Assembly (NCBI GenBank): GCA_044226015.1
Contig: JBGAHS010000008.1
Coordinates: 160,001-224,000 of the forward strand
Source of the DNA: Candidatus Obscuribacteraceae bacterium
GTDB lineage: Bacteria > Cyanobacteriota > Vampirovibrionia > Obscuribacterales > Obscuribacteraceae
Length of the DNA: 64,000 nt
Direction of reading: 5' to 3'
Positions 1-64,000 of this stretch are shown here, one piece after another. The notes beneath the pieces are model-generated. The model saw only the letters and a program-made list of their open reading frames with translations, was not told the DNA's origin and searched no databases. Position numbers and translations under genes: made by a program. Each line of letters opens with the position of its first letter. Positions within the stretch are counted from its first letter, which is position 1.

Positions 1-43
1 AATCGCCGGGAAAGGCAATGATTAGCGCAGAAGCCTAGAGACG

Positions 44-133
44 AAGCACTGGGAGAAGCCGCACCGGAGCGCCACATTCGATTCAAGCACTGGGAGAAGC
101 CGCCCGGGAGCGCCACATTCGATTCAAGCACTG
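44..133. repeat. 41-bp tandem direct repeat, 2 full copies plus an 8-bp partial third
   Basis: 44-84 AAGCACTGGGAGAAGCCGCACCGGAGCGCCACATTCGATTC and 85-125 AAGCACTGGGAGAAGCCGCCCGGGAGCGCCACATTCGATTC (2 mismatches), then AAGCACTG at 126-133. Overlaps the stop codon (124-126) of the acyltransferase gene. Confidence 0.9.
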
Positions 134-1362
134 TAACTAGTTGGAGCAGATGTTGTCTTGATCACTTCAAATTTTTTCTTTGCTTGAAGGAAAGGTGTCT
201 CAAAATATTTGTAGCTCAGACTGGCAACTATTGCGGTCGCCGCAAAAGTCAGTCCGTAAACCAGCAGATTTCCTGCTATTAAATTGGTTTGCGCACTCAG
301 TGCGATGCCCGCTACAACGAACGGAATTAACAGCGGGTGATACATGTACATTCCATACGAAATCACTCCAAGCCGGTCAACTATGCCATCGAGTTTACCG
401 AGTTTCACCGGCGTAAAAGTCAAATCGAGAACGAACAGCGCGAATGCAGTTGCGAGAACACGCTCTCTGCCAGGATATTCTACTCCGAAAGATACAGCTA
501 GAACAGTTGCATAGATTGCCCTGAGCCACGGCGACTTCATAACTTTGCGCACCATATCTGGTGACTTGACTATCAACCAGGCAGCCAAAGCACCAAATGC
601 GAAACATTCAAAGTCGCTATTGTTCACCATGTTGGAAAGCCCTTCAATCTGATGCTGAATAGCCTTCTGTGCGCCCCATGGAAAATAGAATGCGTAATAG
701 GAGAGAACTGAATACAACACCGGCTTCACAGCAAACAGGGTGGCAATTGCCACCGGAACGATTCTTCTGCACAAGTAAAGCAAGAAGGGCCAGAAGAGAT
801 AGAACTGTTCCTCCACGCCTAACGACCAACATTGACCGGCGCCAAGCACGAAGGGAAACTTCGCCAGACAAAGATTCGGAAGAAAGGCTATGTATAGCCC
901 CAACTTTTCAAAGAAATGATTATGAGTCTGTGCCACGAAGCCAGAATAGGCAGACCAAGAGGTCGGGTGCAGAAGCGCAGGCATCGCAAAAAAGGCTAGT
1001 ACAACAACCAGATAATATAGAGGCCAGATGCGCAACATGCGTCGCGCATAGAATTTTTTGATATCAACCGAGTCGCTCTTCTGAATTTCCTTCAGCAGAA
1101 TAAAGCTGATCAAAAACCCACTCAATACAAAAAAGAGTCGCACACCTTCAATGCCCAAACTCTCGAAGAAAAATGCGTCATGCAAATTCGAGAATCCGCA
1201 ATAGTTTTTTGCACGCTCGATGTGATAGACAATAACTGCGCTAGCCGCAAGCATTCTGACCTGGTTCAAGCCAGGAAAGTACATCCGCTCAGCTGCTTTC
1301 TGCTCAGATTTTGCTGAGGCAGGTATTGTGTCTTGCAGAGTCGCGGAGTTAGCTGAATTCAT
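124..1362 (-). CDS. Acyltransferase family 3 (OafA/YrhL-like membrane O-acyltransferase)
   Basis: Family motifs: GLNQVRMLAASAVIVYH, GVRLFFVLSGFLI, FYARRMLRIWPLY, WSLGVEEQFYLFWP, LGVISYGMYMYH, SYKYFETPF. Many transmembrane segments. Confidence 0.9.
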   Translation of the reverse strand: MNSANSATLQDTIPASAKSEQKAAERMYFPGLNQVRMLAASAVIVYHIERAKNYCGFSNLHDAFFFESLGIEGVRLFFVLSGFLISFILLKEIQKSDSVDIKKFYARRMLRIWPLYYLVVVLAFFAMPALLHPTSWSAYSGFVAQTHNHFFEKLGLYIAFLPNLCLAKFPFVLGAGQCWSLGVEEQFYLFWPFLLYLCRRIVPVAIATLFAVKPVLYSVLSYYAFYFPWGAQKAIQHQIEGLSNMVNNSDFECFAFGALAAWLIVKSPDMVRKVMKSPWLRAIYATVLAVSFGVEYPGRERVLATAFALFVLDLTFTPVKLGKLDGIVDRLGVISYGMYMYHPLLIPFVVAGIALSAQTNLIAGNLLVYGLTFAATAIVASLSYKYFETPFLQAKKKFEVIKTTSAPTSYSA

Positions 1363-2042
1363 TGCATGGGTGCCGAATTCGCTGAAGAAGATTTTGTCTT
1401 GTTTGCTGGAGCTGGAGCAGTTGTCGTTGCGTTGGACTTTTCTTCATCCTTTAACAACTTAGCACTGACCGAAGTTTCGCCGCTGTGCTGAACGCGCTTC
1501 ATAAACCGCTCGTTGGTTTCCCATGGCTTTGGCGTTGTTCCGGTCAGCTTCAAAATATGATTACGAGCTGGCTTGTGTCTTTCTTCATCTTCGTAGAATT
1601 TTCCACCAACACCTGGCAAAGAAAGACCATGGAAGCTGGTTCCCTTTTCTTCACCATAATCATTTCTCAGTACGCTGAGCCACTCTCTCACAGCTGAGTT
1701 ATAGAGTTCAGCATCAGTTTCGCCGCCCATTTTGTACTTGCGTTCGTAAGCTTCAGCAAGAACCATATGAACTTCAGAGTTGTCCGGATCTAACTCAAGA
1801 GCTCTGTGCGCAAGCCTGATTGCCTGGTCAGGATGATCAGACTTCATCTGCCTGCTGGCTTGAACTGTCAAAGAGAATGCAGATGAGTCTTTGCTCACCA
1901 TCGACATATCACTGCTGACGACACCCTTTGGCAGCTGCGGCGCGCCATCGTTCATCCAATCAGAGCCATCACTTGCAATAGCAGCGCTGATGTTGCTTGC
2001 CAGGGCAAGCACGGTAACGAAACATACTCTCTTTAGCACCAC
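1359..2042 (-). CDS. Secreted TPR-like repeat protein
   Basis: N-terminal signal peptide (VLKRVCFVTVLALASNISAAIA) and a TPR-like unit DQAIRLAHRALELDPDNSEVHMVLAEAY. AGGAG RBS at 2050-2046, so the start may be the second GTG at 2039. ATGA overlap with the downstream acyltransferase. Confidence 0.75.
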   Translation of the reverse strand: MVLKRVCFVTVLALASNISAAIASDGSDWMNDGAPQLPKGVVSSDMSMVSKDSSAFSLTVQASRQMKSDHPDQAIRLAHRALELDPDNSEVHMVLAEAYERKYKMGGETDAELYNSAVREWLSVLRNDYGEEKGTSFHGLSLPGVGGKFYEDEERHKPARNHILKLTGTTPKPWETNERFMKRVQHSGETSVSAKLLKDEEKSNATTTAPAPANKTKSSSANSAPMQ

Positions 2043-2165
2043 TAACTCCTTGCGACGCGCGGATCTCGTTCAAGCATAATGCCAAGTGTAAGCCAAAACA
2101 TTAGTCTTCACTAAGAGGCTCCATTTGAGGCGCCTCTGGCTCATGAAAACCTTCTCATCGCTCAA

Positions 2166-2909
2166 TCAGGCTTTCCAGCAGGCGATTTCAACGCCATACT
2201 TTTCCTGCAATTGTTTATTTGGTTCTTCAAAATAACGATTCAAGAACGTAATAACATCAGAAGGAACTTTGTCTTCAGAATAGCCCGCGCTGTTTATTTT
2301 CTCTTCCAAACAAGCAGGAACAAACGAAGTATCCACGCCCAACCATTTGTACAAATCTTGAACTGCGTTGATTTTGCCCACCAGCTGATCTTGCACAACA
2401 AGCTTGATTTGCTCTTGCGGAAACACCTCAGCATAGTTATCGATGTACTCGATGTAGCAACCGCGGCGCAAATAGTCGAAAGGAGTGACAGAGAGATTTT
2501 TTTTGTAGGGTCGCTTTTGCGCTGATTCATCTACCAGCACAGATATGGATTGATCTTCAATTCCATTTGCAGTACTGAACCAGTAATTCGAAATTGCCCT
2601 GTGAACAGGATTTCGCAAATTGATGATTATCAAAGCATCGGGAAAGGCTCGTTTGATTCTTTCTGCTGCCTGCTTAGACTCTATGTAAGATGTCGATTTT
2701 TCGCCATAAATTAGAGGGGCATCCTTTCGCCCAAAATACTTAGCGAGATATTCGTCAACGCGATGCTCTGAGCCTTCTTCAAGGAAAAACTTGGGCTCTG
2801 GCTTGGGTGGAAACGCCATCTCTATCTGCGGATGCGCATCTAGAATATTTGAAAGATAGGTCGTCGCAGATCGCTGTGCACCAACAATGAAGAAGTGCTT
2901 ACGAGTCAT
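2166..2909 (-). CDS. PAPS-dependent sulfotransferase
   Basis: 5'-PSB loop FFIVGAQRSATTYL, EPKFF, GEKSTSY and 3'-PB motif LRNPVHRAISNY. No signal peptide. Overlaps the upstream GT2 gene by 11 nt. Confidence 0.9.
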   Translation of the reverse strand: MTRKHFFIVGAQRSATTYLSNILDAHPQIEMAFPPKPEPKFFLEEGSEHRVDEYLAKYFGRKDAPLIYGEKSTSYIESKQAAERIKRAFPDALIIINLRNPVHRAISNYWFSTANGIEDQSISVLVDESAQKRPYKKNLSVTPFDYLRRGCYIEYIDNYAEVFPQEQIKLVVQDQLVGKINAVQDLYKWLGVDTSFVPACLEEKINSAGYSEDKVPSDVITFLNRYFEEPNKQLQEKYGVEIACWKA

Positions 2910-3903
2910 AATTCATTGTCTCTCGAACGTGATAACTACTTTCGTTAGAGGTGGTGTTGATAATGCGAATCAAGTATTCACCAACCATCGCGAACATCAT
3001 GGCAAATAGCCCGTTATAAAAGGACATCAAAACCATCAGTGAAGTCCAGCCAGGGACATGGGTGTTGCCCAGCATGGCTCTGAAAATAAGAAATATTCCA
3101 AACCAAAAACTCACTGTCGAAACAATAAAGCCTACGGTGCAGACGAATTTGAGGGGAAACGAGGAGTAGTTGAAGAGAATGGTCAATACAAGCTTGATTA
3201 TGCGGGTCAAGCTATAATTTGACTTGCCTTCTTTGCGTTCATGGTGCTCAACATCAACGTTTGCCATGCGACTTGCATTGTTCACGGCAATTCCATTGAT
3301 GTAAGGAAACGCCGTTTTGTACTGGCAAATTCTTTGGGTCAAGCGCCTATCCATCAGTCGGAAATTTGTTAGCGCGAAATCTTTTGGCTTGGCAAAAACA
3401 CGCTCATTGAGCAGCTGGATTATGCGGCTGCCCAGCTGACGGTAGACCGCATGTTTCTTATTCAAATAGCGACCGCAAACGAAATCATGATTGCCACCAA
3501 CAGCCTTGCTAATAAGCTGCATTATCAGCTCTGGTGGATTTTGCAAATCATCATCAATGGTAATAGTGTAGTCAGCATCACTGTGACGCAATCCACAAAG
3601 CAACGCTGCATGTTGACCGTAATTATGACCCAGGTCGATTGCAATTATGTTTTTGTCTTCTTCAGCTGCATTGCGAATCACCTGCCAGCTGCGATCTGAA
3701 CTTCCATCATTCACTGCAACTATGGTGTAGTTCAGATTGTTGTTTCTGCAAACAGCTTGTGTGCGCTTCAGCGTCTCGCCAATAATTTTCTCGCTGTTAA
3801 ATACCGGAATGACAATACAATACGAGTGCCGACTGATAAGTTCGTTCGACACGACTGCATTTGAACTGCTACACAATATTTCTGGCATAAAGACCCGAAA
3901 CAA
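2899..3903 (-). CDS. Glycosyltransferase family 2, polyprenol-phosphate glycosyltransferase type (GtrB/ArnC/DPM1-like)
   Basis: IVIPVFNSE, VNDGSSD, NYGQHAALLCG, IDDDLQNPP, FRLMDR, R-x-x-GKSNY, two C-terminal TM helices, VPGWTSL and GEYLIR. The start is uncertain (TTG 3903 or ATG 3888). Confidence 0.9.
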   Translation of the reverse strand: MFRVFMPEILCSSSNAVVSNELISRHSYCIVIPVFNSEKIIGETLKRTQAVCRNNNLNYTIVAVNDGSSDRSWQVIRNAAEEDKNIIAIDLGHNYGQHAALLCGLRHSDADYTITIDDDLQNPPELIMQLISKAVGGNHDFVCGRYLNKKHAVYRQLGSRIIQLLNERVFAKPKDFALTNFRLMDRRLTQRICQYKTAFPYINGIAVNNASRMANVDVEHHERKEGKSNYSLTRIIKLVLTILFNYSSFPLKFVCTVGFIVSTVSFWFGIFLIFRAMLGNTHVPGWTSLMVLMSFYNGLFAMMFAMVGEYLIRIINTTSNESSYHVRETMNYDS

Positions 3904-3987
3904 AAACAGACTTAATCATCTGCGCAAGCCTCTTGATTTTCAAGATAAGCGCTTTAATATTTCAAGCCTAGTTATATTTTTGCTAAT

Positions 3988-5826
3988 CTAAATGATGCCT
4001 TTGTCTTTTAGCATGTTCATCACCAATGCGACTTCATCATCAAGCGACATGCTGCTTGAATCTACCCGCAATTGAGGATGTTTCGGAATCTGATAGGGCT
4101 GGTCAAAACCGGTAAAGGACTGAACTTGACCCTTAGCGAAGCGTTCATACAAACCCTTCGGGTCACGTTTCTGGCAAGTTTCTAATGGACAGAATACGAA
4201 GACCTCTAAGAAGTCATCTTGCCCAATAATTTGAGCTGCCATTTGACGGTCACGTTCATAAGGAGAAATGACGGCGACTATACAGATTGAACCTGCATTA
4301 ATAAGGAACTTGGAGAGATGCGCAAGTCGGCGGACATTTTCCGAACGATCTTCCGGGGTAAATCCGAGGTCTGCGCAAAGCCCAAGGCGCATGTTGTCTG
4401 CATCGATGACCGAAACATTCTTTCCTTGATTGAAGAGGTCACGTTCAATTGCTTTTGCCAGACTGCTCTTACCTGCGCCAGAAAGACCAGTGAGCCAGAT
4501 GACTGCAGCCTTATGCTGCTGCCGCTTCTCTCGCTGCTCGCGCTCGATAAATCCGCGCTCTTGATGCACGTTCGGGTTCACAGTAATGGTGCGAATCAGA
4601 TGCGTGTCACGAGTGTCAATTAAGCCTGCAGCGACTGTTTCGTGTTCAGTACAGATAACCAATTTATTGAGAGCATCGGAGGCGGAACTCAAGTCAAAAG
4701 CGACAGGAGAACTTGCTTTCAACAAGACATCGGCGAAGTCACCCTTCTCCAATTTGTTGTTAGCAGTTTGCGCGGTGCCTTCATCGTCAACGACGGATTT
4801 TTTGATTTCGATGGAACAGTTAACTTGCTTGGTACCGAGCTTGAGAATGTAGCTCTGAGCTGGGTTGAACGGCACCGCACCAATCCAGACTAATCGCGCC
4901 ATAACTTGCGTATCCACATGTGGTTGCTGATCTGCGAGACTCACAACCTCGCCTCTTTCGACAAACAACTGATCAGCAAGACGCAACCCGACAGAACGAC
5001 CACGCTCTGCAGACTTGAGCCCTTCATTTGGCCAATCATCTATAGATTCTAATTTCGCAAGTTTTCCAGATGGAGAGAAACAAATATCAGAACCAGCAGG
5101 AAGCATTCCCGACACTACACGACCAGCGAAATAGCGATGGTCACCAAATTTGTAGATGTCCTGCAAAACCATTCTGAAAGGAGAACTAGAAGGTTCTGGC
5201 TTCTCCGTGCAAAGCTTGAACAGTACATCGAGCAGCACCTGCCCTTCGTACCATGGCATATTCTTCGAGCGATCCAAAATGTTCTCACCATGCAATGCCA
5301 CCATAGGTATCGAAGCAATGCACTCAATTCCTTCGTCAGAAATCGTTTTCTGCACGGCAGTTGCGGTGGTATCAAAAACGTCCTTGTCGTAGCCGACTTT
5401 GTCCATTTTGTTTATGGCAATAATGACTTTGCTAACGCCAAGAATTCCAAGAATACGAAGATGACGTGTTGTTTGCGCTCGAATACCTTCCTTAGCGTCA
5501 ACGACGATTACGCCACAATCAGCAAGAGACGCACCAGATGCCATGTTTTTCAAGAAATCGATGTGTCCAGGTGCATCAATAAGAAAGAAGCGCTCACCTT
5601 TATGTTCAAACTTGATTGAAGTGGTATCAATACTGATGCCTTGAGCTTGTTCTTCTTCAAGCGCATCCAGGAAGAATGCGGGCTCAAGCGCTATTCCTTT
5701 GGACGCACAAATGCTCTTTACGCGTTCTATTTTGTCTTGCTTAAGTTGCCCTGTCTCCGAAAGCAAGCGACCAAGCAGTGTGGATTTACCATGGTCAACG
5801 TGACCAACAACTACGACATTATGCAT
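3988..5826 (-). CDS. cysNC: Bifunctional sulfate adenylyltransferase subunit 1 / adenylylsulfate kinase (CysNC/NodQ-type)
   Basis: GTPase motifs [19 protein letters not shown] and NKMD. C-terminal APS kinase motifs [25 protein letters not shown] and RDPKGLY. Lies directly downstream of cysD. Confidence 0.92.
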
Positions 5827-5835
5827 TTTCTACCA

Positions 5836-6636
5836 TCACATGTAACCGCTGGAACGAAGTTTTTGCATGGCGTAAGCATGCTCTAAATCTTGCGCTCTGC
5901 CAGCTCTTTCGCTGCTGGGAACGCTGCGCAATTCTTCAATTATCTCGTCAATATTTTTTGCTGTAGATTCAATTGTTCCTGTGCAAGGAGCGCAGCCAAG
6001 ACTTCTGTAGCGCTTGCCATTGTTTGTGAAATACAGTGGCATTACATCGAGATTCTCTTGCCTGATGTACTCCCAAACATCGAGTTCTGTCCACTGCAAA
6101 ATTGGATGAACTCTCAGATGGATATTTTCTGGAACATGCAAATTGTAGAAGTTCCACATCTCGGCTGGCTGATCTTTGTATGTCCAGGAGGCGTCAGTGC
6201 TGCGTGGTGAAACCACTCGCTCTTTGGCTCTTGAGCCTTCTTCATCACGGCGAATTCCCAGCAAAAGCCCTTGAATTTTATGCTCTTCAACTGTGTCTTG
6301 AAGTGCTTTAGTCTTCAGCGCACCACAACAAACCAGGCGTCCCTTTTCGTGGTTCATTCCTTCAGCGAGTGCTTGTTTGTTTTGCCCGATGATCAAACGC
6401 AAATTGTTGTTGCGCACGAAATCGTCGCGCCACGTGATCATTTCAGGAATTTTGTAACTGGTGTCTATATGCAAAAGGGGTATTGGAAAATGTCCAAAGA
6501 ACGCCTTGCGAACTAGATGCAGCAGAACGGTAGAATCTTTTCCCATCGACCAGAGAAGCGCGAGATTGCCTACATGCCGGTAAGCTTCGCGAATGATGTA
6601 AACACTTTCGTTCTCTAGATCTTTTAGATGACTCAT
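5836..6636 (-). CDS. cysD: Sulfate adenylyltransferase subunit 2
   Basis: HLKDLENESVYIIREA, SMGKDSTVLLHL, LLHIDT, RRDEEGSRAKER, RVHPILQWTELDVW, YRSLGCAPCT, C-terminal GYM. Confidence 0.95.
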   Translation of the reverse strand: MSHLKDLENESVYIIREAYRHVGNLALLWSMGKDSTVLLHLVRKAFFGHFPIPLLHIDTSYKIPEMITWRDDFVRNNNLRLIIGQNKQALAEGMNHEKGRLVCCGALKTKALQDTVEEHKIQGLLLGIRRDEEGSRAKERVVSPRSTDASWTYKDQPAEMWNFYNLHVPENIHLRVHPILQWTELDVWEYIRQENLDVMPLYFTNNGKRYRSLGCAPCTGTIESTAKNIDEIIEELRSVPSSERAGRAQDLEHAYAMQKLRSSGYM

Positions 6637-6851
6637 TTGAATTCCCTGAACTGCCGCTTATTTAGCCTGTCTCGCGGAACAATTCCTTCTTTAAGCGAAT
6701 GTCTTCAGTGCGTGTAATCAGCTTGGAGTCTGCCTGCGCGAATTGCATCGTAGCAGAGGGGCAAGATTCAATCATTAGTTTTTTTTCTGCGAATTCCAGT
6801 TTCCTCAGTTCAGCATTAGCAAAATGGACTTTTCTCATGCTGAATCTCCCC

Positions 6852-6857
6852 TATAAT
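6852..6857 (+). promoter_or_regulatory. Candidate sigma70 -10 box for the TauE gene
   Basis: Perfect TATAAT, 25 nt upstream of a GTG (6883) that has a GAGG RBS (6874-6877). No good -35 at canonical spacing. Confidence 0.35.
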
Positions 6858-7698
6858 GTCAACAGTAGGCAATGAGGCTACAGTGGACTTTCACGGACAA
6901 GAGTTCTCTCTATACCTTCTCACTGGGCTGGTCGCGCAGCTCATCGGCTCTCTCTTGGGCATGGGAAACGGGACAATATCCAGCGCAGTGCTGTTGATGA
7001 TGGGGTTACCACCAGCAGTGGCAAGCGCCAGCTCTAACACCGCCTCATTTGTCACCACGAGCTTGTCAAGCTGGTTTCACCATAAAGCTGGAAACATTGA
7101 CAAAACGCTGTTTCTCAACCTTGTGTTCACTGGAATTCTGGGGTCTCTGATTGGTTCAGCACTGCTAATTCACGTAAAGACTGAAATCGTGAAGCCTTTA
7201 TTCGGCACGTATCTGTTTGTGCTTTCATTAATGATTGCCTGGAAAACGTTTGCAAAACGTAAAGAAAACGGCTCAGGAAGTGAACGAAAAATTTCGGACA
7301 CGCGAGTACGCATCTTAGGACTGATTGGCGGATTGTTGGGCGCGCTCGGTGGCGGTGGCTGGGGTCCCTTCGTAAACGGCCAGCTCGTGGCTGACGGTGA
7401 GTCACCACGATTTTCAGTTGCATCGTCGAACGCTGCAAAATCAATTTCGACATTAGTGACTGCACTGACACTGGTGATTTTTGCGAAATCAGCAAACTGG
7501 ACTGCGATTGCGGGGCTGATTCTAGGTGGTGTCATAGCAGCACCAATCGGAGCGCCGGCTATCAAAAGAATGCCACCATTGATCTTGAAGGGCTGCATGG
7601 CTGCACTATTGCTCTTGTTAGCAGTGAAGATTATTCAGGATGACTTTCAAGCTCTTTCAGCCGCAGTAATTGCACAGGTTCAGGGAACCATTCTCTAG
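6856..7698 (+). CDS. Sulfite exporter TauE/SafE (TSUP) family transporter
   Basis: GLVAQLIGSLLGMGNG, PAVASAS, HHKAGNID, GLLGALGGGGWGP, GGVIAAPIGA, about 8 TM helices. Divergent from cysD. True start is likely GTG 6883. Confidence 0.88.
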   Translation: MSTVGNEATVDFHGQEFSLYLLTGLVAQLIGSLLGMGNGTISSAVLLMMGLPPAVASASSNTASFVTTSLSSWFHHKAGNIDKTLFLNLVFTGILGSLIGSALLIHVKTEIVKPLFGTYLFVLSLMIAWKTFAKRKENGSGSERKISDTRVRILGLIGGLLGALGGGGWGPFVNGQLVADGESPRFSVASSNAAKSISTLVTALTLVIFAKSANWTAIAGLILGGVIAAPIGAPAIKRMPPLILKGCMAALLLLLAVKIIQDDFQALSAAVIAQVQGTIL

Positions 7699-7731
7699 TA
7701 TTTGGATGTTCGAATCGAAAGATGGTAAGCA

Positions 7732-7860
7732 ATGACCAGGAAATTGCTAATAGCAGGCACGTTTTTTTTGGTCTTATTTTGCGCCGTATTCGACGATAAT
7801 TCGTTTGATATTCAAATGAAAAATGACAAAGTCGTTGGCTACAAGGTCTTCCAAAGATAG
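7732..7860 (+). CDS. Possible 42-aa small membrane/secreted peptide or gene remnant (not in the ORF track)
   Basis: ATG 7732 to TAG 7860: MTRKLLIAGTFFLVLFCAVFDDNSFDIQMKNDKVVGYKVFQR. Basic N-terminus followed by a hydrophobic core, like a signal peptide. Confidence 0.4.
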   Translation: MTRKLLIAGTFFLVLFCAVFDDNSFDIQMKNDKVVGYKVFQR

Positions 7861-7979
7861 AAAGTGATTAGTCCATTAGCGGCCCGAGCCTGTCTTGCGA
7901 GCTTCAAAAGGAACTGAGAAAGAACCTCTCTGACGCTGGTTAGATTTAGCGTTCAGCAAAGAGAGAACAACGACGCTCT

Positions 7980-9251
7980 TTATTTGACGTACTTCACGCG
8001 CATATCTAGGAATGGTTTTTCGATTGTTGAATAAGTCAACCATGAGACCAAACATGTGACTGGCACCACCGCTAATGCAGTAAATCCGCAGGCAAGCCAG
8101 AACTGAGTGCCACCAGATGCAAGCGCTGGATGAAAATACTTTTCAATGTAAGGTTGGAACCAATAAATCATTGTTCGCGCAAAGAAATAGTGGGTCACAT
8201 AAACTGAGAAACTGAGGGTTCCAAGAAAGGCAAAGAAGCGCGAAATCGTCGGATTCATCTTGATGGAACAAGCACAATACGAGACGATAACGAAGCCCCA
8301 GAGAGAAGCTTCAATTGGCGAGAACACGATCCACAATGGGCTGCGTGAGGTGTATTCCCAACCGCCGAATTTGTGGAAAGTCAGCAAGCCAGCCAACAAA
8401 GTGGTTAATGATGTGAACAAGAAAATTGGATGTTTGACTGCCCGTGAAATACTATCAAACGAGAGCCCCAGCATCATTCCGATAAGGAACTGATCGATGC
8501 GTCCAAAGATAGTTCGATAGGCAAAATCATTGACGGTGCCAGCAGTGAAATAGACCAGGGCGCGAATCACCACTGCCAATGCAATAAACTTCCACAAGGC
8601 AATATTGCCACGCTCTCTCTGAAACTTCAGGAAGAATGGAAACAAAAGATAGAACTGGAATTCTACTGCAATGGTCCAGAGCTGAGATGTAATGGTTCGG
8701 TGATCAACACCACTCACGTTCTGAAGGCAGAGGACAGAAGAGAGAACCTTGAGCAAATCACGACAATCAGGGCTGACGTAAACTGCTAAGAGAATCGCAG
8801 ACATGAACAACGGATAAATGCGAAGGATGCGATTGAGCAAGAAGCCTTTGTACTCTATTTGCTTGGACTTACAAATTCTGGCGAACAAAAAACCACTCAG
8901 CGTCATGAAAAGGGCGACAGCGGTATGCCCTTCAAATGTCAGAGTTTGAGCCAAATAAGTGAGCCCACTGCAATTCCCCATAATCTGGTAGCAGGCCATC
9001 CAAGTGTTATCAACATTGTGCAGAACACAGAGAAAAGGACAGACAGCATGATGGAAAACAATGAGCAAAGCCGCGAAGAATCGCAAGTGATCGATTCTCT
9101 CGTTATACGCTGAGTTAAGGGAGTACCCACTTACTAATGCTCTTTCGAGCATCGTATGTGGTGCCTCAACTTTTTCCACTATGTTTTGTGTGGATACGTC
9201 CTGCATTTCTGCCTGCAAAAACCTGATTCGGCCTGACTTAGAAGGTAACAC
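7980..9251 (-). CDS. Acyltransferase family 3 (second copy)
   Basis: IDHLRFFAALLIVFHH, AVALFMTLSGFLF, FLLNRILRIYPL, WTIAVEFQFYLLFP, LGTLSFSVYVTH, TYSTIEKPF. The start is uncertain and may lie downstream of 9251. Confidence 0.9.
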   Translation of the reverse strand: MLPSKSGRIRFLQAEMQDVSTQNIVEKVEAPHTMLERALVSGYSLNSAYNERIDHLRFFAALLIVFHHAVCPFLCVLHNVDNTWMACYQIMGNCSGLTYLAQTLTFEGHTAVALFMTLSGFLFARICKSKQIEYKGFLLNRILRIYPLFMSAILLAVYVSPDCRDLLKVLSSVLCLQNVSGVDHRTITSQLWTIAVEFQFYLLFPFFLKFQRERGNIALWKFIALAVVIRALVYFTAGTVNDFAYRTIFGRIDQFLIGMMLGLSFDSISRAVKHPIFLFTSLTTLLAGLLTFHKFGGWEYTSRSPLWIVFSPIEASLWGFVIVSYCACSIKMNPTISRFFAFLGTLSFSVYVTHYFFARTMIYWFQPYIEKYFHPALASGGTQFWLACGFTALAVVPVTCLVSWLTYSTIEKPFLDMRVKYVK

Positions 9252-9478
9252 AGGCTAGTCAAGGGTATCTGAAAGCCGGTTAACTTACCGCTTCGCCAAC
9301 AAGCGACACGGGCATTCTAAACAAGGTCTAACTTAAGTTGGTGATAATCAACCGCTGGGTTCACTAATTTTGTAGTCAAGCATCACGTCCCCTCGGCAAT
9401 ACGCCTGGTTCGACTAGCTCCAAAGAATGGGCTTAAATTCAAATTTCTCTGAACTTAACTCAGCAGTCGGATTTGCAT

Positions 9479-10654
9479 CTAGCCTTGCGCAGCACTAAAC
9501 TCTGCGGCGTGGGCTGGCGTGTGTGTTTTGAAGAACGATTCAATCTTTCCAACCACGTAAGCAACAAGCTCTTCATTGAGACCAATCCACAATGGAAGAC
9601 GCAATAAACAATCGCCAGCCATTATCGTGTTTTCCAGGGAACTAGCAACACGTCCGTATTTCAGACCTGCAGGCGATTGATGCAAGGGCACATAGTGGAA
9701 CAGGCTCGCGATGCCATTTTCCTTAAGGTAAGAGCTCAGTTTTGTTCTGGTATCAAGAGAATCAACGAGAATGTAGTATAGATGCGCATTGTGAATGCAT
9801 GATTCTGGAACTACAGGACGACGCAAATAGCCTTTCTTCTCCAGTGCTTCAAGCATCTTGTGGTAGTTGTTCCACGAATCCATACGAGTTGCCTGAATAA
9901 AGTCATATGACTCTAATTGCGCCTTCAACACGGCAGACTGAAACTCGCTCGGCAAGAATGAAGAACCTTTGTCTTTCCATGTGTATTTATCAACTTCACC
10001 ACGGAAAAATTGTGAGCGGTTGGTTCCCTTTTCGCGCAGAATTTCAGCGCGGAATGCGAGATCCTGATTATCTGTCAGGAACGCACCACCTTCGCCCGAA
10101 ATGATGTTTTTCGTTTCATGGAAGCTAAATGCAGCCATATCACTCACCGTTCCAAGCTTTCTTCCTTTATAAAGAGCACCGATGGCGTGAGCGGCATCTT
10201 CAATAACGAGAATATTATTGGCTTTGCAGACTTCGTTTATCTTGTCCATTTCACAAGCAACGCCAGCATAATGGACTGGAAGCACAGCTCGGGTTTTCTT
10301 GGTGATGGCCTGCTCAATCAAATTCTCATCGACGTTAATCGTATCTTTGCGAATGTCGACAAAGACGGGAACTGCGCCCTGAAGCAGGAAGGAGTTAGCT
10401 GTCGAAGAAAATGTAAATGACGGAAGAATGACTTCGTCACCGGGTTTAAGATCTAGCAAAAGAGAGGCCATCTCTAGAGCAGCTGTGCCGGATGGCGTCA
10501 GTAACGCTTGCCTCACGCCGAGCATGTCTTTCAACTTGTTGTGGCACCACTTTGTCATTGCGCCATCACCGCTCCAGTGGCGGCTGTTCGCGACCTCAGC
10601 TAAATATTCAGCCGTGTTTTTGGCGTTATAAACGTTGTTGAAAGGGATCTTCAT
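9479..10654 (-). CDS. wecE: dTDP-4-amino-4,6-dideoxygalactose transaminase (DegT/DnrJ family, WecE/RffA type)
   Basis: MKIPFN, SGDG, LLTPSGTAALEM, PVHYAGVACEM, EDAAH, FSFHETKNIISGEGG (PLP lysine), REKGTNRSQFFRGEVDKYTW, GSSFLPSE, FHYVPLHQSPAG, LLRLPLW. Confidence 0.9.
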   Translation of the reverse strand: MKIPFNNVYNAKNTAEYLAEVANSRHWSGDGAMTKWCHNKLKDMLGVRQALLTPSGTAALEMASLLLDLKPGDEVILPSFTFSSTANSFLLQGAVPVFVDIRKDTINVDENLIEQAITKKTRAVLPVHYAGVACEMDKINEVCKANNILVIEDAAHAIGALYKGRKLGTVSDMAAFSFHETKNIISGEGGAFLTDNQDLAFRAEILREKGTNRSQFFRGEVDKYTWKDKGSSFLPSEFQSAVLKAQLESYDFIQATRMDSWNNYHKMLEALEKKGYLRRPVVPESCIHNAHLYYILVDSLDTRTKLSSYLKENGIASLFHYVPLHQSPAGLKYGRVASSLENTIMAGDCLLRLPLWIGLNEELVAYVVGKIESFFKTHTPAHAAEFSAAQG

Positions 10655-10860
10655 CGATAGAATCTCAGGAAAAGATAATGATAACGCGTAATTTGCTGCC
10701 GTGACACATACAAAGTTGAGAAGATGGCAATCTACAGGCGTTGAATGGGCGCGAAATTTAGCGCCATCGGGAAAAAACTCTTGTAAATGATGAAAAATCT
10801 ATGCTGGGAATTTTCCAGTTGATAACCTAGAATGCACGGGTACGGCTGCGGGAATTAACA

Positions 10861-12657
10861 TTGCTTAAGCAAGCGACATTGTCCACAAAAGACGAAAGCG
10901 GCAGCACGAGTGCCACAGTAACGACAAAGCGGCAGACTTTCTGGCCTCTTCTTTCTGTTATCTCGCTGTATTTTCTGAGCATCATCATCGCGAACCCTGC
11001 GGGCAATTTTCCGATCAATGACGATCTTATTTATGCAACTGCCGTAAAAAGCATTTTGAATACGGGCTCATTACACATTGTTGTTGGCAATGCGTTTGAC
11101 TATCTTCCTGTGATGACCGGTGTTCTGGTCTGCAAATTTGTCGGCTTCTCTTACGATGCGCTTCGTGGGGTCACAATTGCCTATCACGTATTAGGAATTG
11201 TGGGCATGTATCTAGCTCTAAAACAGCTAGACATGAAGAACAGAGATGCAGCGATTTTTACAGGATTGTATGGGCTCAATCCTTTTATGTTGTATTTGTC
11301 TTGCACATTCATGACAGATACCCCCGCACTTGCAATAACTAATTGGATGTTCTACTTCGCACTTCGTGCGATGAAAACAAAGAACCTGGGCACCTGGCTG
11401 GCAGCGATGGTCTGCCTGACTGCCGCTGTCTCCGTCAGGCAGTCAGCCTTGAGTTTCATGCCCGCACTAGTGCTCGCGGCTATCGTCAGCGTGCGAATGA
11501 CAAAAGAGCGCCTAATTTACTTAGCTTCGCTTGTGCTGCCGGCGGTCACATTCTTTGTATTGCAGCACTGGCTAAAATCAAACACAGAGTTGACTGAATG
11601 TTATGAGCACTTTCAAACAACTATTCCAGCAAAGATGCTGCAAATATTGAACCCTGCGAAGCTGATTACACCGCTTGCTCAACAATATTGTATGTATGGG
11701 CTGTTCTCAGCGCCACTGAATCTAGCAACGCTAGTTCTGGTCTTCAAAAAACTGAAAGAGCATAAGACACTAGCTGCGGTATCACTCATTGCTGCACTGG
11801 CGCTCACTGCGTTGCCAATCTACATTCTGCTGGGCGTAGAGAAGATCATCTTCATGCCGTTCTACCAGAATCTCTTTTCACCACCATATATTGGAACATA
11901 CCAGGCAATCGGCGCAGAGATGATCTGGCCGAAGAAACACTTACTCGCAATGGGACTTCCAGCCGGCATTGCAGGAACACTGTTCGCCTTCTGCCTTTAT
12001 TTTGTTTGCGCCTACAAGGTGAATCGGCAAGCACTAAACGACATCCCAGCCAAAGCAAAAGAATATTTGCAAAGCAAAGCCTCTTACGAGACTCAGCTGC
12101 AAATGTTCCTTGTTACATCGTTCGCTTTCACTTTGATGGCAACCCAAGCGCAGTTACTGACCAATGGGCTTGATCGTTACATGTGCGCACTTGTGGCGCC
12201 GGCCCTTTTGCTATTCGGCAAGTTTTGGCTCGATTTCTCAGCAGGATTGAGTTCGAAACTCATACTCTCAACGGGTGTCATTGCACTTATGGTTTATGGC
12301 ACCATGACGTTGAGCGACAGCATGAACTTCAATCGGGCGCAATGGACTGCAGCCCGCAAGGTCGAAGCCATGGGTGTCAGCCCACTAAAAATCGAAGCAG
12401 GACCAGAATACAATTACACCTACGGTGGCGCGAACTGCCTGCGTGGAATTCATCGTGCAACGAAGACCTGGCCGGTAGAACGCAGAGGTGGACCAGAGAG
12501 ATCAAAACTGCGCTGGTGGCCAATCAACGGCGAAGATTACATCATCTCGTGCGACCCTGTTAAGGACTACACGAAGATTGACGAAGTGCCGTACTTCCAA
12601 ACCGTTCGATGGAAATACAGACCTGTCTATATATTGAAGGCAGACAGGCTACCCTAG
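10861..12657 (+). CDS. GT-C fold membrane glycosyltransferase (GT39/PMT- or ArnT-like)
   Basis: First-loop FPINDDLIY (DD motif), GFSYDALR, LNPFMLYLSCTFMTDTPAL, VRQ, DRY, many TM helices and an extracytoplasmic C-terminal tail. Confidence 0.8.
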   Translation: MLKQATLSTKDESGSTSATVTTKRQTFWPLLSVISLYFLSIIIANPAGNFPINDDLIYATAVKSILNTGSLHIVVGNAFDYLPVMTGVLVCKFVGFSYDALRGVTIAYHVLGIVGMYLALKQLDMKNRDAAIFTGLYGLNPFMLYLSCTFMTDTPALAITNWMFYFALRAMKTKNLGTWLAAMVCLTAAVSVRQSALSFMPALVLAAIVSVRMTKERLIYLASLVLPAVTFFVLQHWLKSNTELTECYEHFQTTIPAKMLQILNPAKLITPLAQQYCMYGLFSAPLNLATLVLVFKKLKEHKTLAAVSLIAALALTALPIYILLGVEKIIFMPFYQNLFSPPYIGTYQAIGAEMIWPKKHLLAMGLPAGIAGTLFAFCLYFVCAYKVNRQALNDIPAKAKEYLQSKASYETQLQMFLVTSFAFTLMATQAQLLTNGLDRYMCALVAPALLLFGKFWLDFSAGLSSKLILSTGVIALMVYGTMTLSDSMNFNRAQWTAARKVEAMGVSPLKIEAGPEYNYTYGGANCLRGIHRATKTWPVERRGGPERSKLRWWPINGEDYIISCDPVKDYTKIDEVPYFQTVRWKYRPVYILKADRLP

Positions 12658-12797
12658 AACTGAGCGTAGAGCCTGAATCAGGGTGATTAGCCAGCAGCGC
12701 CATTGTCTGTATTTACTTCTATTTCGACGAGCATTTTCTCATCGATAAATCGGCGCTGCGTTAAGAATTCACGACCGCAACTGAACCAACGCGAGCA

Positions 12798-13577
12798 TCA
12801 AGCTTTGACTGCGTCGACTGAACCATTGCAGCCGGAAACCCGTTGAATCTCAGAAGAGATTTCCAACAACGACAGACCACTTATGCGAATGGCATCCTCA
12901 AGCTCAGAGAGGTCTTTCACTGTATCAACAGCATGCCAGAAGTCCTTTGTACGATAAGACTTCAGCAGACCATCCTGCGCCAACCTGGGAAAAGTGAATT
13001 CCTCATGGTCTCCCTTCGAAGGTAGAAGTTCAACCATCTGAGGTTCAAGCAAATAGATTCCCGCATTTATCCAATAGGGCAGTACAGGCTTTTCACGAAA
13101 CGCTGACACAAAGCCATCTTCATTGTGTTCGATAATTCCGAATTGACTCTTAAATGGAACAGCAACTACAGTTGCTAACGCATGATACTTCCTGTGGTGC
13201 CTGACCAAGTCATCGACTCGCAACTTGGTCAAAACATCTCCATTCAGAGCAATTACAGGCTGGTGAGATCTGTCAAATTGCATCGCAAGCTTCAAGGCAC
13301 CACCACGACCGAGTGGTTCAGGCTCAATTTGGTAAGAGATTTCGACACCATATTCAGTACCATCACCAAAGTATTCAACTATCACATCATGAAGATAGCC
13401 ACAGCAAATCGTAATCTTTTTGCAGCCATGGGAGATAAGCCAATTCACGTTATACCAGAGAATTGGCCGCCCATTCAGCTCTACCATGCACTTAGGACGG
13501 CAATCGGTTAATGGACGAAGCCTTTCACCTTTGCCACCCGCAAGAACTATCGCGCGCATATTACCTCCACGATACAC
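12798..13577 (-). CDS. NDP-sugar pyrophosphorylase / nucleotidyltransferase (mannose-1-phosphate guanylyltransferase-like)
   Basis: AIVLAGGKGERLRPLT, PKCMV, EPEPLGRGGAL, NGDV, FREKP, INAGIY, FWHAVDT. Probable start is ATG 13559, just after GGAGG. Confidence 0.88.
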   Translation of the reverse strand: MYRGGNMRAIVLAGGKGERLRPLTDCRPKCMVELNGRPILWYNVNWLISHGCKKITICCGYLHDVIVEYFGDGTEYGVEISYQIEPEPLGRGGALKLAMQFDRSHQPVIALNGDVLTKLRVDDLVRHHRKYHALATVVAVPFKSQFGIIEHNEDGFVSAFREKPVLPYWINAGIYLLEPQMVELLPSKGDHEEFTFPRLAQDGLLKSYRTKDFWHAVDTVKDLSELEDAIRISGLSLLEISSEIQRVSGCNGSVDAVKA

Positions 13578-14202
13578 ATAGTATATTGCAGAGAACTTTC
13601 GCTAGCCCTAAAAAGAACTAAATCAGAAAAACGCCAAAAATCTGAGAGCAAAATGACACCACCAGCAGTGCGGTTGACAATCCGGGTTAAGGAAGCTGAG
13701 AGAGCCGCCTGTCGACCATATCCAGCAATATCGCTCCAAAAATTGCGTCAAAGATCTTCACAATAGTGATTTAAGTGACAATGTTATCCATTTAACACTG
13801 GTCGATCGCACAAGTACCCCGAATTACATCGAATCGGATCCGCAATCATATACAGATCAAGGCTTTTACATGTCAACACAGATAGAACTCAGACATGAAG
13901 AGAATTCAGCATTTGTCGCACTTTTCATACCGCCAGAGACGCTCACTAGCGCGACGAAAGCGCTATGACTTTGTTCCCAGCAAAAGAAAAAATGTTTTTC
14001 GAGACAAAAAGGAGTTACCTCTCACGCCAGCTGGCGCTAGATCTAACCGCGATTTAGCTAAATTATTTTTATCCCCGATGACCGTAGTCTGCATGCCTTG
14101 CCACCCAACGGCAGCACCGTAGACACAGCGATATCCACCCCAGATATAACTTGCCAGTTGAGGTATAACCCCGGAGACTAGCAGTGAGTTCGAGTTGTCA
14201 GC

Positions 14203-14207
14203 AGGAG
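14203..14207 (+). promoter_or_regulatory. Shine-Dalgarno site of the giant gene
   Basis: AGGAG 7 nt upstream of ATG 14215. Confidence 0.75.
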
Positions 14208-14214
14208 ATATCGA

Positions 14215-17200
14215 ATGCGTATCCGACGTCGCAGAAAAATTGGTTCGGTGAAGAAGAGCGTTGTGCTTTTCGCTTCATCGATGATCTTGATTAATTCGTT
14301 CATGGCGACCCAGTCCGCCGTGGCGCAGAGCAGACCAGGTTCAGTTCCCACCAACATGAGTCAAGCGACTCCGATAGGCGGAACGACGAACCCAAATCCG
14401 AACACCAGACCTACGAATCTGGATTTGTCGGCTATGTCGGGAACGATAACTTCTGCGAACACCAGTCCGGTGAACATCCTCGTTGGAGGAGCCATGAATC
14501 ATGGCACTGTATCTGGTGGCACATCTCTGATCATCAATCCTGGAACCGCGGTAACTCCTGCACAATACGTCGCGGTCTTCGAAGCCATGCGTGGCAACCA
14601 GACTTTGTTGCTCAATGCACAAGGGGCTGCCACAGGCGGTTCATTCCGACTCAACTCAAACCAAGTCACAACTCTTTCAGGTCTCACTGTTCCAAGTGGC
14701 GTTACTGGGATTGCCACTGGTTACAATGCCAATTCTCCACTGCAAGTCGCTGGCAACGTAAACGTACTCGGTTCTCTCTACTCACTGCAAAATGCACCGA
14801 ACATGACATCGGTGTTGAACATGGACAACTTGTACATTGGTGCAGGCGGACTTCTCTCCGGTCGCATGCCTAATGGAATGGATCTGCCTGGGGTCTATTC
14901 GTCAGCTGGCATGTTGCTGAACGTCGCCAACTCCATGGTCAACCAGGGCGTAATCACAACACCTGGCGCGCTGAACATAACCACTGGTGGCAGCATCACA
15001 AACCAGAGTGTTAACAACGTTCAAGCGGTCATCAATGCACAGAATATCGTCCTCAATACTGGCACCGGCCAGATTGTGAACTCAGGCTTAATTCAGGCAA
15101 TGGATTCGTTGCGGGTCAATACTATTAATCCGACAACCAATCTCAACATCGACAATACTAAAGGTATACTTCAAGCGCTCGGCTCACTTAATTCAGTGAC
15201 CGGGCTTTTTGATAATAATGGGGTCATAACCCTCCGTGAGGATGGTGCCAACCTTGAGCTAGCTAATGTCAATGTCAGTGGCGGTCAACTTGACGCCGGC
15301 GGTGGCATCAATGCGTTCGGTAAGAACATCGAGATTCACACAGACAGCATCACAGGACCTTTGAGTTCAAAGGGTTCTGTTGCTCACGTGTCTGTGACAT
15401 CTGGCGATCTATATTTAGGTGACCAGATTCTTTCTGGCGACCCGACTTATTTCAACAACGCAGGCAATATCGTTATATCTAGCCTCACATCAGTGGCTGG
15501 AGACCTGGCAATCGTCGCATCTGGAAGCATCATCACCACCGGCGCGACAACAATTCAAACGACAGCCAACAACTTCAGTATCTTCCTTGGAGCAGGCTTC
15601 AATTTCACTACAGGTGGCGGCACAAACTCTCCGAGTTTCGCAACTAACGCACCGGGTGACACTACTAGCACACTTACGTTCGACGGAACTACGAATGCTG
15701 GAAAGTCCATCAACAGTTCCGGACAAATCCTCAATCTGCAGACAACCGGCACAGGTAGCATTACTCTGGCCAGCACCGGGTCAACAAATATCGGCGGCGG
15801 CACGATATCCAGTGAGAAAGGTGATGTCACAATCATCGCTGGAAGTGGGTTCACACAAACAGGTGGCAGCATAGGCACCACATCTGGCAATGTGACGATC
15901 GCATCAGCGGCTCCAGTCATCTCCAACACTTCTACGGTAGTGAACGGACTTGTTACGGGTTTACCTACAATAGGTACGAAGAATTCGAGCGCGATAACTG
16001 TACAGACCATCAACTCAAGCGGTGGTGGCAACGTTTCCATCCAGAGCAATGCTGGAGCACTCACGTTGGGTGGGGCAGTCACTACGGCTAGCGGCGGTAC
16101 CATCAGCATAGACACAGGTTCGATTACAAGCTCAGGAGTGAACATCGGTAGTGCGTCTGCGGGCGCCATAACGATCAATCCTGGCGCAGGCTCAATCAGC
16201 AGCCTCGGCTCTATCACGAGTGCCGCTGCCATTAACGTAGGCAGTGCCACTGCGACAGGCATCACTGTAGGCGCAGTCGACAACTCCGCTGGCACTGGCA
16301 ACCTCACTCTCCTGACTAAGACTGGAGGCGTGAGCGCTGGCGCTCTTACATCGATGGGTTCAATTGATGTGCAAGCAACAGATGGCAGCTCGAGCGGAAA
16401 TATTTCAACAGGAGCGGTCACGAACTCTGCTAGCGCTGCTGGTACTGTGAAGCTTTCCGCCGCATCCGGCTCTGTCACCACCAGTGGTGACATTTCAGCA
16501 AAAGGAAAAGTTGAAGCTGGCGACGGCAATGGTACGGGTCTGTCAGTCGGAAACGTAAGTAACTCTACAGGCGACATATTCCTTGCAAGCAACACCGGAT
16601 CTTTGACTGCTGGAACCGTCAACGCCGCAACTGGTTCAGTAGACGCCAGCAACAATAGCGGAGCAATCACTCTGTCCGACGTCACTGCTGGCGGAGCTGG
16701 TAAGCAAATCTCAGTGACTGCCAGTGGAACTACACAGGTGGGCAACCTGACAAACCTGGGTGGCTCCGTGAGTGTTGTTAACAGCAATTCTGGAACCAGT
16801 ACGACAACAGGTTCTATCACGACTACAGCAGCAGCTGGTGGTTCAGTTCTTGTACAAGGTGGCAACAGCATATCAACTGGTGCCATCGACACTCATGGAA
16901 CTGCTGGCGACGGTGGACTTGTTCTATTAGATGTGTCAGCAAACCCTAATGCTGACATTTCTGTGAGCGGTAACATTAATACCAGTGGTACCGCAAAAGG
17001 CGGGGACCTTTTCTTGCTTGCGAACAACGTAAGCTCAACAACTTCCGAAATAAGAGTCGACGGCTCTCTCAATGCCAGTGGTGGCACAGGCAAAGCCGGC
17101 TCCGTTGTAGTCGCTGAGTTCAACACATCAGCACTCAACATCAACAGCAACACAGCCAGCCCTGGCGCTAACACTATAGGACCTATCACCGCGACTTCTT

Positions 17201-20200
17201 CGGTAGCTAGCCCCGACATTCTAATCAGCAACAATGTCGGTGATGTTCACTTCGGCGGACCAGCCGGAAATGCCATCGATGCGAAGGGTCTTGTTCAGGT
17301 GACAGCTGGCGGCAGCATCACTGGTAGTGGCACCGGGAAGGGTGTCATCAAGTCTGCAACTAACGTCACGCTAATCGCTGGAACTGATGCAGGCAGTTTC
17401 GCCAGCAATGCAATTGAAACAAACACAACTAGCCTGAACGCAACCGCGACTACCGGCGAAATCTATGTTAACAACACCAATGCCGGTGTATTGAATGTAG
17501 ATGGCGTTGTGAGCGCTAAAGACGTCTACATCAAGACAAATAATGGAATTCAACTCAACACCAATATTGCCCCGACAGCCAATGGCGGCGTAACATTGGA
17601 AACCGCGGCAGGAGACATTAGCAGCCCTGGAAACAAGAGCATCAACACATCAACAGGAGTGGGTGATGGTGGGTATATCGTGTTGTTGGGCACCAATGTC
17701 GATTTGGGCACAGGCACTCTGACTTCCAACGGCAACGGCTCTAACAAGAATGCCGGCGGCATAGGTATCATAGCCCCGGGCGGCAACGTCACTACTGGTG
17801 CGATCAGTGCAAATGCGACCGGCTCTGGCAACTCTGATGGTATAGGTATAACAGCCAAGAATGTGCATATTCAGGGCAACCTGACAGCAACATCCGCCTC
17901 CGGCGCAGGGGGTGGCATCACTGTCGGCACAGTCGGTTCCGCAGGGGGTTCGATAAGTATTGATGGCAACATCGATGCTACCGGAGGAACTTCCGGTTCC
18001 GTCACACTGACGGAGAATTCATCGAGCCAGTTTGGCTTCAACGCAGGGATAACGGGAACCAACGTCATCCAGGGCACTGTCAGCGGCGGCGCGATAACAA
18101 TCAGAAATGACGGCACCGGAACTATATTCTTTGCCGATAATTCAGCAACGGCTGTCACAGGGACATCGATCACCGTCACCGCTGGTACTGCGGGAGTATC
18201 TACCGGAGCCATACTGGGTCTGGGCACCGGCACAGCCGGCACCAACAAAGGTGCTCTAGTTGCGACGACCGGCACAATAAGCCTGACATCATATTCGAAC
18301 GGAACTAGCAGTAGTTTCATCGGTACTCTTAACAGCCAGCTTGTCGTTGATCAACAAAGCGGCGGACTCGTCAGCTTTACAGCAGAAGGAACCAGCAGCA
18401 ATGTATTCCTTACCGATATAAATTCCGGCGATGTCACACTCGCAGCTAGCGGAAGCAACTTTGGTAACAACCTGAGTTACAACAAAGTGAACGGTGGCAA
18501 CATCACACTAGGAACTGTAAGCAGCACTAACAACGGCACCATAAGCGTCAGCATTTCTGGTGGTGTTGGCGGAGACATCATTCAAGGTGGAAGCGGATTG
18601 CTGTCCTCACCATCTGGCTCAGTCATCTTATCGACAAGCAACGGCAATATCGGAGCGTCCGGAACTGGCGGAATCGACATTCAGGCAGCGAACATTCAAG
18701 CTAACGCAGCCGGAACAGCGAAGAACGTCTTCATAGACGCCAACGCCAGCACAAGTGGTGCGGTAACAATCACAGGACCTGCGGCAGGTTCATCTGCTAC
18801 AGGTTCATTCAACCTTACCTTAGTCAACGATGGCAATCTGACGGTGCCATCTGGCAAGACTGTAAATGGTGCCTCTGTTGATCTTTCAACCTTCAACGGC
18901 GACATAAAACTCAATGGAGCCGTAACCGCATCGAACGGAACCCTCCATGTAGCAACAGGCACCGCAGGCGGTGACATCTACATAGGTGCTCAACTCACGG
19001 ATTTAGCAGGCGGCAACGTGCTGCTTGAGGCGAAGGCTCCAGCAAGCACCATATTCGTCACACAAACTCTAGGCACGACCATACTCGGCACCGGCGGCGA
19101 CATAATCCTCAAGAGCGGCTCTGGCGGCTTAAAGTCCAACGGCAACGACATTACTTTTTCAGCGATCGGTAAACTAGACGGCACAGGTCTGGGCGGAGAC
19201 GTTAACACAACCGGAACATCTACTGGTGGTGGCGTCAATTTCTTTGGCGCTACAGGAATTGACCTCGGCACAACCAAGATCGTGACAGACGGAGCCACAG
19301 GAGCAGCAGGCAACATAGCTCTCACCAACGCTACCGTTGGAACAGACATTAAGACCGGCGGAATCAGCGCGGTGGGCGGAACCAACAGCGTAGGTGGAAA
19401 CCTAACCGCCATTAGCAGCGGCAGCATATACATAGTCGGCGACATCAGCACCAACGGCAATGGCAGCGGCAATGCTGGCTTCATCTCACTACAGGGAACA
19501 AGTCCTTCAGGTGCCATCAGAGTGGATGGCAACTTGACAGCAACATCCACTGGTGGAGCAGCAGGCAGCGTTTCGCTCAGTGAAACTTCAAGTGCACCAT
19601 TCCAGTTCAATGTTGGTGGCTCAGGCGCAGCCAACTCCATTAAAGGAACAATTTCAGCCGGGGCAGTCACCATCTATAACTATGGTGGTGATGTAGTATT
19701 CAAAGGTGCCAACGCGCCTGGTGCGATTGCGCAGTCTAGTTCGATACAAGTGCAAGCAGGACAGCTTGGCACCACAGGTAGCATCACCTCCGACGGAACC
19801 GCCAACAGCGTGCTGAATTCGACAGGCGGCATAGCTCTAAGTGCCGTAGATGGCGGCACTATTGGTTCAAGCACTAATGCAGTCAAAGTGAAAACCGGAA
19901 GCGGACAGGGCGTTCAGTTGTACTCAGACAGTGCGACTGGCGACATGTTCGTGGAGGATTTGGGAACAGGTTCCACTTTCCTTCAGGTTTCGAACCTTGG
20001 TCATGACCTCACCTACACTAAGACAGCAGGTGGAGATCTAGTTCTCGGCTCAGACATCGACAGCGATAACAACGGAACTGTCAGCCTCAGCATCACTGGA
20101 ACCGGAAGCATCGACAATTCGGTCGGTCCATACACAATCACGGCAGGTGCTGTCGTTCTGAGCACCCAAACAGGTAGCGTAGGCTCGAACACGAAAGTGA

Positions 20201-23200
20201 TCTTGACAGATGTGGACAAAATCACAGCGAGCGCAACAGGCGGCTCTGTCTATATCACTGACATCGGCGCCGCTCAAATCGTCGGAACGAACAGCGCACA
20301 AAATGTTTACAGCGTGATCGAAAGCGGCGGAAACCTGACTCTAAACTCCGCCATCACAGCAGGAAGCATTGACCTCCAGGTGACTGGTGGCAACGACCTC
20401 GTAATGGGAACGACAGCAGGTACTCTCACCTCTACAAACACTGGCGTCACAATTTCTACAAGCTCTGGCAAAATCATCAGCGCAGGCGGAAACCTTAATG
20501 TTCACGCAAATGGACTGGCGAACATAAATCTGGCTGGTGGCAACATAGACATGACTGGCTCGACCGGCGCTAAGGTCACTGTCGAATCAGTAACCGACAA
20601 TGTCAATTTGAACAGCGCAACTGTCACCACTAAGGGCGGTGATGTTCTATTAAATGGCGGCGTCACTGGTTCCATCGTAAATGTCGCCGGAATCACTACA
20701 AACAACAGCACTGGAGACGCAGGCAGCATCACTCTCAACGCTGGCGGCAACATCACTGTTGGACCGTTGTCAGCGAACGCAACAAGCGCACCTGGTGCTG
20801 GTGGCGCTATAACGATCGATACTCCTGGGTCTTTGTATGTCACAGGCTCTATATCATCGGCAACTGTAGGACCAGCCAAGACAGGCGGCGCTATCAACAT
20901 CGGACAAGGTGTGTCGACTCAGCCAACATCCATACAAATAGATGGAACTATCAGCAGCACAGCAACCAGTGGTGGCACTGCTGGTGCCGTGAATATCAAG
21001 GCAGCTGATGGATCCGGAATAACGGTGAATGGAAGCAATGGTGCACACAACATCGGTGCAGTCACCGGTAATTCCGTCGCGATAGAAAACATCGCATCCG
21101 TCACGCTACTTGGCACGACTGATGCGATTATCGCTTCGACAAGCGCTTCGGTTAAGGGGACTTCTATTGATACTGATGCAGCTACGCACGGCGCAATCAA
21201 TGCCAAGTCCGTCACATTGACATCGACATCTGGGTCAATTGGAAGCACTGCTCCGATTTCGACAGAGGGCTCAACGTCAACGACGATAAGCGCGGCAACT
21301 TTCGCAAAGGTCACCAGTCAGACAGCAACAAACGTAGACCTTTCGGTCACGAGCTTGGGTACAAACCTGAATTTCGTCAACTCTAGTGGTAGCAACGTCA
21401 ATATCGCCAGCGATATTACAAGCAGCAGCAATGGCGATATCAATATCATTGTGCTAGGTACGGGCTCAATAACCTCAACCAGCAATAAGAATCTGTCGAC
21501 TTCAGCTGCCGCGGATGCAGATGGAGGCGATATCACCCTCACAACGTCTGATGGAGATATCAATCTCGGAACCGGCAGCCTCAACGCAAGCGGCACTGCA
21601 GGCGCTGGCAACAACGATTCAGGTTTCATCGTCCTCACGGCAGGAACGAATGGTGCAATCACAACGGGGTCCATTTCAGCTAATGCAGTAAACGCAGGAA
21701 ACTCCCAGGGCATCTCGCTTGCAGCAAAAGCGATTCACACAGGAGCGCTCTCTGCGAACTCCGACTCAGGCACAGCAGGCGACATTTCTGCACTTTCAGA
21801 TACAACTATTCAAGTCGACGGCAATATCTCGTCGCTCTCATCAGGAGCGAAGGGCATGGTTACCCTTACGGAAGACTCGGCTAGTGCATTCAACTTCAAT
21901 ACTGGCTCAGCCGCAGCGAACTCTGTGCAAGGCTCAATTTCCGCAGGCGATGTGAGCATCACAAACTTCGGGGGTGACGTCAACTTCACCGGTGGTGGTG
22001 CATCAGACGCTATCGCACAATCGACTTCAATAACCGTCGTCGCTGGCGTGGCGGGTACTGTCGCAGGCAGCATCACATCTGATGGAACAACCCACAGCCT
22101 CATCAACTCTAGTGGAACGATCGACCTAACAGCCTACAAGGGCGGCACAATCGGTTCTTCAACCAATGCAGTCAACCTGGCTACTGGAGCAGGAGACACC
22201 GTGCAATTGTTCACCGAAGGGGCGACCGGTGACATGTTTGTTAGTGATAAGGGCACTGGTTCTCCAACCAACTTAGTGGTCACAAGCCTCGGTAAAGACC
22301 TCACTTACACCAAGTCTTCGGGAACCCTGAATCTAGGTTCTAACATAACCAGTCTAAACTCCGGAACTGTCAAGATCAGCATCAGCGCTGCTGGCGACAT
22401 CGACAACTCTGGAAACAAGACGATTACTGCAGGTGCATTCAATCTAAGCACCACTAATGGCACTATAGGTACGAGTTCCAATCCGATCCTATCTGATGTA
22501 GATAAGATTTCTGCCAGCGCGGGTGGCGCAACAGGCAAGGTCTTCATCAACAACACCGGAGCTGCCCAAATCGTCGGCACTAACGGCGCAACAGGCACAT
22601 ACCAGTTGAAACAAACCACTGGAGACCTGACACTCAACTCGTCAATTTCCGCAGGAGATATTGACATACAATTGTTGACCAGCGGCAACGACTTCATCAT
22701 GGGAAGTACCGCAGGCACTCTGAGTTCTAACACTACTGGAGTGACCATCACCACCACAAATGGCGATGTACTCAGCAGCGGTGGAAGCTTCAAGATAAGC
22801 GCTACAGGTTCAGCTGATATCAACTTAGGTTCAGGCGTCATCGACCTCAGCGCGACTTCTGGCGCACAGGTCAACATTGCGTCTGGACTTGCAGGAAGCA
22901 TCAACCTTCATGGCTCGACAATAAAAACGCTTGGTGGTCTTGTGTCTCTGCAAGGCGGTGGAAGCATACTTAACGGAGCTGCTATCACTACCAGCAACAA
23001 TGCTGGTGATGCAGGAGCCATCACGCTCAAATCAGGTGCAAACATCACTGTCGGAGCACTCACTGCAGATGCCACTTCAGCAGCAGGAGCTGGCGGCGCT
23101 GTCAGCATAGATGCAACGGGTACAGTCCACGTGACTGGAGCGATATCTTCAGCAACGGTAGGACCGGCAACTACCGGTGGGGACATCAAGATTGGAAACA

Positions 23201-26200
23201 CACTTCAGCCTACTGGATTGCAAATCGACGGCACAATCTCAAGCACAGAATCAGCTAGTGGAACGGCCGGCTCCGTCAACATCAAGGCAGCCGTAGGTGG
23301 CGGACTTACTGTCAATGGTACTACCGGACCTGACAACATCGGGGCGATCCAGGGCAACACAGTCTCTATTGAGAATACGGGAGCAATTTCGCTTCAAGGC
23401 GCTTCTGAGTCCATAAAAGCAACAAGCTCAGCCTCAGTCAAAGCTGCATCTATTAACACGAACGCAGCAGGCAACGGTGCCATCGATGCGCTTTCCGTCA
23501 CACTACAAACCAATTCCGGTGACATTGGTGCCGCATTTGCAATTTCGACAAAGAACGCAACGTCAACAACTATTGACGCAGCAAGCTCTGCAAGTGTCAC
23601 AAGCTTGACGGCAACGAATGTGAATCTTTCGGTGACTAATCTCGGAAACAATCTAACTTTCGTGAATTCAAATGGCAGCAATGTCAATTTAGCTAGCGAT
23701 ATCACAAGCAACAATAACGGAAATGTTTCAATTTCTGTCGCGAATTTAGCGGGCGACATTAGCTCCACCGGAAACAAGAACATCTCGACCGCGGCATCGG
23801 CAATAGCTGATGGCGGAGATGTGATGCTGTCGACTCACACTGGCAATATCAATCTTGGAACTGGCTCAATAAATGCCAGTGGAACAGCAAGCAACTTCGG
23901 TTCAGGCACTATCCAACTACTTGCAGGCACAACTGGTGCAGGCAACATCACTACCGGTAATCTGACCGCGAATGCGTCAGGCACGGGCACATCGACCGGA
24001 ATACAGCTGACAGGAGACATAATAACTGTAGGTTCTATATCCGCAACCTCCGGCTCGGGCACAGCAGGAAACGTTGATATCGTTGCAACAGAAATTCACA
24101 CTGGAAGCATCACGACAACATCAAGTGGTGCAGCTGGACATGTCGACTTGAGCTCCACATCTACTATTCAGGTGGACGGCAATATCACAGCAACAGGTGC
24201 GTCTAGTGGCTACGTGAGTCTGGCTGAACAATCAGCAACTCCATTCTCGTTCAATTCAGCAACAACCGGCACCAACACAGTGTCTGGCACCATCGCCGGT
24301 GGAGCAGTGAGTATCACCAACACTGGTGGCGACATCTCGTTCGGAGGCAATGCTGCGTCCACTGTGTCTCAATCAACATCGATTGTCGTAACAGCAGGCA
24401 AGGCGGGCACAGCAGGGTCAATCGACTCATCTTCAACATCTGACAATTCTGCGCTCATCTCAACTGGCACTATCATTCTCAACGCAAAAGACGGCGGTGC
24501 GATTGGTGCTAGCAACGCAGTAAAAGTAACCACTGCAAACAATGGAGTCATTGAGATATCCACATCTGGTGCCACGGGCAATGCCAAAGTCCAGGATATA
24601 GGCACGGGAACAACCACCAAGCTTCAAGTAACTTCACTCGGAAACAACTTGAGTTTCACGAAGGTCAACGGTGGAGATCTTCAAATTGACTCTGGCATTA
24701 CTTCAGGCACCACCACCGGCACTATACAGTTGGGTGTAACAGGCGGCGCAGGTTCAATAAAGAATCCAAACAACTTCACACTAACCTCTTCAGGAGCTAC
24801 AGGTGCCGTAGTACTTTCGACGGCTGACGGCAACATTGGTACATTGGCGAACCCAATTCTGGTAGACACCCGCAATCTGAGTGCAGCTGCAGGTGGAGCT
24901 GGAACAAACGTCTATGTTTCTAGCACCGGCGACACCACAGTCACGGGAACCAACAGCGCAGGCGGTACATACCAGTTGGCGAACGCCGCTGGAGACCTGA
25001 TAATTGACACGGCGATAAGCGCAGGCGACGTCCTGCTGCAAACAACCACGGCTACCAAACAAATCATAATGGCCGCTTCGGCCGGAACAATACAATCTTC
25101 GTCTGGCGCAGTAACTCTTCAAACAAACAATGGAAACGTTTCCAGTTCAGGTGGCAACCTCACCGTATTAGCAGCGAACGGAGCAAACTTCGTATTAGGC
25201 AGCGGTGATGTAGCATTCACCAGCGCAGGAGCGAAGGTTTCAGCAACTGCGACCACAGGTAACGTAGACCTGAACGGCTCTGATATCTCGACCACTGGCG
25301 GCAACATCAATTTACAGGCGACTGCAGGTTCCATCTCGAATGGTGGAGCTATCTCATCCAACAATGCTGCAGGTGATGCAGGCTCCATCACGCTGAATGC
25401 GAATTCAAATATAACAGTAGGTGCCGTGACCGCTAGTGCTACATCTGCAGATGGAGCAGGTGGTGCCATCAGTATCGATGCCCTTGGCGCCATCACCATT
25501 GGCGGTGCAGTCAGCTCTGCCACCATCGGCGTTGGCAAAACGGGCGGCGACATCAAGATCGGTCAGAGTGCCATGCCAACGACAGGTCTACAGATAGACG
25601 GCGCTATAGCCAGCACAGCAAGCGCGAGCGGACTCGCTGGCGCAGCTCAAGTGAAAGCTGATAGACCACTTTTGACCGTAAACAACGGTACGGGCGCTGA
25701 TCACATAGGCGCAATCGCAGGTGAATCTGTAACGCTTACGAACACCGGAAATATCTCTCTTGAAGGCGGCACTAACGCCATCACATCAGGTTCTAGCGCA
25801 GTGATCACTGGAGCCGCTATTGACACGAATGGGGCTGGAAATGGAGCGATACAAGCACCATCGGTGACACTTCATTCGACTTCGGGAGATATTGGCGCAA
25901 GTTTTGCAATCTCTACAAAAAATGCGACAGCTGTAGATATTGATGCCGCAGGCTCCGCCAAGGTTACAAGCTTGACCGGCACAAACGTAGATTTAACAGT
26001 CAGCAAGCTCGGTAACAACCTGACGTACCTCAACAATGCAGGAGGAACACTCACCCTTGCTAGTGATATCTCCAGTTTGAATAATGGAAACATCACCATC
26101 ACAAATACCGGTGGTCACATCGTCTCGGCTGACAAAAACATCTACTCATCAGTGAAGTCGAACGCTGCTGGCGGCAATGTGAACCTCATCGCAACTGGCG

Positions 26201-29200
26201 GCAAGAACATCAACCTCGGTGCGGGCATTATCGATGTTAGCGGAAATGGACTGGGTAACAACGGCTCAGGCGGCGTCTACATCGAAGCCAAGGGTGGATT
26301 AGTAAAAACGGGCACAATCACAGCCAATGCTGTTAACGCTGGTCTTACAGCTGGTATTTGGATCGAATCCGACAACGTTTACACCGGAAGCCTGACAGCG
26401 AAAGCAGATGCGGGTGCAAGCTCCACAATAACCATTAAAGCTGTCACTGGAATTCAAGTTGACGGTGATATTAATGCCACAGCTACGAATCCATTAAACT
26501 CAGGAAGCATCTCTATCACAGAGAACTCAAGCTCCACACTAAACTTCAATGTTGCCACTGCTGCTCCAAATTCCATCATGGGCACAATCGCAGGCGGTGC
26601 GGTGACCATAACAAACAAAGGAAGCGGCGGAGTCAAATTCTTAGGTGAGGGCTCGACAAACGCGATAAGTCAATCAAACTCAATCACAGTCACTGCAGGA
26701 GACAATGGGGCTGTTTCAGGAAGCATAAGCTCTGACGGCAGCAACAAGAGCATGCTTGTCTCGACTGGTAATATCATTCTAGTGGCAAACTCTAGCGGAC
26801 CCGGCCTAGGTGGTTCGATCGGAGACTCGACAAACTCAATTATCATCCAGACCGCAACCGGTAAGAACGTAACTGTAGAAACCGATTTCGTAAACCATGG
26901 TGGCGATGTTTTTGTTGAGGACAGAGGAACCGGAACAACAAACCTGTTTATCGGATCTAGCGGCTTGGGTGGTGACCTCACCTACAAGAAGACTGCAGGT
27001 GGAGACCTCAAACTAAACACCAACATTGAAGGTGCTGGATTTGCCAGTGTAACCTTCAGCATAAGCGGCGGCACTGGTTCCATAGACAACAGCCTCGACA
27101 AGATCATAACTGCTAACAACAAACTTGATCTAAGCACGTCTGATGGTAGCATCGGCACGCTAGCCCACCCGATACTCAGCATCGCTGCTAATCTGCGTGC
27201 ATCAGCTGGCGGCACAAGCTCCAATGCTTATGTCAACAACGGCGCTGACGTCACTATCTATGGCAGCAACGGAGCTGGCTCAAACTACCAGGTAGTAAAC
27301 AGCACCGGAACTCTAACCATCGATGGCAGCATAACAGCTGGTAGTGTTCTTCTAAATAACCAGATCAACGGCGCTGCAATCATCATGGGCAGCAATGCAG
27401 GTACGATTCAATCGACCAGTGGCGGCGTTACCCTCATGGCGAACAATGCAGAAATCAATAACACTGCTGGTGGCAACCTCACCATAGATGCAAATACAGG
27501 AGCAAGCATTCAGCTTGGGACTGGTGACATCGCGCTCGGTGGCACAGGAAAAGTGAGCATCACAGCCAAGGGCGGCAACGTCGACCTGAATAACTCCGAC
27601 ATCTTCACCGAAGGCGGCTTGGTACTGCTTGATGCGAGCCCATCTGCAAGCGGATCCATAGTCAACGTCGGCATCATTCAAACGAATGCAGGCGCCACAA
27701 CTGATGGTGGCTCAGTCACCCTCAAGGCTGGAAGCAGCACCAGCGGCAACATCACAACAGGAACCATCACTGCCAGCGGCGGCAGCAGCAACGGCAAGGG
27801 TGGCGCGGTCAGCATAGACGGTGGTGGCACTATCACCATCCCATCGATCACATCCGACGGAACCGGAGGCAACAACGGCGGCGCGGTATCAATAGGTACA
27901 AATACTGCATTCACTTCTCTATCAATGACTGGAAACATCAGCACAAGAGGAGAAAGCTCAGGCGCTGGTAATACAGTAACACTCAAGGGATCAGCTTCAG
28001 GAGCGATCTCAATTCCCGGAGCCATTGACACCAGAGGCGGTAACACCGGTTTCGGTGGTGCGGGTGGCGATGTCACAATGAACGCCGGAGGCACCATATT
28101 TGTTGGTGCCATCACGACTGATGCCTACGGAGCTGGCGTCAATGGTACGAGCGGCAAATTGACTGTCGGCAATTCTCTAGCACCAAGTTCGTTCACCGCA
28201 GGGTCAATTTCTACCCAAGCTCAGACTCCAGACGGACTCGGCGTAGCTAAGGGCGGAGCCGTCACCATCACCGCCGCAGGAGTAATCAACGTTGCAGGCG
28301 GCATCGACAGCCACAGCAACATCTTCCTCGGCAGCACAGGCGGCGCTGTCACCCTCACCAACACCGATAATGTATCGGGAACAACCACCCTTGGACCAAT
28401 TAAGAGCTCTGGTTCAAGCGGCGGACAAATATCTATCAGTGGTGGCTTGAGCATCTCAGTAACTGGCAGTTTAGATGCCCGCGCAACTGCAACAGCAGGT
28501 CCAGGAACTGGCGGACAAGTCACAATCGACAACAGCTCGTCCGCTGGTGGCTCCATCAGCGTAAGCAACAATATATATAGTAAGGGTTCAGAATCAGGTT
28601 CTGGAAGCAAGATAACTTTGAGTGGATCTAGCACCGGCACGATTTCAGTGTTCGGCTCGCTCGATTCGCAGGGTGGAAACTCCGGCACTGGAGGAGCTGG
28701 TGGCGACATCAGCATTAACGCAGGCAGTACAGTCTTCGTTGGCGCAATAGCCACTGACGCTTACGGAGCGGGAGCAGCTGGCAAAGCTGGCTCAGTCACT
28801 GTAGGTGACATCCAGACACCGAGTTCGTTCACCACAACCGCTATCTCCACACAGGCACGAGGAGTTGGCGGTGTAAATGCAAGCGGAGCAGTCAGCATCA
28901 CTGCTGGCAATATCGCTATTGCTGGAGGCATCGCGACTAATGCAAACAGCGTAGCTGGTACCACTGGTGGCGCAATCACCGTAGTGAACAATGCAGCAGG
29001 CAGCACTTCGATAGGTCTCATCAACACAAGCGCTGCCACCGGCGGCACAGTGTCGATGACCGGCGGCTCTAGTATCAGTGCAACTAGCGACATCGACACA
29101 CACGGAACCAACGGCGCTGGTGGAGGAGTCACTCTAGACAACAGCGCTGTCATCGACGGAACAATCAGTGTTAGCGGCGGCATCAACGCAAACGGCACCA

Positions 29201-32200
29201 ATGGCGGTGGCGCAGTTGTTCTCAAAGCCAACAACGTCGCTTCGACCACGTCTACGATTCGCGTGACCAATGGCATCACCACTACAGGTGGCACCGGAGC
29301 GGCTGGCGCAGTCACGGTAGCAGTCAAGAACACCGCAAGCAACCTGATTGTGAACGCTAATACGTCTTTCATAGGCGCAAACATAATCGGCGGCATAACC
29401 AGCACTGGTGCTAGCGGAAACGCCGTCCAAGTTTCGAACTCTGGCGGAAACGTCGAATTTGACCAGGCCGGTAATGCAATAAATGCAACCGGTGCGATAT
29501 CTGTCGTAGCAGCTAACTCGATAATTGGTCACGGCATAGGATTTGGCACACTCAAGTCCGCCACTGGAGTTACACTCAACGCAGGCAATAGCGCGGGCAG
29601 CAATGCAGGAGATGCGATATCCACAAACACGGCATCGCTTACAGCTAATGCAACGCTCGGCTCGGTATTCGTAGACAACACTAACGCTAGTGTGCTGTCG
29701 CTCAAAGCTTCAAAGGCCGGAACAAACTTCACAGTTAGAACCAACAATGGCATTCAAATAGATGGAGACACTGGTTCTTCAGGCAACGGAAATGTATTCC
29801 TCACAACCAGTGCTGGCGATATCACACGCAACCTCGTGACACCATATACGGTGAGCACAGGCAACGGCAATATCACCATCACCGCGCCAGCTGGTAGCGT
29901 AGGTACCGCATTCGGCGGCAACAATGATGTGGCTACGTCCACAGGCTCCAGTGGCTCACTCACATTCCAGGCTGCTAACAGCGTGTTTGTCACCGAGTCT
30001 GGCAGCTCGACAATCGTTGGAACAAATAACGCAAATGGACCAAGTGGCAACGGCTACAATGTGACCTTCGCGACTGGCAACATGACCCTTGCAACAGCCA
30101 TCACCGGCAAGTCTGTTGCTCTGGTTACGCAGGAAGCGAACAAACAGATAGTTATGGGAACAGGCGCTGGAACGATAACATCGACCACGAGCTCAGTACT
30201 GCTCACCACTAATGGTGGCGGAATTATCTCGACAGGTGGTGACCTGAACATCAGCGCAGCCACCAATGCTACCCTGGCACTCAACACATCGACTAACACG
30301 GTTGGCAGCATAGACCTGAGCGGCGTAGCTGGCAAGACCGTGAACATCGTAGCTCCAAGCGGCATCGACCTCAAGGGCGGCGGCAACACAGGGGCCAACA
30401 TCACCACTCTCGGCGGACTCGTACTTCTTCAAGCGGTTGGCGGCGGAGCGACCATCACGAACGTTGGTTCGATAACAACAACCAACACGGCAGGCACCGG
30501 CGGAACTGTGACTGTAAACGCCAACGGTTCTGTCAGCATCGGCGGCGCGATCACCGCTAAAGGCACAGGTGGTGCGGCTAGTGGTGGCGTGATCGCCCTG
30601 ACAGCCGGAGGCGCTAACGGACTCTTTGTCAACGGAGCAATCGACAACACAACTACAGGAACCGGGGTAGGTGGACTTGTCACAGTTACAGATAACTCGC
30701 CGTCAGCACTGACCGTCAATGGTTCGAGTGGTACCAGCCATGTAATTCGTGGCTCAATCACAACCAACGGCACAGTTAACGTAGCAGCAACTGGCGTTGT
30801 CCTCGCAGGTGCCAGTAATGCAATCAACTCTACAGGGGCTTCCTCCGGCATCGGAATCAACGCCAAGACAGGCAGCATCACAGCTGATGCTGCTGGCAAT
30901 GGCGGCTTGAACTCACCTGTAATCGTTCTTACAGGTCAAGCTGGCGTCGGTTCAGTTAGCGGCAATATTCCAATCACGATCACGACCACTGGCACTACAA
31001 GCTTCGGCTCTCTCGCTTCTGGCACGGCGGCAGAAACGTTCATCAGAACAACAAACGGCGGATTGTCAGTTGCAGCGCCAACAGTCGGTGCGGTGCTCGC
31101 TACCGGAATCAGCGGAGACGGTGACATAAAAGTGAACGTCGCAGCCGGCGGCACACTAACGGTCAACACTGGTGACCCGATTATCGCAACAGGTTCAGGA
31201 CGCAGCATCACATTAGGTGCTGACACAATCAACCTAGTCAGCGGTGTGCTCATCAACGCAGGTGCAAACGGCACAGTCAACATCGCTCCGACAACGGCAG
31301 GCAACGCTATCACCGTAGGTGGTGGCGCAGGCTATTTGACTACAACCAACCTGACTACGCAAATTCTGACCAAAGATTTGACAATCGGCAACTTGAGCAC
31401 CTACAACGGAGCCATCACTCTGGGTGCAGCCATTGACACATCATCAGGCGCTGCAGGTTCAGCAGTAGGCAGATACAACCTGTCGATACTCACGCAGAAA
31501 TCAATTGATACCAACACATTCTCAATCACGACTGGTGTCAACAGTATTACATTGAATGCGACCGGCAGCTCACAAGCTGTTGATGTTGACCAGGTAAGCA
31601 GTACCAGTGGTGCGATCAACATTCTAGGTAATGGCATCAACCTCAACCAATCTATTAATGCTACGACTGGAGGCAAAATCACAATTGCTTCGACCGGCGG
31701 CGCAATCACGGGCAACGCTCAAGCGATTGGAAGCGTTGGCAGCGGCGACATCATCATCGACAACAACGGTGGTTCAATTAGCAACATTGGCGCAGTAAGC
31801 GGCGCAGGATTCGTTCGTATCGGCACATCGAATGGAACTAGCAGCACCGCAACTGGCGTTAGCATCAGCACAATCGACAACACCAGCGGGACCGGCGCAG
31901 TCGTCGTTCTAACTGATGTAGGCGGCATCACGACTGGCAAGATTGACTCCAATGGTGCAGTCACAATCAAGGCTACAAACAACAGCAACAGCGGAGCTGT
32001 AGTTGTGGGCGGTGACATCACAAATACTGGCGGAACGGGTTCAGTAGTGGTCGACTCTGCCACAGGCTCAGTAACAACAGCCAGAGTAGAAAGCCATGGC
32101 GCGATCACACTGGGCAACACAAGCGGCGGCACTGGTGTCACCATCAACGGAGCAATCCTGAACACGGGCGGCTCTGGAAACATTCAACTTCTAGCCAACT

Positions 32201-35200
32201 CAGGAGATATCTCCGGCTTACACACTCTAACGTCAGTCGGTGACCTCACCATTTCAAATATTAACGGCTCAATCGGTAGCACAACTGCAATCGGTAACTT
32301 GTTTGGCGGTGGAGCTGGCAAGACCATCACGGTCAACGCAGGAAGCACAGGCAGAGTTGGCAGCATCACCAACGACAGCGCAAGCGGCAATGGTGGCACA
32401 ATCACAGTCACCACAACTGCTGCCTTCCAATCGACCGGCGCTGTGAGCGCGCAGAGCACGGCCGGCAGTGCATTCAGCGGCGGTATCATCAGCATCAAGA
32501 GCAGCTCAGGTACAGTTGAGGTCGACGGTTCCGTCAACAGCAACACAACCGGCACGGGCACTGCAGGTAGCATCAGCATCGATGCAGGAACAGGCACACT
32601 CGAAATAAACAAAGGAAGCGCTGGCGCCAATGTCATTCAGGGAACGCTCAGCTCCGACAAGGGTAATGTCATTGTTCAGTCGAACAGCATTCTCTTGAGA
32701 GGTGCTAGCCCAGCAATCACCGGACGCAACATCGGACTTAATGCACGCACCGGTGATATCCAGGCAGCAGTGGCTGGTCAGGGCGGTTTGAGCGCTACCA
32801 ACAACATAGCGATGACTGCGGTGACAGGCATCGGTACTGTCGGCGGCAACCCAATAACCATCAGCTCTAGTGGCAGCACTCTGAGCTCAAAGACAAGCAG
32901 CTCAGGTTCTACCTATATATCTGTAACTAGCGGCAACCTTACTGTCGGCAACGTTTCTGTCGGACCTGTTAACCCCAACACGGGCGTGCAGGCTCCTGGT
33001 TCTATTCAGATTGATGTACCGGGCAACCTCGCAATTCTCGATGGCTCGCCAATCAATACGACTGGTACAAGCCAGACCATCGACATTCACGCCAACAGCT
33101 TCACTGGCTCTGGCACAACAACAACCTTGATTGATGCTGGCAACACGGGCTCTGTCCTCATCGCTCCAACAACGAACGGACAAGCTATCGCACTGGGTGG
33201 CAGCGGCTACCTGAGCGGCACCATGCTATCCAAAATCAAGGCTCTCAACCTTCAGGTTGGTAACCTCGGCACTTACACCGGAAGCGTTACGCTCGCAGGA
33301 CTCATCAACAATGGCACGGCGGCTGCGGGTTCGACAGCTGGTTCTTACAACCTGTCGATTCTCAGCAATGGCACCATCGACACATCTGCGTTCACCATCA
33401 CTACCAATACAAGCAATCTGACGATCGATTCCGAAGAATCTACCAGCGGAACAGCAACCAAGGTTGGTGCCCTCATCGGCACTGGCGGAAATATCTCTGT
33501 CACTGGCAACAAGGGCGTCACACTTGCAGGCGTGATCAACAATGCTGGCACAGGCACCATCAGCGTACTTGCTAAGCAGGGCACGCTCGATGTTCAGAAC
33601 AACACAATCAGCACAACCGGCACGGGCACAGTCACCATCAACAACTTGAATGGTGCAATATCCAACGTCGGTTCTGTTTCAGGTGCCGGAGTGATCAATA
33701 TAGGTAATGCTAGCGGCACAACATCGATAAGCATAACCACCGGCACTATCGACAACACAGCTTCATCCACGAACTCCGCAGTCAACATTCTCAGCAGCGG
33801 AGCAATCAGCGCAGCGGGACGTAGCGTCAATTCTGACGGCGTCATCACACTGAGCGGCAACGGTGGAGTCACTATCGGTGGATTGAACAACTCAGGCTCT
33901 GGAGTTGCAAGTGCCATTCATGTCAACGATGGCACCGAAGGCGGTGCGGTATCAATCGGCGCAGTAAGCAGCGTCGGTTCAATCGCCATCGGCAACAACA
34001 GCAACACAGCTGGTGTCACCCTCACAAACGGGGCAATCGACAACAGCACAGCAAGCACACCGCAGTCGATTAGCATTCGCTCTAACACTGTTGGCATTTC
34101 TGGCAACGGACACAATGTCATTTCAACGGGAACCATCACTCTCAGCTCTAACTCAGGACCGGTCGTCATCGGTGCGCTCAATAACAGCGGCGTTGGCGCA
34201 AGTGGCGATATCTTCGTCAACTCCGGCAGTGAAACTGGTGCAATCACCGTTGATGCTATCAACAGTAGGGGAGACATCAATGTCGGCAACAGCACAGGCA
34301 CCGCTGGTGTAACCCTGACAGGTGTCATCAACAACTCTTCAGCAGCAAGCGCGAAGAATGTGACCATACTCGCTAACAACAGCGGTATCTCCGGTGCTGG
34401 TCAGACCGTCACCTCTATCGGCAACATCACTTTGAGAGCGCCAGGTGGAGTAAATATCGGAGCACTGAATAACTCTGGAGCATCGACTGCAGCTACCATC
34501 AATGTAAATGATGGAACACAGTCTGGCACAATCGCCGTAGCAGGAGCACTCAGCAGAGGCACAATCACGATCGGCAACAGCACTGGAACAAGCGGGGTCA
34601 CTATCAGCGGTGCTATCAGCAACGCGACGGCAGCAAGTGCACAGAGCGTTACTGTACACTCTGCATCTGGCGGCATCAGTGGTGCTGGACAAAGTATCAG
34701 TTCCATCGGCAGCATCGTCCTCGACGGAGTTGGCGGCGTAAACATCGGAGACCTGACCAACTCAAGCAGTACCACTGCAGCAGCAATTCAAGTCAACAAT
34801 GGAACTCAGAGTGGAGCGGTTGCAGTAGGCAACGTGAACAGCGTTGGCGCCATCAGTATTGGTAATAACACCGCCACAGCAGGAGTAACGCTGAACGGAA
34901 ACATCAGCAACGTAACAGCCTCTACACCGCAAAGTGTCAGCATTCTTTCTGACTCAGTGGGCATCAGCGGCGCTGGCAAGACGGTAAGCTCACTCGGCGG
35001 CATCACATTGAGTTCTGACACTGGCGCTGTCAGCATCGGCGCACTGACCAACAATGGTGTGGGTGCAGCGGGCGACGTTAACGTCAACTCTGCGGCTGAA
35101 ACCGGGGCTGTCAGCGTCGGAGCCATCAATAGCAAGGGCGCAGTCAACGTTGGAAACACCGCTTCTGCTTCCGTAACTCTAAATGGTCTCATCGACAACA

Positions 35201-38200
35201 GTTCCGCTGCCAGTGCGAAGGATGTAAGCGTCCTTGCCAGCGGAGCCATCTCTGGTGGAAGCAACACAATCACATCTGTCGGCAACATCACACTGCGAGG
35301 CAATGGTGGAGTCAGCATCGGAGCTTTGAATAACTCCGGTGCATCCAGCGCTGCATCAGTGCTGGTCAACGATGGTACAGAAGCTGGAAGCGTCAGTGTC
35401 GGCAGCATTAGCAGCAAGGGCGATATCACTGTCGGTAATTCGACAGGAAGCACCGGAGTCACTCTTGGTGGTGACATCAATAACTCAAGCGCTTCGTCAC
35501 CACAAGCAGTCACTATCCTCTCATCCTCCGGCGGTATCAACGGTACTGGCAGAGCAATCGACTCGCTAGGTGCTATCACACTGCGTGCTGCCGGCGGTGT
35601 CACAATCGGCACTCTGACCAACAGCGGCACAGGAGCTGCTGGCGACGTGAGTGTGAACGACCAGACCCAATCGGGTGTGGTGAGCGTAGGTGCGATTAGC
35701 AGCAAGGGTGCAGTCAAACTGGGCAACACCAGCAGCACTTCTGTGACACTCGGTGGAAACATCGATAACAGCAGCGCTGCAGCAGCTAAAGACGTGACGA
35801 TTCTGGCAGCAGGAGCCTTGAACGGTTCAGTCAGAACAATCACATCTCTCGGTAACATCACATTGAGAGCAGACGGTGGAGTGACCATCGGCGACCTCGA
35901 TAACCACACAGGTTCTGGCTCTGTATCCGTCAACGACACAAACCAGAATGGAGCACTCGTAGTCGGAGCAGTAACTAGCACCGGCAACATCACGCTGGGC
36001 AACCTCACTAACACCTCTGGTGTTGCGCTGAACGGCGACCTCGACAACCATACAAATGCAAGCTCCGATATCCTCGTATACACTGCAACTGGCGACATTA
36101 GCAACACAGTGGTCCGCTCAATCAACGCTGGTCATGCATTCGATATCGAAGCAAGCAATGGCTCAATCGGTAATACAGCACCACTCGGCAACCTCACCGC
36201 AGGTGGTGCAGCCTCCAAGATCACCGCTAAGGGAGTTATCGGCGCCGGTGATGTGACCAACCACGGTGGCTCTATCAGCATAGTCAATTCAGACAACACT
36301 GCATCGGGCAGCACGACTGTAGGAACCGTTGACACATCAGGTGCAGCTGGCGGCACTATCTCCATCACTGGAGGCAACGACGTTTCAGCAGTAGCGCTAA
36401 ACAGCAGCGCAACTAGCACCACTGCTGGTTCGATTACTGTAGATGTATCGGCAAGCACCAACAGCAAAATCTCCGTACTCGGAGCCATCAATGCTAGCGG
36501 AGCAACTAACGGCAATTTCGTTCATTTGTATGCTGACAATGGAAGTTCAGTCTCTTCATCAATAAGAGTAAACAATGGCATCAACACCTCCGGAAGCGGC
36601 CTCGCAGGGGATGTTGAAGTCAAAGTTGGCAGCGTCGGAACTCTGATAGTCAACGCAGACAACGGAGCAACTGGAAACAACACTATAGGCTCTATCACCG
36701 CGACAGGGGCTTCCGGTGGTTCAGTTCTCCTCGAAAACAAGGCAGGTTCTGTCGCCTTCGGACGAACTGGCAATGCTGTTAACTCATTCGGCACCATTAC
36801 TGTTAACGCTGCCAACATAGTCGGCAGTGCAGTGGGCTCTGGTAAGTTGAACTCAACAACTGGAGTCAACCTCAATGTGTTCTCTGGCAGTGGCAACATT
36901 GGTGATGCTAGCACTCAAGTTCAGGTCAACGCACCATCAATCAAGATTGGTCAGACCGGTGATGTTTCTGGAGCAGTCAACCCAACAAAAATTGGCATCA
37001 ACAGCCTCTCATCTGGGGCACTGACAGTCAGCAACCTCACCAACGCTGGCACTGGTCTCACCGCAAGCGGTGACATCTATATTTCGAACAATGGTGGCTT
37101 CAACATCAATAAGGATATCAGCAGCAGCGGCTCTGGCACGATAACTCTCGCGGCGTTGAGCGCTGGTAACATTCTCAGCGTTGGTGGCGGAACCATCGTT
37201 TCAACAGCTGGCTCAGCAGTGCTCAGCACAGCTGATGGCAGCATCGGCTCTAACTCACCGGTGTACAACCCAGTACTGACCAACGTTGCGCAGTTGCAAG
37301 CTAATGCTACAAATGGCAGCGTGTACGTAAGCGATGCTGATGCTCTTACAATAAATGCCAGTTCCGGTGCGAGCTCGGGCGCCTTCGACGTTAGACTGTC
37401 AGGCTCGGGCGACCTCACGGTAGCAGCGCCAGTATCCGCACAATCGGTCAACCTGGCTAGCAACCAGGGCTCTGGTACAGCTGCAGGCAACATCGTCGTG
37501 AACAGTGGCGTCACGGCTACGAATGGTTCACTCACGCTCTCGGCTGGTGCTGGCGGCGGAGCAGGAGCTGTAGGTTCAATCAATCTCAACTCTGCACTCA
37601 GCGCGACAGGCGGCAACGTAAATGTCAGTTCGTCAGTAAACGGAGGCGACATCAACGTTGGAGCGCAGGTAAGCGCCACATCAGGTGACATCAACCTCGA
37701 CGCACAGGGCAGCGCTAGCAAGATTGCCATCACGGCATCAGGCTTGAACCCTGCCCTGAAGACCACAAGCAGCGGAAATGTCATCCTCAGCTCAGGAACC
37801 GGCGGTCTGACCAGCTCTGGCAACGCCATCATCATAAGCTCTGTTGGCGACATCGACGCTAGCGCACTGGGCGGTGACGTGAACAGCAGCGGCACCGGCA
37901 ATGGTGGCGCGGTGGACTTCAGCGCGAGCAATGGTTTCATCAACCTCGGCAGCAACAATATCGTCAGCTCAGGCACCACATCAGGCACTGGTGGCACCGT
38001 CACCTTGCACGCCAAAGATGCAGTGACAGCAGGCAACATCACAGCGAAGGGAGTGGGCACATCGCAAGCTGGCGGAGTAGTCGACATCACCTCAAGCAGT
38101 GTACTGGCGCCAATTGTGGTCGGCAATATCGACAACACTGGCACCGCAAACGGCAGCTCTGTCACCGTCAATGCAGCACAGAATATTGTGACCGTGGGCT

Positions 38201-41200
38201 CAGTTAAGAGCAATGGCGCAATCACCATCGGAAATTCAAGCGGAGCAACCGGAATAATATTGAACGGTGACATCAGCAACTCTGGTGGCACTGGCTCTGT
38301 CCAATTGCTCACAAACACCGGTGATATCTCTAACGCCACATCGAGAAATATCAGCGCTGCTGGTGCTCTCACCATCAATGCTGGTGGCAACATCGGTAAC
38401 ACCGTAGCGCTGGGAGCACTCAGCGCAGGCGGCGGCGCGAATGCCCTCACTGTCGATGGCAATGGCGTCATCGCAGTGGGTTCAGTGAGCAATAACGCTG
38501 GCGCTGTAAGCATCACGAACCACGCAGTCGCAGCTGGCACATTAAGCACCGGTGCCATCACAACTGACGCAATCGGCTCGGGCACGGGTGGCAAGGTCTC
38601 ACTCTCGGTTGTAGGTGACCTCACAGTCAACGGCAACCTCACGGCTAAGGGACTCGGCAGCTCTAACAGCGGCGGCGTCATCGAACTGACTGGCAGCAAT
38701 ATTCGCGTAGACGGCTCTGTCGACAACACAAGCACAGGCAGCGGTACAGCTGGCACCACGACTATCAACACAGCTGCTGCGCTCACAATTCATGGCAGCG
38801 CAGGAGCCAACACAATCAGCGGCACCATCGATTCTGATGGCAACGTAGTAGTTCTGGCTAACGGAGTGACCCTGGCAGGGGCAGGAGATGCAGTCAGCGC
38901 TCTCGGTATCGGCATCAATGCAGGCACCGGCGCCATCAGCGCAAGCCTGGCAGGCGGTGGTGGATTGAATGCTTCCACAATCGCCTTGAATGCAACAACC
39001 GGAATCGGCAGCATCACAGGCAACAAACCAATCATCCTCTCAGCCACTGGCACCGTCAACGTCGGCTCCAAAGCAACAGGAGCAGCAGCTGACACCTATC
39101 TGAGTATCACCAACGGTAGCTTGGTGATCGGCAATGAAACCGTTGCAACAGGCACGGCTTCAGTCAGCGCAAATGGAGTCAGTTCGGGTGGCAACACCAA
39201 GATCGACACCACATCAGGCGACCTACACATCAGTACAGCAATCAGCGGTACAAATGTCGACCTCAGCACAACGGGAGTGGGCAACCACATTATTATGGAT
39301 GTCGGCGCTGGTCAGATTCACGCGACCAACGGTGACGTCAAACTCACAACCAATGGCGGCGGCATCTCATCGCAAGGTGGCAGCCTCGACGTACTCGCAA
39401 CCGGTGGCAATGCAATCATAGCTCTCAGCCAGGGTGCAAATATCGGCACACTGGACCTCAGCGGCCAGAGCGGTGCGACAGTAACAATCAAGGGTCAAGC
39501 AGTTGACCTCAAGGGCGCTGGTAGCGCTAACGCCGACATCACCACGGCAAACGGAGCCGTGAGCCTGACCTCCGACAGCGGCTCTATCAGCAACGTAGGA
39601 AGCATCACTACAGGTGGTGCTAAGGTCGACCTCAAAGCAACTGGCGGCAACATCGCAGCGGGCGCTATCGACACAAGTGCTGCAGCTGGTGGCAAACTCA
39701 CTGCCTCGGCTACAGGTTCCATAACAATCGCTGGTTCAATCAAGACTGACGGAACAGCAGGCGCTGGCGGTGGAGTAGACCTCAGCAGCGGCACAAGCAC
39801 CACAGTCAGTGGTTCAATTTCTGCCAAAGGCAATGCCGCTTCCGGCGGCACTGTCAGTCTCTCCTCAGACGGACTACAAGTGGATGGCAGCATCAACAAT
39901 ACTGGAACTGGCACGGCTGGCATTTCGCTAACTAACGTCCAGTCAACTACATTTAATGGAATCGCTGGCATCAACGTCATTGCTGGAACCATCAACTCAT
40001 CCGGCAATGTCGAAATCCAGAGCGCAGGTGTTTTACTCGCGGGCGCAGGCAGCGCAATCAGCGCCAAGGGTATCGGCATCAACTCGAGCGCAGGAATCTC
40101 AGCGACTGCGGCTGGCAATGGCGGACTGGATGCTGCGACAGTGGCTCTGACAGCCGCTGCTGCCATCGGCTCTGCGGCAATTCCAATCAGCCTCAGCTCT
40201 ACCGGAACGACATTGTTCGGCAGCTCAACAAGCAGCGCTGCCACAAGCGTTCAAACCACAGCAGGCGACCTCACAGTTGGCAGCGCAACAGTCGGAGCAA
40301 TCTCTGCTAACGGCATCAGCGCCCCTGGCGATGTCACAATTAAGGTGGCTGCAACCAAGAATCTGTCAATTGCTACCGGCTCGCCAGTTACATCAAGTGG
40401 CGTAGGCAAGCAAATCAACATCAGTGCTGACTCATTAACAGGATGGGGAACGGGCGTTCTCGTTAACGCACAAGCAAGCGGCTCTGTCAGCTTCGTAACG
40501 ACATCCAACAGCGCAATGGAAGTTGCTGGTACTTACATATCGGCTACACAACTTGGTCAAATAAGAGCCAAGGATGTGCAGTTCGGCAACAACGGCAGCT
40601 ACACCGGTGACATCACACTGGGCGGCACGGTCAACAACGGCAACGCAGCTGCCGGCGATGCGGCAGGTGGCTCATACAACCTGTCCCTACTAACTGGTGG
40701 CAAGTTCGATGCCAGCGGCAACACGATCAATACAAAGGTCAACAATCTCAGCATTGATGCGGAAAGCAGCTCAGCAACGGCAGTTAAGACAGGAGCCATC
40801 GTGGCTACTGGTGGCAACGTTCAAATCACCGGCAACAATGGAGTGACTCTCGGCGGTGCAATTTCCAACTCAGGAACCGGTCTCATCGACATCGTTTCGA
40901 AGACTGGAACTCTTGACGGAGGCGACGCCACAATCAGCTCAACTGGAACTGGCACAATCAGTGTCAACAACATCGCTGGCAATATCAATAATCTCGGAGC
41001 AGTAAGTGGCTTCAATTCCATCACCATCGGCAACAGCTCTGGCGGCACAGGAATAGTAATGCACGGAAACATCAGCAATGCTGGTGGCACCGGTAACGTA
41101 CAAATTCTCAATGCAACGGGAATCATCAACGGCGGTTCATTCGATGTCAGCTCTGCTGGCGACTTGACCATCACCAACAGCGGTGCAGGTGCGATTAGCT

Positions 41201-44200
41201 TCACGGGTGGAACGCTGAAGTCCACAGGCGGAAATATCGCAGTAACTCAGACTGGCGCAGGCGCCTTGCAAGTAGCAGCCGTAGACAATACATCTAATGG
41301 CTCAATCACATTGAATGCAGTATTGGGCAGCACCACTGCAGGAACAGTCACAGCCGACGGTGGATTGGTGACGATCGGCAACGGAACAACCGGCACCGGT
41401 GTGGTACTGAATGGCGACATCGATAACACCAAGACTGGTGGCGGTGGCAGTGGCGTGAGTGTCCTCTCAGGACTCGGCGGTATATCAGGTGGCACACACA
41501 GCATAACATCTGATGGCATCGTGAACGTGACTGGCGCTGGGGCTGTTAGCATCGGAGCTATAGATAACACAACGGGTACGAGCACGGTCACTGTAGACTC
41601 CACCGGCAGCACGGTTGCTGTCGGAGCCGTCAGCAGCAAGAATTCGATCAGCATCGGCAGCTTCGGTTCTACTGGGGTTACACTCAGTGGGTTGATTGCA
41701 AACGATGGCACTGGAGCAAGCGGGTCAGTCACCATCCACACTCTGAGCGGCGGCATCAGCGGCACGCAAAATGTTCAATCTAAAGGTGCAATTGACATTG
41801 TTGCTATAAACGGTGATGTCTCGATGGGTTCGGTCAACAACGCGTCTGGAACTGGCGTCGTAAACGTTGAAGCGAGCAATGGGATAAGTAATGTTGGAGC
41901 AGTCACAAGCACATCCAAAATCACCATTGGCTCAGTAACAGGCGCCGGTGTGAACCTCAACGGTGCCGTCAGCAACAGCGGCGGAACTGGCGACGTGATC
42001 ATCGAAGCCAACAGCGGAGCCATCAATGGCGGTTCCAACAACGTAACTTCTGCCGGCGACCTCATTCTCAGCAATGGCTCAGCCGGAGGCATCAGCTTCA
42101 CGGGTGGCACGCTGAGCACCAGCGGTGGAATAGTCTCAGTCAAGACACACGGCACTGGCAACAGCAGCGTCAACGCCATCAGCTCTAACGGCGGCGCTAT
42201 CACGGTGGACGCGAATAACGGCGTCACAACAGTGGGATTGAGCGGTGGCGCAGTTAACTCCGGAGCAGGTGCTATCACTCTCGGCAACAGCACCAGCGGA
42301 ACTGGAGTGACACTGGGCGGTGATGTCAGCTCGACAGGCTCAGGCAACATCAGCCTACTGGCCAACAGCGGCAACATCAATGGTGGCTCGAACAATGTCA
42401 CCGCTGGTGGCAGCCTGACAGTCACCCTGGCTACAGGAGCTGGTAACATCAGCTTCACTGGAGGCACGCTCACCGCGAAGGGCGGTTCCCTCGATGTAGC
42501 TCAGAACGGCACAGGCAACGTCGTGCTCAACGACCTCAGCCAACAAGCTCTGGGTCAGAGCGTCAACGTCGACGCTACAGCAGGCACGATCAGCGTAGCC
42601 AACATCACAGCGGCAGGTGGCGTCGTCAACCTCGGCAACATACTCGGTAACACGGGCATCACACTCACAGGCAACATCGACAACACCGCTGGTGGTGCTG
42701 GTGCTGCTGTGAATGTTCAGGCTGGAAACGGAGCTATCTCAGCTTCAACCCGTACGATCACATCCGATGGACAAGTATTCCTCTACGCGAAGAATGCGAT
42801 CTCGGTCGGTGATATCAATAATTCGACAGGCTCTCAATCAGTAACGATCGACTCCACATCCGGAGCCATCAACACTGCAGCAGTCACAAGCAAGGGTCAG
42901 ATCAACATAGGTTCCAACACCTCTGCGTCGGTCACACTTGGCGGTAAGATCGACAACTCGACGAGCCTCGCTGGCATCAGCATCACCGCAAGCGGTGCTA
43001 TCATCGGCGGCTCAAACTCGGTAGCTGGCGGTCCCGGACCACTCGTTATCACAAGCAAGAACACTGGTGGAGTGAGCTTCAGCGGTGGTCAGATCAGCTC
43101 CAATAGCGGTGCAATCACAGTGCAGTCTCTCGGAACTGGCGACACGCAAGTTGCCGGAGTTAATTCGCAGGGCGGAACCGTTATCATCAATGCTGCTAAA
43201 GGAACGACTACAGTTGGATTCGGCAGCAACACAGTTAGCTCTGGAAGCGGCTCAATGACCATCGGCAACAACACCAGCGGTGGTGGCACTGGAGTAGTCG
43301 TAAACGGAGACCTTTCATCAACTGGAACCGGCAACATAGCAATTCTTGCTGACACAGGTTCTATTTCCGGTGCATCGCACAACGTGACAGCAGGCGGTGG
43401 ATTGACCGTCAACATCGCTAATGGTGCAGGAACCATCGACTTCACTAGCGGAATTCTCACGGCGAAGGGCGGATCGCTCATCGTCACGCAGCTAGGTACG
43501 GGCAACATCACGCTAAGCTCTCTCAGCCAACAATCGACTGGCGACATCGTCTTTGTTGATGCATCTGCTGGAACCGTCAGTGTGGGCAATGTGAACGCGT
43601 TCGGCGGTCAGGTTACACTCGGCAACAACGGCACTGGCGCTGGCGTCACACTCAACGGCAACATAGTGAACACCAAGGCAGGCGGTGGCGGCTCTAGCGT
43701 GACCATCTACGCAGGAGCAGGTTCTATCGCCGGAGCAGGCAAGACAATCACCTCAGACGGTCAGGTGCTTCTAGACTCTGCTACAGGCACAACAATTGGT
43801 GATATCAACAACACCACGGGAAGCAGCACTGTCGACCTGGACTCAAACGGCGCAATCAGCACCGGCTCGATTTCTAGCAATGGCGCTATAACAGTAGGAA
43901 GCAATAGCACAACATCCGTAACACTCGGTGGCGATATAAGCAACTTCGGTGGTACAGGCGATGTAAGCGTAACTGCTGTCGGGGCTATCAACGGCGGCGT
44001 CAACAATGTAACGGCAGCTGACAACCTGACAATTCACAGCATCACTAGTGGTGGCATCACATTCACAGCGGGCACTTTGAGCGCCAACAACGGGGCGGTC
44101 GATGTGGCATCACTGGGCGCTGGCAATACCAGTGTCAATGCAGTCTCCAACAATGGCGGCAGCATCACAGTGGACGCTTCTAACGGACTCACCACTGTAG

Positions 44201-47200
44201 GTACGGTATTCAACACAACTGGCAACATCTTCCTCGGCAACAGCACCGGCGGTACAGGTGTCACTCTCAACAGCTCGGTAAGCACTGGTGCAGCTGGAGT
44301 GGTTTCCATCCTTTCTAATGGTGGAAGCATCACCGGCAACAGCCACCCCATCATCTTGGGCTCAGGAACCTTCACTGTTGACCCGACTGGCGGTTCGGTC
44401 GTCGGATTGGGCGCCGTCACAAGCAGTGGAACCATCAATATCGGTTCTGCAACAACCGGCTCTATTAGCATCACCGGCAAGCTCGACAACTCAACTGGAG
44501 TGGGCAAGGACATTAACATCCAGAGCGGCAGTGGCGCCGGCGGTATCAGCACCGTCGCCCTATCGTCCTCCGGCAACATCAATGTCAGAACCATCAACAC
44601 CTCAACTGGTGATGTAACCGTAACAGGCAAGATCAACGCAGTAACAGGCTCAGGCGATGTGACTGTAGATGCGAAATCTGGTCAGGTATCCGTACTCGGT
44701 ATTGTCGCTAAAGGAAATATAGCTCTCGGCAATTCCAGCACCGGTAAGGGTGTCATCCTCAACGATGACATCGATAATCAGGAAACCGGTGCAACGGGCA
44801 CCCTGACGATAAGCGCTGCAAACGGTGGCATATCTGGAGTCCATGACCTGTTCTCAAACAGCACAATCTCAGTCAATGCAGTTGCAGGCGACGTGACCAT
44901 CGGCACAGCCGACAACAGCACAGGAAGCGCTTCAATTACAGTTGCTGCAGCTAACGGTATAACCACAATTTCCGGAGCATCCTCTGATGGTGGATTTGTC
45001 AGTATCGGCGACGGTGCGACTGGCACAGGTGTAGTTCTGAATGGCAACATCGCTAACACGAAGACTGGTGGTGGTGGCGCCGGCGTCCTCGTGCTATCTG
45101 GACTAGGCGGCATCAGCGCATCCGGCAGAAGCATTACATCAGACGGTCAGGTCGACGTGCTCGGCCAAAATGCTGTCAGCATCGGCAACATCGACAACAG
45201 CACCGGTAGCGGCACTGTCAATGTAAACTCCAACATCAACACTACATCAGTAGGAAGCGTCACTTCGCAAGGAGCTATCACACTCGGTAATTCCGTCGGT
45301 GGCACTGGCGTGGTAATGAACGGTGATGTCAAATCAATCACCACCGGTGGTGCAATCTCCATCAACAGCGCTAGCGGAACAATCAATGGCAACAGCTTCA
45401 ACACATTCACACAGAATGGAAGCATCACAATCAACCCTGGTACAGGCAACGTCACAGCTCTGGGCGACGTGCAGACCAAAGCTGGCGTCATTAACATCGG
45501 CACCAGCGATGGCATCAGCAGCACAGCAAGTGGTGTCAGCATCAACGGAACCGTAGACAACTCAACAAGCGTTGGTTCAGCCCTCAATATATTGAGCAAT
45601 ACCGGCGGAGTGAAGACTGGCAACGTTAGTGGTGGAGGAGCAGTTAACCTCAAATCACTCACAAGTGGAGATGTAGACCTCGGCTCTACAATCAGCGCTA
45701 ACGGAGTGCTCAGTATCTCAGCGGCAGGAACTGGCTCAATCAAGAGCGGCGCGGCAAGCGCTCTCTCTGGAATTGGCGTCAAGCTCACGGCTAACACCCT
45801 GGCTCTAGCAAATGGCAGCTCCATCAATGCTGGCGGCTCGACTGTCGTAATCGACCCGAACGCCAACCAGAGTATGGGTGTCAACGTGACAGGGGCAAGC
45901 ACTGAGACCTTCCTGGTTTCCAACGACTTGCTCTCTAATATCAGTAATACAAGCCTGGTCACATTGGGCAACAACAGTACAAGCGGTGGACTGAACTTCT
46001 ACAACAGCCTCACAACAGGCTACAACCTTGCGCTGCGCAATGCAGGCGGCATCACCATGAAGTCGGGCTCAACACTTGCAGTCGGAGCTAACGACCTGAC
46101 CATCGCCGCTGGTGGCGCTGTCAGCCTCGAAACAGTAACGGCAAGCACCGCGAAGATCGACGTTTCCGGAAGCTCAGTGACCTTCAACCAGGCATTCGGC
46201 GGCACAAGCGCTGATGTCAAACTGACCGCTAACAGCGGTTCGCTCAGCGGAGCCGGAACAGTTAGCGCATCCAAACTCGACATGAGCGCAAGCGATGGTT
46301 CTATCACTCTGTCAACAGCAGTTGCTGGCACGATGAAGGCTGTCACCAGCGGAACAAGCGCTGGCAACATCGCTCTGGTCAACACCGGCGCGCTTACTTC
46401 CTTCACAGCAAGCAGTGGCGGCGCAGCCTCAACCGTGTCGCTCACCAACACCGGTGATGTCATTCTTGGTGCCGCTGGGGTCAGTGGACCTGCTGGCGTC
46501 ACATTGAAACTCGGTGGCGCGGCAGGAGTCGCCCTCACCACAACAGGCAGTTCAATCAGCAGCAGCAACGGTGACGTTGCAATCACAACCGATGTTCTCA
46601 ACGGAAGCGGAAGCATCAGCAGCTCTGCAACCGGCAAAGTAAGCATCGAAACTTCAACAGCTGGCAGAGCCATCAATCTGGTTGCTGGCTCTGGCGGATT
46701 GCTTCTCAGCACAGCTCAGCTTGCAGCAATCAGCACGAAGACTTTGGTGGTCGGATCTGACACCGCAACAGGCAGCATCACCCTCGGTGGCGCTCTGGAT
46801 ATCACCGGCAAGTACGACCTCGAGCTGCGTCAAGCTGGAGCTGGCGGTTCAGTAACTACCACGGGTCAAACCCTGACACTTGGCACGCAGAACCTGACTG
46901 TGAATGCCGATACCGTTGACACGGGAGACGTGACTGGCACAGGAAGCAGCACAATCATCATTCTCAGCCTCACCGGGGTGAACGTCCACGGTGCGCTCGC
47001 TGCCGACAGAATCGGCATCAGAGCATTCAACGGCAGCATAGTCGGAGCCGGCGGCAGCTTGAGCGCAAATCAGATTGCGTTGCGCGCAACAGCCAATGTT
47101 GGTTCACCGCTACAAATCCTCGGCAATAGCACGTTAGGCGCTCAAGGTGGAACTGGAGTCAACCTCGTATCAACAGGCGACATGACGGTCGACGCCGTCA

Positions 47201-50200
47201 CGGTAGGACCAGTTTCAGCAAGCGGCATAGTCTCTGGCGGCAACGTTACTGTAGCTCTGGCTTCCAACAAGAACCTTCAATTGAACAGCGCCATCAGCGC
47301 ACCGGGTCAAACCATTCAATTGAATGCAGACAAGCTGAATGGCTGGGCAGCAACCCCGACCCTGATAGACGCAGGCACCAGCGGCGCTGTCGTCATCAGC
47401 ACCGCTAGCACAACCCAGAATATTCAAGTTGGTGGAACTTACATCAGCACGACACAGCTGGGTCAAATCAAAGCTCTAGATCTGCAAATCGGCGAAGTTG
47501 GTGTTTATAACGGCAATATCAGCCTCGGAGCTGACCTCACAACTGGTGCACAACCAGCTGGACAGGCAAGCGGCTCTTACAACTTCGCACTGGTCACTAA
47601 AGCTTCTATCGACACAAGTGGTCACTCCATCACTATAAATGGAAATGACCTCATCTTGAATGCCGACACTTCAGTAACCGCTGGCAAAGTAGTCGGTACT
47701 GGCGGAAACATCAGCATATTCGGCAAGAATGCTGGCATAACCCTCACCGACACTCTCACCACAGCTGGCGCTGGCGACATCAGCCTCAGCGCACAGGGTG
47801 GCACCATTGACGGTGGCATCAAGGCACTAGCGGCTGGCTCTGGAACCGTCTCCGTTGTCAATACAGCCGGCAACATTACGAACCTGGGCAGCATCAGCAG
47901 CGCAGGACTGGTAGGCGTTGATGGCTCGACAGGTGTAGCACTGGCAGGCACCATCGATAACACTGCCAGCACAAGCAACGATATTGTCAGCATCATCAGC
48001 GCAGGCGGAGCAATCAGCGGCGGACAGAACATCAATTCCAACGGCGCGATCAGCGTCACTACCCTAGCTGCTGGCGCTATCACTGTGGGTGCACTGGACA
48101 ACTCCACTGGCAACGGCTCGGTCACTGTCAACTCGGCTGCCGGAAGCATCTCAGTCGGACAGATTAAGAGCACCAATGCAATCACTTTAGGCAATCTAAC
48201 AGGAGCGCAAGGTGTAACTCTGAACGGCACCGTCAGCAACGCAGGCGGAACAGGCGACATCAATATTTCGACCAAGTCGGGCTCAATTGACGGCACATTC
48301 GATGTAAGCGCAGCAGGTTCTTTGTCAATCAGCAGTGCTGGAAATGTCGGTAAGAATGCCGCGCTGGGTAACCTCAGTGCTGGTGGCGGAAGCAACTTCT
48401 TGTCCATTAGCTCAGCCGGTGCAATTGCGGCAGGCAAGCTCACAAACGCTGGCGGATTCATTCAAGCGAACACAAGTAGCACCACTGAAGCTGTGACTTT
48501 GGGCGACATAAGCTCCAAGGCTTCGACCGGCGGCACAGTAATCATCTCCGGTGGCAGCAACATCAGCACTGGAGCGATCGACACCCAGGGTACGAGTGGC
48601 GACGGCGGCGACGTCAACGTCAACAACAGCACAGGACTGACCCTTGTAGGCGGTTCCATCACAGCAGATGGAGCAGCAAGCGGCGGCTCTGGTGGTGCAG
48701 TTGGGCTCTTTGGTAAGGGCGTCACCGTCAACGGTAGCATCAGCAGCAAGGGATTTGGCGGAGCCAATGTCGGCGGCTCAATCAGCATCGACGCACTCAC
48801 AGGCTCAACCCAAGTTGATGGAAGCATCAACAACAGCACCACGGGCACCGGCGGAGTGAATGGCACAATCGCTGTTGTCTCCAACCCCGGTCTGACAGTG
48901 AACGGTTCAACAGCCGGTGCAAACGTCATTAAGGGACAAGTCATCTCTAGCGGAAGCGTCACGCTGCAATCCATAAACGATGTGATACTGGCTGGCGCAG
49001 GTGACGCAGTCGTAGCAAGAGACATCGGCATCGAGAGCAGTGCTGGCGCAATCAAAGCTGCAGCAGCTGGCGAAGGTGGACTCAATGCTTCGACCATTGC
49101 ACTCACCAGCATCACTGGCATAGGCACAAGCACAGCAGCAATCAACATCACTGGTGCAGGACCGACATCAATCGGAAGCAGCACTGGTGCGGCTGACACC
49201 TTCATTGCATCGACCAATGCACTTACTGTAGACAACACGAATGTCCTCGGCATAAGTGCCAATGGCGTAAGCGGCAGCGGTGACGTGACGATCTCGGTAG
49301 GCTCTGGCAACCTGCACGTTAACGCGGGCTCGACCATCGCCTCTGGTACTAGCAACTCCATTACGTTGAATACCAACTCAATCAGCGTTGGAGCAGGTGC
49401 TTCGATTAATGCTGGCGTCCTCGGCACAGTCAACTTGAGACCAACGACCGCGAGCACAGCAATCAACCTGGGTTCCGGAGCTTCTGGACTGATAGTCACA
49501 CAGGGTGTCCTAAACGTCATCACGGCTAAGACACTGAATGTCGGCTCCAGCAGCAGCACGGGAGGCATCAACGCCAACTCTGCTGTCGACATTTCGGGAC
49601 TCTATGACCTCAACCTAACACAAGGTACTGGCGGTGCTATCGATACCAGTGGTGGCGCTATCACCATCGGCAGCCAGGCACTCACAGTTCTCACGCCAGC
49701 AGGCATCACCCTTGGTGCTGTCAGCGGCACAAGCGGCACAGTCGACCTCATCGGCAGCACCGTTGACTTCAAGGGCAATGTCAATCTAAATGCAGTTGGC
49801 AGCAAACTGACAGTTGGCAGTGGCGGTGACGTGACTCAGACAGTTGGAACAACGCTAACTGCCAGACGCATCGACATCAACGTCACCAGTGGCAACATTG
49901 GCGGCGCTGGAAGCATCGCAACTTCTACCGGTGTGCTCAACCTGCTCACCTCACTCTCCGGAAATGCGAAGGTGACAAACTCTGGCGCTGGCAGCGTTAC
50001 GCTCAACTCAAGCACATTCGGTAGCTTGACCTTCAGCAGCGACGACACAATTGATGTCGGCAGCTCTGGCGTCGCAGGTTCTGCGGTCTCTCTGAGCACC
50101 ACTGCAAACAACGGCAACATCAACGCCCTCAACGGCTCGATTTCGTCGAGTGCTGGCAATCTAGATTTGACAGCCAATGGCTCTGGCGCAGTCACTGTCG

Positions 50201-53200
50201 GAACCAACCGCTCAGTACAAGCCGTAGGCGGCGACGTCAACATTAAGTCGGATAGCATCACGCTGCAAGGCAAGGCGCTCATCACTGACACGGCAGCCAT
50301 CATCAGCGGCAACAATGTCAACTTCACTGGCAACACCGCGAACGGCACCTTCACCTCCGGTGCAATGTTGATCAGCAACTCAGGAACCGTAACCGCTAAC
50401 ACCGGCAACATCAACGTGAACAGCGCATCTAATCAGGATATGCAACTCACAGGCGATGGCAATGGTAACTGGAACGCCACAACCTCCAATGCATCGATTA
50501 ACTTCACCGCTTCGGCAAATGGCAGCCTGAAGCTAGGACTCGGCGACCAGACATTCACGGTCGGACCTAATGGCTCGCCTGGTGGCTCAGTCAACTTCAC
50601 AGCCGATGGCTCAGAAACGTCTACAGTGCAAATTCTGCCAGGCGTGACATATCAATTCCCGAACGATTACACACATGTTGTAGTCAACGTCGGTCAGTTC
50701 CTCGGCAACCCATCGCAATTCAACATCCATCCATCTGGTGGCAACCCGAACTCTACATTGACGATCCAGGGCAAATTTAGCGGCACCATCGCTAATAGCA
50801 CTGGACCAATCGATCTCGGCAACATCACAAACTTGAACTTTGCTGGACCAATCGCAATCTTGTCTGCAACAGATATCTTCTCTAGCAGCAGCAGAACAAT
50901 CACCGTCACTTCAACAGTGACCAATAATGGTGGCTCTCTGACAATGATTGCCGGTTACGCGTTCACACCTACAACAGTCGGAACCATCGGACCGACCGGT
51001 CAGGAATACACACTCGATGTTCCAAACTCGAAGGGCGGCAACATTGACCTCTCCAATGTATCTATTGATACAAGAGGACAAAACATCGGTGGCAACGTCA
51101 ACCTGGCAGCCAACGGAAGCATAACGCTGAGCAACATCGACACCCGTGCAACCGGTGCAAATGGACCTGGTGGCAGCATAACTGTCTACGGTAACGGCAT
51201 CACTGCTAACGGCACAATCAACACAGCCGGAACGGGTACTTCATCTAGTGGCACAGTAACCTTGAGTTCAGGCGCGGTAAGTGCAGTAAACGGAACCACA
51301 ATTCAGGACGGTTTCGTGACCAGCGCTGGCGGCTTCACCGCTGCATTCAGCGTACCGAGCACGACTGGATCACTGAGCACCGGAGCCAGCAGCAGCATCA
51401 ATGCTGGCAGCGTCAACCTGAGTGCTGGTTCAACAACACTTGCAGGTTCCATCACTGGAACTGGCGTCAACATCGCTAGCAACACCCTCTCGTCCACTGG
51501 CACTATCAATGCTGGAACAGGTACGGTCCAAATACAGACCGTGACTGCAGGACGCGGCATTAACCTGTTGAGCACAGGAACGGGCACACTCGATCTCTCG
51601 AACGGCACGCTCTCCTCCATTAGCGCTAGCAAGTTGATTATCGGTTCAGCCTCGGCAAGCGGAGCAATCACCTTGGGCGGCGCACTAGACATTAGCTCGA
51701 AATACAACCTCGAGCTGAGACAGGGCGGCGCTGGCGGAACGGTGACAACAACTGGTCAGACGATCAGCCTGGGCAACAAGGCGCTCAGCATCGCTGCCGG
51801 TGGTGCAGTGAACCTCGGAACTTACACTGGCAGCGGCAGCGCTGTTGATATAAGTGGTTCGTCAGTTACATTCAATTCAGCTGCTGGTAACGCGTCAGAC
51901 ACTACATCGGTAGTAGCAACGAATGGCAACATCGGCGGCGCTGGTGCACTGACGTCGAACGACCTCTCGCTTGCTGCAACCAATGGCAGCATCGGTATCG
52001 CTGGCACCCCATTCCTGACAGTGAACAACGGCAAACTGCATGCAGGTTCCGTCGCTAGCAACAGCGGCATCTACATCAACAATACCGGCAACATCACTGG
52101 CTTGACAGCATTCACGCTGGGGGCAGTTGACCTGCGCAGCAGTGGTGGAGCTACGCTTGATGGCACCGTCCACGGTGACACAGGTGTTATATTGAATATG
52201 ACGACCGGCAAACTCGACAATGCTGGCTTCCTCATCTCATCCACAAATACACCAATCGCAATCACAACAGACAGCATCGCACTGAGCGGTACAACATCGA
52301 TTGATGCAGGAACGAGCACGGTGACCATAACACCGACAACTGCAAGCCGTGCCATCAACCTTGGCACTGCAACAGGCGGACTGGACATCAGTGAAGCTGC
52401 ACTCAACTCTATCTCTGCGAAGACCTTGACTATCGGTTCAACTACCACAACCGGCGGCATCACCGTTGGTGGTGCGCTCAACATCACCGGACCGTACGAC
52501 CTTAACCTGATTCAGGGTGGCAGTGGAGCTTACACAGCAAGCAATGCAATCACCATCGCAAGCACAGGCGGTGCATACTCAGTTAGCACCGCTGCTGGAG
52601 CAATCAATTCTGGCAACATCACCAACAATTCCACAACGAATTCGAAGGTGCTTCTGCAAACTGGTACAGCCAACATCAATTTGACTGCGCTGGTTCCAGT
52701 TGCCCACGACATTGAACTCATCGCAGGCGGCATCGGTACGGGTTCAACGACAGGCGCAATTAATGGATTGTCCAATGGCGCAGTCAGCGGCACTTTGACC
52801 ATCACTCCTACCTTGTCGGGCACCGATGCTGGCACAGTAGTACTGAGAGGCAACAATCTCCTCACCGGCGCTGTCGGCCAACCAACAAAGTTCGTACTCA
52901 ATGTCTCAAGCGCTGCTGGCAATGCTGGTAAGGCGGTATTCGAGAGAACAGCCACCACCGCACTCATACCAACATCCGCTAACGTCTCGCTGCAAATCAA
53001 TAGCACAAGCGGCAACCAGGGCACTGCTGTTCTCAGCAACGGCGGCGACCTGACTTACGCCACCACTGGTTCACCAAGCATCACAACCGGAAGCAGCGGC
53101 AAGGGAGCAGATATAACACTGACAGCAGGTTCAGTTGCAGCAGGCAAACTGGTTGTTAGCGGCAACTTGAGTGCCAACGGTGCTAGTGGCTTCGCTGGCG

Positions 53201-56200
53201 GTAAGCTGACTCTCAACTCCAACAGCACCACAGCCTTCACCATCGGCGCCACCAAGGCCACTAACGGCATCACTGGCAGCATGAGCGTGACTGGCACACC
53301 GAACGGCGACATCACCATCACTAACCGTGGCGGCGGCATCACTGAATCAGTTGCAATCACTAATGTTTCCAACTACAAACTGGATACAACCGGTGCAACA
53401 AACGGAACGCTATCGATTTCGAAAGCAATCACAGCTAGCAATTCAGTGACCCTCATCGCTGGTGGCTCTGGCACAATCAACCCGGGCGCTAACGTCATCA
53501 CAGCACCAACGGTAGCTCTGACCAGCGGCACCGGAGCCATAACAGTCAAGACAGCTGCAAGCACAATTTCAGCTAACATGATTGGCACAAGTGGAACGGG
53601 CGCAGTGAGCATCACCAACGCCTCGGGCAATGTGACATTGCTCGATTCAAGCGCTCGCGGAGCCTTCTCGCTCACAAACAGCACCGGAAACATCACAACA
53701 AACGCAATCACTGCTGGTGGCAACGTCACAGTCAAGACGACCAAGACCAACGCTGCTGTTGCTGTCAACGGCAATGTAACCGGTGGAGCTAGCAGCACAG
53801 TTTCACTAACAGCAAATGGAACCGGATCTATAAGTGGAACCGGAACAGTCACCGGTAAGACCGTCACTCTGACAACGGGTACAGGCGCCATCGGAACAGG
53901 TACAGCTCTCGGCACTGCACTGAAGGTCAAGGCAGTTAGCCTCTCAGCTAACACGCAAGGCTCAGTGAACCTCGACAACCTGGGCAACGGTAGTTCCACA
54001 TTCACCATCACAGCCTCAGCATCGAAGAGTTCATTCACGGTGAACTCAGCAACACCGATTGTGATTAATCCAGCGCTGACGAACGTTACCTCAGCCAACA
54101 TCACAACAAGCGGCGTCAACGCTATAACATTGAAGGCCAGCATCGGTAACACAACGACCACTACAGCCATCAATGTAAGCACAGGCTCTGGCAACATCCT
54201 CAGCTCTGGTACGCTAAGCACCACTGCAGCAGGTAACGTAACGCTCGGCACCACTGGAAGCATCGGAAGCAGCACCGCGGCAGTGAAGGTCAACTCGCCA
54301 ACACTCGCAGTGAACGGAGCTAGCCACACACTGCTGAACTTGAACTCAACAAGAACCGCTGGAGTCAACGTAACGACCGACCTGGCTTCAACAGGTATCG
54401 CAACGTTTACCTCATCTGGACCTACAACACTATTGGGCGTAAGCGGAACCAACGTTGTATTGAAGTCGGTTGGAAACACAACCTTGAATGGCGACATCAT
54501 TGCTAGCGGTACACTGAGCTTGACGGAGACAGGCAGCGGCACCACGACCATGGCTGTCGGCAAGAACATCAGCGCTGCTGGTAAAGTGACGATAACGACA
54601 GTGGGAGCAACCACGTTGAACAATGTCACGTCGACTGCAGGCGCAATCGCACTCACAGCCAAGGGAGCCCTGACTACCAACGACATAACGTCAAACTCCA
54701 CAACGTCCGGAGCAGTGACAATCAGTCAAACAGCGGTTGGCGCATCGACCTTCGGTGCAATCACGGGTCAATCAGTAACGGTAAACCTGATTCCAAACTC
54801 GAGCACCGTGAAAAATAACGTCAACTTCAATGGCGCCATCACTGCAAGCAATGGTTTGGTCAAGATTTCTGAAACTGGAACAAGCAATGCTCTGCAATCA
54901 ACAATCTTCGCGGGCGGAGCTGCAATTCAAGCCAGTGGCAACGTGACAGTGACCACGATGGGCGCAGCTAGTCTGTTGGGAGTGAGCTCTGGTGTCGGCG
55001 GAGCCGGTTCCATCACCATCACAACGAAGGGCACGACATCAGTCGGCGCACTCGATGCAAATGGCAGCACCACCACAGGATCCATCACATTGAATCAAAC
55101 CGGTGGCGGAAGCACAACGCTGAACTCTACAGCTAATGCAGATGGCGCAATCAGCATCACTAGCAGCGGAGTAACAAGCGGCGTTGGCATTCAGACAAGC
55201 GGAGCGGTGACCGCCGCAGGCAATGTCACACTGAAAGCCACTGGCAGCAATGCTGGTGTCACACTCGGTGACAACGTCTCATCGGCAAACACCAGCACTG
55301 GAACCGTAGCAATTACAGCAAGCGGTTCAGGCAATCTGACGCAGACAGCAGGCGCAGTCAGCGCTAAGACCATCACATTGACTTCGAGCACCGGTTCCAT
55401 CGGAACAGGCACCGCTCTCGGTACAGCATTCAAGGTCTCGTCACTAGCAAGTGCTTTCACACTGTCTGCTAACACCAAGGGTGCAGCAAACATCAACAAC
55501 ACCTCGGCAGTTCCAATGACGCTGTCGGCTGCAAGCACTGACGCAAACACCTTCACACTGCGTTCCAGCGGCAACCTGACTCTCACCGCACCACTCACAA
55601 ATGCATCAGCGATCGTGATTGACACGACAGCAGCAGGAGTGGGCGTAGGCAACGTCGCAATCAACGGCAGCACACTCGGTGGAAGCTCGAAGACAACGGC
55701 GGTGAGCATCAGCACCAACGATGGTGATGTGAGCGCTAAGGGCACCATCACGACTAACAATGTCTCTGGCTCTGGAGTCACCCTGGCTAGCACCACTGGC
55801 GACTTCGGAACGAAGACAGCGGCAGTGAAGATGAACACACCGAGCCTGCTCTCCGCTAATGTTGGCGGTCTGCTCAACGTGAGCAACACCAACACCGGCA
55901 GCACCACTTACGGAGCGATCACAGCGAAGTCCGTAACCCTGAGCACAGCCAACAACTCCACATTTAACGGAAACATCAGCACAAGTGGTGGAACCGGTGA
56001 AGTTGTTATCACTCAGACAACTGGACAGATGACTGTCAATGGCAACATAAGCGCAAGCGGAACGAATGCGCTTATCACATTGATGGAGAAAGCTAACAAC
56101 GCAAGCTCTGGCATCACGTTGAACAACTCGACACTGTCCACAAACTACACAACCAAGCCAACTGGTCAGACAACATTCCCAATGCCTGGTCAGATAAGTG

Positions 56201-57390
56201 TAGTCATCGGCAGCACCATTCCAACGACACCAGATCCAGGAAGCACACCATCTAATGTCTCCGTAACTGGCAACCATGGAATCTACACCGCATACTTCGG
56301 CAGCAATTCAGCCAACATGAACGTGACCGGAAGCTCCGCAAACAACGTGCTCACCATCGTCGGCGACACAGCGATTGTCTTCTCACCAGGTACAACATCC
56401 AAGATCAACTTGAATGGAACTGGCACCGGAGTCAAGATCACCGCTGACCCACCGGCGGCAGCCCCAATGCTGATGGTGCAAAATGGCGCAGCCCAAGTTT
56501 CAGGCAGCATCCAGAGCCACGTGAACGCAGCAGCGCAAAATGCAGCAGAAGGCTTCCAGATGATTCCGAGCGCTAACTCAATCTTCGCACCAGCGATGAT
56601 GGCTCCTCATTACGAACTGCCAGCAGCTAACGCTCCAAGCGCTGTGATGAATCCATCCAATCCTAAGATGCTTCAGGGTGGTGTAAGTGACTTCGAAGCT
56701 GCGGTCGACACCGCAATGGTCGAAGGAATCGGAGCAGCAATGCCAGCATTCAGCAACGAGAAGATTGGCGAAGTCGATGCAGGCGTCACAAGCGACAAAG
56801 ACCTGGGAATCGCAGCCGACATCTCCAATCTGAACAAGGCTGGACTCACAGCAGAGGGCAGAAAACTCGTTAAGCTGCAAAAAGGCTTCATGGTCTTCGC
56901 TCCATTCACCGACACTACCGTCGAAACACCATTCGGTAAGGTAGAAATTGACGCTAAGTCAGTCGCAATGGTCTGCGCTACACATGGTGGCACCGCAGTA
57001 TTCAACTTCGACGACACGCACCGTGATGCAATCACGATTCACGTCGGCAAGAACAAAGTCTCAGTTGCACCTGGACGCCATGTCACCGTCACCCATAAGG
57101 GAGTGAAGGGCTTCGATCAGGTCAACCCTGTTGAAGCAATCGGATATCGCGGTATCAATTCTGCTGATCTCTCTGGCGGCTTCCGCGTCTACAACGCAGA
57201 GTTCTCTGTTCCATCAGCAGTAGGAGCAATCAAACCGTTGAAGCAGCTGTTCAACTCCAAGAACAACGAAGCTCAGAAACTCACGAGCCACTTGATGAAG
57301 ACGGTTGCAGCAATGCTGCAAGCCAACCGCAGCGGAGAGCGCTATCAGCAAGTAACTCGCCCGAGAATGTCCGCATTCAACAACCAGTAA
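14215..57390 (+). CDS. Giant (14,391 aa) secreted beta-helix-like repetitive surface protein / adhesin with a conserved C-terminal globular domain
   Basis: 43,176-nt open frame with an RBS. Signal peptide at residues 1-37 (AVA-Q). Continuous G-x-[IV]-x-[LI] strand repeats with G/S/T/N/A-dominated composition, resembling filamentous-haemagglutinin-like solenoids. C-terminus homologous to the neighbouring paralogue. Confidence 0.9.
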   Translation: MRIRRRRKIGSVKKSVVLFASSMILINSFMATQSAVAQSRPGSVPTNMSQATPIGGTTNPNPNTRPTNLDLSAMSGTITSANTSPVNILVGGAMNHGTVSGGTSLIINPGTAVTPAQYVAVFEAMRGNQTLLLNAQGAATGGSFRLNSNQVTTLSGLTVPSGVTGIATGYNANSPLQVAGNVNVLGSLYSLQNAPNMTSVLNMDNLYIGAGGLLSGRMPNGMDLPGVYSSAGMLLNVANSMVNQGVITTPGALNITTGGSITNQSVNNVQAVINAQNIVLNTGTGQIVNSGLIQAMDSLRVNTINPTTNLNIDNTKGILQALGSLNSVTGLFDNNGVITLREDGANLELANVNVSGGQLDAGGGINAFGKNIEIHTDSITGPLSSKGSVAHVSVTSGDLYLGDQILSGDPTYFNNAGNIVISSLTSVAGDLAIVASGSIITTGATTIQTTANNFSIFLGAGFNFTTGGGTNSPSFATNAPGDTTSTLTFDGTTNAGKSINSSGQILNLQTTGTGSITLASTGSTNIGGGTISSEKGDVTIIAGSGFTQTGGSIGTTSGNVTIASAAPVISNTSTVVNGLVTGLPTIGTKNSSAITVQTINSSGGGNVSIQSNAGALTLGGAVTTASGGTISIDTGSITSSGVNIGSASAGAITINPGAGSISSLGSITSAAAINVGSATATGITVGAVDNSAGTGNLTLLTKTGGVSAGALTSMGSIDVQATDGSSSGNISTGAVTNSASAAGTVKLSAASGSVTTSGDISAKGKVEAGDGNGTGLSVGNVSNSTGDIFLASNTGSLTAGTVNAATGSVDASNNSGAITLSDVTAGGAGKQISVTASGTTQVGNLTNLGGSVSVVNSNSGTSTTTGSITTTAAAGGSVLVQGGNSISTGAIDTHGTAGDGGLVLLDVSANPNADISVSGNINTSGTAKGGDLFLLANNVSSTTSEIRVDGSLNASGGTGKAGSVVVAEFNTSALNINSNTASPGANTIGPITATSSVASPDILISNNVGDVHFGGPAGNAIDAKGLVQVTAGGSITGSGTGKGVIKSATNVTLIAGTDAGSFASNAIETNTTSLNATATTGEIYVNNTNAGVLNVDGVVSAKDVYIKTNNGIQLNTNIAPTANGGVTLETAAGDISSPGNKSINTSTGVGDGGYIVLLGTNVDLGTGTLTSNGNGSNKNAGGIGIIAPGGNVTTGAISANATGSGNSDGIGITAKNVHIQGNLTATSASGAGGGITVGTVGSAGGSISIDGNIDATGGTSGSVTLTENSSSQFGFNAGITGTNVIQGTVSGGAITIRNDGTGTIFFADNSATAVTGTSITVTAGTAGVSTGAILGLGTGTAGTNKGALVATTGTISLTSYSNGTSSSFIGTLNSQLVVDQQSGGLVSFTAEGTSSNVFLTDINSGDVTLAASGSNFGNNLSYNKVNGGNITLGTVSSTNNGTISVSISGGVGGDIIQGGSGLLSSPSGSVILSTSNGNIGASGTGGIDIQAANIQANAAGTAKNVFIDANASTSGAVTITGPAAGSSATGSFNLTLVNDGNLTVPSGKTVNGASVDLSTFNGDIKLNGAVTASNGTLHVATGTAGGDIYIGAQLTDLAGGNVLLEAKAPASTIFVTQTLGTTILGTGGDIILKSGSGGLKSNGNDITFSAIGKLDGTGLGGDVNTTGTSTGGGVNFFGATGIDLGTTKIVTDGATGAAGNIALTNATVGTDIKTGGISAVGGTNSVGGNLTAISSGSIYIVGDISTNGNGSGNAGFISLQGTSPSGAIRVDGNLTATSTGGAAGSVSLSETSSAPFQFNVGGSGAANSIKGTISAGAVTIYNYGGDVVFKGANAPGAIAQSSSIQVQAGQLGTTGSITSDGTANSVLNSTGGIALSAVDGGTIGSSTNAVKVKTGSGQGVQLYSDSATGDMFVEDLGTGSTFLQVSNLGHDLTYTKTAGGDLVLGSDIDSDNNGTVSLSITGTGSIDNSVGPYTITAGAVVLSTQTGSVGSNTKVILTDVDKITASATGGSVYITDIGAAQIVGTNSAQNVYSVIESGGNLTLNSAITAGSIDLQVTGGNDLVMGTTAGTLTSTNTGVTISTSSGKIISAGGNLNVHANGLANINLAGGNIDMTGSTGAKVTVESVTDNVNLNSATVTTKGGDVLLNGGVTGSIVNVAGITTNNSTGDAGSITLNAGGNITVGPLSANATSAPGAGGAITIDTPGSLYVTGSISSATVGPAKTGGAINIGQGVSTQPTSIQIDGTISSTATSGGTAGAVNIKAADGSGITVNGSNGAHNIGAVTGNSVAIENIASVTLLGTTDAIIASTSASVKGTSIDTDAATHGAINAKSVTLTSTSGSIGSTAPISTEGSTSTTISAATFAKVTSQTATNVDLSVTSLGTNLNFVNSSGSNVNIASDITSSSNGDINIIVLGTGSITSTSNKNLSTSAAADADGGDITLTTSDGDINLGTGSLNASGTAGAGNNDSGFIVLTAGTNGAITTGSISANAVNAGNSQGISLAAKAIHTGALSANSDSGTAGDISALSDTTIQVDGNISSLSSGAKGMVTLTEDSASAFNFNTGSAAANSVQGSISAGDVSITNFGGDVNFTGGGASDAIAQSTSITVVAGVAGTVAGSITSDGTTHSLINSSGTIDLTAYKGGTIGSSTNAVNLATGAGDTVQLFTEGATGDMFVSDKGTGSPTNLVVTSLGKDLTYTKSSGTLNLGSNITSLNSGTVKISISAAGDIDNSGNKTITAGAFNLSTTNGTIGTSSNPILSDVDKISASAGGATGKVFINNTGAAQIVGTNGATGTYQLKQTTGDLTLNSSISAGDIDIQLLTSGNDFIMGSTAGTLSSNTTGVTITTTNGDVLSSGGSFKISATGSADINLGSGVIDLSATSGAQVNIASGLAGSINLHGSTIKTLGGLVSLQGGGSILNGAAITTSNNAGDAGAITLKSGANITVGALTADATSAAGAGGAVSIDATGTVHVTGAISSATVGPATTGGDIKIGNTLQPTGLQIDGTISSTESASGTAGSVNIKAAVGGGLTVNGTTGPDNIGAIQGNTVSIENTGAISLQGASESIKATSSASVKAASINTNAAGNGAIDALSVTLQTNSGDIGAAFAISTKNATSTTIDAASSASVTSLTATNVNLSVTNLGNNLTFVNSNGSNVNLASDITSNNNGNVSISVANLAGDISSTGNKNISTAASAIADGGDVMLSTHTGNINLGTGSINASGTASNFGSGTIQLLAGTTGAGNITTGNLTANASGTGTSTGIQLTGDIITVGSISATSGSGTAGNVDIVATEIHTGSITTTSSGAAGHVDLSSTSTIQVDGNITATGASSGYVSLAEQSATPFSFNSATTGTNTVSGTIAGGAVSITNTGGDISFGGNAASTVSQSTSIVVTAGKAGTAGSIDSSSTSDNSALISTGTIILNAKDGGAIGASNAVKVTTANNGVIEISTSGATGNAKVQDIGTGTTTKLQVTSLGNNLSFTKVNGGDLQIDSGITSGTTTGTIQLGVTGGAGSIKNPNNFTLTSSGATGAVVLSTADGNIGTLANPILVDTRNLSAAAGGAGTNVYVSSTGDTTVTGTNSAGGTYQLANAAGDLIIDTAISAGDVLLQTTTATKQIIMAASAGTIQSSSGAVTLQTNNGNVSSSGGNLTVLAANGANFVLGSGDVAFTSAGAKVSATATTGNVDLNGSDISTTGGNINLQATAGSISNGGAISSNNAAGDAGSITLNANSNITVGAVTASATSADGAGGAISIDALGAITIGGAVSSATIGVGKTGGDIKIGQSAMPTTGLQIDGAIASTASASGLAGAAQVKADRPLLTVNNGTGADHIGAIAGESVTLTNTGNISLEGGTNAITSGSSAVITGAAIDTNGAGNGAIQAPSVTLHSTSGDIGASFAISTKNATAVDIDAAGSAKVTSLTGTNVDLTVSKLGNNLTYLNNAGGTLTLASDISSLNNGNITITNTGGHIVSADKNIYSSVKSNAAGGNVNLIATGGKNINLGAGIIDVSGNGLGNNGSGGVYIEAKGGLVKTGTITANAVNAGLTAGIWIESDNVYTGSLTAKADAGASSTITIKAVTGIQVDGDINATATNPLNSGSISITENSSSTLNFNVATAAPNSIMGTIAGGAVTITNKGSGGVKFLGEGSTNAISQSNSITVTAGDNGAVSGSISSDGSNKSMLVSTGNIILVANSSGPGLGGSIGDSTNSIIIQTATGKNVTVETDFVNHGGDVFVEDRGTGTTNLFIGSSGLGGDLTYKKTAGGDLKLNTNIEGAGFASVTFSISGGTGSIDNSLDKIITANNKLDLSTSDGSIGTLAHPILSIAANLRASAGGTSSNAYVNNGADVTIYGSNGAGSNYQVVNSTGTLTIDGSITAGSVLLNNQINGAAIIMGSNAGTIQSTSGGVTLMANNAEINNTAGGNLTIDANTGASIQLGTGDIALGGTGKVSITAKGGNVDLNNSDIFTEGGLVLLDASPSASGSIVNVGIIQTNAGATTDGGSVTLKAGSSTSGNITTGTITASGGSSNGKGGAVSIDGGGTITIPSITSDGTGGNNGGAVSIGTNTAFTSLSMTGNISTRGESSGAGNTVTLKGSASGAISIPGAIDTRGGNTGFGGAGGDVTMNAGGTIFVGAITTDAYGAGVNGTSGKLTVGNSLAPSSFTAGSISTQAQTPDGLGVAKGGAVTITAAGVINVAGGIDSHSNIFLGSTGGAVTLTNTDNVSGTTTLGPIKSSGSSGGQISISGGLSISVTGSLDARATATAGPGTGGQVTIDNSSSAGGSISVSNNIYSKGSESGSGSKITLSGSSTGTISVFGSLDSQGGNSGTGGAGGDISINAGSTVFVGAIATDAYGAGAAGKAGSVTVGDIQTPSSFTTTAISTQARGVGGVNASGAVSITAGNIAIAGGIATNANSVAGTTGGAITVVNNAAGSTSIGLINTSAATGGTVSMTGGSSISATSDIDTHGTNGAGGGVTLDNSAVIDGTISVSGGINANGTNGGGAVVLKANNVASTTSTIRVTNGITTTGGTGAAGAVTVAVKNTASNLIVNANTSFIGANIIGGITSTGASGNAVQVSNSGGNVEFDQAGNAINATGAISVVAANSIIGHGIGFGTLKSATGVTLNAGNSAGSNAGDAISTNTASLTANATLGSVFVDNTNASVLSLKASKAGTNFTVRTNNGIQIDGDTGSSGNGNVFLTTSAGDITRNLVTPYTVSTGNGNITITAPAGSVGTAFGGNNDVATSTGSSGSLTFQAANSVFVTESGSSTIVGTNNANGPSGNGYNVTFATGNMTLATAITGKSVALVTQEANKQIVMGTGAGTITSTTSSVLLTTNGGGIISTGGDLNISAATNATLALNTSTNTVGSIDLSGVAGKTVNIVAPSGIDLKGGGNTGANITTLGGLVLLQAVGGGATITNVGSITTTNTAGTGGTVTVNANGSVSIGGAITAKGTGGAASGGVIALTAGGANGLFVNGAIDNTTTGTGVGGLVTVTDNSPSALTVNGSSGTSHVIRGSITTNGTVNVAATGVVLAGASNAINSTGASSGIGINAKTGSITADAAGNGGLNSPVIVLTGQAGVGSVSGNIPITITTTGTTSFGSLASGTAAETFIRTTNGGLSVAAPTVGAVLATGISGDGDIKVNVAAGGTLTVNTGDPIIATGSGRSITLGADTINLVSGVLINAGANGTVNIAPTTAGNAITVGGGAGYLTTTNLTTQILTKDLTIGNLSTYNGAITLGAAIDTSSGAAGSAVGRYNLSILTQKSIDTNTFSITTGVNSITLNATGSSQAVDVDQVSSTSGAINILGNGINLNQSINATTGGKITIASTGGAITGNAQAIGSVGSGDIIIDNNGGSISNIGAVSGAGFVRIGTSNGTSSTATGVSISTIDNTSGTGAVVVLTDVGGITTGKIDSNGAVTIKATNNSNSGAVVVGGDITNTGGTGSVVVDSATGSVTTARVESHGAITLGNTSGGTGVTINGAILNTGGSGNIQLLANSGDISGLHTLTSVGDLTISNINGSIGSTTAIGNLFGGGAGKTITVNAGSTGRVGSITNDSASGNGGTITVTTTAAFQSTGAVSAQSTAGSAFSGGIISIKSSSGTVEVDGSVNSNTTGTGTAGSISIDAGTGTLEINKGSAGANVIQGTLSSDKGNVIVQSNSILLRGASPAITGRNIGLNARTGDIQAAVAGQGGLSATNNIAMTAVTGIGTVGGNPITISSSGSTLSSKTSSSGSTYISVTSGNLTVGNVSVGPVNPNTGVQAPGSIQIDVPGNLAILDGSPINTTGTSQTIDIHANSFTGSGTTTTLIDAGNTGSVLIAPTTNGQAIALGGSGYLSGTMLSKIKALNLQVGNLGTYTGSVTLAGLINNGTAAAGSTAGSYNLSILSNGTIDTSAFTITTNTSNLTIDSEESTSGTATKVGALIGTGGNISVTGNKGVTLAGVINNAGTGTISVLAKQGTLDVQNNTISTTGTGTVTINNLNGAISNVGSVSGAGVINIGNASGTTSISITTGTIDNTASSTNSAVNILSSGAISAAGRSVNSDGVITLSGNGGVTIGGLNNSGSGVASAIHVNDGTEGGAVSIGAVSSVGSIAIGNNSNTAGVTLTNGAIDNSTASTPQSISIRSNTVGISGNGHNVISTGTITLSSNSGPVVIGALNNSGVGASGDIFVNSGSETGAITVDAINSRGDINVGNSTGTAGVTLTGVINNSSAASAKNVTILANNSGISGAGQTVTSIGNITLRAPGGVNIGALNNSGASTAATINVNDGTQSGTIAVAGALSRGTITIGNSTGTSGVTISGAISNATAASAQSVTVHSASGGISGAGQSISSIGSIVLDGVGGVNIGDLTNSSSTTAAAIQVNNGTQSGAVAVGNVNSVGAISIGNNTATAGVTLNGNISNVTASTPQSVSILSDSVGISGAGKTVSSLGGITLSSDTGAVSIGALTNNGVGAAGDVNVNSAAETGAVSVGAINSKGAVNVGNTASASVTLNGLIDNSSAASAKDVSVLASGAISGGSNTITSVGNITLRGNGGVSIGALNNSGASSAASVLVNDGTEAGSVSVGSISSKGDITVGNSTGSTGVTLGGDINNSSASSPQAVTILSSSGGINGTGRAIDSLGAITLRAAGGVTIGTLTNSGTGAAGDVSVNDQTQSGVVSVGAISSKGAVKLGNTSSTSVTLGGNIDNSSAAAAKDVTILAAGALNGSVRTITSLGNITLRADGGVTIGDLDNHTGSGSVSVNDTNQNGALVVGAVTSTGNITLGNLTNTSGVALNGDLDNHTNASSDILVYTATGDISNTVVRSINAGHAFDIEASNGSIGNTAPLGNLTAGGAASKITAKGVIGAGDVTNHGGSISIVNSDNTASGSTTVGTVDTSGAAGGTISITGGNDVSAVALNSSATSTTAGSITVDVSASTNSKISVLGAINASGATNGNFVHLYADNGSSVSSSIRVNNGINTSGSGLAGDVEVKVGSVGTLIVNADNGATGNNTIGSITATGASGGSVLLENKAGSVAFGRTGNAVNSFGTITVNAANIVGSAVGSGKLNSTTGVNLNVFSGSGNIGDASTQVQVNAPSIKIGQTGDVSGAVNPTKIGINSLSSGALTVSNLTNAGTGLTASGDIYISNNGGFNINKDISSSGSGTITLAALSAGNILSVGGGTIVSTAGSAVLSTADGSIGSNSPVYNPVLTNVAQLQANATNGSVYVSDADALTINASSGASSGAFDVRLSGSGDLTVAAPVSAQSVNLASNQGSGTAAGNIVVNSGVTATNGSLTLSAGAGGGAGAVGSINLNSALSATGGNVNVSSSVNGGDINVGAQVSATSGDINLDAQGSASKIAITASGLNPALKTTSSGNVILSSGTGGLTSSGNAIIISSVGDIDASALGGDVNSSGTGNGGAVDFSASNGFINLGSNNIVSSGTTSGTGGTVTLHAKDAVTAGNITAKGVGTSQAGGVVDITSSSVLAPIVVGNIDNTGTANGSSVTVNAAQNIVTVGSVKSNGAITIGNSSGATGIILNGDISNSGGTGSVQLLTNTGDISNATSRNISAAGALTINAGGNIGNTVALGALSAGGGANALTVDGNGVIAVGSVSNNAGAVSITNHAVAAGTLSTGAITTDAIGSGTGGKVSLSVVGDLTVNGNLTAKGLGSSNSGGVIELTGSNIRVDGSVDNTSTGSGTAGTTTINTAAALTIHGSAGANTISGTIDSDGNVVVLANGVTLAGAGDAVSALGIGINAGTGAISASLAGGGGLNASTIALNATTGIGSITGNKPIILSATGTVNVGSKATGAAADTYLSITNGSLVIGNETVATGTASVSANGVSSGGNTKIDTTSGDLHISTAISGTNVDLSTTGVGNHIIMDVGAGQIHATNGDVKLTTNGGGISSQGGSLDVLATGGNAIIALSQGANIGTLDLSGQSGATVTIKGQAVDLKGAGSANADITTANGAVSLTSDSGSISNVGSITTGGAKVDLKATGGNIAAGAIDTSAAAGGKLTASATGSITIAGSIKTDGTAGAGGGVDLSSGTSTTVSGSISAKGNAASGGTVSLSSDGLQVDGSINNTGTGTAGISLTNVQSTTFNGIAGINVIAGTINSSGNVEIQSAGVLLAGAGSAISAKGIGINSSAGISATAAGNGGLDAATVALTAAAAIGSAAIPISLSSTGTTLFGSSTSSAATSVQTTAGDLTVGSATVGAISANGISAPGDVTIKVAATKNLSIATGSPVTSSGVGKQINISADSLTGWGTGVLVNAQASGSVSFVTTSNSAMEVAGTYISATQLGQIRAKDVQFGNNGSYTGDITLGGTVNNGNAAAGDAAGGSYNLSLLTGGKFDASGNTINTKVNNLSIDAESSSATAVKTGAIVATGGNVQITGNNGVTLGGAISNSGTGLIDIVSKTGTLDGGDATISSTGTGTISVNNIAGNINNLGAVSGFNSITIGNSSGGTGIVMHGNISNAGGTGNVQILNATGIINGGSFDVSSAGDLTITNSGAGAISFTGGTLKSTGGNIAVTQTGAGALQVAAVDNTSNGSITLNAVLGSTTAGTVTADGGLVTIGNGTTGTGVVLNGDIDNTKTGGGGSGVSVLSGLGGISGGTHSITSDGIVNVTGAGAVSIGAIDNTTGTSTVTVDSTGSTVAVGAVSSKNSISIGSFGSTGVTLSGLIANDGTGASGSVTIHTLSGGISGTQNVQSKGAIDIVAINGDVSMGSVNNASGTGVVNVEASNGISNVGAVTSTSKITIGSVTGAGVNLNGAVSNSGGTGDVIIEANSGAINGGSNNVTSAGDLILSNGSAGGISFTGGTLSTSGGIVSVKTHGTGNSSVNAISSNGGAITVDANNGVTTVGLSGGAVNSGAGAITLGNSTSGTGVTLGGDVSSTGSGNISLLANSGNINGGSNNVTAGGSLTVTLATGAGNISFTGGTLTAKGGSLDVAQNGTGNVVLNDLSQQALGQSVNVDATAGTISVANITAAGGVVNLGNILGNTGITLTGNIDNTAGGAGAAVNVQAGNGAISASTRTITSDGQVFLYAKNAISVGDINNSTGSQSVTIDSTSGAINTAAVTSKGQINIGSNTSASVTLGGKIDNSTSLAGISITASGAIIGGSNSVAGGPGPLVITSKNTGGVSFSGGQISSNSGAITVQSLGTGDTQVAGVNSQGGTVIINAAKGTTTVGFGSNTVSSGSGSMTIGNNTSGGGTGVVVNGDLSSTGTGNIAILADTGSISGASHNVTAGGGLTVNIANGAGTIDFTSGILTAKGGSLIVTQLGTGNITLSSLSQQSTGDIVFVDASAGTVSVGNVNAFGGQVTLGNNGTGAGVTLNGNIVNTKAGGGGSSVTIYAGAGSIAGAGKTITSDGQVLLDSATGTTIGDINNTTGSSTVDLDSNGAISTGSISSNGAITVGSNSTTSVTLGGDISNFGGTGDVSVTAVGAINGGVNNVTAADNLTIHSITSGGITFTAGTLSANNGAVDVASLGAGNTSVNAVSNNGGSITVDASNGLTTVGTVFNTTGNIFLGNSTGGTGVTLNSSVSTGAAGVVSILSNGGSITGNSHPIILGSGTFTVDPTGGSVVGLGAVTSSGTINIGSATTGSISITGKLDNSTGVGKDINIQSGSGAGGISTVALSSSGNINVRTINTSTGDVTVTGKINAVTGSGDVTVDAKSGQVSVLGIVAKGNIALGNSSTGKGVILNDDIDNQETGATGTLTISAANGGISGVHDLFSNSTISVNAVAGDVTIGTADNSTGSASITVAAANGITTISGASSDGGFVSIGDGATGTGVVLNGNIANTKTGGGGAGVLVLSGLGGISASGRSITSDGQVDVLGQNAVSIGNIDNSTGSGTVNVNSNINTTSVGSVTSQGAITLGNSVGGTGVVMNGDVKSITTGGAISINSASGTINGNSFNTFTQNGSITINPGTGNVTALGDVQTKAGVINIGTSDGISSTASGVSINGTVDNSTSVGSALNILSNTGGVKTGNVSGGGAVNLKSLTSGDVDLGSTISANGVLSISAAGTGSIKSGAASALSGIGVKLTANTLALANGSSINAGGSTVVIDPNANQSMGVNVTGASTETFLVSNDLLSNISNTSLVTLGNNSTSGGLNFYNSLTTGYNLALRNAGGITMKSGSTLAVGANDLTIAAGGAVSLETVTASTAKIDVSGSSVTFNQAFGGTSADVKLTANSGSLSGAGTVSASKLDMSASDGSITLSTAVAGTMKAVTSGTSAGNIALVNTGALTSFTASSGGAASTVSLTNTGDVILGAAGVSGPAGVTLKLGGAAGVALTTTGSSISSSNGDVAITTDVLNGSGSISSSATGKVSIETSTAGRAINLVAGSGGLLLSTAQLAAISTKTLVVGSDTATGSITLGGALDITGKYDLELRQAGAGGSVTTTGQTLTLGTQNLTVNADTVDTGDVTGTGSSTIIILSLTGVNVHGALAADRIGIRAFNGSIVGAGGSLSANQIALRATANVGSPLQILGNSTLGAQGGTGVNLVSTGDMTVDAVTVGPVSASGIVSGGNVTVALASNKNLQLNSAISAPGQTIQLNADKLNGWAATPTLIDAGTSGAVVISTASTTQNIQVGGTYISTTQLGQIKALDLQIGEVGVYNGNISLGADLTTGAQPAGQASGSYNFALVTKASIDTSGHSITINGNDLILNADTSVTAGKVVGTGGNISIFGKNAGITLTDTLTTAGAGDISLSAQGGTIDGGIKALAAGSGTVSVVNTAGNITNLGSISSAGLVGVDGSTGVALAGTIDNTASTSNDIVSIISAGGAISGGQNINSNGAISVTTLAAGAITVGALDNSTGNGSVTVNSAAGSISVGQIKSTNAITLGNLTGAQGVTLNGTVSNAGGTGDINISTKSGSIDGTFDVSAAGSLSISSAGNVGKNAALGNLSAGGGSNFLSISSAGAIAAGKLTNAGGFIQANTSSTTEAVTLGDISSKASTGGTVIISGGSNISTGAIDTQGTSGDGGDVNVNNSTGLTLVGGSITADGAASGGSGGAVGLFGKGVTVNGSISSKGFGGANVGGSISIDALTGSTQVDGSINNSTTGTGGVNGTIAVVSNPGLTVNGSTAGANVIKGQVISSGSVTLQSINDVILAGAGDAVVARDIGIESSAGAIKAAAAGEGGLNASTIALTSITGIGTSTAAINITGAGPTSIGSSTGAADTFIASTNALTVDNTNVLGISANGVSGSGDVTISVGSGNLHVNAGSTIASGTSNSITLNTNSISVGAGASINAGVLGTVNLRPTTASTAINLGSGASGLIVTQGVLNVITAKTLNVGSSSSTGGINANSAVDISGLYDLNLTQGTGGAIDTSGGAITIGSQALTVLTPAGITLGAVSGTSGTVDLIGSTVDFKGNVNLNAVGSKLTVGSGGDVTQTVGTTLTARRIDINVTSGNIGGAGSIATSTGVLNLLTSLSGNAKVTNSGAGSVTLNSSTFGSLTFSSDDTIDVGSSGVAGSAVSLSTTANNGNINALNGSISSSAGNLDLTANGSGAVTVGTNRSVQAVGGDVNIKSDSITLQGKALITDTAAIISGNNVNFTGNTANGTFTSGAMLISNSGTVTANTGNINVNSASNQDMQLTGDGNGNWNATTSNASINFTASANGSLKLGLGDQTFTVGPNGSPGGSVNFTADGSETSTVQILPGVTYQFPNDYTHVVVNVGQFLGNPSQFNIHPSGGNPNSTLTIQGKFSGTIANSTGPIDLGNITNLNFAGPIAILSATDIFSSSSRTITVTSTVTNNGGSLTMIAGYAFTPTTVGTIGPTGQEYTLDVPNSKGGNIDLSNVSIDTRGQNIGGNVNLAANGSITLSNIDTRATGANGPGGSITVYGNGITANGTINTAGTGTSSSGTVTLSSGAVSAVNGTTIQDGFVTSAGGFTAAFSVPSTTGSLSTGASSSINAGSVNLSAGSTTLAGSITGTGVNIASNTLSSTGTINAGTGTVQIQTVTAGRGINLLSTGTGTLDLSNGTLSSISASKLIIGSASASGAITLGGALDISSKYNLELRQGGAGGTVTTTGQTISLGNKALSIAAGGAVNLGTYTGSGSAVDISGSSVTFNSAAGNASDTTSVVATNGNIGGAGALTSNDLSLAATNGSIGIAGTPFLTVNNGKLHAGSVASNSGIYINNTGNITGLTAFTLGAVDLRSSGGATLDGTVHGDTGVILNMTTGKLDNAGFLISSTNTPIAITTDSIALSGTTSIDAGTSTVTITPTTASRAINLGTATGGLDISEAALNSISAKTLTIGSTTTTGGITVGGALNITGPYDLNLIQGGSGAYTASNAITIASTGGAYSVSTAAGAINSGNITNNSTTNSKVLLQTGTANINLTALVPVAHDIELIAGGIGTGSTTGAINGLSNGAVSGTLTITPTLSGTDAGTVVLRGNNLLTGAVGQPTKFVLNVSSAAGNAGKAVFERTATTALIPTSANVSLQINSTSGNQGTAVLSNGGDLTYATTGSPSITTGSSGKGADITLTAGSVAAGKLVVSGNLSANGASGFAGGKLTLNSNSTTAFTIGATKATNGITGSMSVTGTPNGDITITNRGGGITESVAITNVSNYKLDTTGATNGTLSISKAITASNSVTLIAGGSGTINPGANVITAPTVALTSGTGAITVKTAASTISANMIGTSGTGAVSITNASGNVTLLDSSARGAFSLTNSTGNITTNAITAGGNVTVKTTKTNAAVAVNGNVTGGASSTVSLTANGTGSISGTGTVTGKTVTLTTGTGAIGTGTALGTALKVKAVSLSANTQGSVNLDNLGNGSSTFTITASASKSSFTVNSATPIVINPALTNVTSANITTSGVNAITLKASIGNTTTTTAINVSTGSGNILSSGTLSTTAAGNVTLGTTGSIGSSTAAVKVNSPTLAVNGASHTLLNLNSTRTAGVNVTTDLASTGIATFTSSGPTTLLGVSGTNVVLKSVGNTTLNGDIIASGTLSLTETGSGTTTMAVGKNISAAGKVTITTVGATTLNNVTSTAGAIALTAKGALTTNDITSNSTTSGAVTISQTAVGASTFGAITGQSVTVNLIPNSSTVKNNVNFNGAITASNGLVKISETGTSNALQSTIFAGGAAIQASGNVTVTTMGAASLLGVSSGVGGAGSITITTKGTTSVGALDANGSTTTGSITLNQTGGGSTTLNSTANADGAISITSSGVTSGVGIQTSGAVTAAGNVTLKATGSNAGVTLGDNVSSANTSTGTVAITASGSGNLTQTAGAVSAKTITLTSSTGSIGTGTALGTAFKVSSLASAFTLSANTKGAANINNTSAVPMTLSAASTDANTFTLRSSGNLTLTAPLTNASAIVIDTTAAGVGVGNVAINGSTLGGSSKTTAVSISTNDGDVSAKGTITTNNVSGSGVTLASTTGDFGTKTAAVKMNTPSLLSANVGGLLNVSNTNTGSTTYGAITAKSVTLSTANNSTFNGNISTSGGTGEVVITQTTGQMTVNGNISASGTNALITLMEKANNASSGITLNNSTLSTNYTTKPTGQTTFPMPGQISVVIGSTIPTTPDPGSTPSNVSVTGNHGIYTAYFGSNSANMNVTGSSANNVLTIVGDTAIVFSPGTTSKINLNGTGTGVKITADPPAAAPMLMVQNGAAQVSGSIQSHVNAAAQNAAEGFQMIPSANSIFAPAMMAPHYELPAANAPSAVMNPSNPKMLQGGVSDFEAAVDTAMVEGIGAAMPAFSNEKIGEVDAGVTSDKDLGIAADISNLNKAGLTAEGRKLVKLQKGFMVFAPFTDTTVETPFGKVEIDAKSVAMVCATHGGTAVFNFDDTHRDAITIHVGKNKVSVAPGRHVTVTHKGVKGFDQVNPVEAIGYRGINSADLSGGFRVYNAEFSVPSAVGAIKPLKQLFNSKNNEAQKLTSHLMKTVAAMLQANRSGERYQQVTRPRMSAFNNQ
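18472..27400 (+). repeat. Intragenic ~770-aa super-repeat (about 3.5 copies, plus a shorter upstream copy)
   Basis: Anchor L[ST][YF]xK at 18472, 20008, 22300, 24649 and 26977, giving spacings of 512, 764, 783 and 776 codons. Flanking sequence is colinear (e.g. GAAQIVGTN; GDAGSITL/GDAGAITL...GAGGA; LQIDG). Confidence 0.85.
33700..36100 (+). repeat. Intragenic ~96-aa tandem repeat, 8 copies
   Basis: Anchor G-[GPA]-V-x-I-G-x-L-x-N at 33862, 34156, 34444, 34732, 35023, 35305, 35593 and 35875 (spacing 282-294 nt). Confidence 0.88.
41000..45400 (+). repeat. Intragenic degenerate ~90-120-aa repeat tract
   Basis: Recurrent [IL]GNxxxGTGVxLNG[DN]IxN, INGGSNNVT and ISFTGGTL segments at roughly 280-360 nt spacing. 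Confidence 0.7.
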
Positions 57391-57412
57391 ACACACTGCA
57401 TCGCGAGATCAA

Positions 57413-57445
57413 GAAACCCGCCCGAGCCCAGCTCCGGCGGGTTTC
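57413..57445. terminator. Hairpin, likely a bidirectional intrinsic terminator between convergent genes
   Basis: GAAACCCGCC (57413-57422) pairs perfectly with GGCGGGTTTC (57436-57445), with an inner GAGC/GCTC stem and a CCA loop. Starts 22 nt after the giant gene stop. U-tracts are short. Confidence 0.7.
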
Positions 57446-57512
57446 AAACTTAGAAGACAGTTACTTACCCAGCTTTTGGATCTCATCAATTCCTAGCAGG
57501 GCAGCCGGTCTG

Positions 57513-57851
57513 TTAAAATTCTCTCCACCAGGCGGAGCCATCACTGTGAATCGCGGGAAACTCAATTTGAGTTCTTTCGCCTTCTCCGTCTTCTATAAAC
57601 CAATTCTCGTCAATGTCTTCAGGAATATCAAAAGGCGGGTCATTTTCTCGATTGCATTCAGTGGTCCAAAACTCCCAAATATGCCGGTAAGGATCTGCAG
57701 CAGGTGTCAGCTGAATTAGCCCGCCCATCCACGGAAAATCCGAATCCAAATTAGTTATGGTGCCGACAAGTTCAGAACCTCGGAAAAGCCTCAGCTGCTC
57801 CTTCCCGGTGAATGACGGCATGGGTCTGGAAACTGACATAGGAAACCTCAC
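57513..57851 (-). CDS. Small acidic, Trp-rich hypothetical protein
   Basis: Globular-looking sequence (LRLFRGSELVGTI...DSDFPWMGG...AIHSDGSAWWREF). Probable start ATG 57839 after GAGG. Fills the gap between the two giant genes. Confidence 0.7.
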   Translation of the reverse strand: MRFPMSVSRPMPSFTGKEQLRLFRGSELVGTITNLDSDFPWMGGLIQLTPAADPYRHIWEFWTTECNRENDPPFDIPEDIDENWFIEDGEGERTQIEFPAIHSDGSAWWREF

Positions 57852-57943
57852 CCTTCCACTCGCAAGAACTTCTCAGGAATAACACCTTTACAAGCATTTC
57901 ATTGTGCCTAATAGCTCTGGCTCGTTGTATAGGCGTCCACCAC

Positions 57944-60900
57944 TTACTCTTGCGGAGCAAAAGCTGCCATACGTGGGCGAAGCACTTGCTGGAAGCGTTC
58001 GCTATCCTTTCTTACCTGAGACATAGCAGCAACCGTCTTGGCGATATGAGCTGAAAGTTTCTGCGCCTCTGTCTGTTTGGAATTGAACAACATACGCAAG
58101 GATTTTATTGAACCGAGCGCCGATGGAATCGAGAACTCCGCATTGAATGCCTTCAAACCATTGCCCAATTCAACAGAACTGATTCCGCGATAACCCACAG
58201 TTTCAATCGGGTTGATTTCGCCAAATTCCTTGACGTTGCTACCCGTTATTGCAAGATGGCGACCAGGGCTCAAAGTGATTGTCTTATGACCTGAGTGAAC
58301 TTTGACAGCATCTCTGTGTTGATCATCTAAACAGAAGACAGCGAGTCCTCTGGCGGAAGTGAACACGATTGCCACAGACTTCGCATCAATGTCGACCCGA
58401 CCGAATTGAGTCTCAATAGTCGTATCCTGGAACGGCGCAAACACGAATGTACCTGACTTGAGCGCAAGCATCTTTCTCTGGTTTGCAGCAGTAGTGACAC
58501 TCTTCAGTTGGCTTCCTGCAGAGCCGAGACCGAGCTCACGCTCGCTTGCAAGAGGAACCACGAAGCTGCCACTTTCGGACATGCTCGCTTCAAACGCTGG
58601 GGCACCAACTATGGTGCTTAAGCTTTCGCCTGCATTTGTGAGTTCTGTCTCTGTGACACCTCCATATAGAGTCTTCGGATTTGAGGGATTCACCAGAGCG
58701 TTGCTGCTTACAGGAATTGGCTCAATCCATTGCTTGCTGACACCTGGCGGAGCAGCGAAGCTAACACTGGAAACACTGGGACTTACAAGAGAAACTGAGG
58801 TCTCAGCAACCTTGCTCGAGCTTGCGTATGTTGGAGCCACGAAAGCTGCTGTCGAGGTCTTTGAGCCAGCAGACAAAGTAGCAACGCTCAAAGTTGGTGC
58901 GCTGAGAACAGCAGGTGGATCTGCAGTAATGTTCAAGCTGCCACCCAGAGTGATGGTTCCCTTGCTGCCAGATTGGAACTGAATAGCAGTATTGCCAATG
59001 ACAGCCAGGTTGTTGTTGGTTCCATTCACTACAAATGTATTGTTTGTGCCCCAATAGACTTTATTGTTCGGTCCAGTTGCACCAGAGAGGTCGACGTTAA
59101 TGACTGGAGCCGAAGCCGGCTGAGTACCAGCAGAAGGTGCTGGTACTGTCGAACCAACCACGATAGTGACCTGTCCGGGAAGTGGGAATGTGCTACCTGT
59201 CTTAGGAGTCGTCACCTCGGTGCTGATGCTACTGTTGGCACCAAGAACGATGCCAGCGCCGGCGGCGTCAGCCTTCTCTTGCAGGGTGACTTTCGCCGCA
59301 GTGCCCTTGGAAATGATGCTTCCATTCAGGGTTAATAAGCCTGCTGTCTGGATGATGGAAACTGCACCAGTACCAGCAGCACTACTCGTGTCAATCGCTC
59401 CATTGAAGGTCGATTTATTGGCGCTTGCAACGCTTATGGAAGAACCACTAATATTGCCATAAGCAGCCCCTGTGGTGGTGTTGCTGTAGCTGTTACTGAG
59501 ATTCACGGCACCACCTGTAGTGGCGGAGACGAGATTGGGAGTATTTAACTTGAGAGCAGCTGTGCTACTTCCCTGAATGGCTCCCGTCGTGCTCGTCAGG
59601 GTAACCTGACCAGAACCAGCCTTGCTGCTGATAGTCGCGGTACCGTTGATATCACCATTCACTGTCGTTATAGAGACTGAATTGGTGTTGACTGCACCCC
59701 CCAAAGTGCCGCCCTTCAATGTCACGGATGCAACTCCAGTTGTGCTAATTGCGATACTCTCAGCGTTGACCAGGGTCGGCGTGACGGTGAGGTTGCTAGC
59801 AGAGCTCATCGTGAATGTATTGCCAGCTCCAGCAGTATTAGCAGTCGATAGTGTAACAGGTGCAGAACCAACGCTATTCAGATTAATCGTTCCCGTCGTA
59901 GCTGCAGAGACAGAGCTAGTGTTAAGGTTCAACGCAGTCGCTAGCAGCGTACCGGTTCCAATAGCACCAGAACCTGAACCTAGAGTGACAGTCTTAGCAC
60001 TTATCGTGCCCGAGCTGTCCGTGATGTTCCCGCTGCCAATGGCTGTAAGTTTGATGGTTCCCGACGTACTACTAGTGGACACGTTGCCATTCAAAGCAAT
60101 TGAAGCATTTCCTTTATTGTTTTGTATCGTCACGGCGGTCACAGCCTGGACAGGTCCTGTCACAGTGGTTGAACTACCTGAGTTAGTCACAGTGACACTT
60201 GTCCCAGCAGCAGTCAGCGCACCCAGAGTGAGGGGAACGCTCGTAGCTGACTGAGTGACAGTTATGACTCCCTTTGTGCCGAGAGATTGCAAGGCACCTG
60301 TCACTGTGGCACCCTTGCTCACGATTGCGAGTGAACCATTACTAGCAGTCACATTGTTGAGAGTTAGAGCACCAGTGCTTGTCACGCTCACCGTAGTAGC
60401 AGCACTAATGTTCATGCCAAACCCAAAGCTTGTGCTTGGTGTTGTTGAACCAGTTTCTGTAATCTTGACGGCGCCCGTGCTCGCGCTGACGGAACCGTTG
60501 AACAGGACTGAGCCTGTCGGCTTCAGGGTCACGGTCACAGAGCTTCCACTTAAGTTACCGAAGCTTGCGGTGCCGCCAGTTGTCTGAGTTATCGAGATAA
60601 CACCGGAAGGAGTGCTAACAGAATTCAGAGCAATATTCCCTGAGCCACTCAGAGTGACTGCACCGTTGGCTACGATATTTCCGGCAACAGTGGTGCTAGC
60701 AGCACCTGTTATGGAGATGGCTCCAAGTTTACTTGCGGTCAAACCGTTCGCTGTAATATTGGAAGCAAACGTGTTGTTTCCAGCTAGCTTGAAGGTCAAG
60801 TTACTACCCTTCACTGCACCGAAGTTAGACGGACCAGCACCTGTGTAAGAGATGCTTCCGCTGGTAACCAGGTTACTCACCTGAGTAGTTCCCTTGTTGG

Positions 60901-63900
60901 AACTACTGATGTTAATTACACCACTAGAGGTGCTAATGCCCAGCGTTCCGGTTGTGAGCTTCACTGGTGAGGATGAACTTCCAATAGAGCCGGTACCAAC
61001 AGAACTGCTCAAGAGAATTGAACCCGAAGACTGGGTACTGAGAGTGCCCTTGCTGACGATGCTTCCACTAGCAGTGCCCAGGTTGATTGAAGCAGTGCTG
61101 CTGGTGTTGCCCAGGGAACCGTTGACGGTCAAAACACCAGTGCCGCCAGCAGTGAGGATCACAGATGTAGCTCCAGTGACCGAAGGAGTGAAGGTCAGAC
61201 CATTAGCTGAGCGCACGGTCAAGCTGCTGCCAGTGGTCTTCGCTGCGGAGATTGTGATTCCCGTAGTACCACTCAGACCAAGGTTATTGATATTGATCAA
61301 GCCGCTTGTGTTGGCGGAGAGGGTTCCTGCGCGTACCGTTATAGCGGAGGAGGTGCTGGTACCAGTGCCGACTTGTCCACCCGTACCAGTCGTGAGAGTC
61401 ACAGTCTTGCCCTGAATCACTCCACTGCCAGTAATAACACCAGTCCCCGTAGCGGTCAGCGTCACAGTGCCGCTAGTCGAGCCAGTGAGATTGCCATTGA
61501 GGATGATGTCACCATTTGTACCAGCCGATTTGAGCGTTATGCTGGAACCAGCAAGAGCACCGTTGGCAGTTATAGAGCCGCCATTGTTGGTGACACTTAA
61601 GGTGCCGCCAACTGCAGAGGCATTCAATGTAAGCGGCGAGACACCCGTTACTTTATTGGTTATCGACACAACAGCTTTGCTGTTGGATGCTGTATTGACT
61701 GAAACAGTATTTGCCACAGTGCTTGCGCTGATAGCACCAGTTCCGCCAACGAAGTCTACAGTAGCAGCGCTTAACAGATTGGATCCCGGAGAGATAGCAC
61801 CTGTTCCACCAGCGATAAGCTTGATGCTCGTCGTTGAACCGGCCGTGCCAATCGCCTTGCCTATGGAAATCGTACCGGCTGCAGCGCCAGTGGTATCGAA
61901 TGTCACGTTGCTAACCGCTGTCAGAGCCTGAGCTGAGCTTGTGATTCCGCCACCCTTGTTTGTTACAGTGATGGATCCGTTTGCGGCACCATTTCCGGCA
62001 ACACTCAAGCTTCCCTTAGTACCATTCTTGGCGCTCGACGAGTTGATGATGAATGCTGTTTTGCTGTTGGAATTGAGTGTGATGTCGCCACCCTTGCTAC
62101 CGACTCCGTTGCCAGCAGAGTTGAGGGCTCCATTGACCAACAAATTGCCCGTGCTGACAGCACCAGCAGTCAGTACATAGCTGGCACCATTACCCTGTCC
62201 ACTCGTCAGAACCAAAGTGGACGCTGGGTCGAATGTCAGGTCGCCACCGTTGCTGATGATGGCTGTACCCTGATTGGAGCCACCAATCATCAACTGAAGT
62301 CCGCTGCTAGGGAAGGCAGTAGTCTCTCCGCGCACGTACCCAGCAGCGCCACCACTGCCACCAGAAATGCCACTAGCATCGAGTACGTAAGTGGTCGGTA
62401 AACCGACGCCACCGATTATTATAGTTCCGCCGTTTCCTGATGCATCGCGACGCGGTGTAATGCCACCGCTCGGCAGTCCGCTTATGCTACCAGTGCCAGC
62501 CAGAATGGTCAGGCTGTGTGCAGAATCACCAAGCGAAGCGGGGGCACCAGTAAGCGTGATGCTGCCATCGGTTTGCAGACTCACCGCACCAGAGTCAAGC
62601 GCCTGGGTGATGAGGTTAGTCGTTATAGCACCCTTGCTCAATGAAACAGAGAAGTCGCCGCCACCATTCAATGTAATTGCGTTAGCAGAGCTGAAGCTAC
62701 CGTTGCCCTGGACGAGAGATACATTATATGTATTGCTCAGAGTCAAGGTACCTGATACAACCACGCCACCAGTCGCAGTATTAGAGCCAAGTACCAGTGT
62801 ACCAGCCGTTATTCCGTTCAACTCTGTATTGCCAAAGTTCAATCCAGTTCCTGCTGTTCCACCGCTTCCAACTAACGTTATGACTTGCGAATTAGTTGCA
62901 GGCGCGATCGTCACGGTGCCGCTGCCAGCGTTGAGAGGATTTGCACCAGAGAGCGTGTACTGGTCAACAGTAATGTTTATCGGGCTGTTGCTCGAACTAA
63001 TCTGGAAGCCAGCATTTGAGAATGTATTGCCAGCACCAACTTTCACAGTGACGCCTGCAGCCGCGCTCAATGCGCTACTCAAAGTTAGATTGCCAGCATT
63101 CGTGATAGAGAAGCTTCCACTTGCACCACTTGCTGTTCCGTTCAATTGAAGTACGCCAGTATTAGTGATGCTGACACTGCTGTTCGCGGCACCGGAAGCG
63201 CTTACTTGGAGTGTTCCAGTGATTGCGGAATTGAGATTGACGCTGCCTCCGTTGGCAGCGAGTGTGACATCACTACCACCGACCACGCCAGCGCCAGAGC
63301 TGCTCAGGTCGCCAGCAAGGCTTGTCAGCGAGACCTGGTTGCTGCCAGTTCCGACAGTACCGCTGACAGCGATAGAGCCTGCACTGACGTTGACTTGTGG
63401 AGCATTAATGCTGCCTAGACTTGCACTTCCTCCAGCACCACCCACGATGCTAATATTGGTATCGCTGCTGCTCAGCGTTTGTCCGACTGTCGAAACAGAA
63501 CCGGTGCTGCCACCAGCAAGTAACGAGAGGTTGTACTTGCCAGAGACATCAAGGTTTGCTCCGAGCGTTATGGTGCTCAGTAAGGTTGCGGAACCGATAG
63601 TCACTGACTTGGCACTGACTGTATTCAAAGTAGCAGCGGAGACATTGAGTCCAACGCCAGTCGAAAGTAGATTGATAGGCAGATTCTGATTGAACGGAGC
63701 AATTGAAACTGTTCCATTAGCGCCCGCATTTATGCTGCCTGTTCCGCTGAAGGCATCAGCGGTCAGCGAAATAGCAGAGTTTGTGCTGCTGAAATTAAAT
63801 GCACCGTAGTCCAGAGTGCTGCCGAGTGAATTCAGATTTACCAGAATTCCACCAGGCGCAGCGATGTTCGAAGCGAGCTTCACGTTGCCAGCATTGGTCA

Positions 63901-64000
63901 GATTGAAAGCACCGCCTACAGCAGCAACAGTGAGAGAACTTAAATCACCATCGTTAGTGATGCTAATGTCAGCACCAGTTCCGCTGGATGAAGCGCTCAT
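57944..64000 (-). CDS. Second giant beta-helix-like surface protein, paralogue of 14215..57390 (5' end outside the window)
   Basis: The frame is open to the window edge and begins mid-repeat with no signal peptide. Colinear with the C-terminal ~2000 aa of the first giant protein (NQGTAxxSNGGDLT, GKTVTLTTGTG, FPxPGQ, ITADPPA, NPSNPK, shared final domain). Confidence 0.9.
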   Translation of the reverse strand: MSASSSGTGADISITNDGDLSSLTVAAVGGAFNLTNAGNVKLASNIAAPGGILVNLNSLGSTLDYGAFNFSSTNSAISLTADAFSGTGSINAGANGTVSIAPFNQNLPINLLSTGVGLNVSAATLNTVSAKSVTIGSATLLSTITLGANLDVSGKYNLSLLAGGSTGSVSTVGQTLSSSDTNISIVGGAGGSASLGSINAPQVNVSAGSIAVSGTVGTGSNQVSLTSLAGDLSSSGAGVVGGSDVTLAANGGSVNLNSAITGTLQVSASGAANSSVSITNTGVLQLNGTASGASGSFSITNAGNLTLSSALSAAAGVTVKVGAGNTFSNAGFQISSSNSPINITVDQYTLSGANPLNAGSGTVTIAPATNSQVITLVGSGGTAGTGLNFGNTELNGITAGTLVLGSNTATGGVVVSGTLTLSNTYNVSLVQGNGSFSSANAITLNGGGDFSVSLSKGAITTNLITQALDSGAVSLQTDGSITLTGAPASLGDSAHSLTILAGTGSISGLPSGGITPRRDASGNGGTIIIGGVGLPTTYVLDASGISGGSGGAAGYVRGETTAFPSSGLQLMIGGSNQGTAIISNGGDLTFDPASTLVLTSGQGNGASYVLTAGAVSTGNLLVNGALNSAGNGVGSKGGDITLNSNSKTAFIINSSSAKNGTKGSLSVAGNGAANGSITVTNKGGGITSSAQALTAVSNVTFDTTGAAAGTISIGKAIGTAGSTTSIKLIAGGTGAISPGSNLLSAATVDFVGGTGAISASTVANTVSVNTASNSKAVVSITNKVTGVSPLTLNASAVGGTLSVTNNGGSITANGALAGSSITLKSAGTNGDIILNGNLTGSTSGTVTLTATGTGVITGSGVIQGKTVTLTTGTGGQVGTGTSTSSAITVRAGTLSANTSGLININNLGLSGTTGITISAAKTTGSSLTVRSANGLTFTPSVTGATSVILTAGGTGVLTVNGSLGNTSSTASINLGTASGSIVSKGTLSTQSSGSILLSSSVGTGSIGSSSSPVKLTTGTLGISTSSGVINISSSNKGTTQVSNLVTSGSISYTGAGPSNFGAVKGSNLTFKLAGNNTFASNITANGLTASKLGAISITGAASTTVAGNIVANGAVTLSGSGNIALNSVSTPSGVISITQTTGGTASFGNLSGSSVTVTLKPTGSVLFNGSVSASTGAVKITETGSTTPSTSFGFGMNISAATTVSVTSTGALTLNNVTASNGSLAIVSKGATVTGALQSLGTKGVITVTQSATSVPLTLGALTAAGTSVTVTNSGSSTTVTGPVQAVTAVTIQNNKGNASIALNGNVSTSSTSGTIKLTAIGSGNITDSSGTISAKTVTLGSGSGAIGTGTLLATALNLNTSSVSAATTGTINLNSVGSAPVTLSTANTAGAGNTFTMSSASNLTVTPTLVNAESIAISTTGVASVTLKGGTLGGAVNTNSVSITTVNGDINGTATISSKAGSGQVTLTSTTGAIQGSSTAALKLNTPNLVSATTGGAVNLSNSYSNTTTGAAYGNISGSSISVASANKSTFNGAIDTSSAAGTGAVSIIQTAGLLTLNGSIISKGTAAKVTLQEKADAAGAGIVLGANSSISTEVTTPKTGSTFPLPGQVTIVVGSTVPAPSAGTQPASAPVINVDLSGATGPNNKVYWGTNNTFVVNGTNNNLAVIGNTAIQFQSGSKGTITLGGSLNITADPPAVLSAPTLSVATLSAGSKTSTAAFVAPTYASSSKVAETSVSLVSPSVSSVSFAAPPGVSKQWIEPIPVSSNALVNPSNPKTLYGGVTETELTNAGESLSTIVGAPAFEASMSESGSFVVPLASERELGLGSAGSQLKSVTTAANQRKMLALKSGTFVFAPFQDTTIETQFGRVDIDAKSVAIVFTSARGLAVFCLDDQHRDAVKVHSGHKTITLSPGRHLAITGSNVKEFGEINPIETVGYRGISSVELGNGLKAFNAEFSIPSALGSIKSLRMLFNSKQTEAQKLSAHIAKTVAAMSQVRKDSERFQQVLRPRMAAFAPQE

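Follow-up and report, generated by a model that had tools for sequence, protein, structure and literature searches.

The 43-kb gene at positions 14215..57390 (+ strand) of the window, the 64,000-nucleotide stretch analyzed here, encodes a giant fiber protein of 14,391 aa, one member of a large, order-wide and undescribed family with about 50 members in this genome, which combines an N-terminus that is TPS-like by modeled fold with a tail modeled as a FecR-type fold. The export partner of the giant is probably encoded elsewhere in the same genome, and gene linkage and co-occurrence point to a two-component route, which probably resembles T11SS and would recognize the FecR-fold tail.

The frame starts 6 nt downstream of a ribosome-binding site (AGGAGA, 14203..14208) and opens with a Sec-type signal peptide (aa 1–37, 14215 to 14325), recognized by eye from a basic N-region, a hydrophobic stretch, and AVA at residues 35–37, in agreement with the preliminary description of this DNA; a signal-like start recurs among the paralogues. 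An RPG motif follows the signal peptide; 31 of 48 large paralogues also have one within their first 130 codons. The conserved N-terminal domain (NTD; aa 63–447, 14401..15555) is modeled as a capped right-handed β-helix (pLDDT 93.7), as had been anticipated, and its top four structural matches are all TPS secretion domains. The G/S/T/N-rich solenoid body (15556..56442, ~14,000 aa), predicted from its sequence to be β-helical as well, carries old internal duplications (a unit of about 770 aa present 4 times, and units of about 96 and 328 aa) and a Pro/aromatic-rich stretch (aa 12,069–12,242, 50419..50940) marked by a composition scan as a candidate inserted domain. The solenoid ends at an ADPP motif (56443..56454), followed by an Ala/Pro/Met-rich linker of about 117 aa (56455..56805); an [AG]DP motif lies at most 450 aa, and mostly 90–245 aa, before the C-terminal domain in 24 of the 48 large paralogues. 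The C-terminal domain itself (CTD; aa 14,198–14,388, 56806..57378) is modeled as a FecR/PupR CJM-type β fold with 3 helices (11–14% identity to FecR/PupR structures). All these features lie on the + strand. The protein has a mass of 1.36 MDa, consists of G, T, S, A, and N to 64%, and contains 4 Trp and a sole Cys, residue 14,254, inside the CTD, so that the early estimates of well over 1 MDa, few Trp, and one Cys in the terminal domain all hold. If the solenoid is continuous, the rod would be roughly 300 nm long, assuming that each coil of some 22 residues rises by 0.48 nm. Scans of the giant, cut into 6 pieces, against Pfam and NCBIfam gave nothing above cut-off, a related-locus search with its NTD gave no matches, and sequence profiles of the CTD, the NTD, and the barrel described below gave no meaningful match of solved structure. 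Self-cleavage of the CTD at the Gly-Thr site of FecR looks unlikely because, by eye, the giant has no Gly there.

The source genome (8.19 Mb, 92% complete) is designated G000 and its relatives carry other G numbers. Iterated profile searching with the final 200 aa yielded 67 matches among the 45,558 six-frame ORFs of G000; a search with an N-terminal cap profile gave 39 matches, and 37 of these have the CTD as well. Fifty family ORFs of at least 1,400 codons account for 7.4% of the DNA of G000 and are about 7- to 10-fold depleted in Cys and Trp; the Cys content of the family is 0.17% versus 1.2% in other genes, which bears out the Cys avoidance pointed out earlier. The gene had been presented as a single one, yet it is the longest of about 50 paralogues in G000, and the second longest adjoins it in convergent orientation (10,968 aa, G000:C12:217944-250880; 3′ end at 57944..64000 of the window, − strand), with the same NTD and CTD and 41% identity to the giant over the last 2,000 aa. 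Family members range from about 1,000 to 19,700 codons: a 19,702-codon frame ending in the CTD is found in the relative G064 (C2 near 2394888), and frames of more than 10,000 codons occur also in G003, G005, G006, G035, and G038. Two members in G000 have the NTD and a short acidic tail instead of the CTD (C10:420504-429710 and 433146-442265). The CTD profile matches 2,651 unannotated clusters at 50% identity, and in almost every one of the 150 clusters examined the domain is C-terminal. Where homologues carry names, these are “hypothetical proteins” of Ca. Melainabacteria and Ca. Obscuribacterales, on which the assignment of G000 to the order is based. The CTD is present in 20 of 21 Obscuribacterales genomes versus 0 of 9 from other orders, and was found in none of 150 further genomes of the phylum from outside the order. 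The literature searched, mostly outside subscription journals and in part as partial text, yielded no account of the family, and the words “Melainabacteria” and “FecR” are absent from the accessible main texts of 2 surveys of giant proteins (10.1101/2023.11.21.568195 and PMC11573180). A second set of very large proteins in G000 (5,000–7,800 aa; C12:364608, C9:323696, C11:406378, and others) has acidic N-termini, no CTD, and, by eye, no signal peptide.

In the single-contig genome G041, the only giant adjoins a Skp gene and an unannotated protein. The homologue of this protein in G000 (C8:340215-343556) lies downstream of a Skp gene (PF03938), and G000 encodes a second copy (C11:696019-697485) and a divergent third one (C9:602749-604041). 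The first 320 aa or so of the C8 protein alternate in hydrophobicity, with about 12 strands; fold and strand count are read by eye from this alternating pattern, and the family probably represents a 12-stranded outer-membrane barrel without POTRA domains. It matched nothing in Pfam (8 barrels), NCBIfam, or the PDB. Language-model features place it near unnamed, BBP2_2, and SlipAM clusters (0.94–0.95), which serves as a lead only. PF04575, PF10082, and PF13557 gave no match at barrel loci; the genome search with PF04575 had silent controls, and PF13557 matched in 8 of 21 genomes, on other genes, with none at the listed barrel loci and none in G000. The barrel occurs in 72 of 81 genomes of the order and in none of 150 other genomes of the phylum. 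Its scores split at a gap between 232 and 206 bits, where we placed the cut for a main clade (E 1e-65), and the low-scoring group falls on a long branch in a quick tree (2 rows). Besides the Skp gene next to Omp85, G000 holds 3 Skp paralogues, one of them between 2 giants. Predictions of a complex between the C8 barrel and the CTD of the giant scored 0.00 in both runs, with the controls not folded, and carry no weight either way; the pair may not be cognate. Two other approaches to finding barrels were abandoned: a home-made β-barrel predictor ranked the Omp85 of G000 378th, and a filter for C-terminal aromatic residues missed the candidate, which has a long tail. A divergent barrel recurs in a cluster with a TPR-like and a polyproline-CTD protein (G000:C9:602749-608472, G068 L075, and G035 L183), and a PTD motif is seen in the small polyproline-CTD proteins of this cluster and at the barrel N-terminus.

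To describe gene linkage, we took 150 of the 212 barrel matches, removed 12 rows from 5 separately examined genomes, and used every second of the remaining 138 rows, the first 60 such windows, 2 pairs of which overlap the same loci. A CTD or NTD lies in 31 of these 60 barrel windows compared with 15% of random 15-kb windows in the CTD-rich G000, and a gene with either domain directly adjoins the barrel at 24 of the 60 loci, in 13 of 24 genera (1.9% by chance), while Skp is found within 2 genes of the barrel at 14 of them. When only the first locus per genus is counted, 5 of 24 have an adjoining family gene (p 8e-5); the p-values for linkage and co-occurrence are inflated by kinship, related genomes not being independent. 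Counted by hand, a CTD gene is found no more than 10 kb away for 5 of 5 barrels in G064, 2 of 3 in G041, and 1 of 1 in G068, versus 1 of 3 in G000 and none of the 2 in either G067 or G079, so that linkage is weak where the family is most expanded. This includes G000, where no barrel adjoins a giant and one of the 3 is near a small CTD gene. Across the 81 genomes of the order, the main-clade barrel and the NTD (E 1e-20) occur together in 52 and are both absent from 21, with 8 genomes having the barrel only and none the NTD only; among genomes at least 90% complete the corresponding counts are 41, 10, 1, and 0, and with a looser NTD cut (E 1e-8) they become 54, 17, 6, and 4. Both states, barrel and NTD together or both absent, are found inside 5 genera (g3, g22, g25, g26, and g28), and this covariation within genera therefore argues for more than a shared origin at the level of the order.

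By its Sec signal and modeled TPS-like fold the giant resembles the TpsA adhesins of type Vb, such as EtpA, HMW1, HxuA, and FHA, as presented in the accessible text of PMC5422565. A divergent form of TPS is an alternative, in which TpsA-like fibers pass through the single Omp85/BamA or a cryptic TpsB and the new barrel is an anchor or accessory. The structural matches of the NTD speak for it, as does a POTRA_2 match within the Omp85 of G000, and the accessible part of PMC5422565 indicates that TpsAs may stay tethered by a periplasmic C-terminal domain. Weak PF05594 matches were obtained for 4 of 30 paralogue N-termini. However, PF05860 matched neither the giant nor the 30 paralogue N-termini, and a genome-wide search, with silent controls, gave none either. 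Omp85 is matched in 75 of the 81 order genomes by one gene each, bar one genome with 2 partial pieces; searches with PF01103 and PF03865 recovered no TpsB and at most one whole Omp85 per genome, and the 10 weak ShlB matches all fall inside the Omp85 gene. As a positive control, the ShlB profile matches 100 of 151 genomes of the phylum, and in the same-class family f6, unlike Obscuribacterales, all 50 of 50 genomes have 1 to 3 ShlB-type matches. In G000, which has one Omp85 and 2 secretins, a search with its own Omp85 sequence found no second copy; the gene is single-copy, sits by eye in a bamA-skp-lpx context, and Omp85 is present also in order genomes without giants. Further differences from TpsA adhesins are the FecR-fold tail on nearly all members, the number of paralogues (about 50 per genome), and lengths of 14,000–19,700 aa. 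Passage through Omp85 would moreover leave the 52-to-0 dependence of the NTD on the barrel unexplained, and we regard divergent TPS as unlikely. The preliminary description had assumed Sec plus an unknown outer step: this view stands, with the barrel now a candidate for that step, and the standard PF05860 domain with a cognate TpsB elsewhere in the genome, named there as the contrary case, was found in neither part. It had also suggested looking for TpsB/BamA paralogues that co-occur with the family; the genome has one Omp85, no TpsB was found, and what co-occurs is the separate barrel family. T1SS was set aside because the Sec signal of the giant does not fit it.

As to which end of the fiber meets the barrel, many barrel neighbors are small proteins that combine a signal-like start and a disordered stretch with the CTD, without the NTD; 3 of the genomes with the barrel only (G040, G069, and G090) have such small CTD-only genes nearby, and G068, which lacks giants, keeps small CTD genes and a divergent barrel. 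Because the small neighbors carry the CTD alone, it is this domain, and not the TPS-like NTD, that appears to be the common element. Two giants with the NTD and without the CTD count against export keyed to the CTD. The domain also turns up in a hybrid histidine kinase (G000:C6:296884-300378, L081), where it is followed by a Pro-rich linker and lies between the signal peptide and a membrane helix, and would therefore be periplasmic in that protein; if the CTD is an export tag, its presence in such a kinase might link export with signaling. Another protein (G000:C7:634476-637568) joins a signal peptide and a degenerate CTD to a long charged repeat helix like that of TolA. Because the CTD sits in the periplasmic part of the kinase, it may be a periplasmic docking module rather than an export signal. 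Taken further, the family would consist of filaments or spacers retained in the periplasmic envelope and held on the barrel through the CTD, much as FecR-type regulators contact receptors of the outer membrane, which would accommodate the CTD in the kinase, before the TolA-like helix, and after polyproline linkers. Yet a TPS-like N-terminus and a ~300-nm rod suit an extracellular fiber, and lengths of about 1,000–19,700 codons are as expected of adhesins, so that we consider periplasmic retention improbable.

In a secretin route, of type II or pilus-like, the CTD would serve as the targeting signal; one of the 2 secretins in G000 lies about 2 kb from a family gene. This route leaves the barrel linkage unexplained, and Cys avoidance, which is typical of proteins in unfolded transit, argues against it. 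The fold of the CTD is that of the periplasmic CJM subdomain of FecR/PupR (PDB 4m0h and 6ovm; PMC7186176, accessible part), unlike which it comes without an STN domain, anti-sigma domain, or membrane helix and has 3 C-terminal helices instead. According to the same part of that source, FecR-type periplasmic regions bind STN domains, which would favor secretins, but PupR binding needs both CJM and STN, and in the CTD helices take the place of STN. PF04773 gave no match in 29 family members, and no TonB-dependent receptor was found in G000. We judge export through a secretin to be very improbable.

For the preferred, T11SS-like route, we envisage that Sec moves the giant into the periplasm, where the extra Skp paralogues would hold it unfolded; it would then cross the outer membrane through the order-specific, POTRA-less barrel of ~12 strands, as suggested by linkage and co-occurrence. 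The FecR-fold CTD would engage the barrel, because giant and small barrel neighbors alike carry it, and could either lead export or fold in the periplasm and tether the fiber. Finally, the TPS-like N-terminus may nucleate folding of the ~300-nm rod, most likely for adhesion or floc formation; the adhesive role is inferred by analogy, and no result points to the prey contact proposed in the preliminary description. The β-helical passenger, linker, terminal helix, and ~12-strand barrel recall type Va autotransporters and FapF/COG4313, with their 12-stranded barrels, but here the barrel is a separate gene serving many passengers. Autotransporter Pfam domains matched neither the CTD nor the barrel, and a 12-stranded C-terminal barrel is absent from the giant's own chain by Pfam scan and CTD model. 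The Slam barrel has 14 strands, compared with about 12 by eye in the candidate. In T11SS (Slam/DUF560), as the accessible part of PMC12282271 describes it, a separate barrel lies beside cargo genes that share a C-terminal domain, and Skp takes part; the present system resembles it in the separate barrel gene beside cargo, the shared C-terminal domain, and, by linkage only, Skp. It differs in that the tail is a FecR CJM fold and not a TbpB-type eight-stranded barrel and in its far larger cargo, and T11SS is described there in Proteobacteria; PF04575 matched none of the 8 barrels scanned, yet the barrel may be a distant Slam. The export route thus lacks what defines TPS, a TpsB with POTRA domains and a 16-stranded barrel, and what defines T11SS, an eight-stranded cargo barrel. 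It is possible, if doubtful, that we are dealing with an undescribed system, made up of a POTRA-less ~12-strand barrel unrelated to Slam, dedicated Skp, and a FecR-fold C-terminal tag, with no TpsB, and exporting fibers of up to ~2 MDa, some 50 cargoes, through 2 or 3 barrel genes.

If true, the proposed route would provide an exit for proteins that rank among the longest in bacteria. The lineage concerned belongs to the cyanobacterial phylum, is non-photosynthetic, and occurs in wastewater sludge. The route would also mean that β-helical passengers of the TPS type need not be tied to Omp85 translocons, and would assign a function to the FecR-fold domain, whose 2,651 clusters are unannotated; a portable tag and a small barrel for megadalton rods would be useful in protein display. 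One cargo of about 1,100 aa has barrel genes on either side and provides a minimal pair.

The 14,391-aa frame is real, and the unbroken ORF first reported is confirmed. In a 2016 activated-sludge run from another study, a 39.5-kb contig aligns to window positions 26001–45771 with 54 substitutions and no gaps, and a second contig takes over the match at 45764; the comparison covers 20 of the gene's 43 kb, with 19.8 kb matched, and leaves aside a further run from which this DNA may itself derive. Among 40 of the 54 substitutions, 26 are silent and none creates a stop, with silent sites making up 26% (p 4e-7), and pN/pS for the same 40 is 0.19. Near-identical internal DNA repeats were not found in the giant, the best reaching 70% over 250 bp or 78% over 83 bp. 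Although the comparison with other assemblies spans less than the whole gene, an assembly artifact or dead frame is hardly credible, because near-identical repeats are lacking and the independent contig is gap-free with mostly silent substitutions, and NTD or CTD frames of more than 10,000 codons recur in the relatives named above (G064 among them).

The genes flanking the giant encode glycan and sulfation enzymes, a sulfite exporter, and a TPR protein, with no transporter for the giant among them, matching the earlier remark that the window holds no export gene. Clustering the neighbors of giants across G000 returned only kinases, response regulators, TPR proteins, and glycosyltransferases. 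The glycan/sulfation cluster upstream (124-13577) comprises a CysD/CysNC-like pair, a sulfotransferase, a GT2, a DegT aminotransferase, 2 acyltransferases, a PMT_2 glycosyltransferase, and a nucleotidyltransferase, and could modify surface glycans or the S/T/N-rich fiber. Between the 2 convergent giants lies an acidic, Trp-rich ORF of 112 aa (57513-57851, − strand) with no match in Pfam or NCBIfam. The upstream regions of 50 family genes have no long motif in common; the octamer GCATTTGT precedes 7 of the 50 versus 0.44 expected, which is marginal after multiple testing. The 640-nt leader of the giant contains 2 terminator-like hairpins (13947-13965 and 14036-14058, + strand), with 3 such hairpins found in the region versus 0.6 expected, and attenuation or antitermination control of the giant is possible on this pattern.
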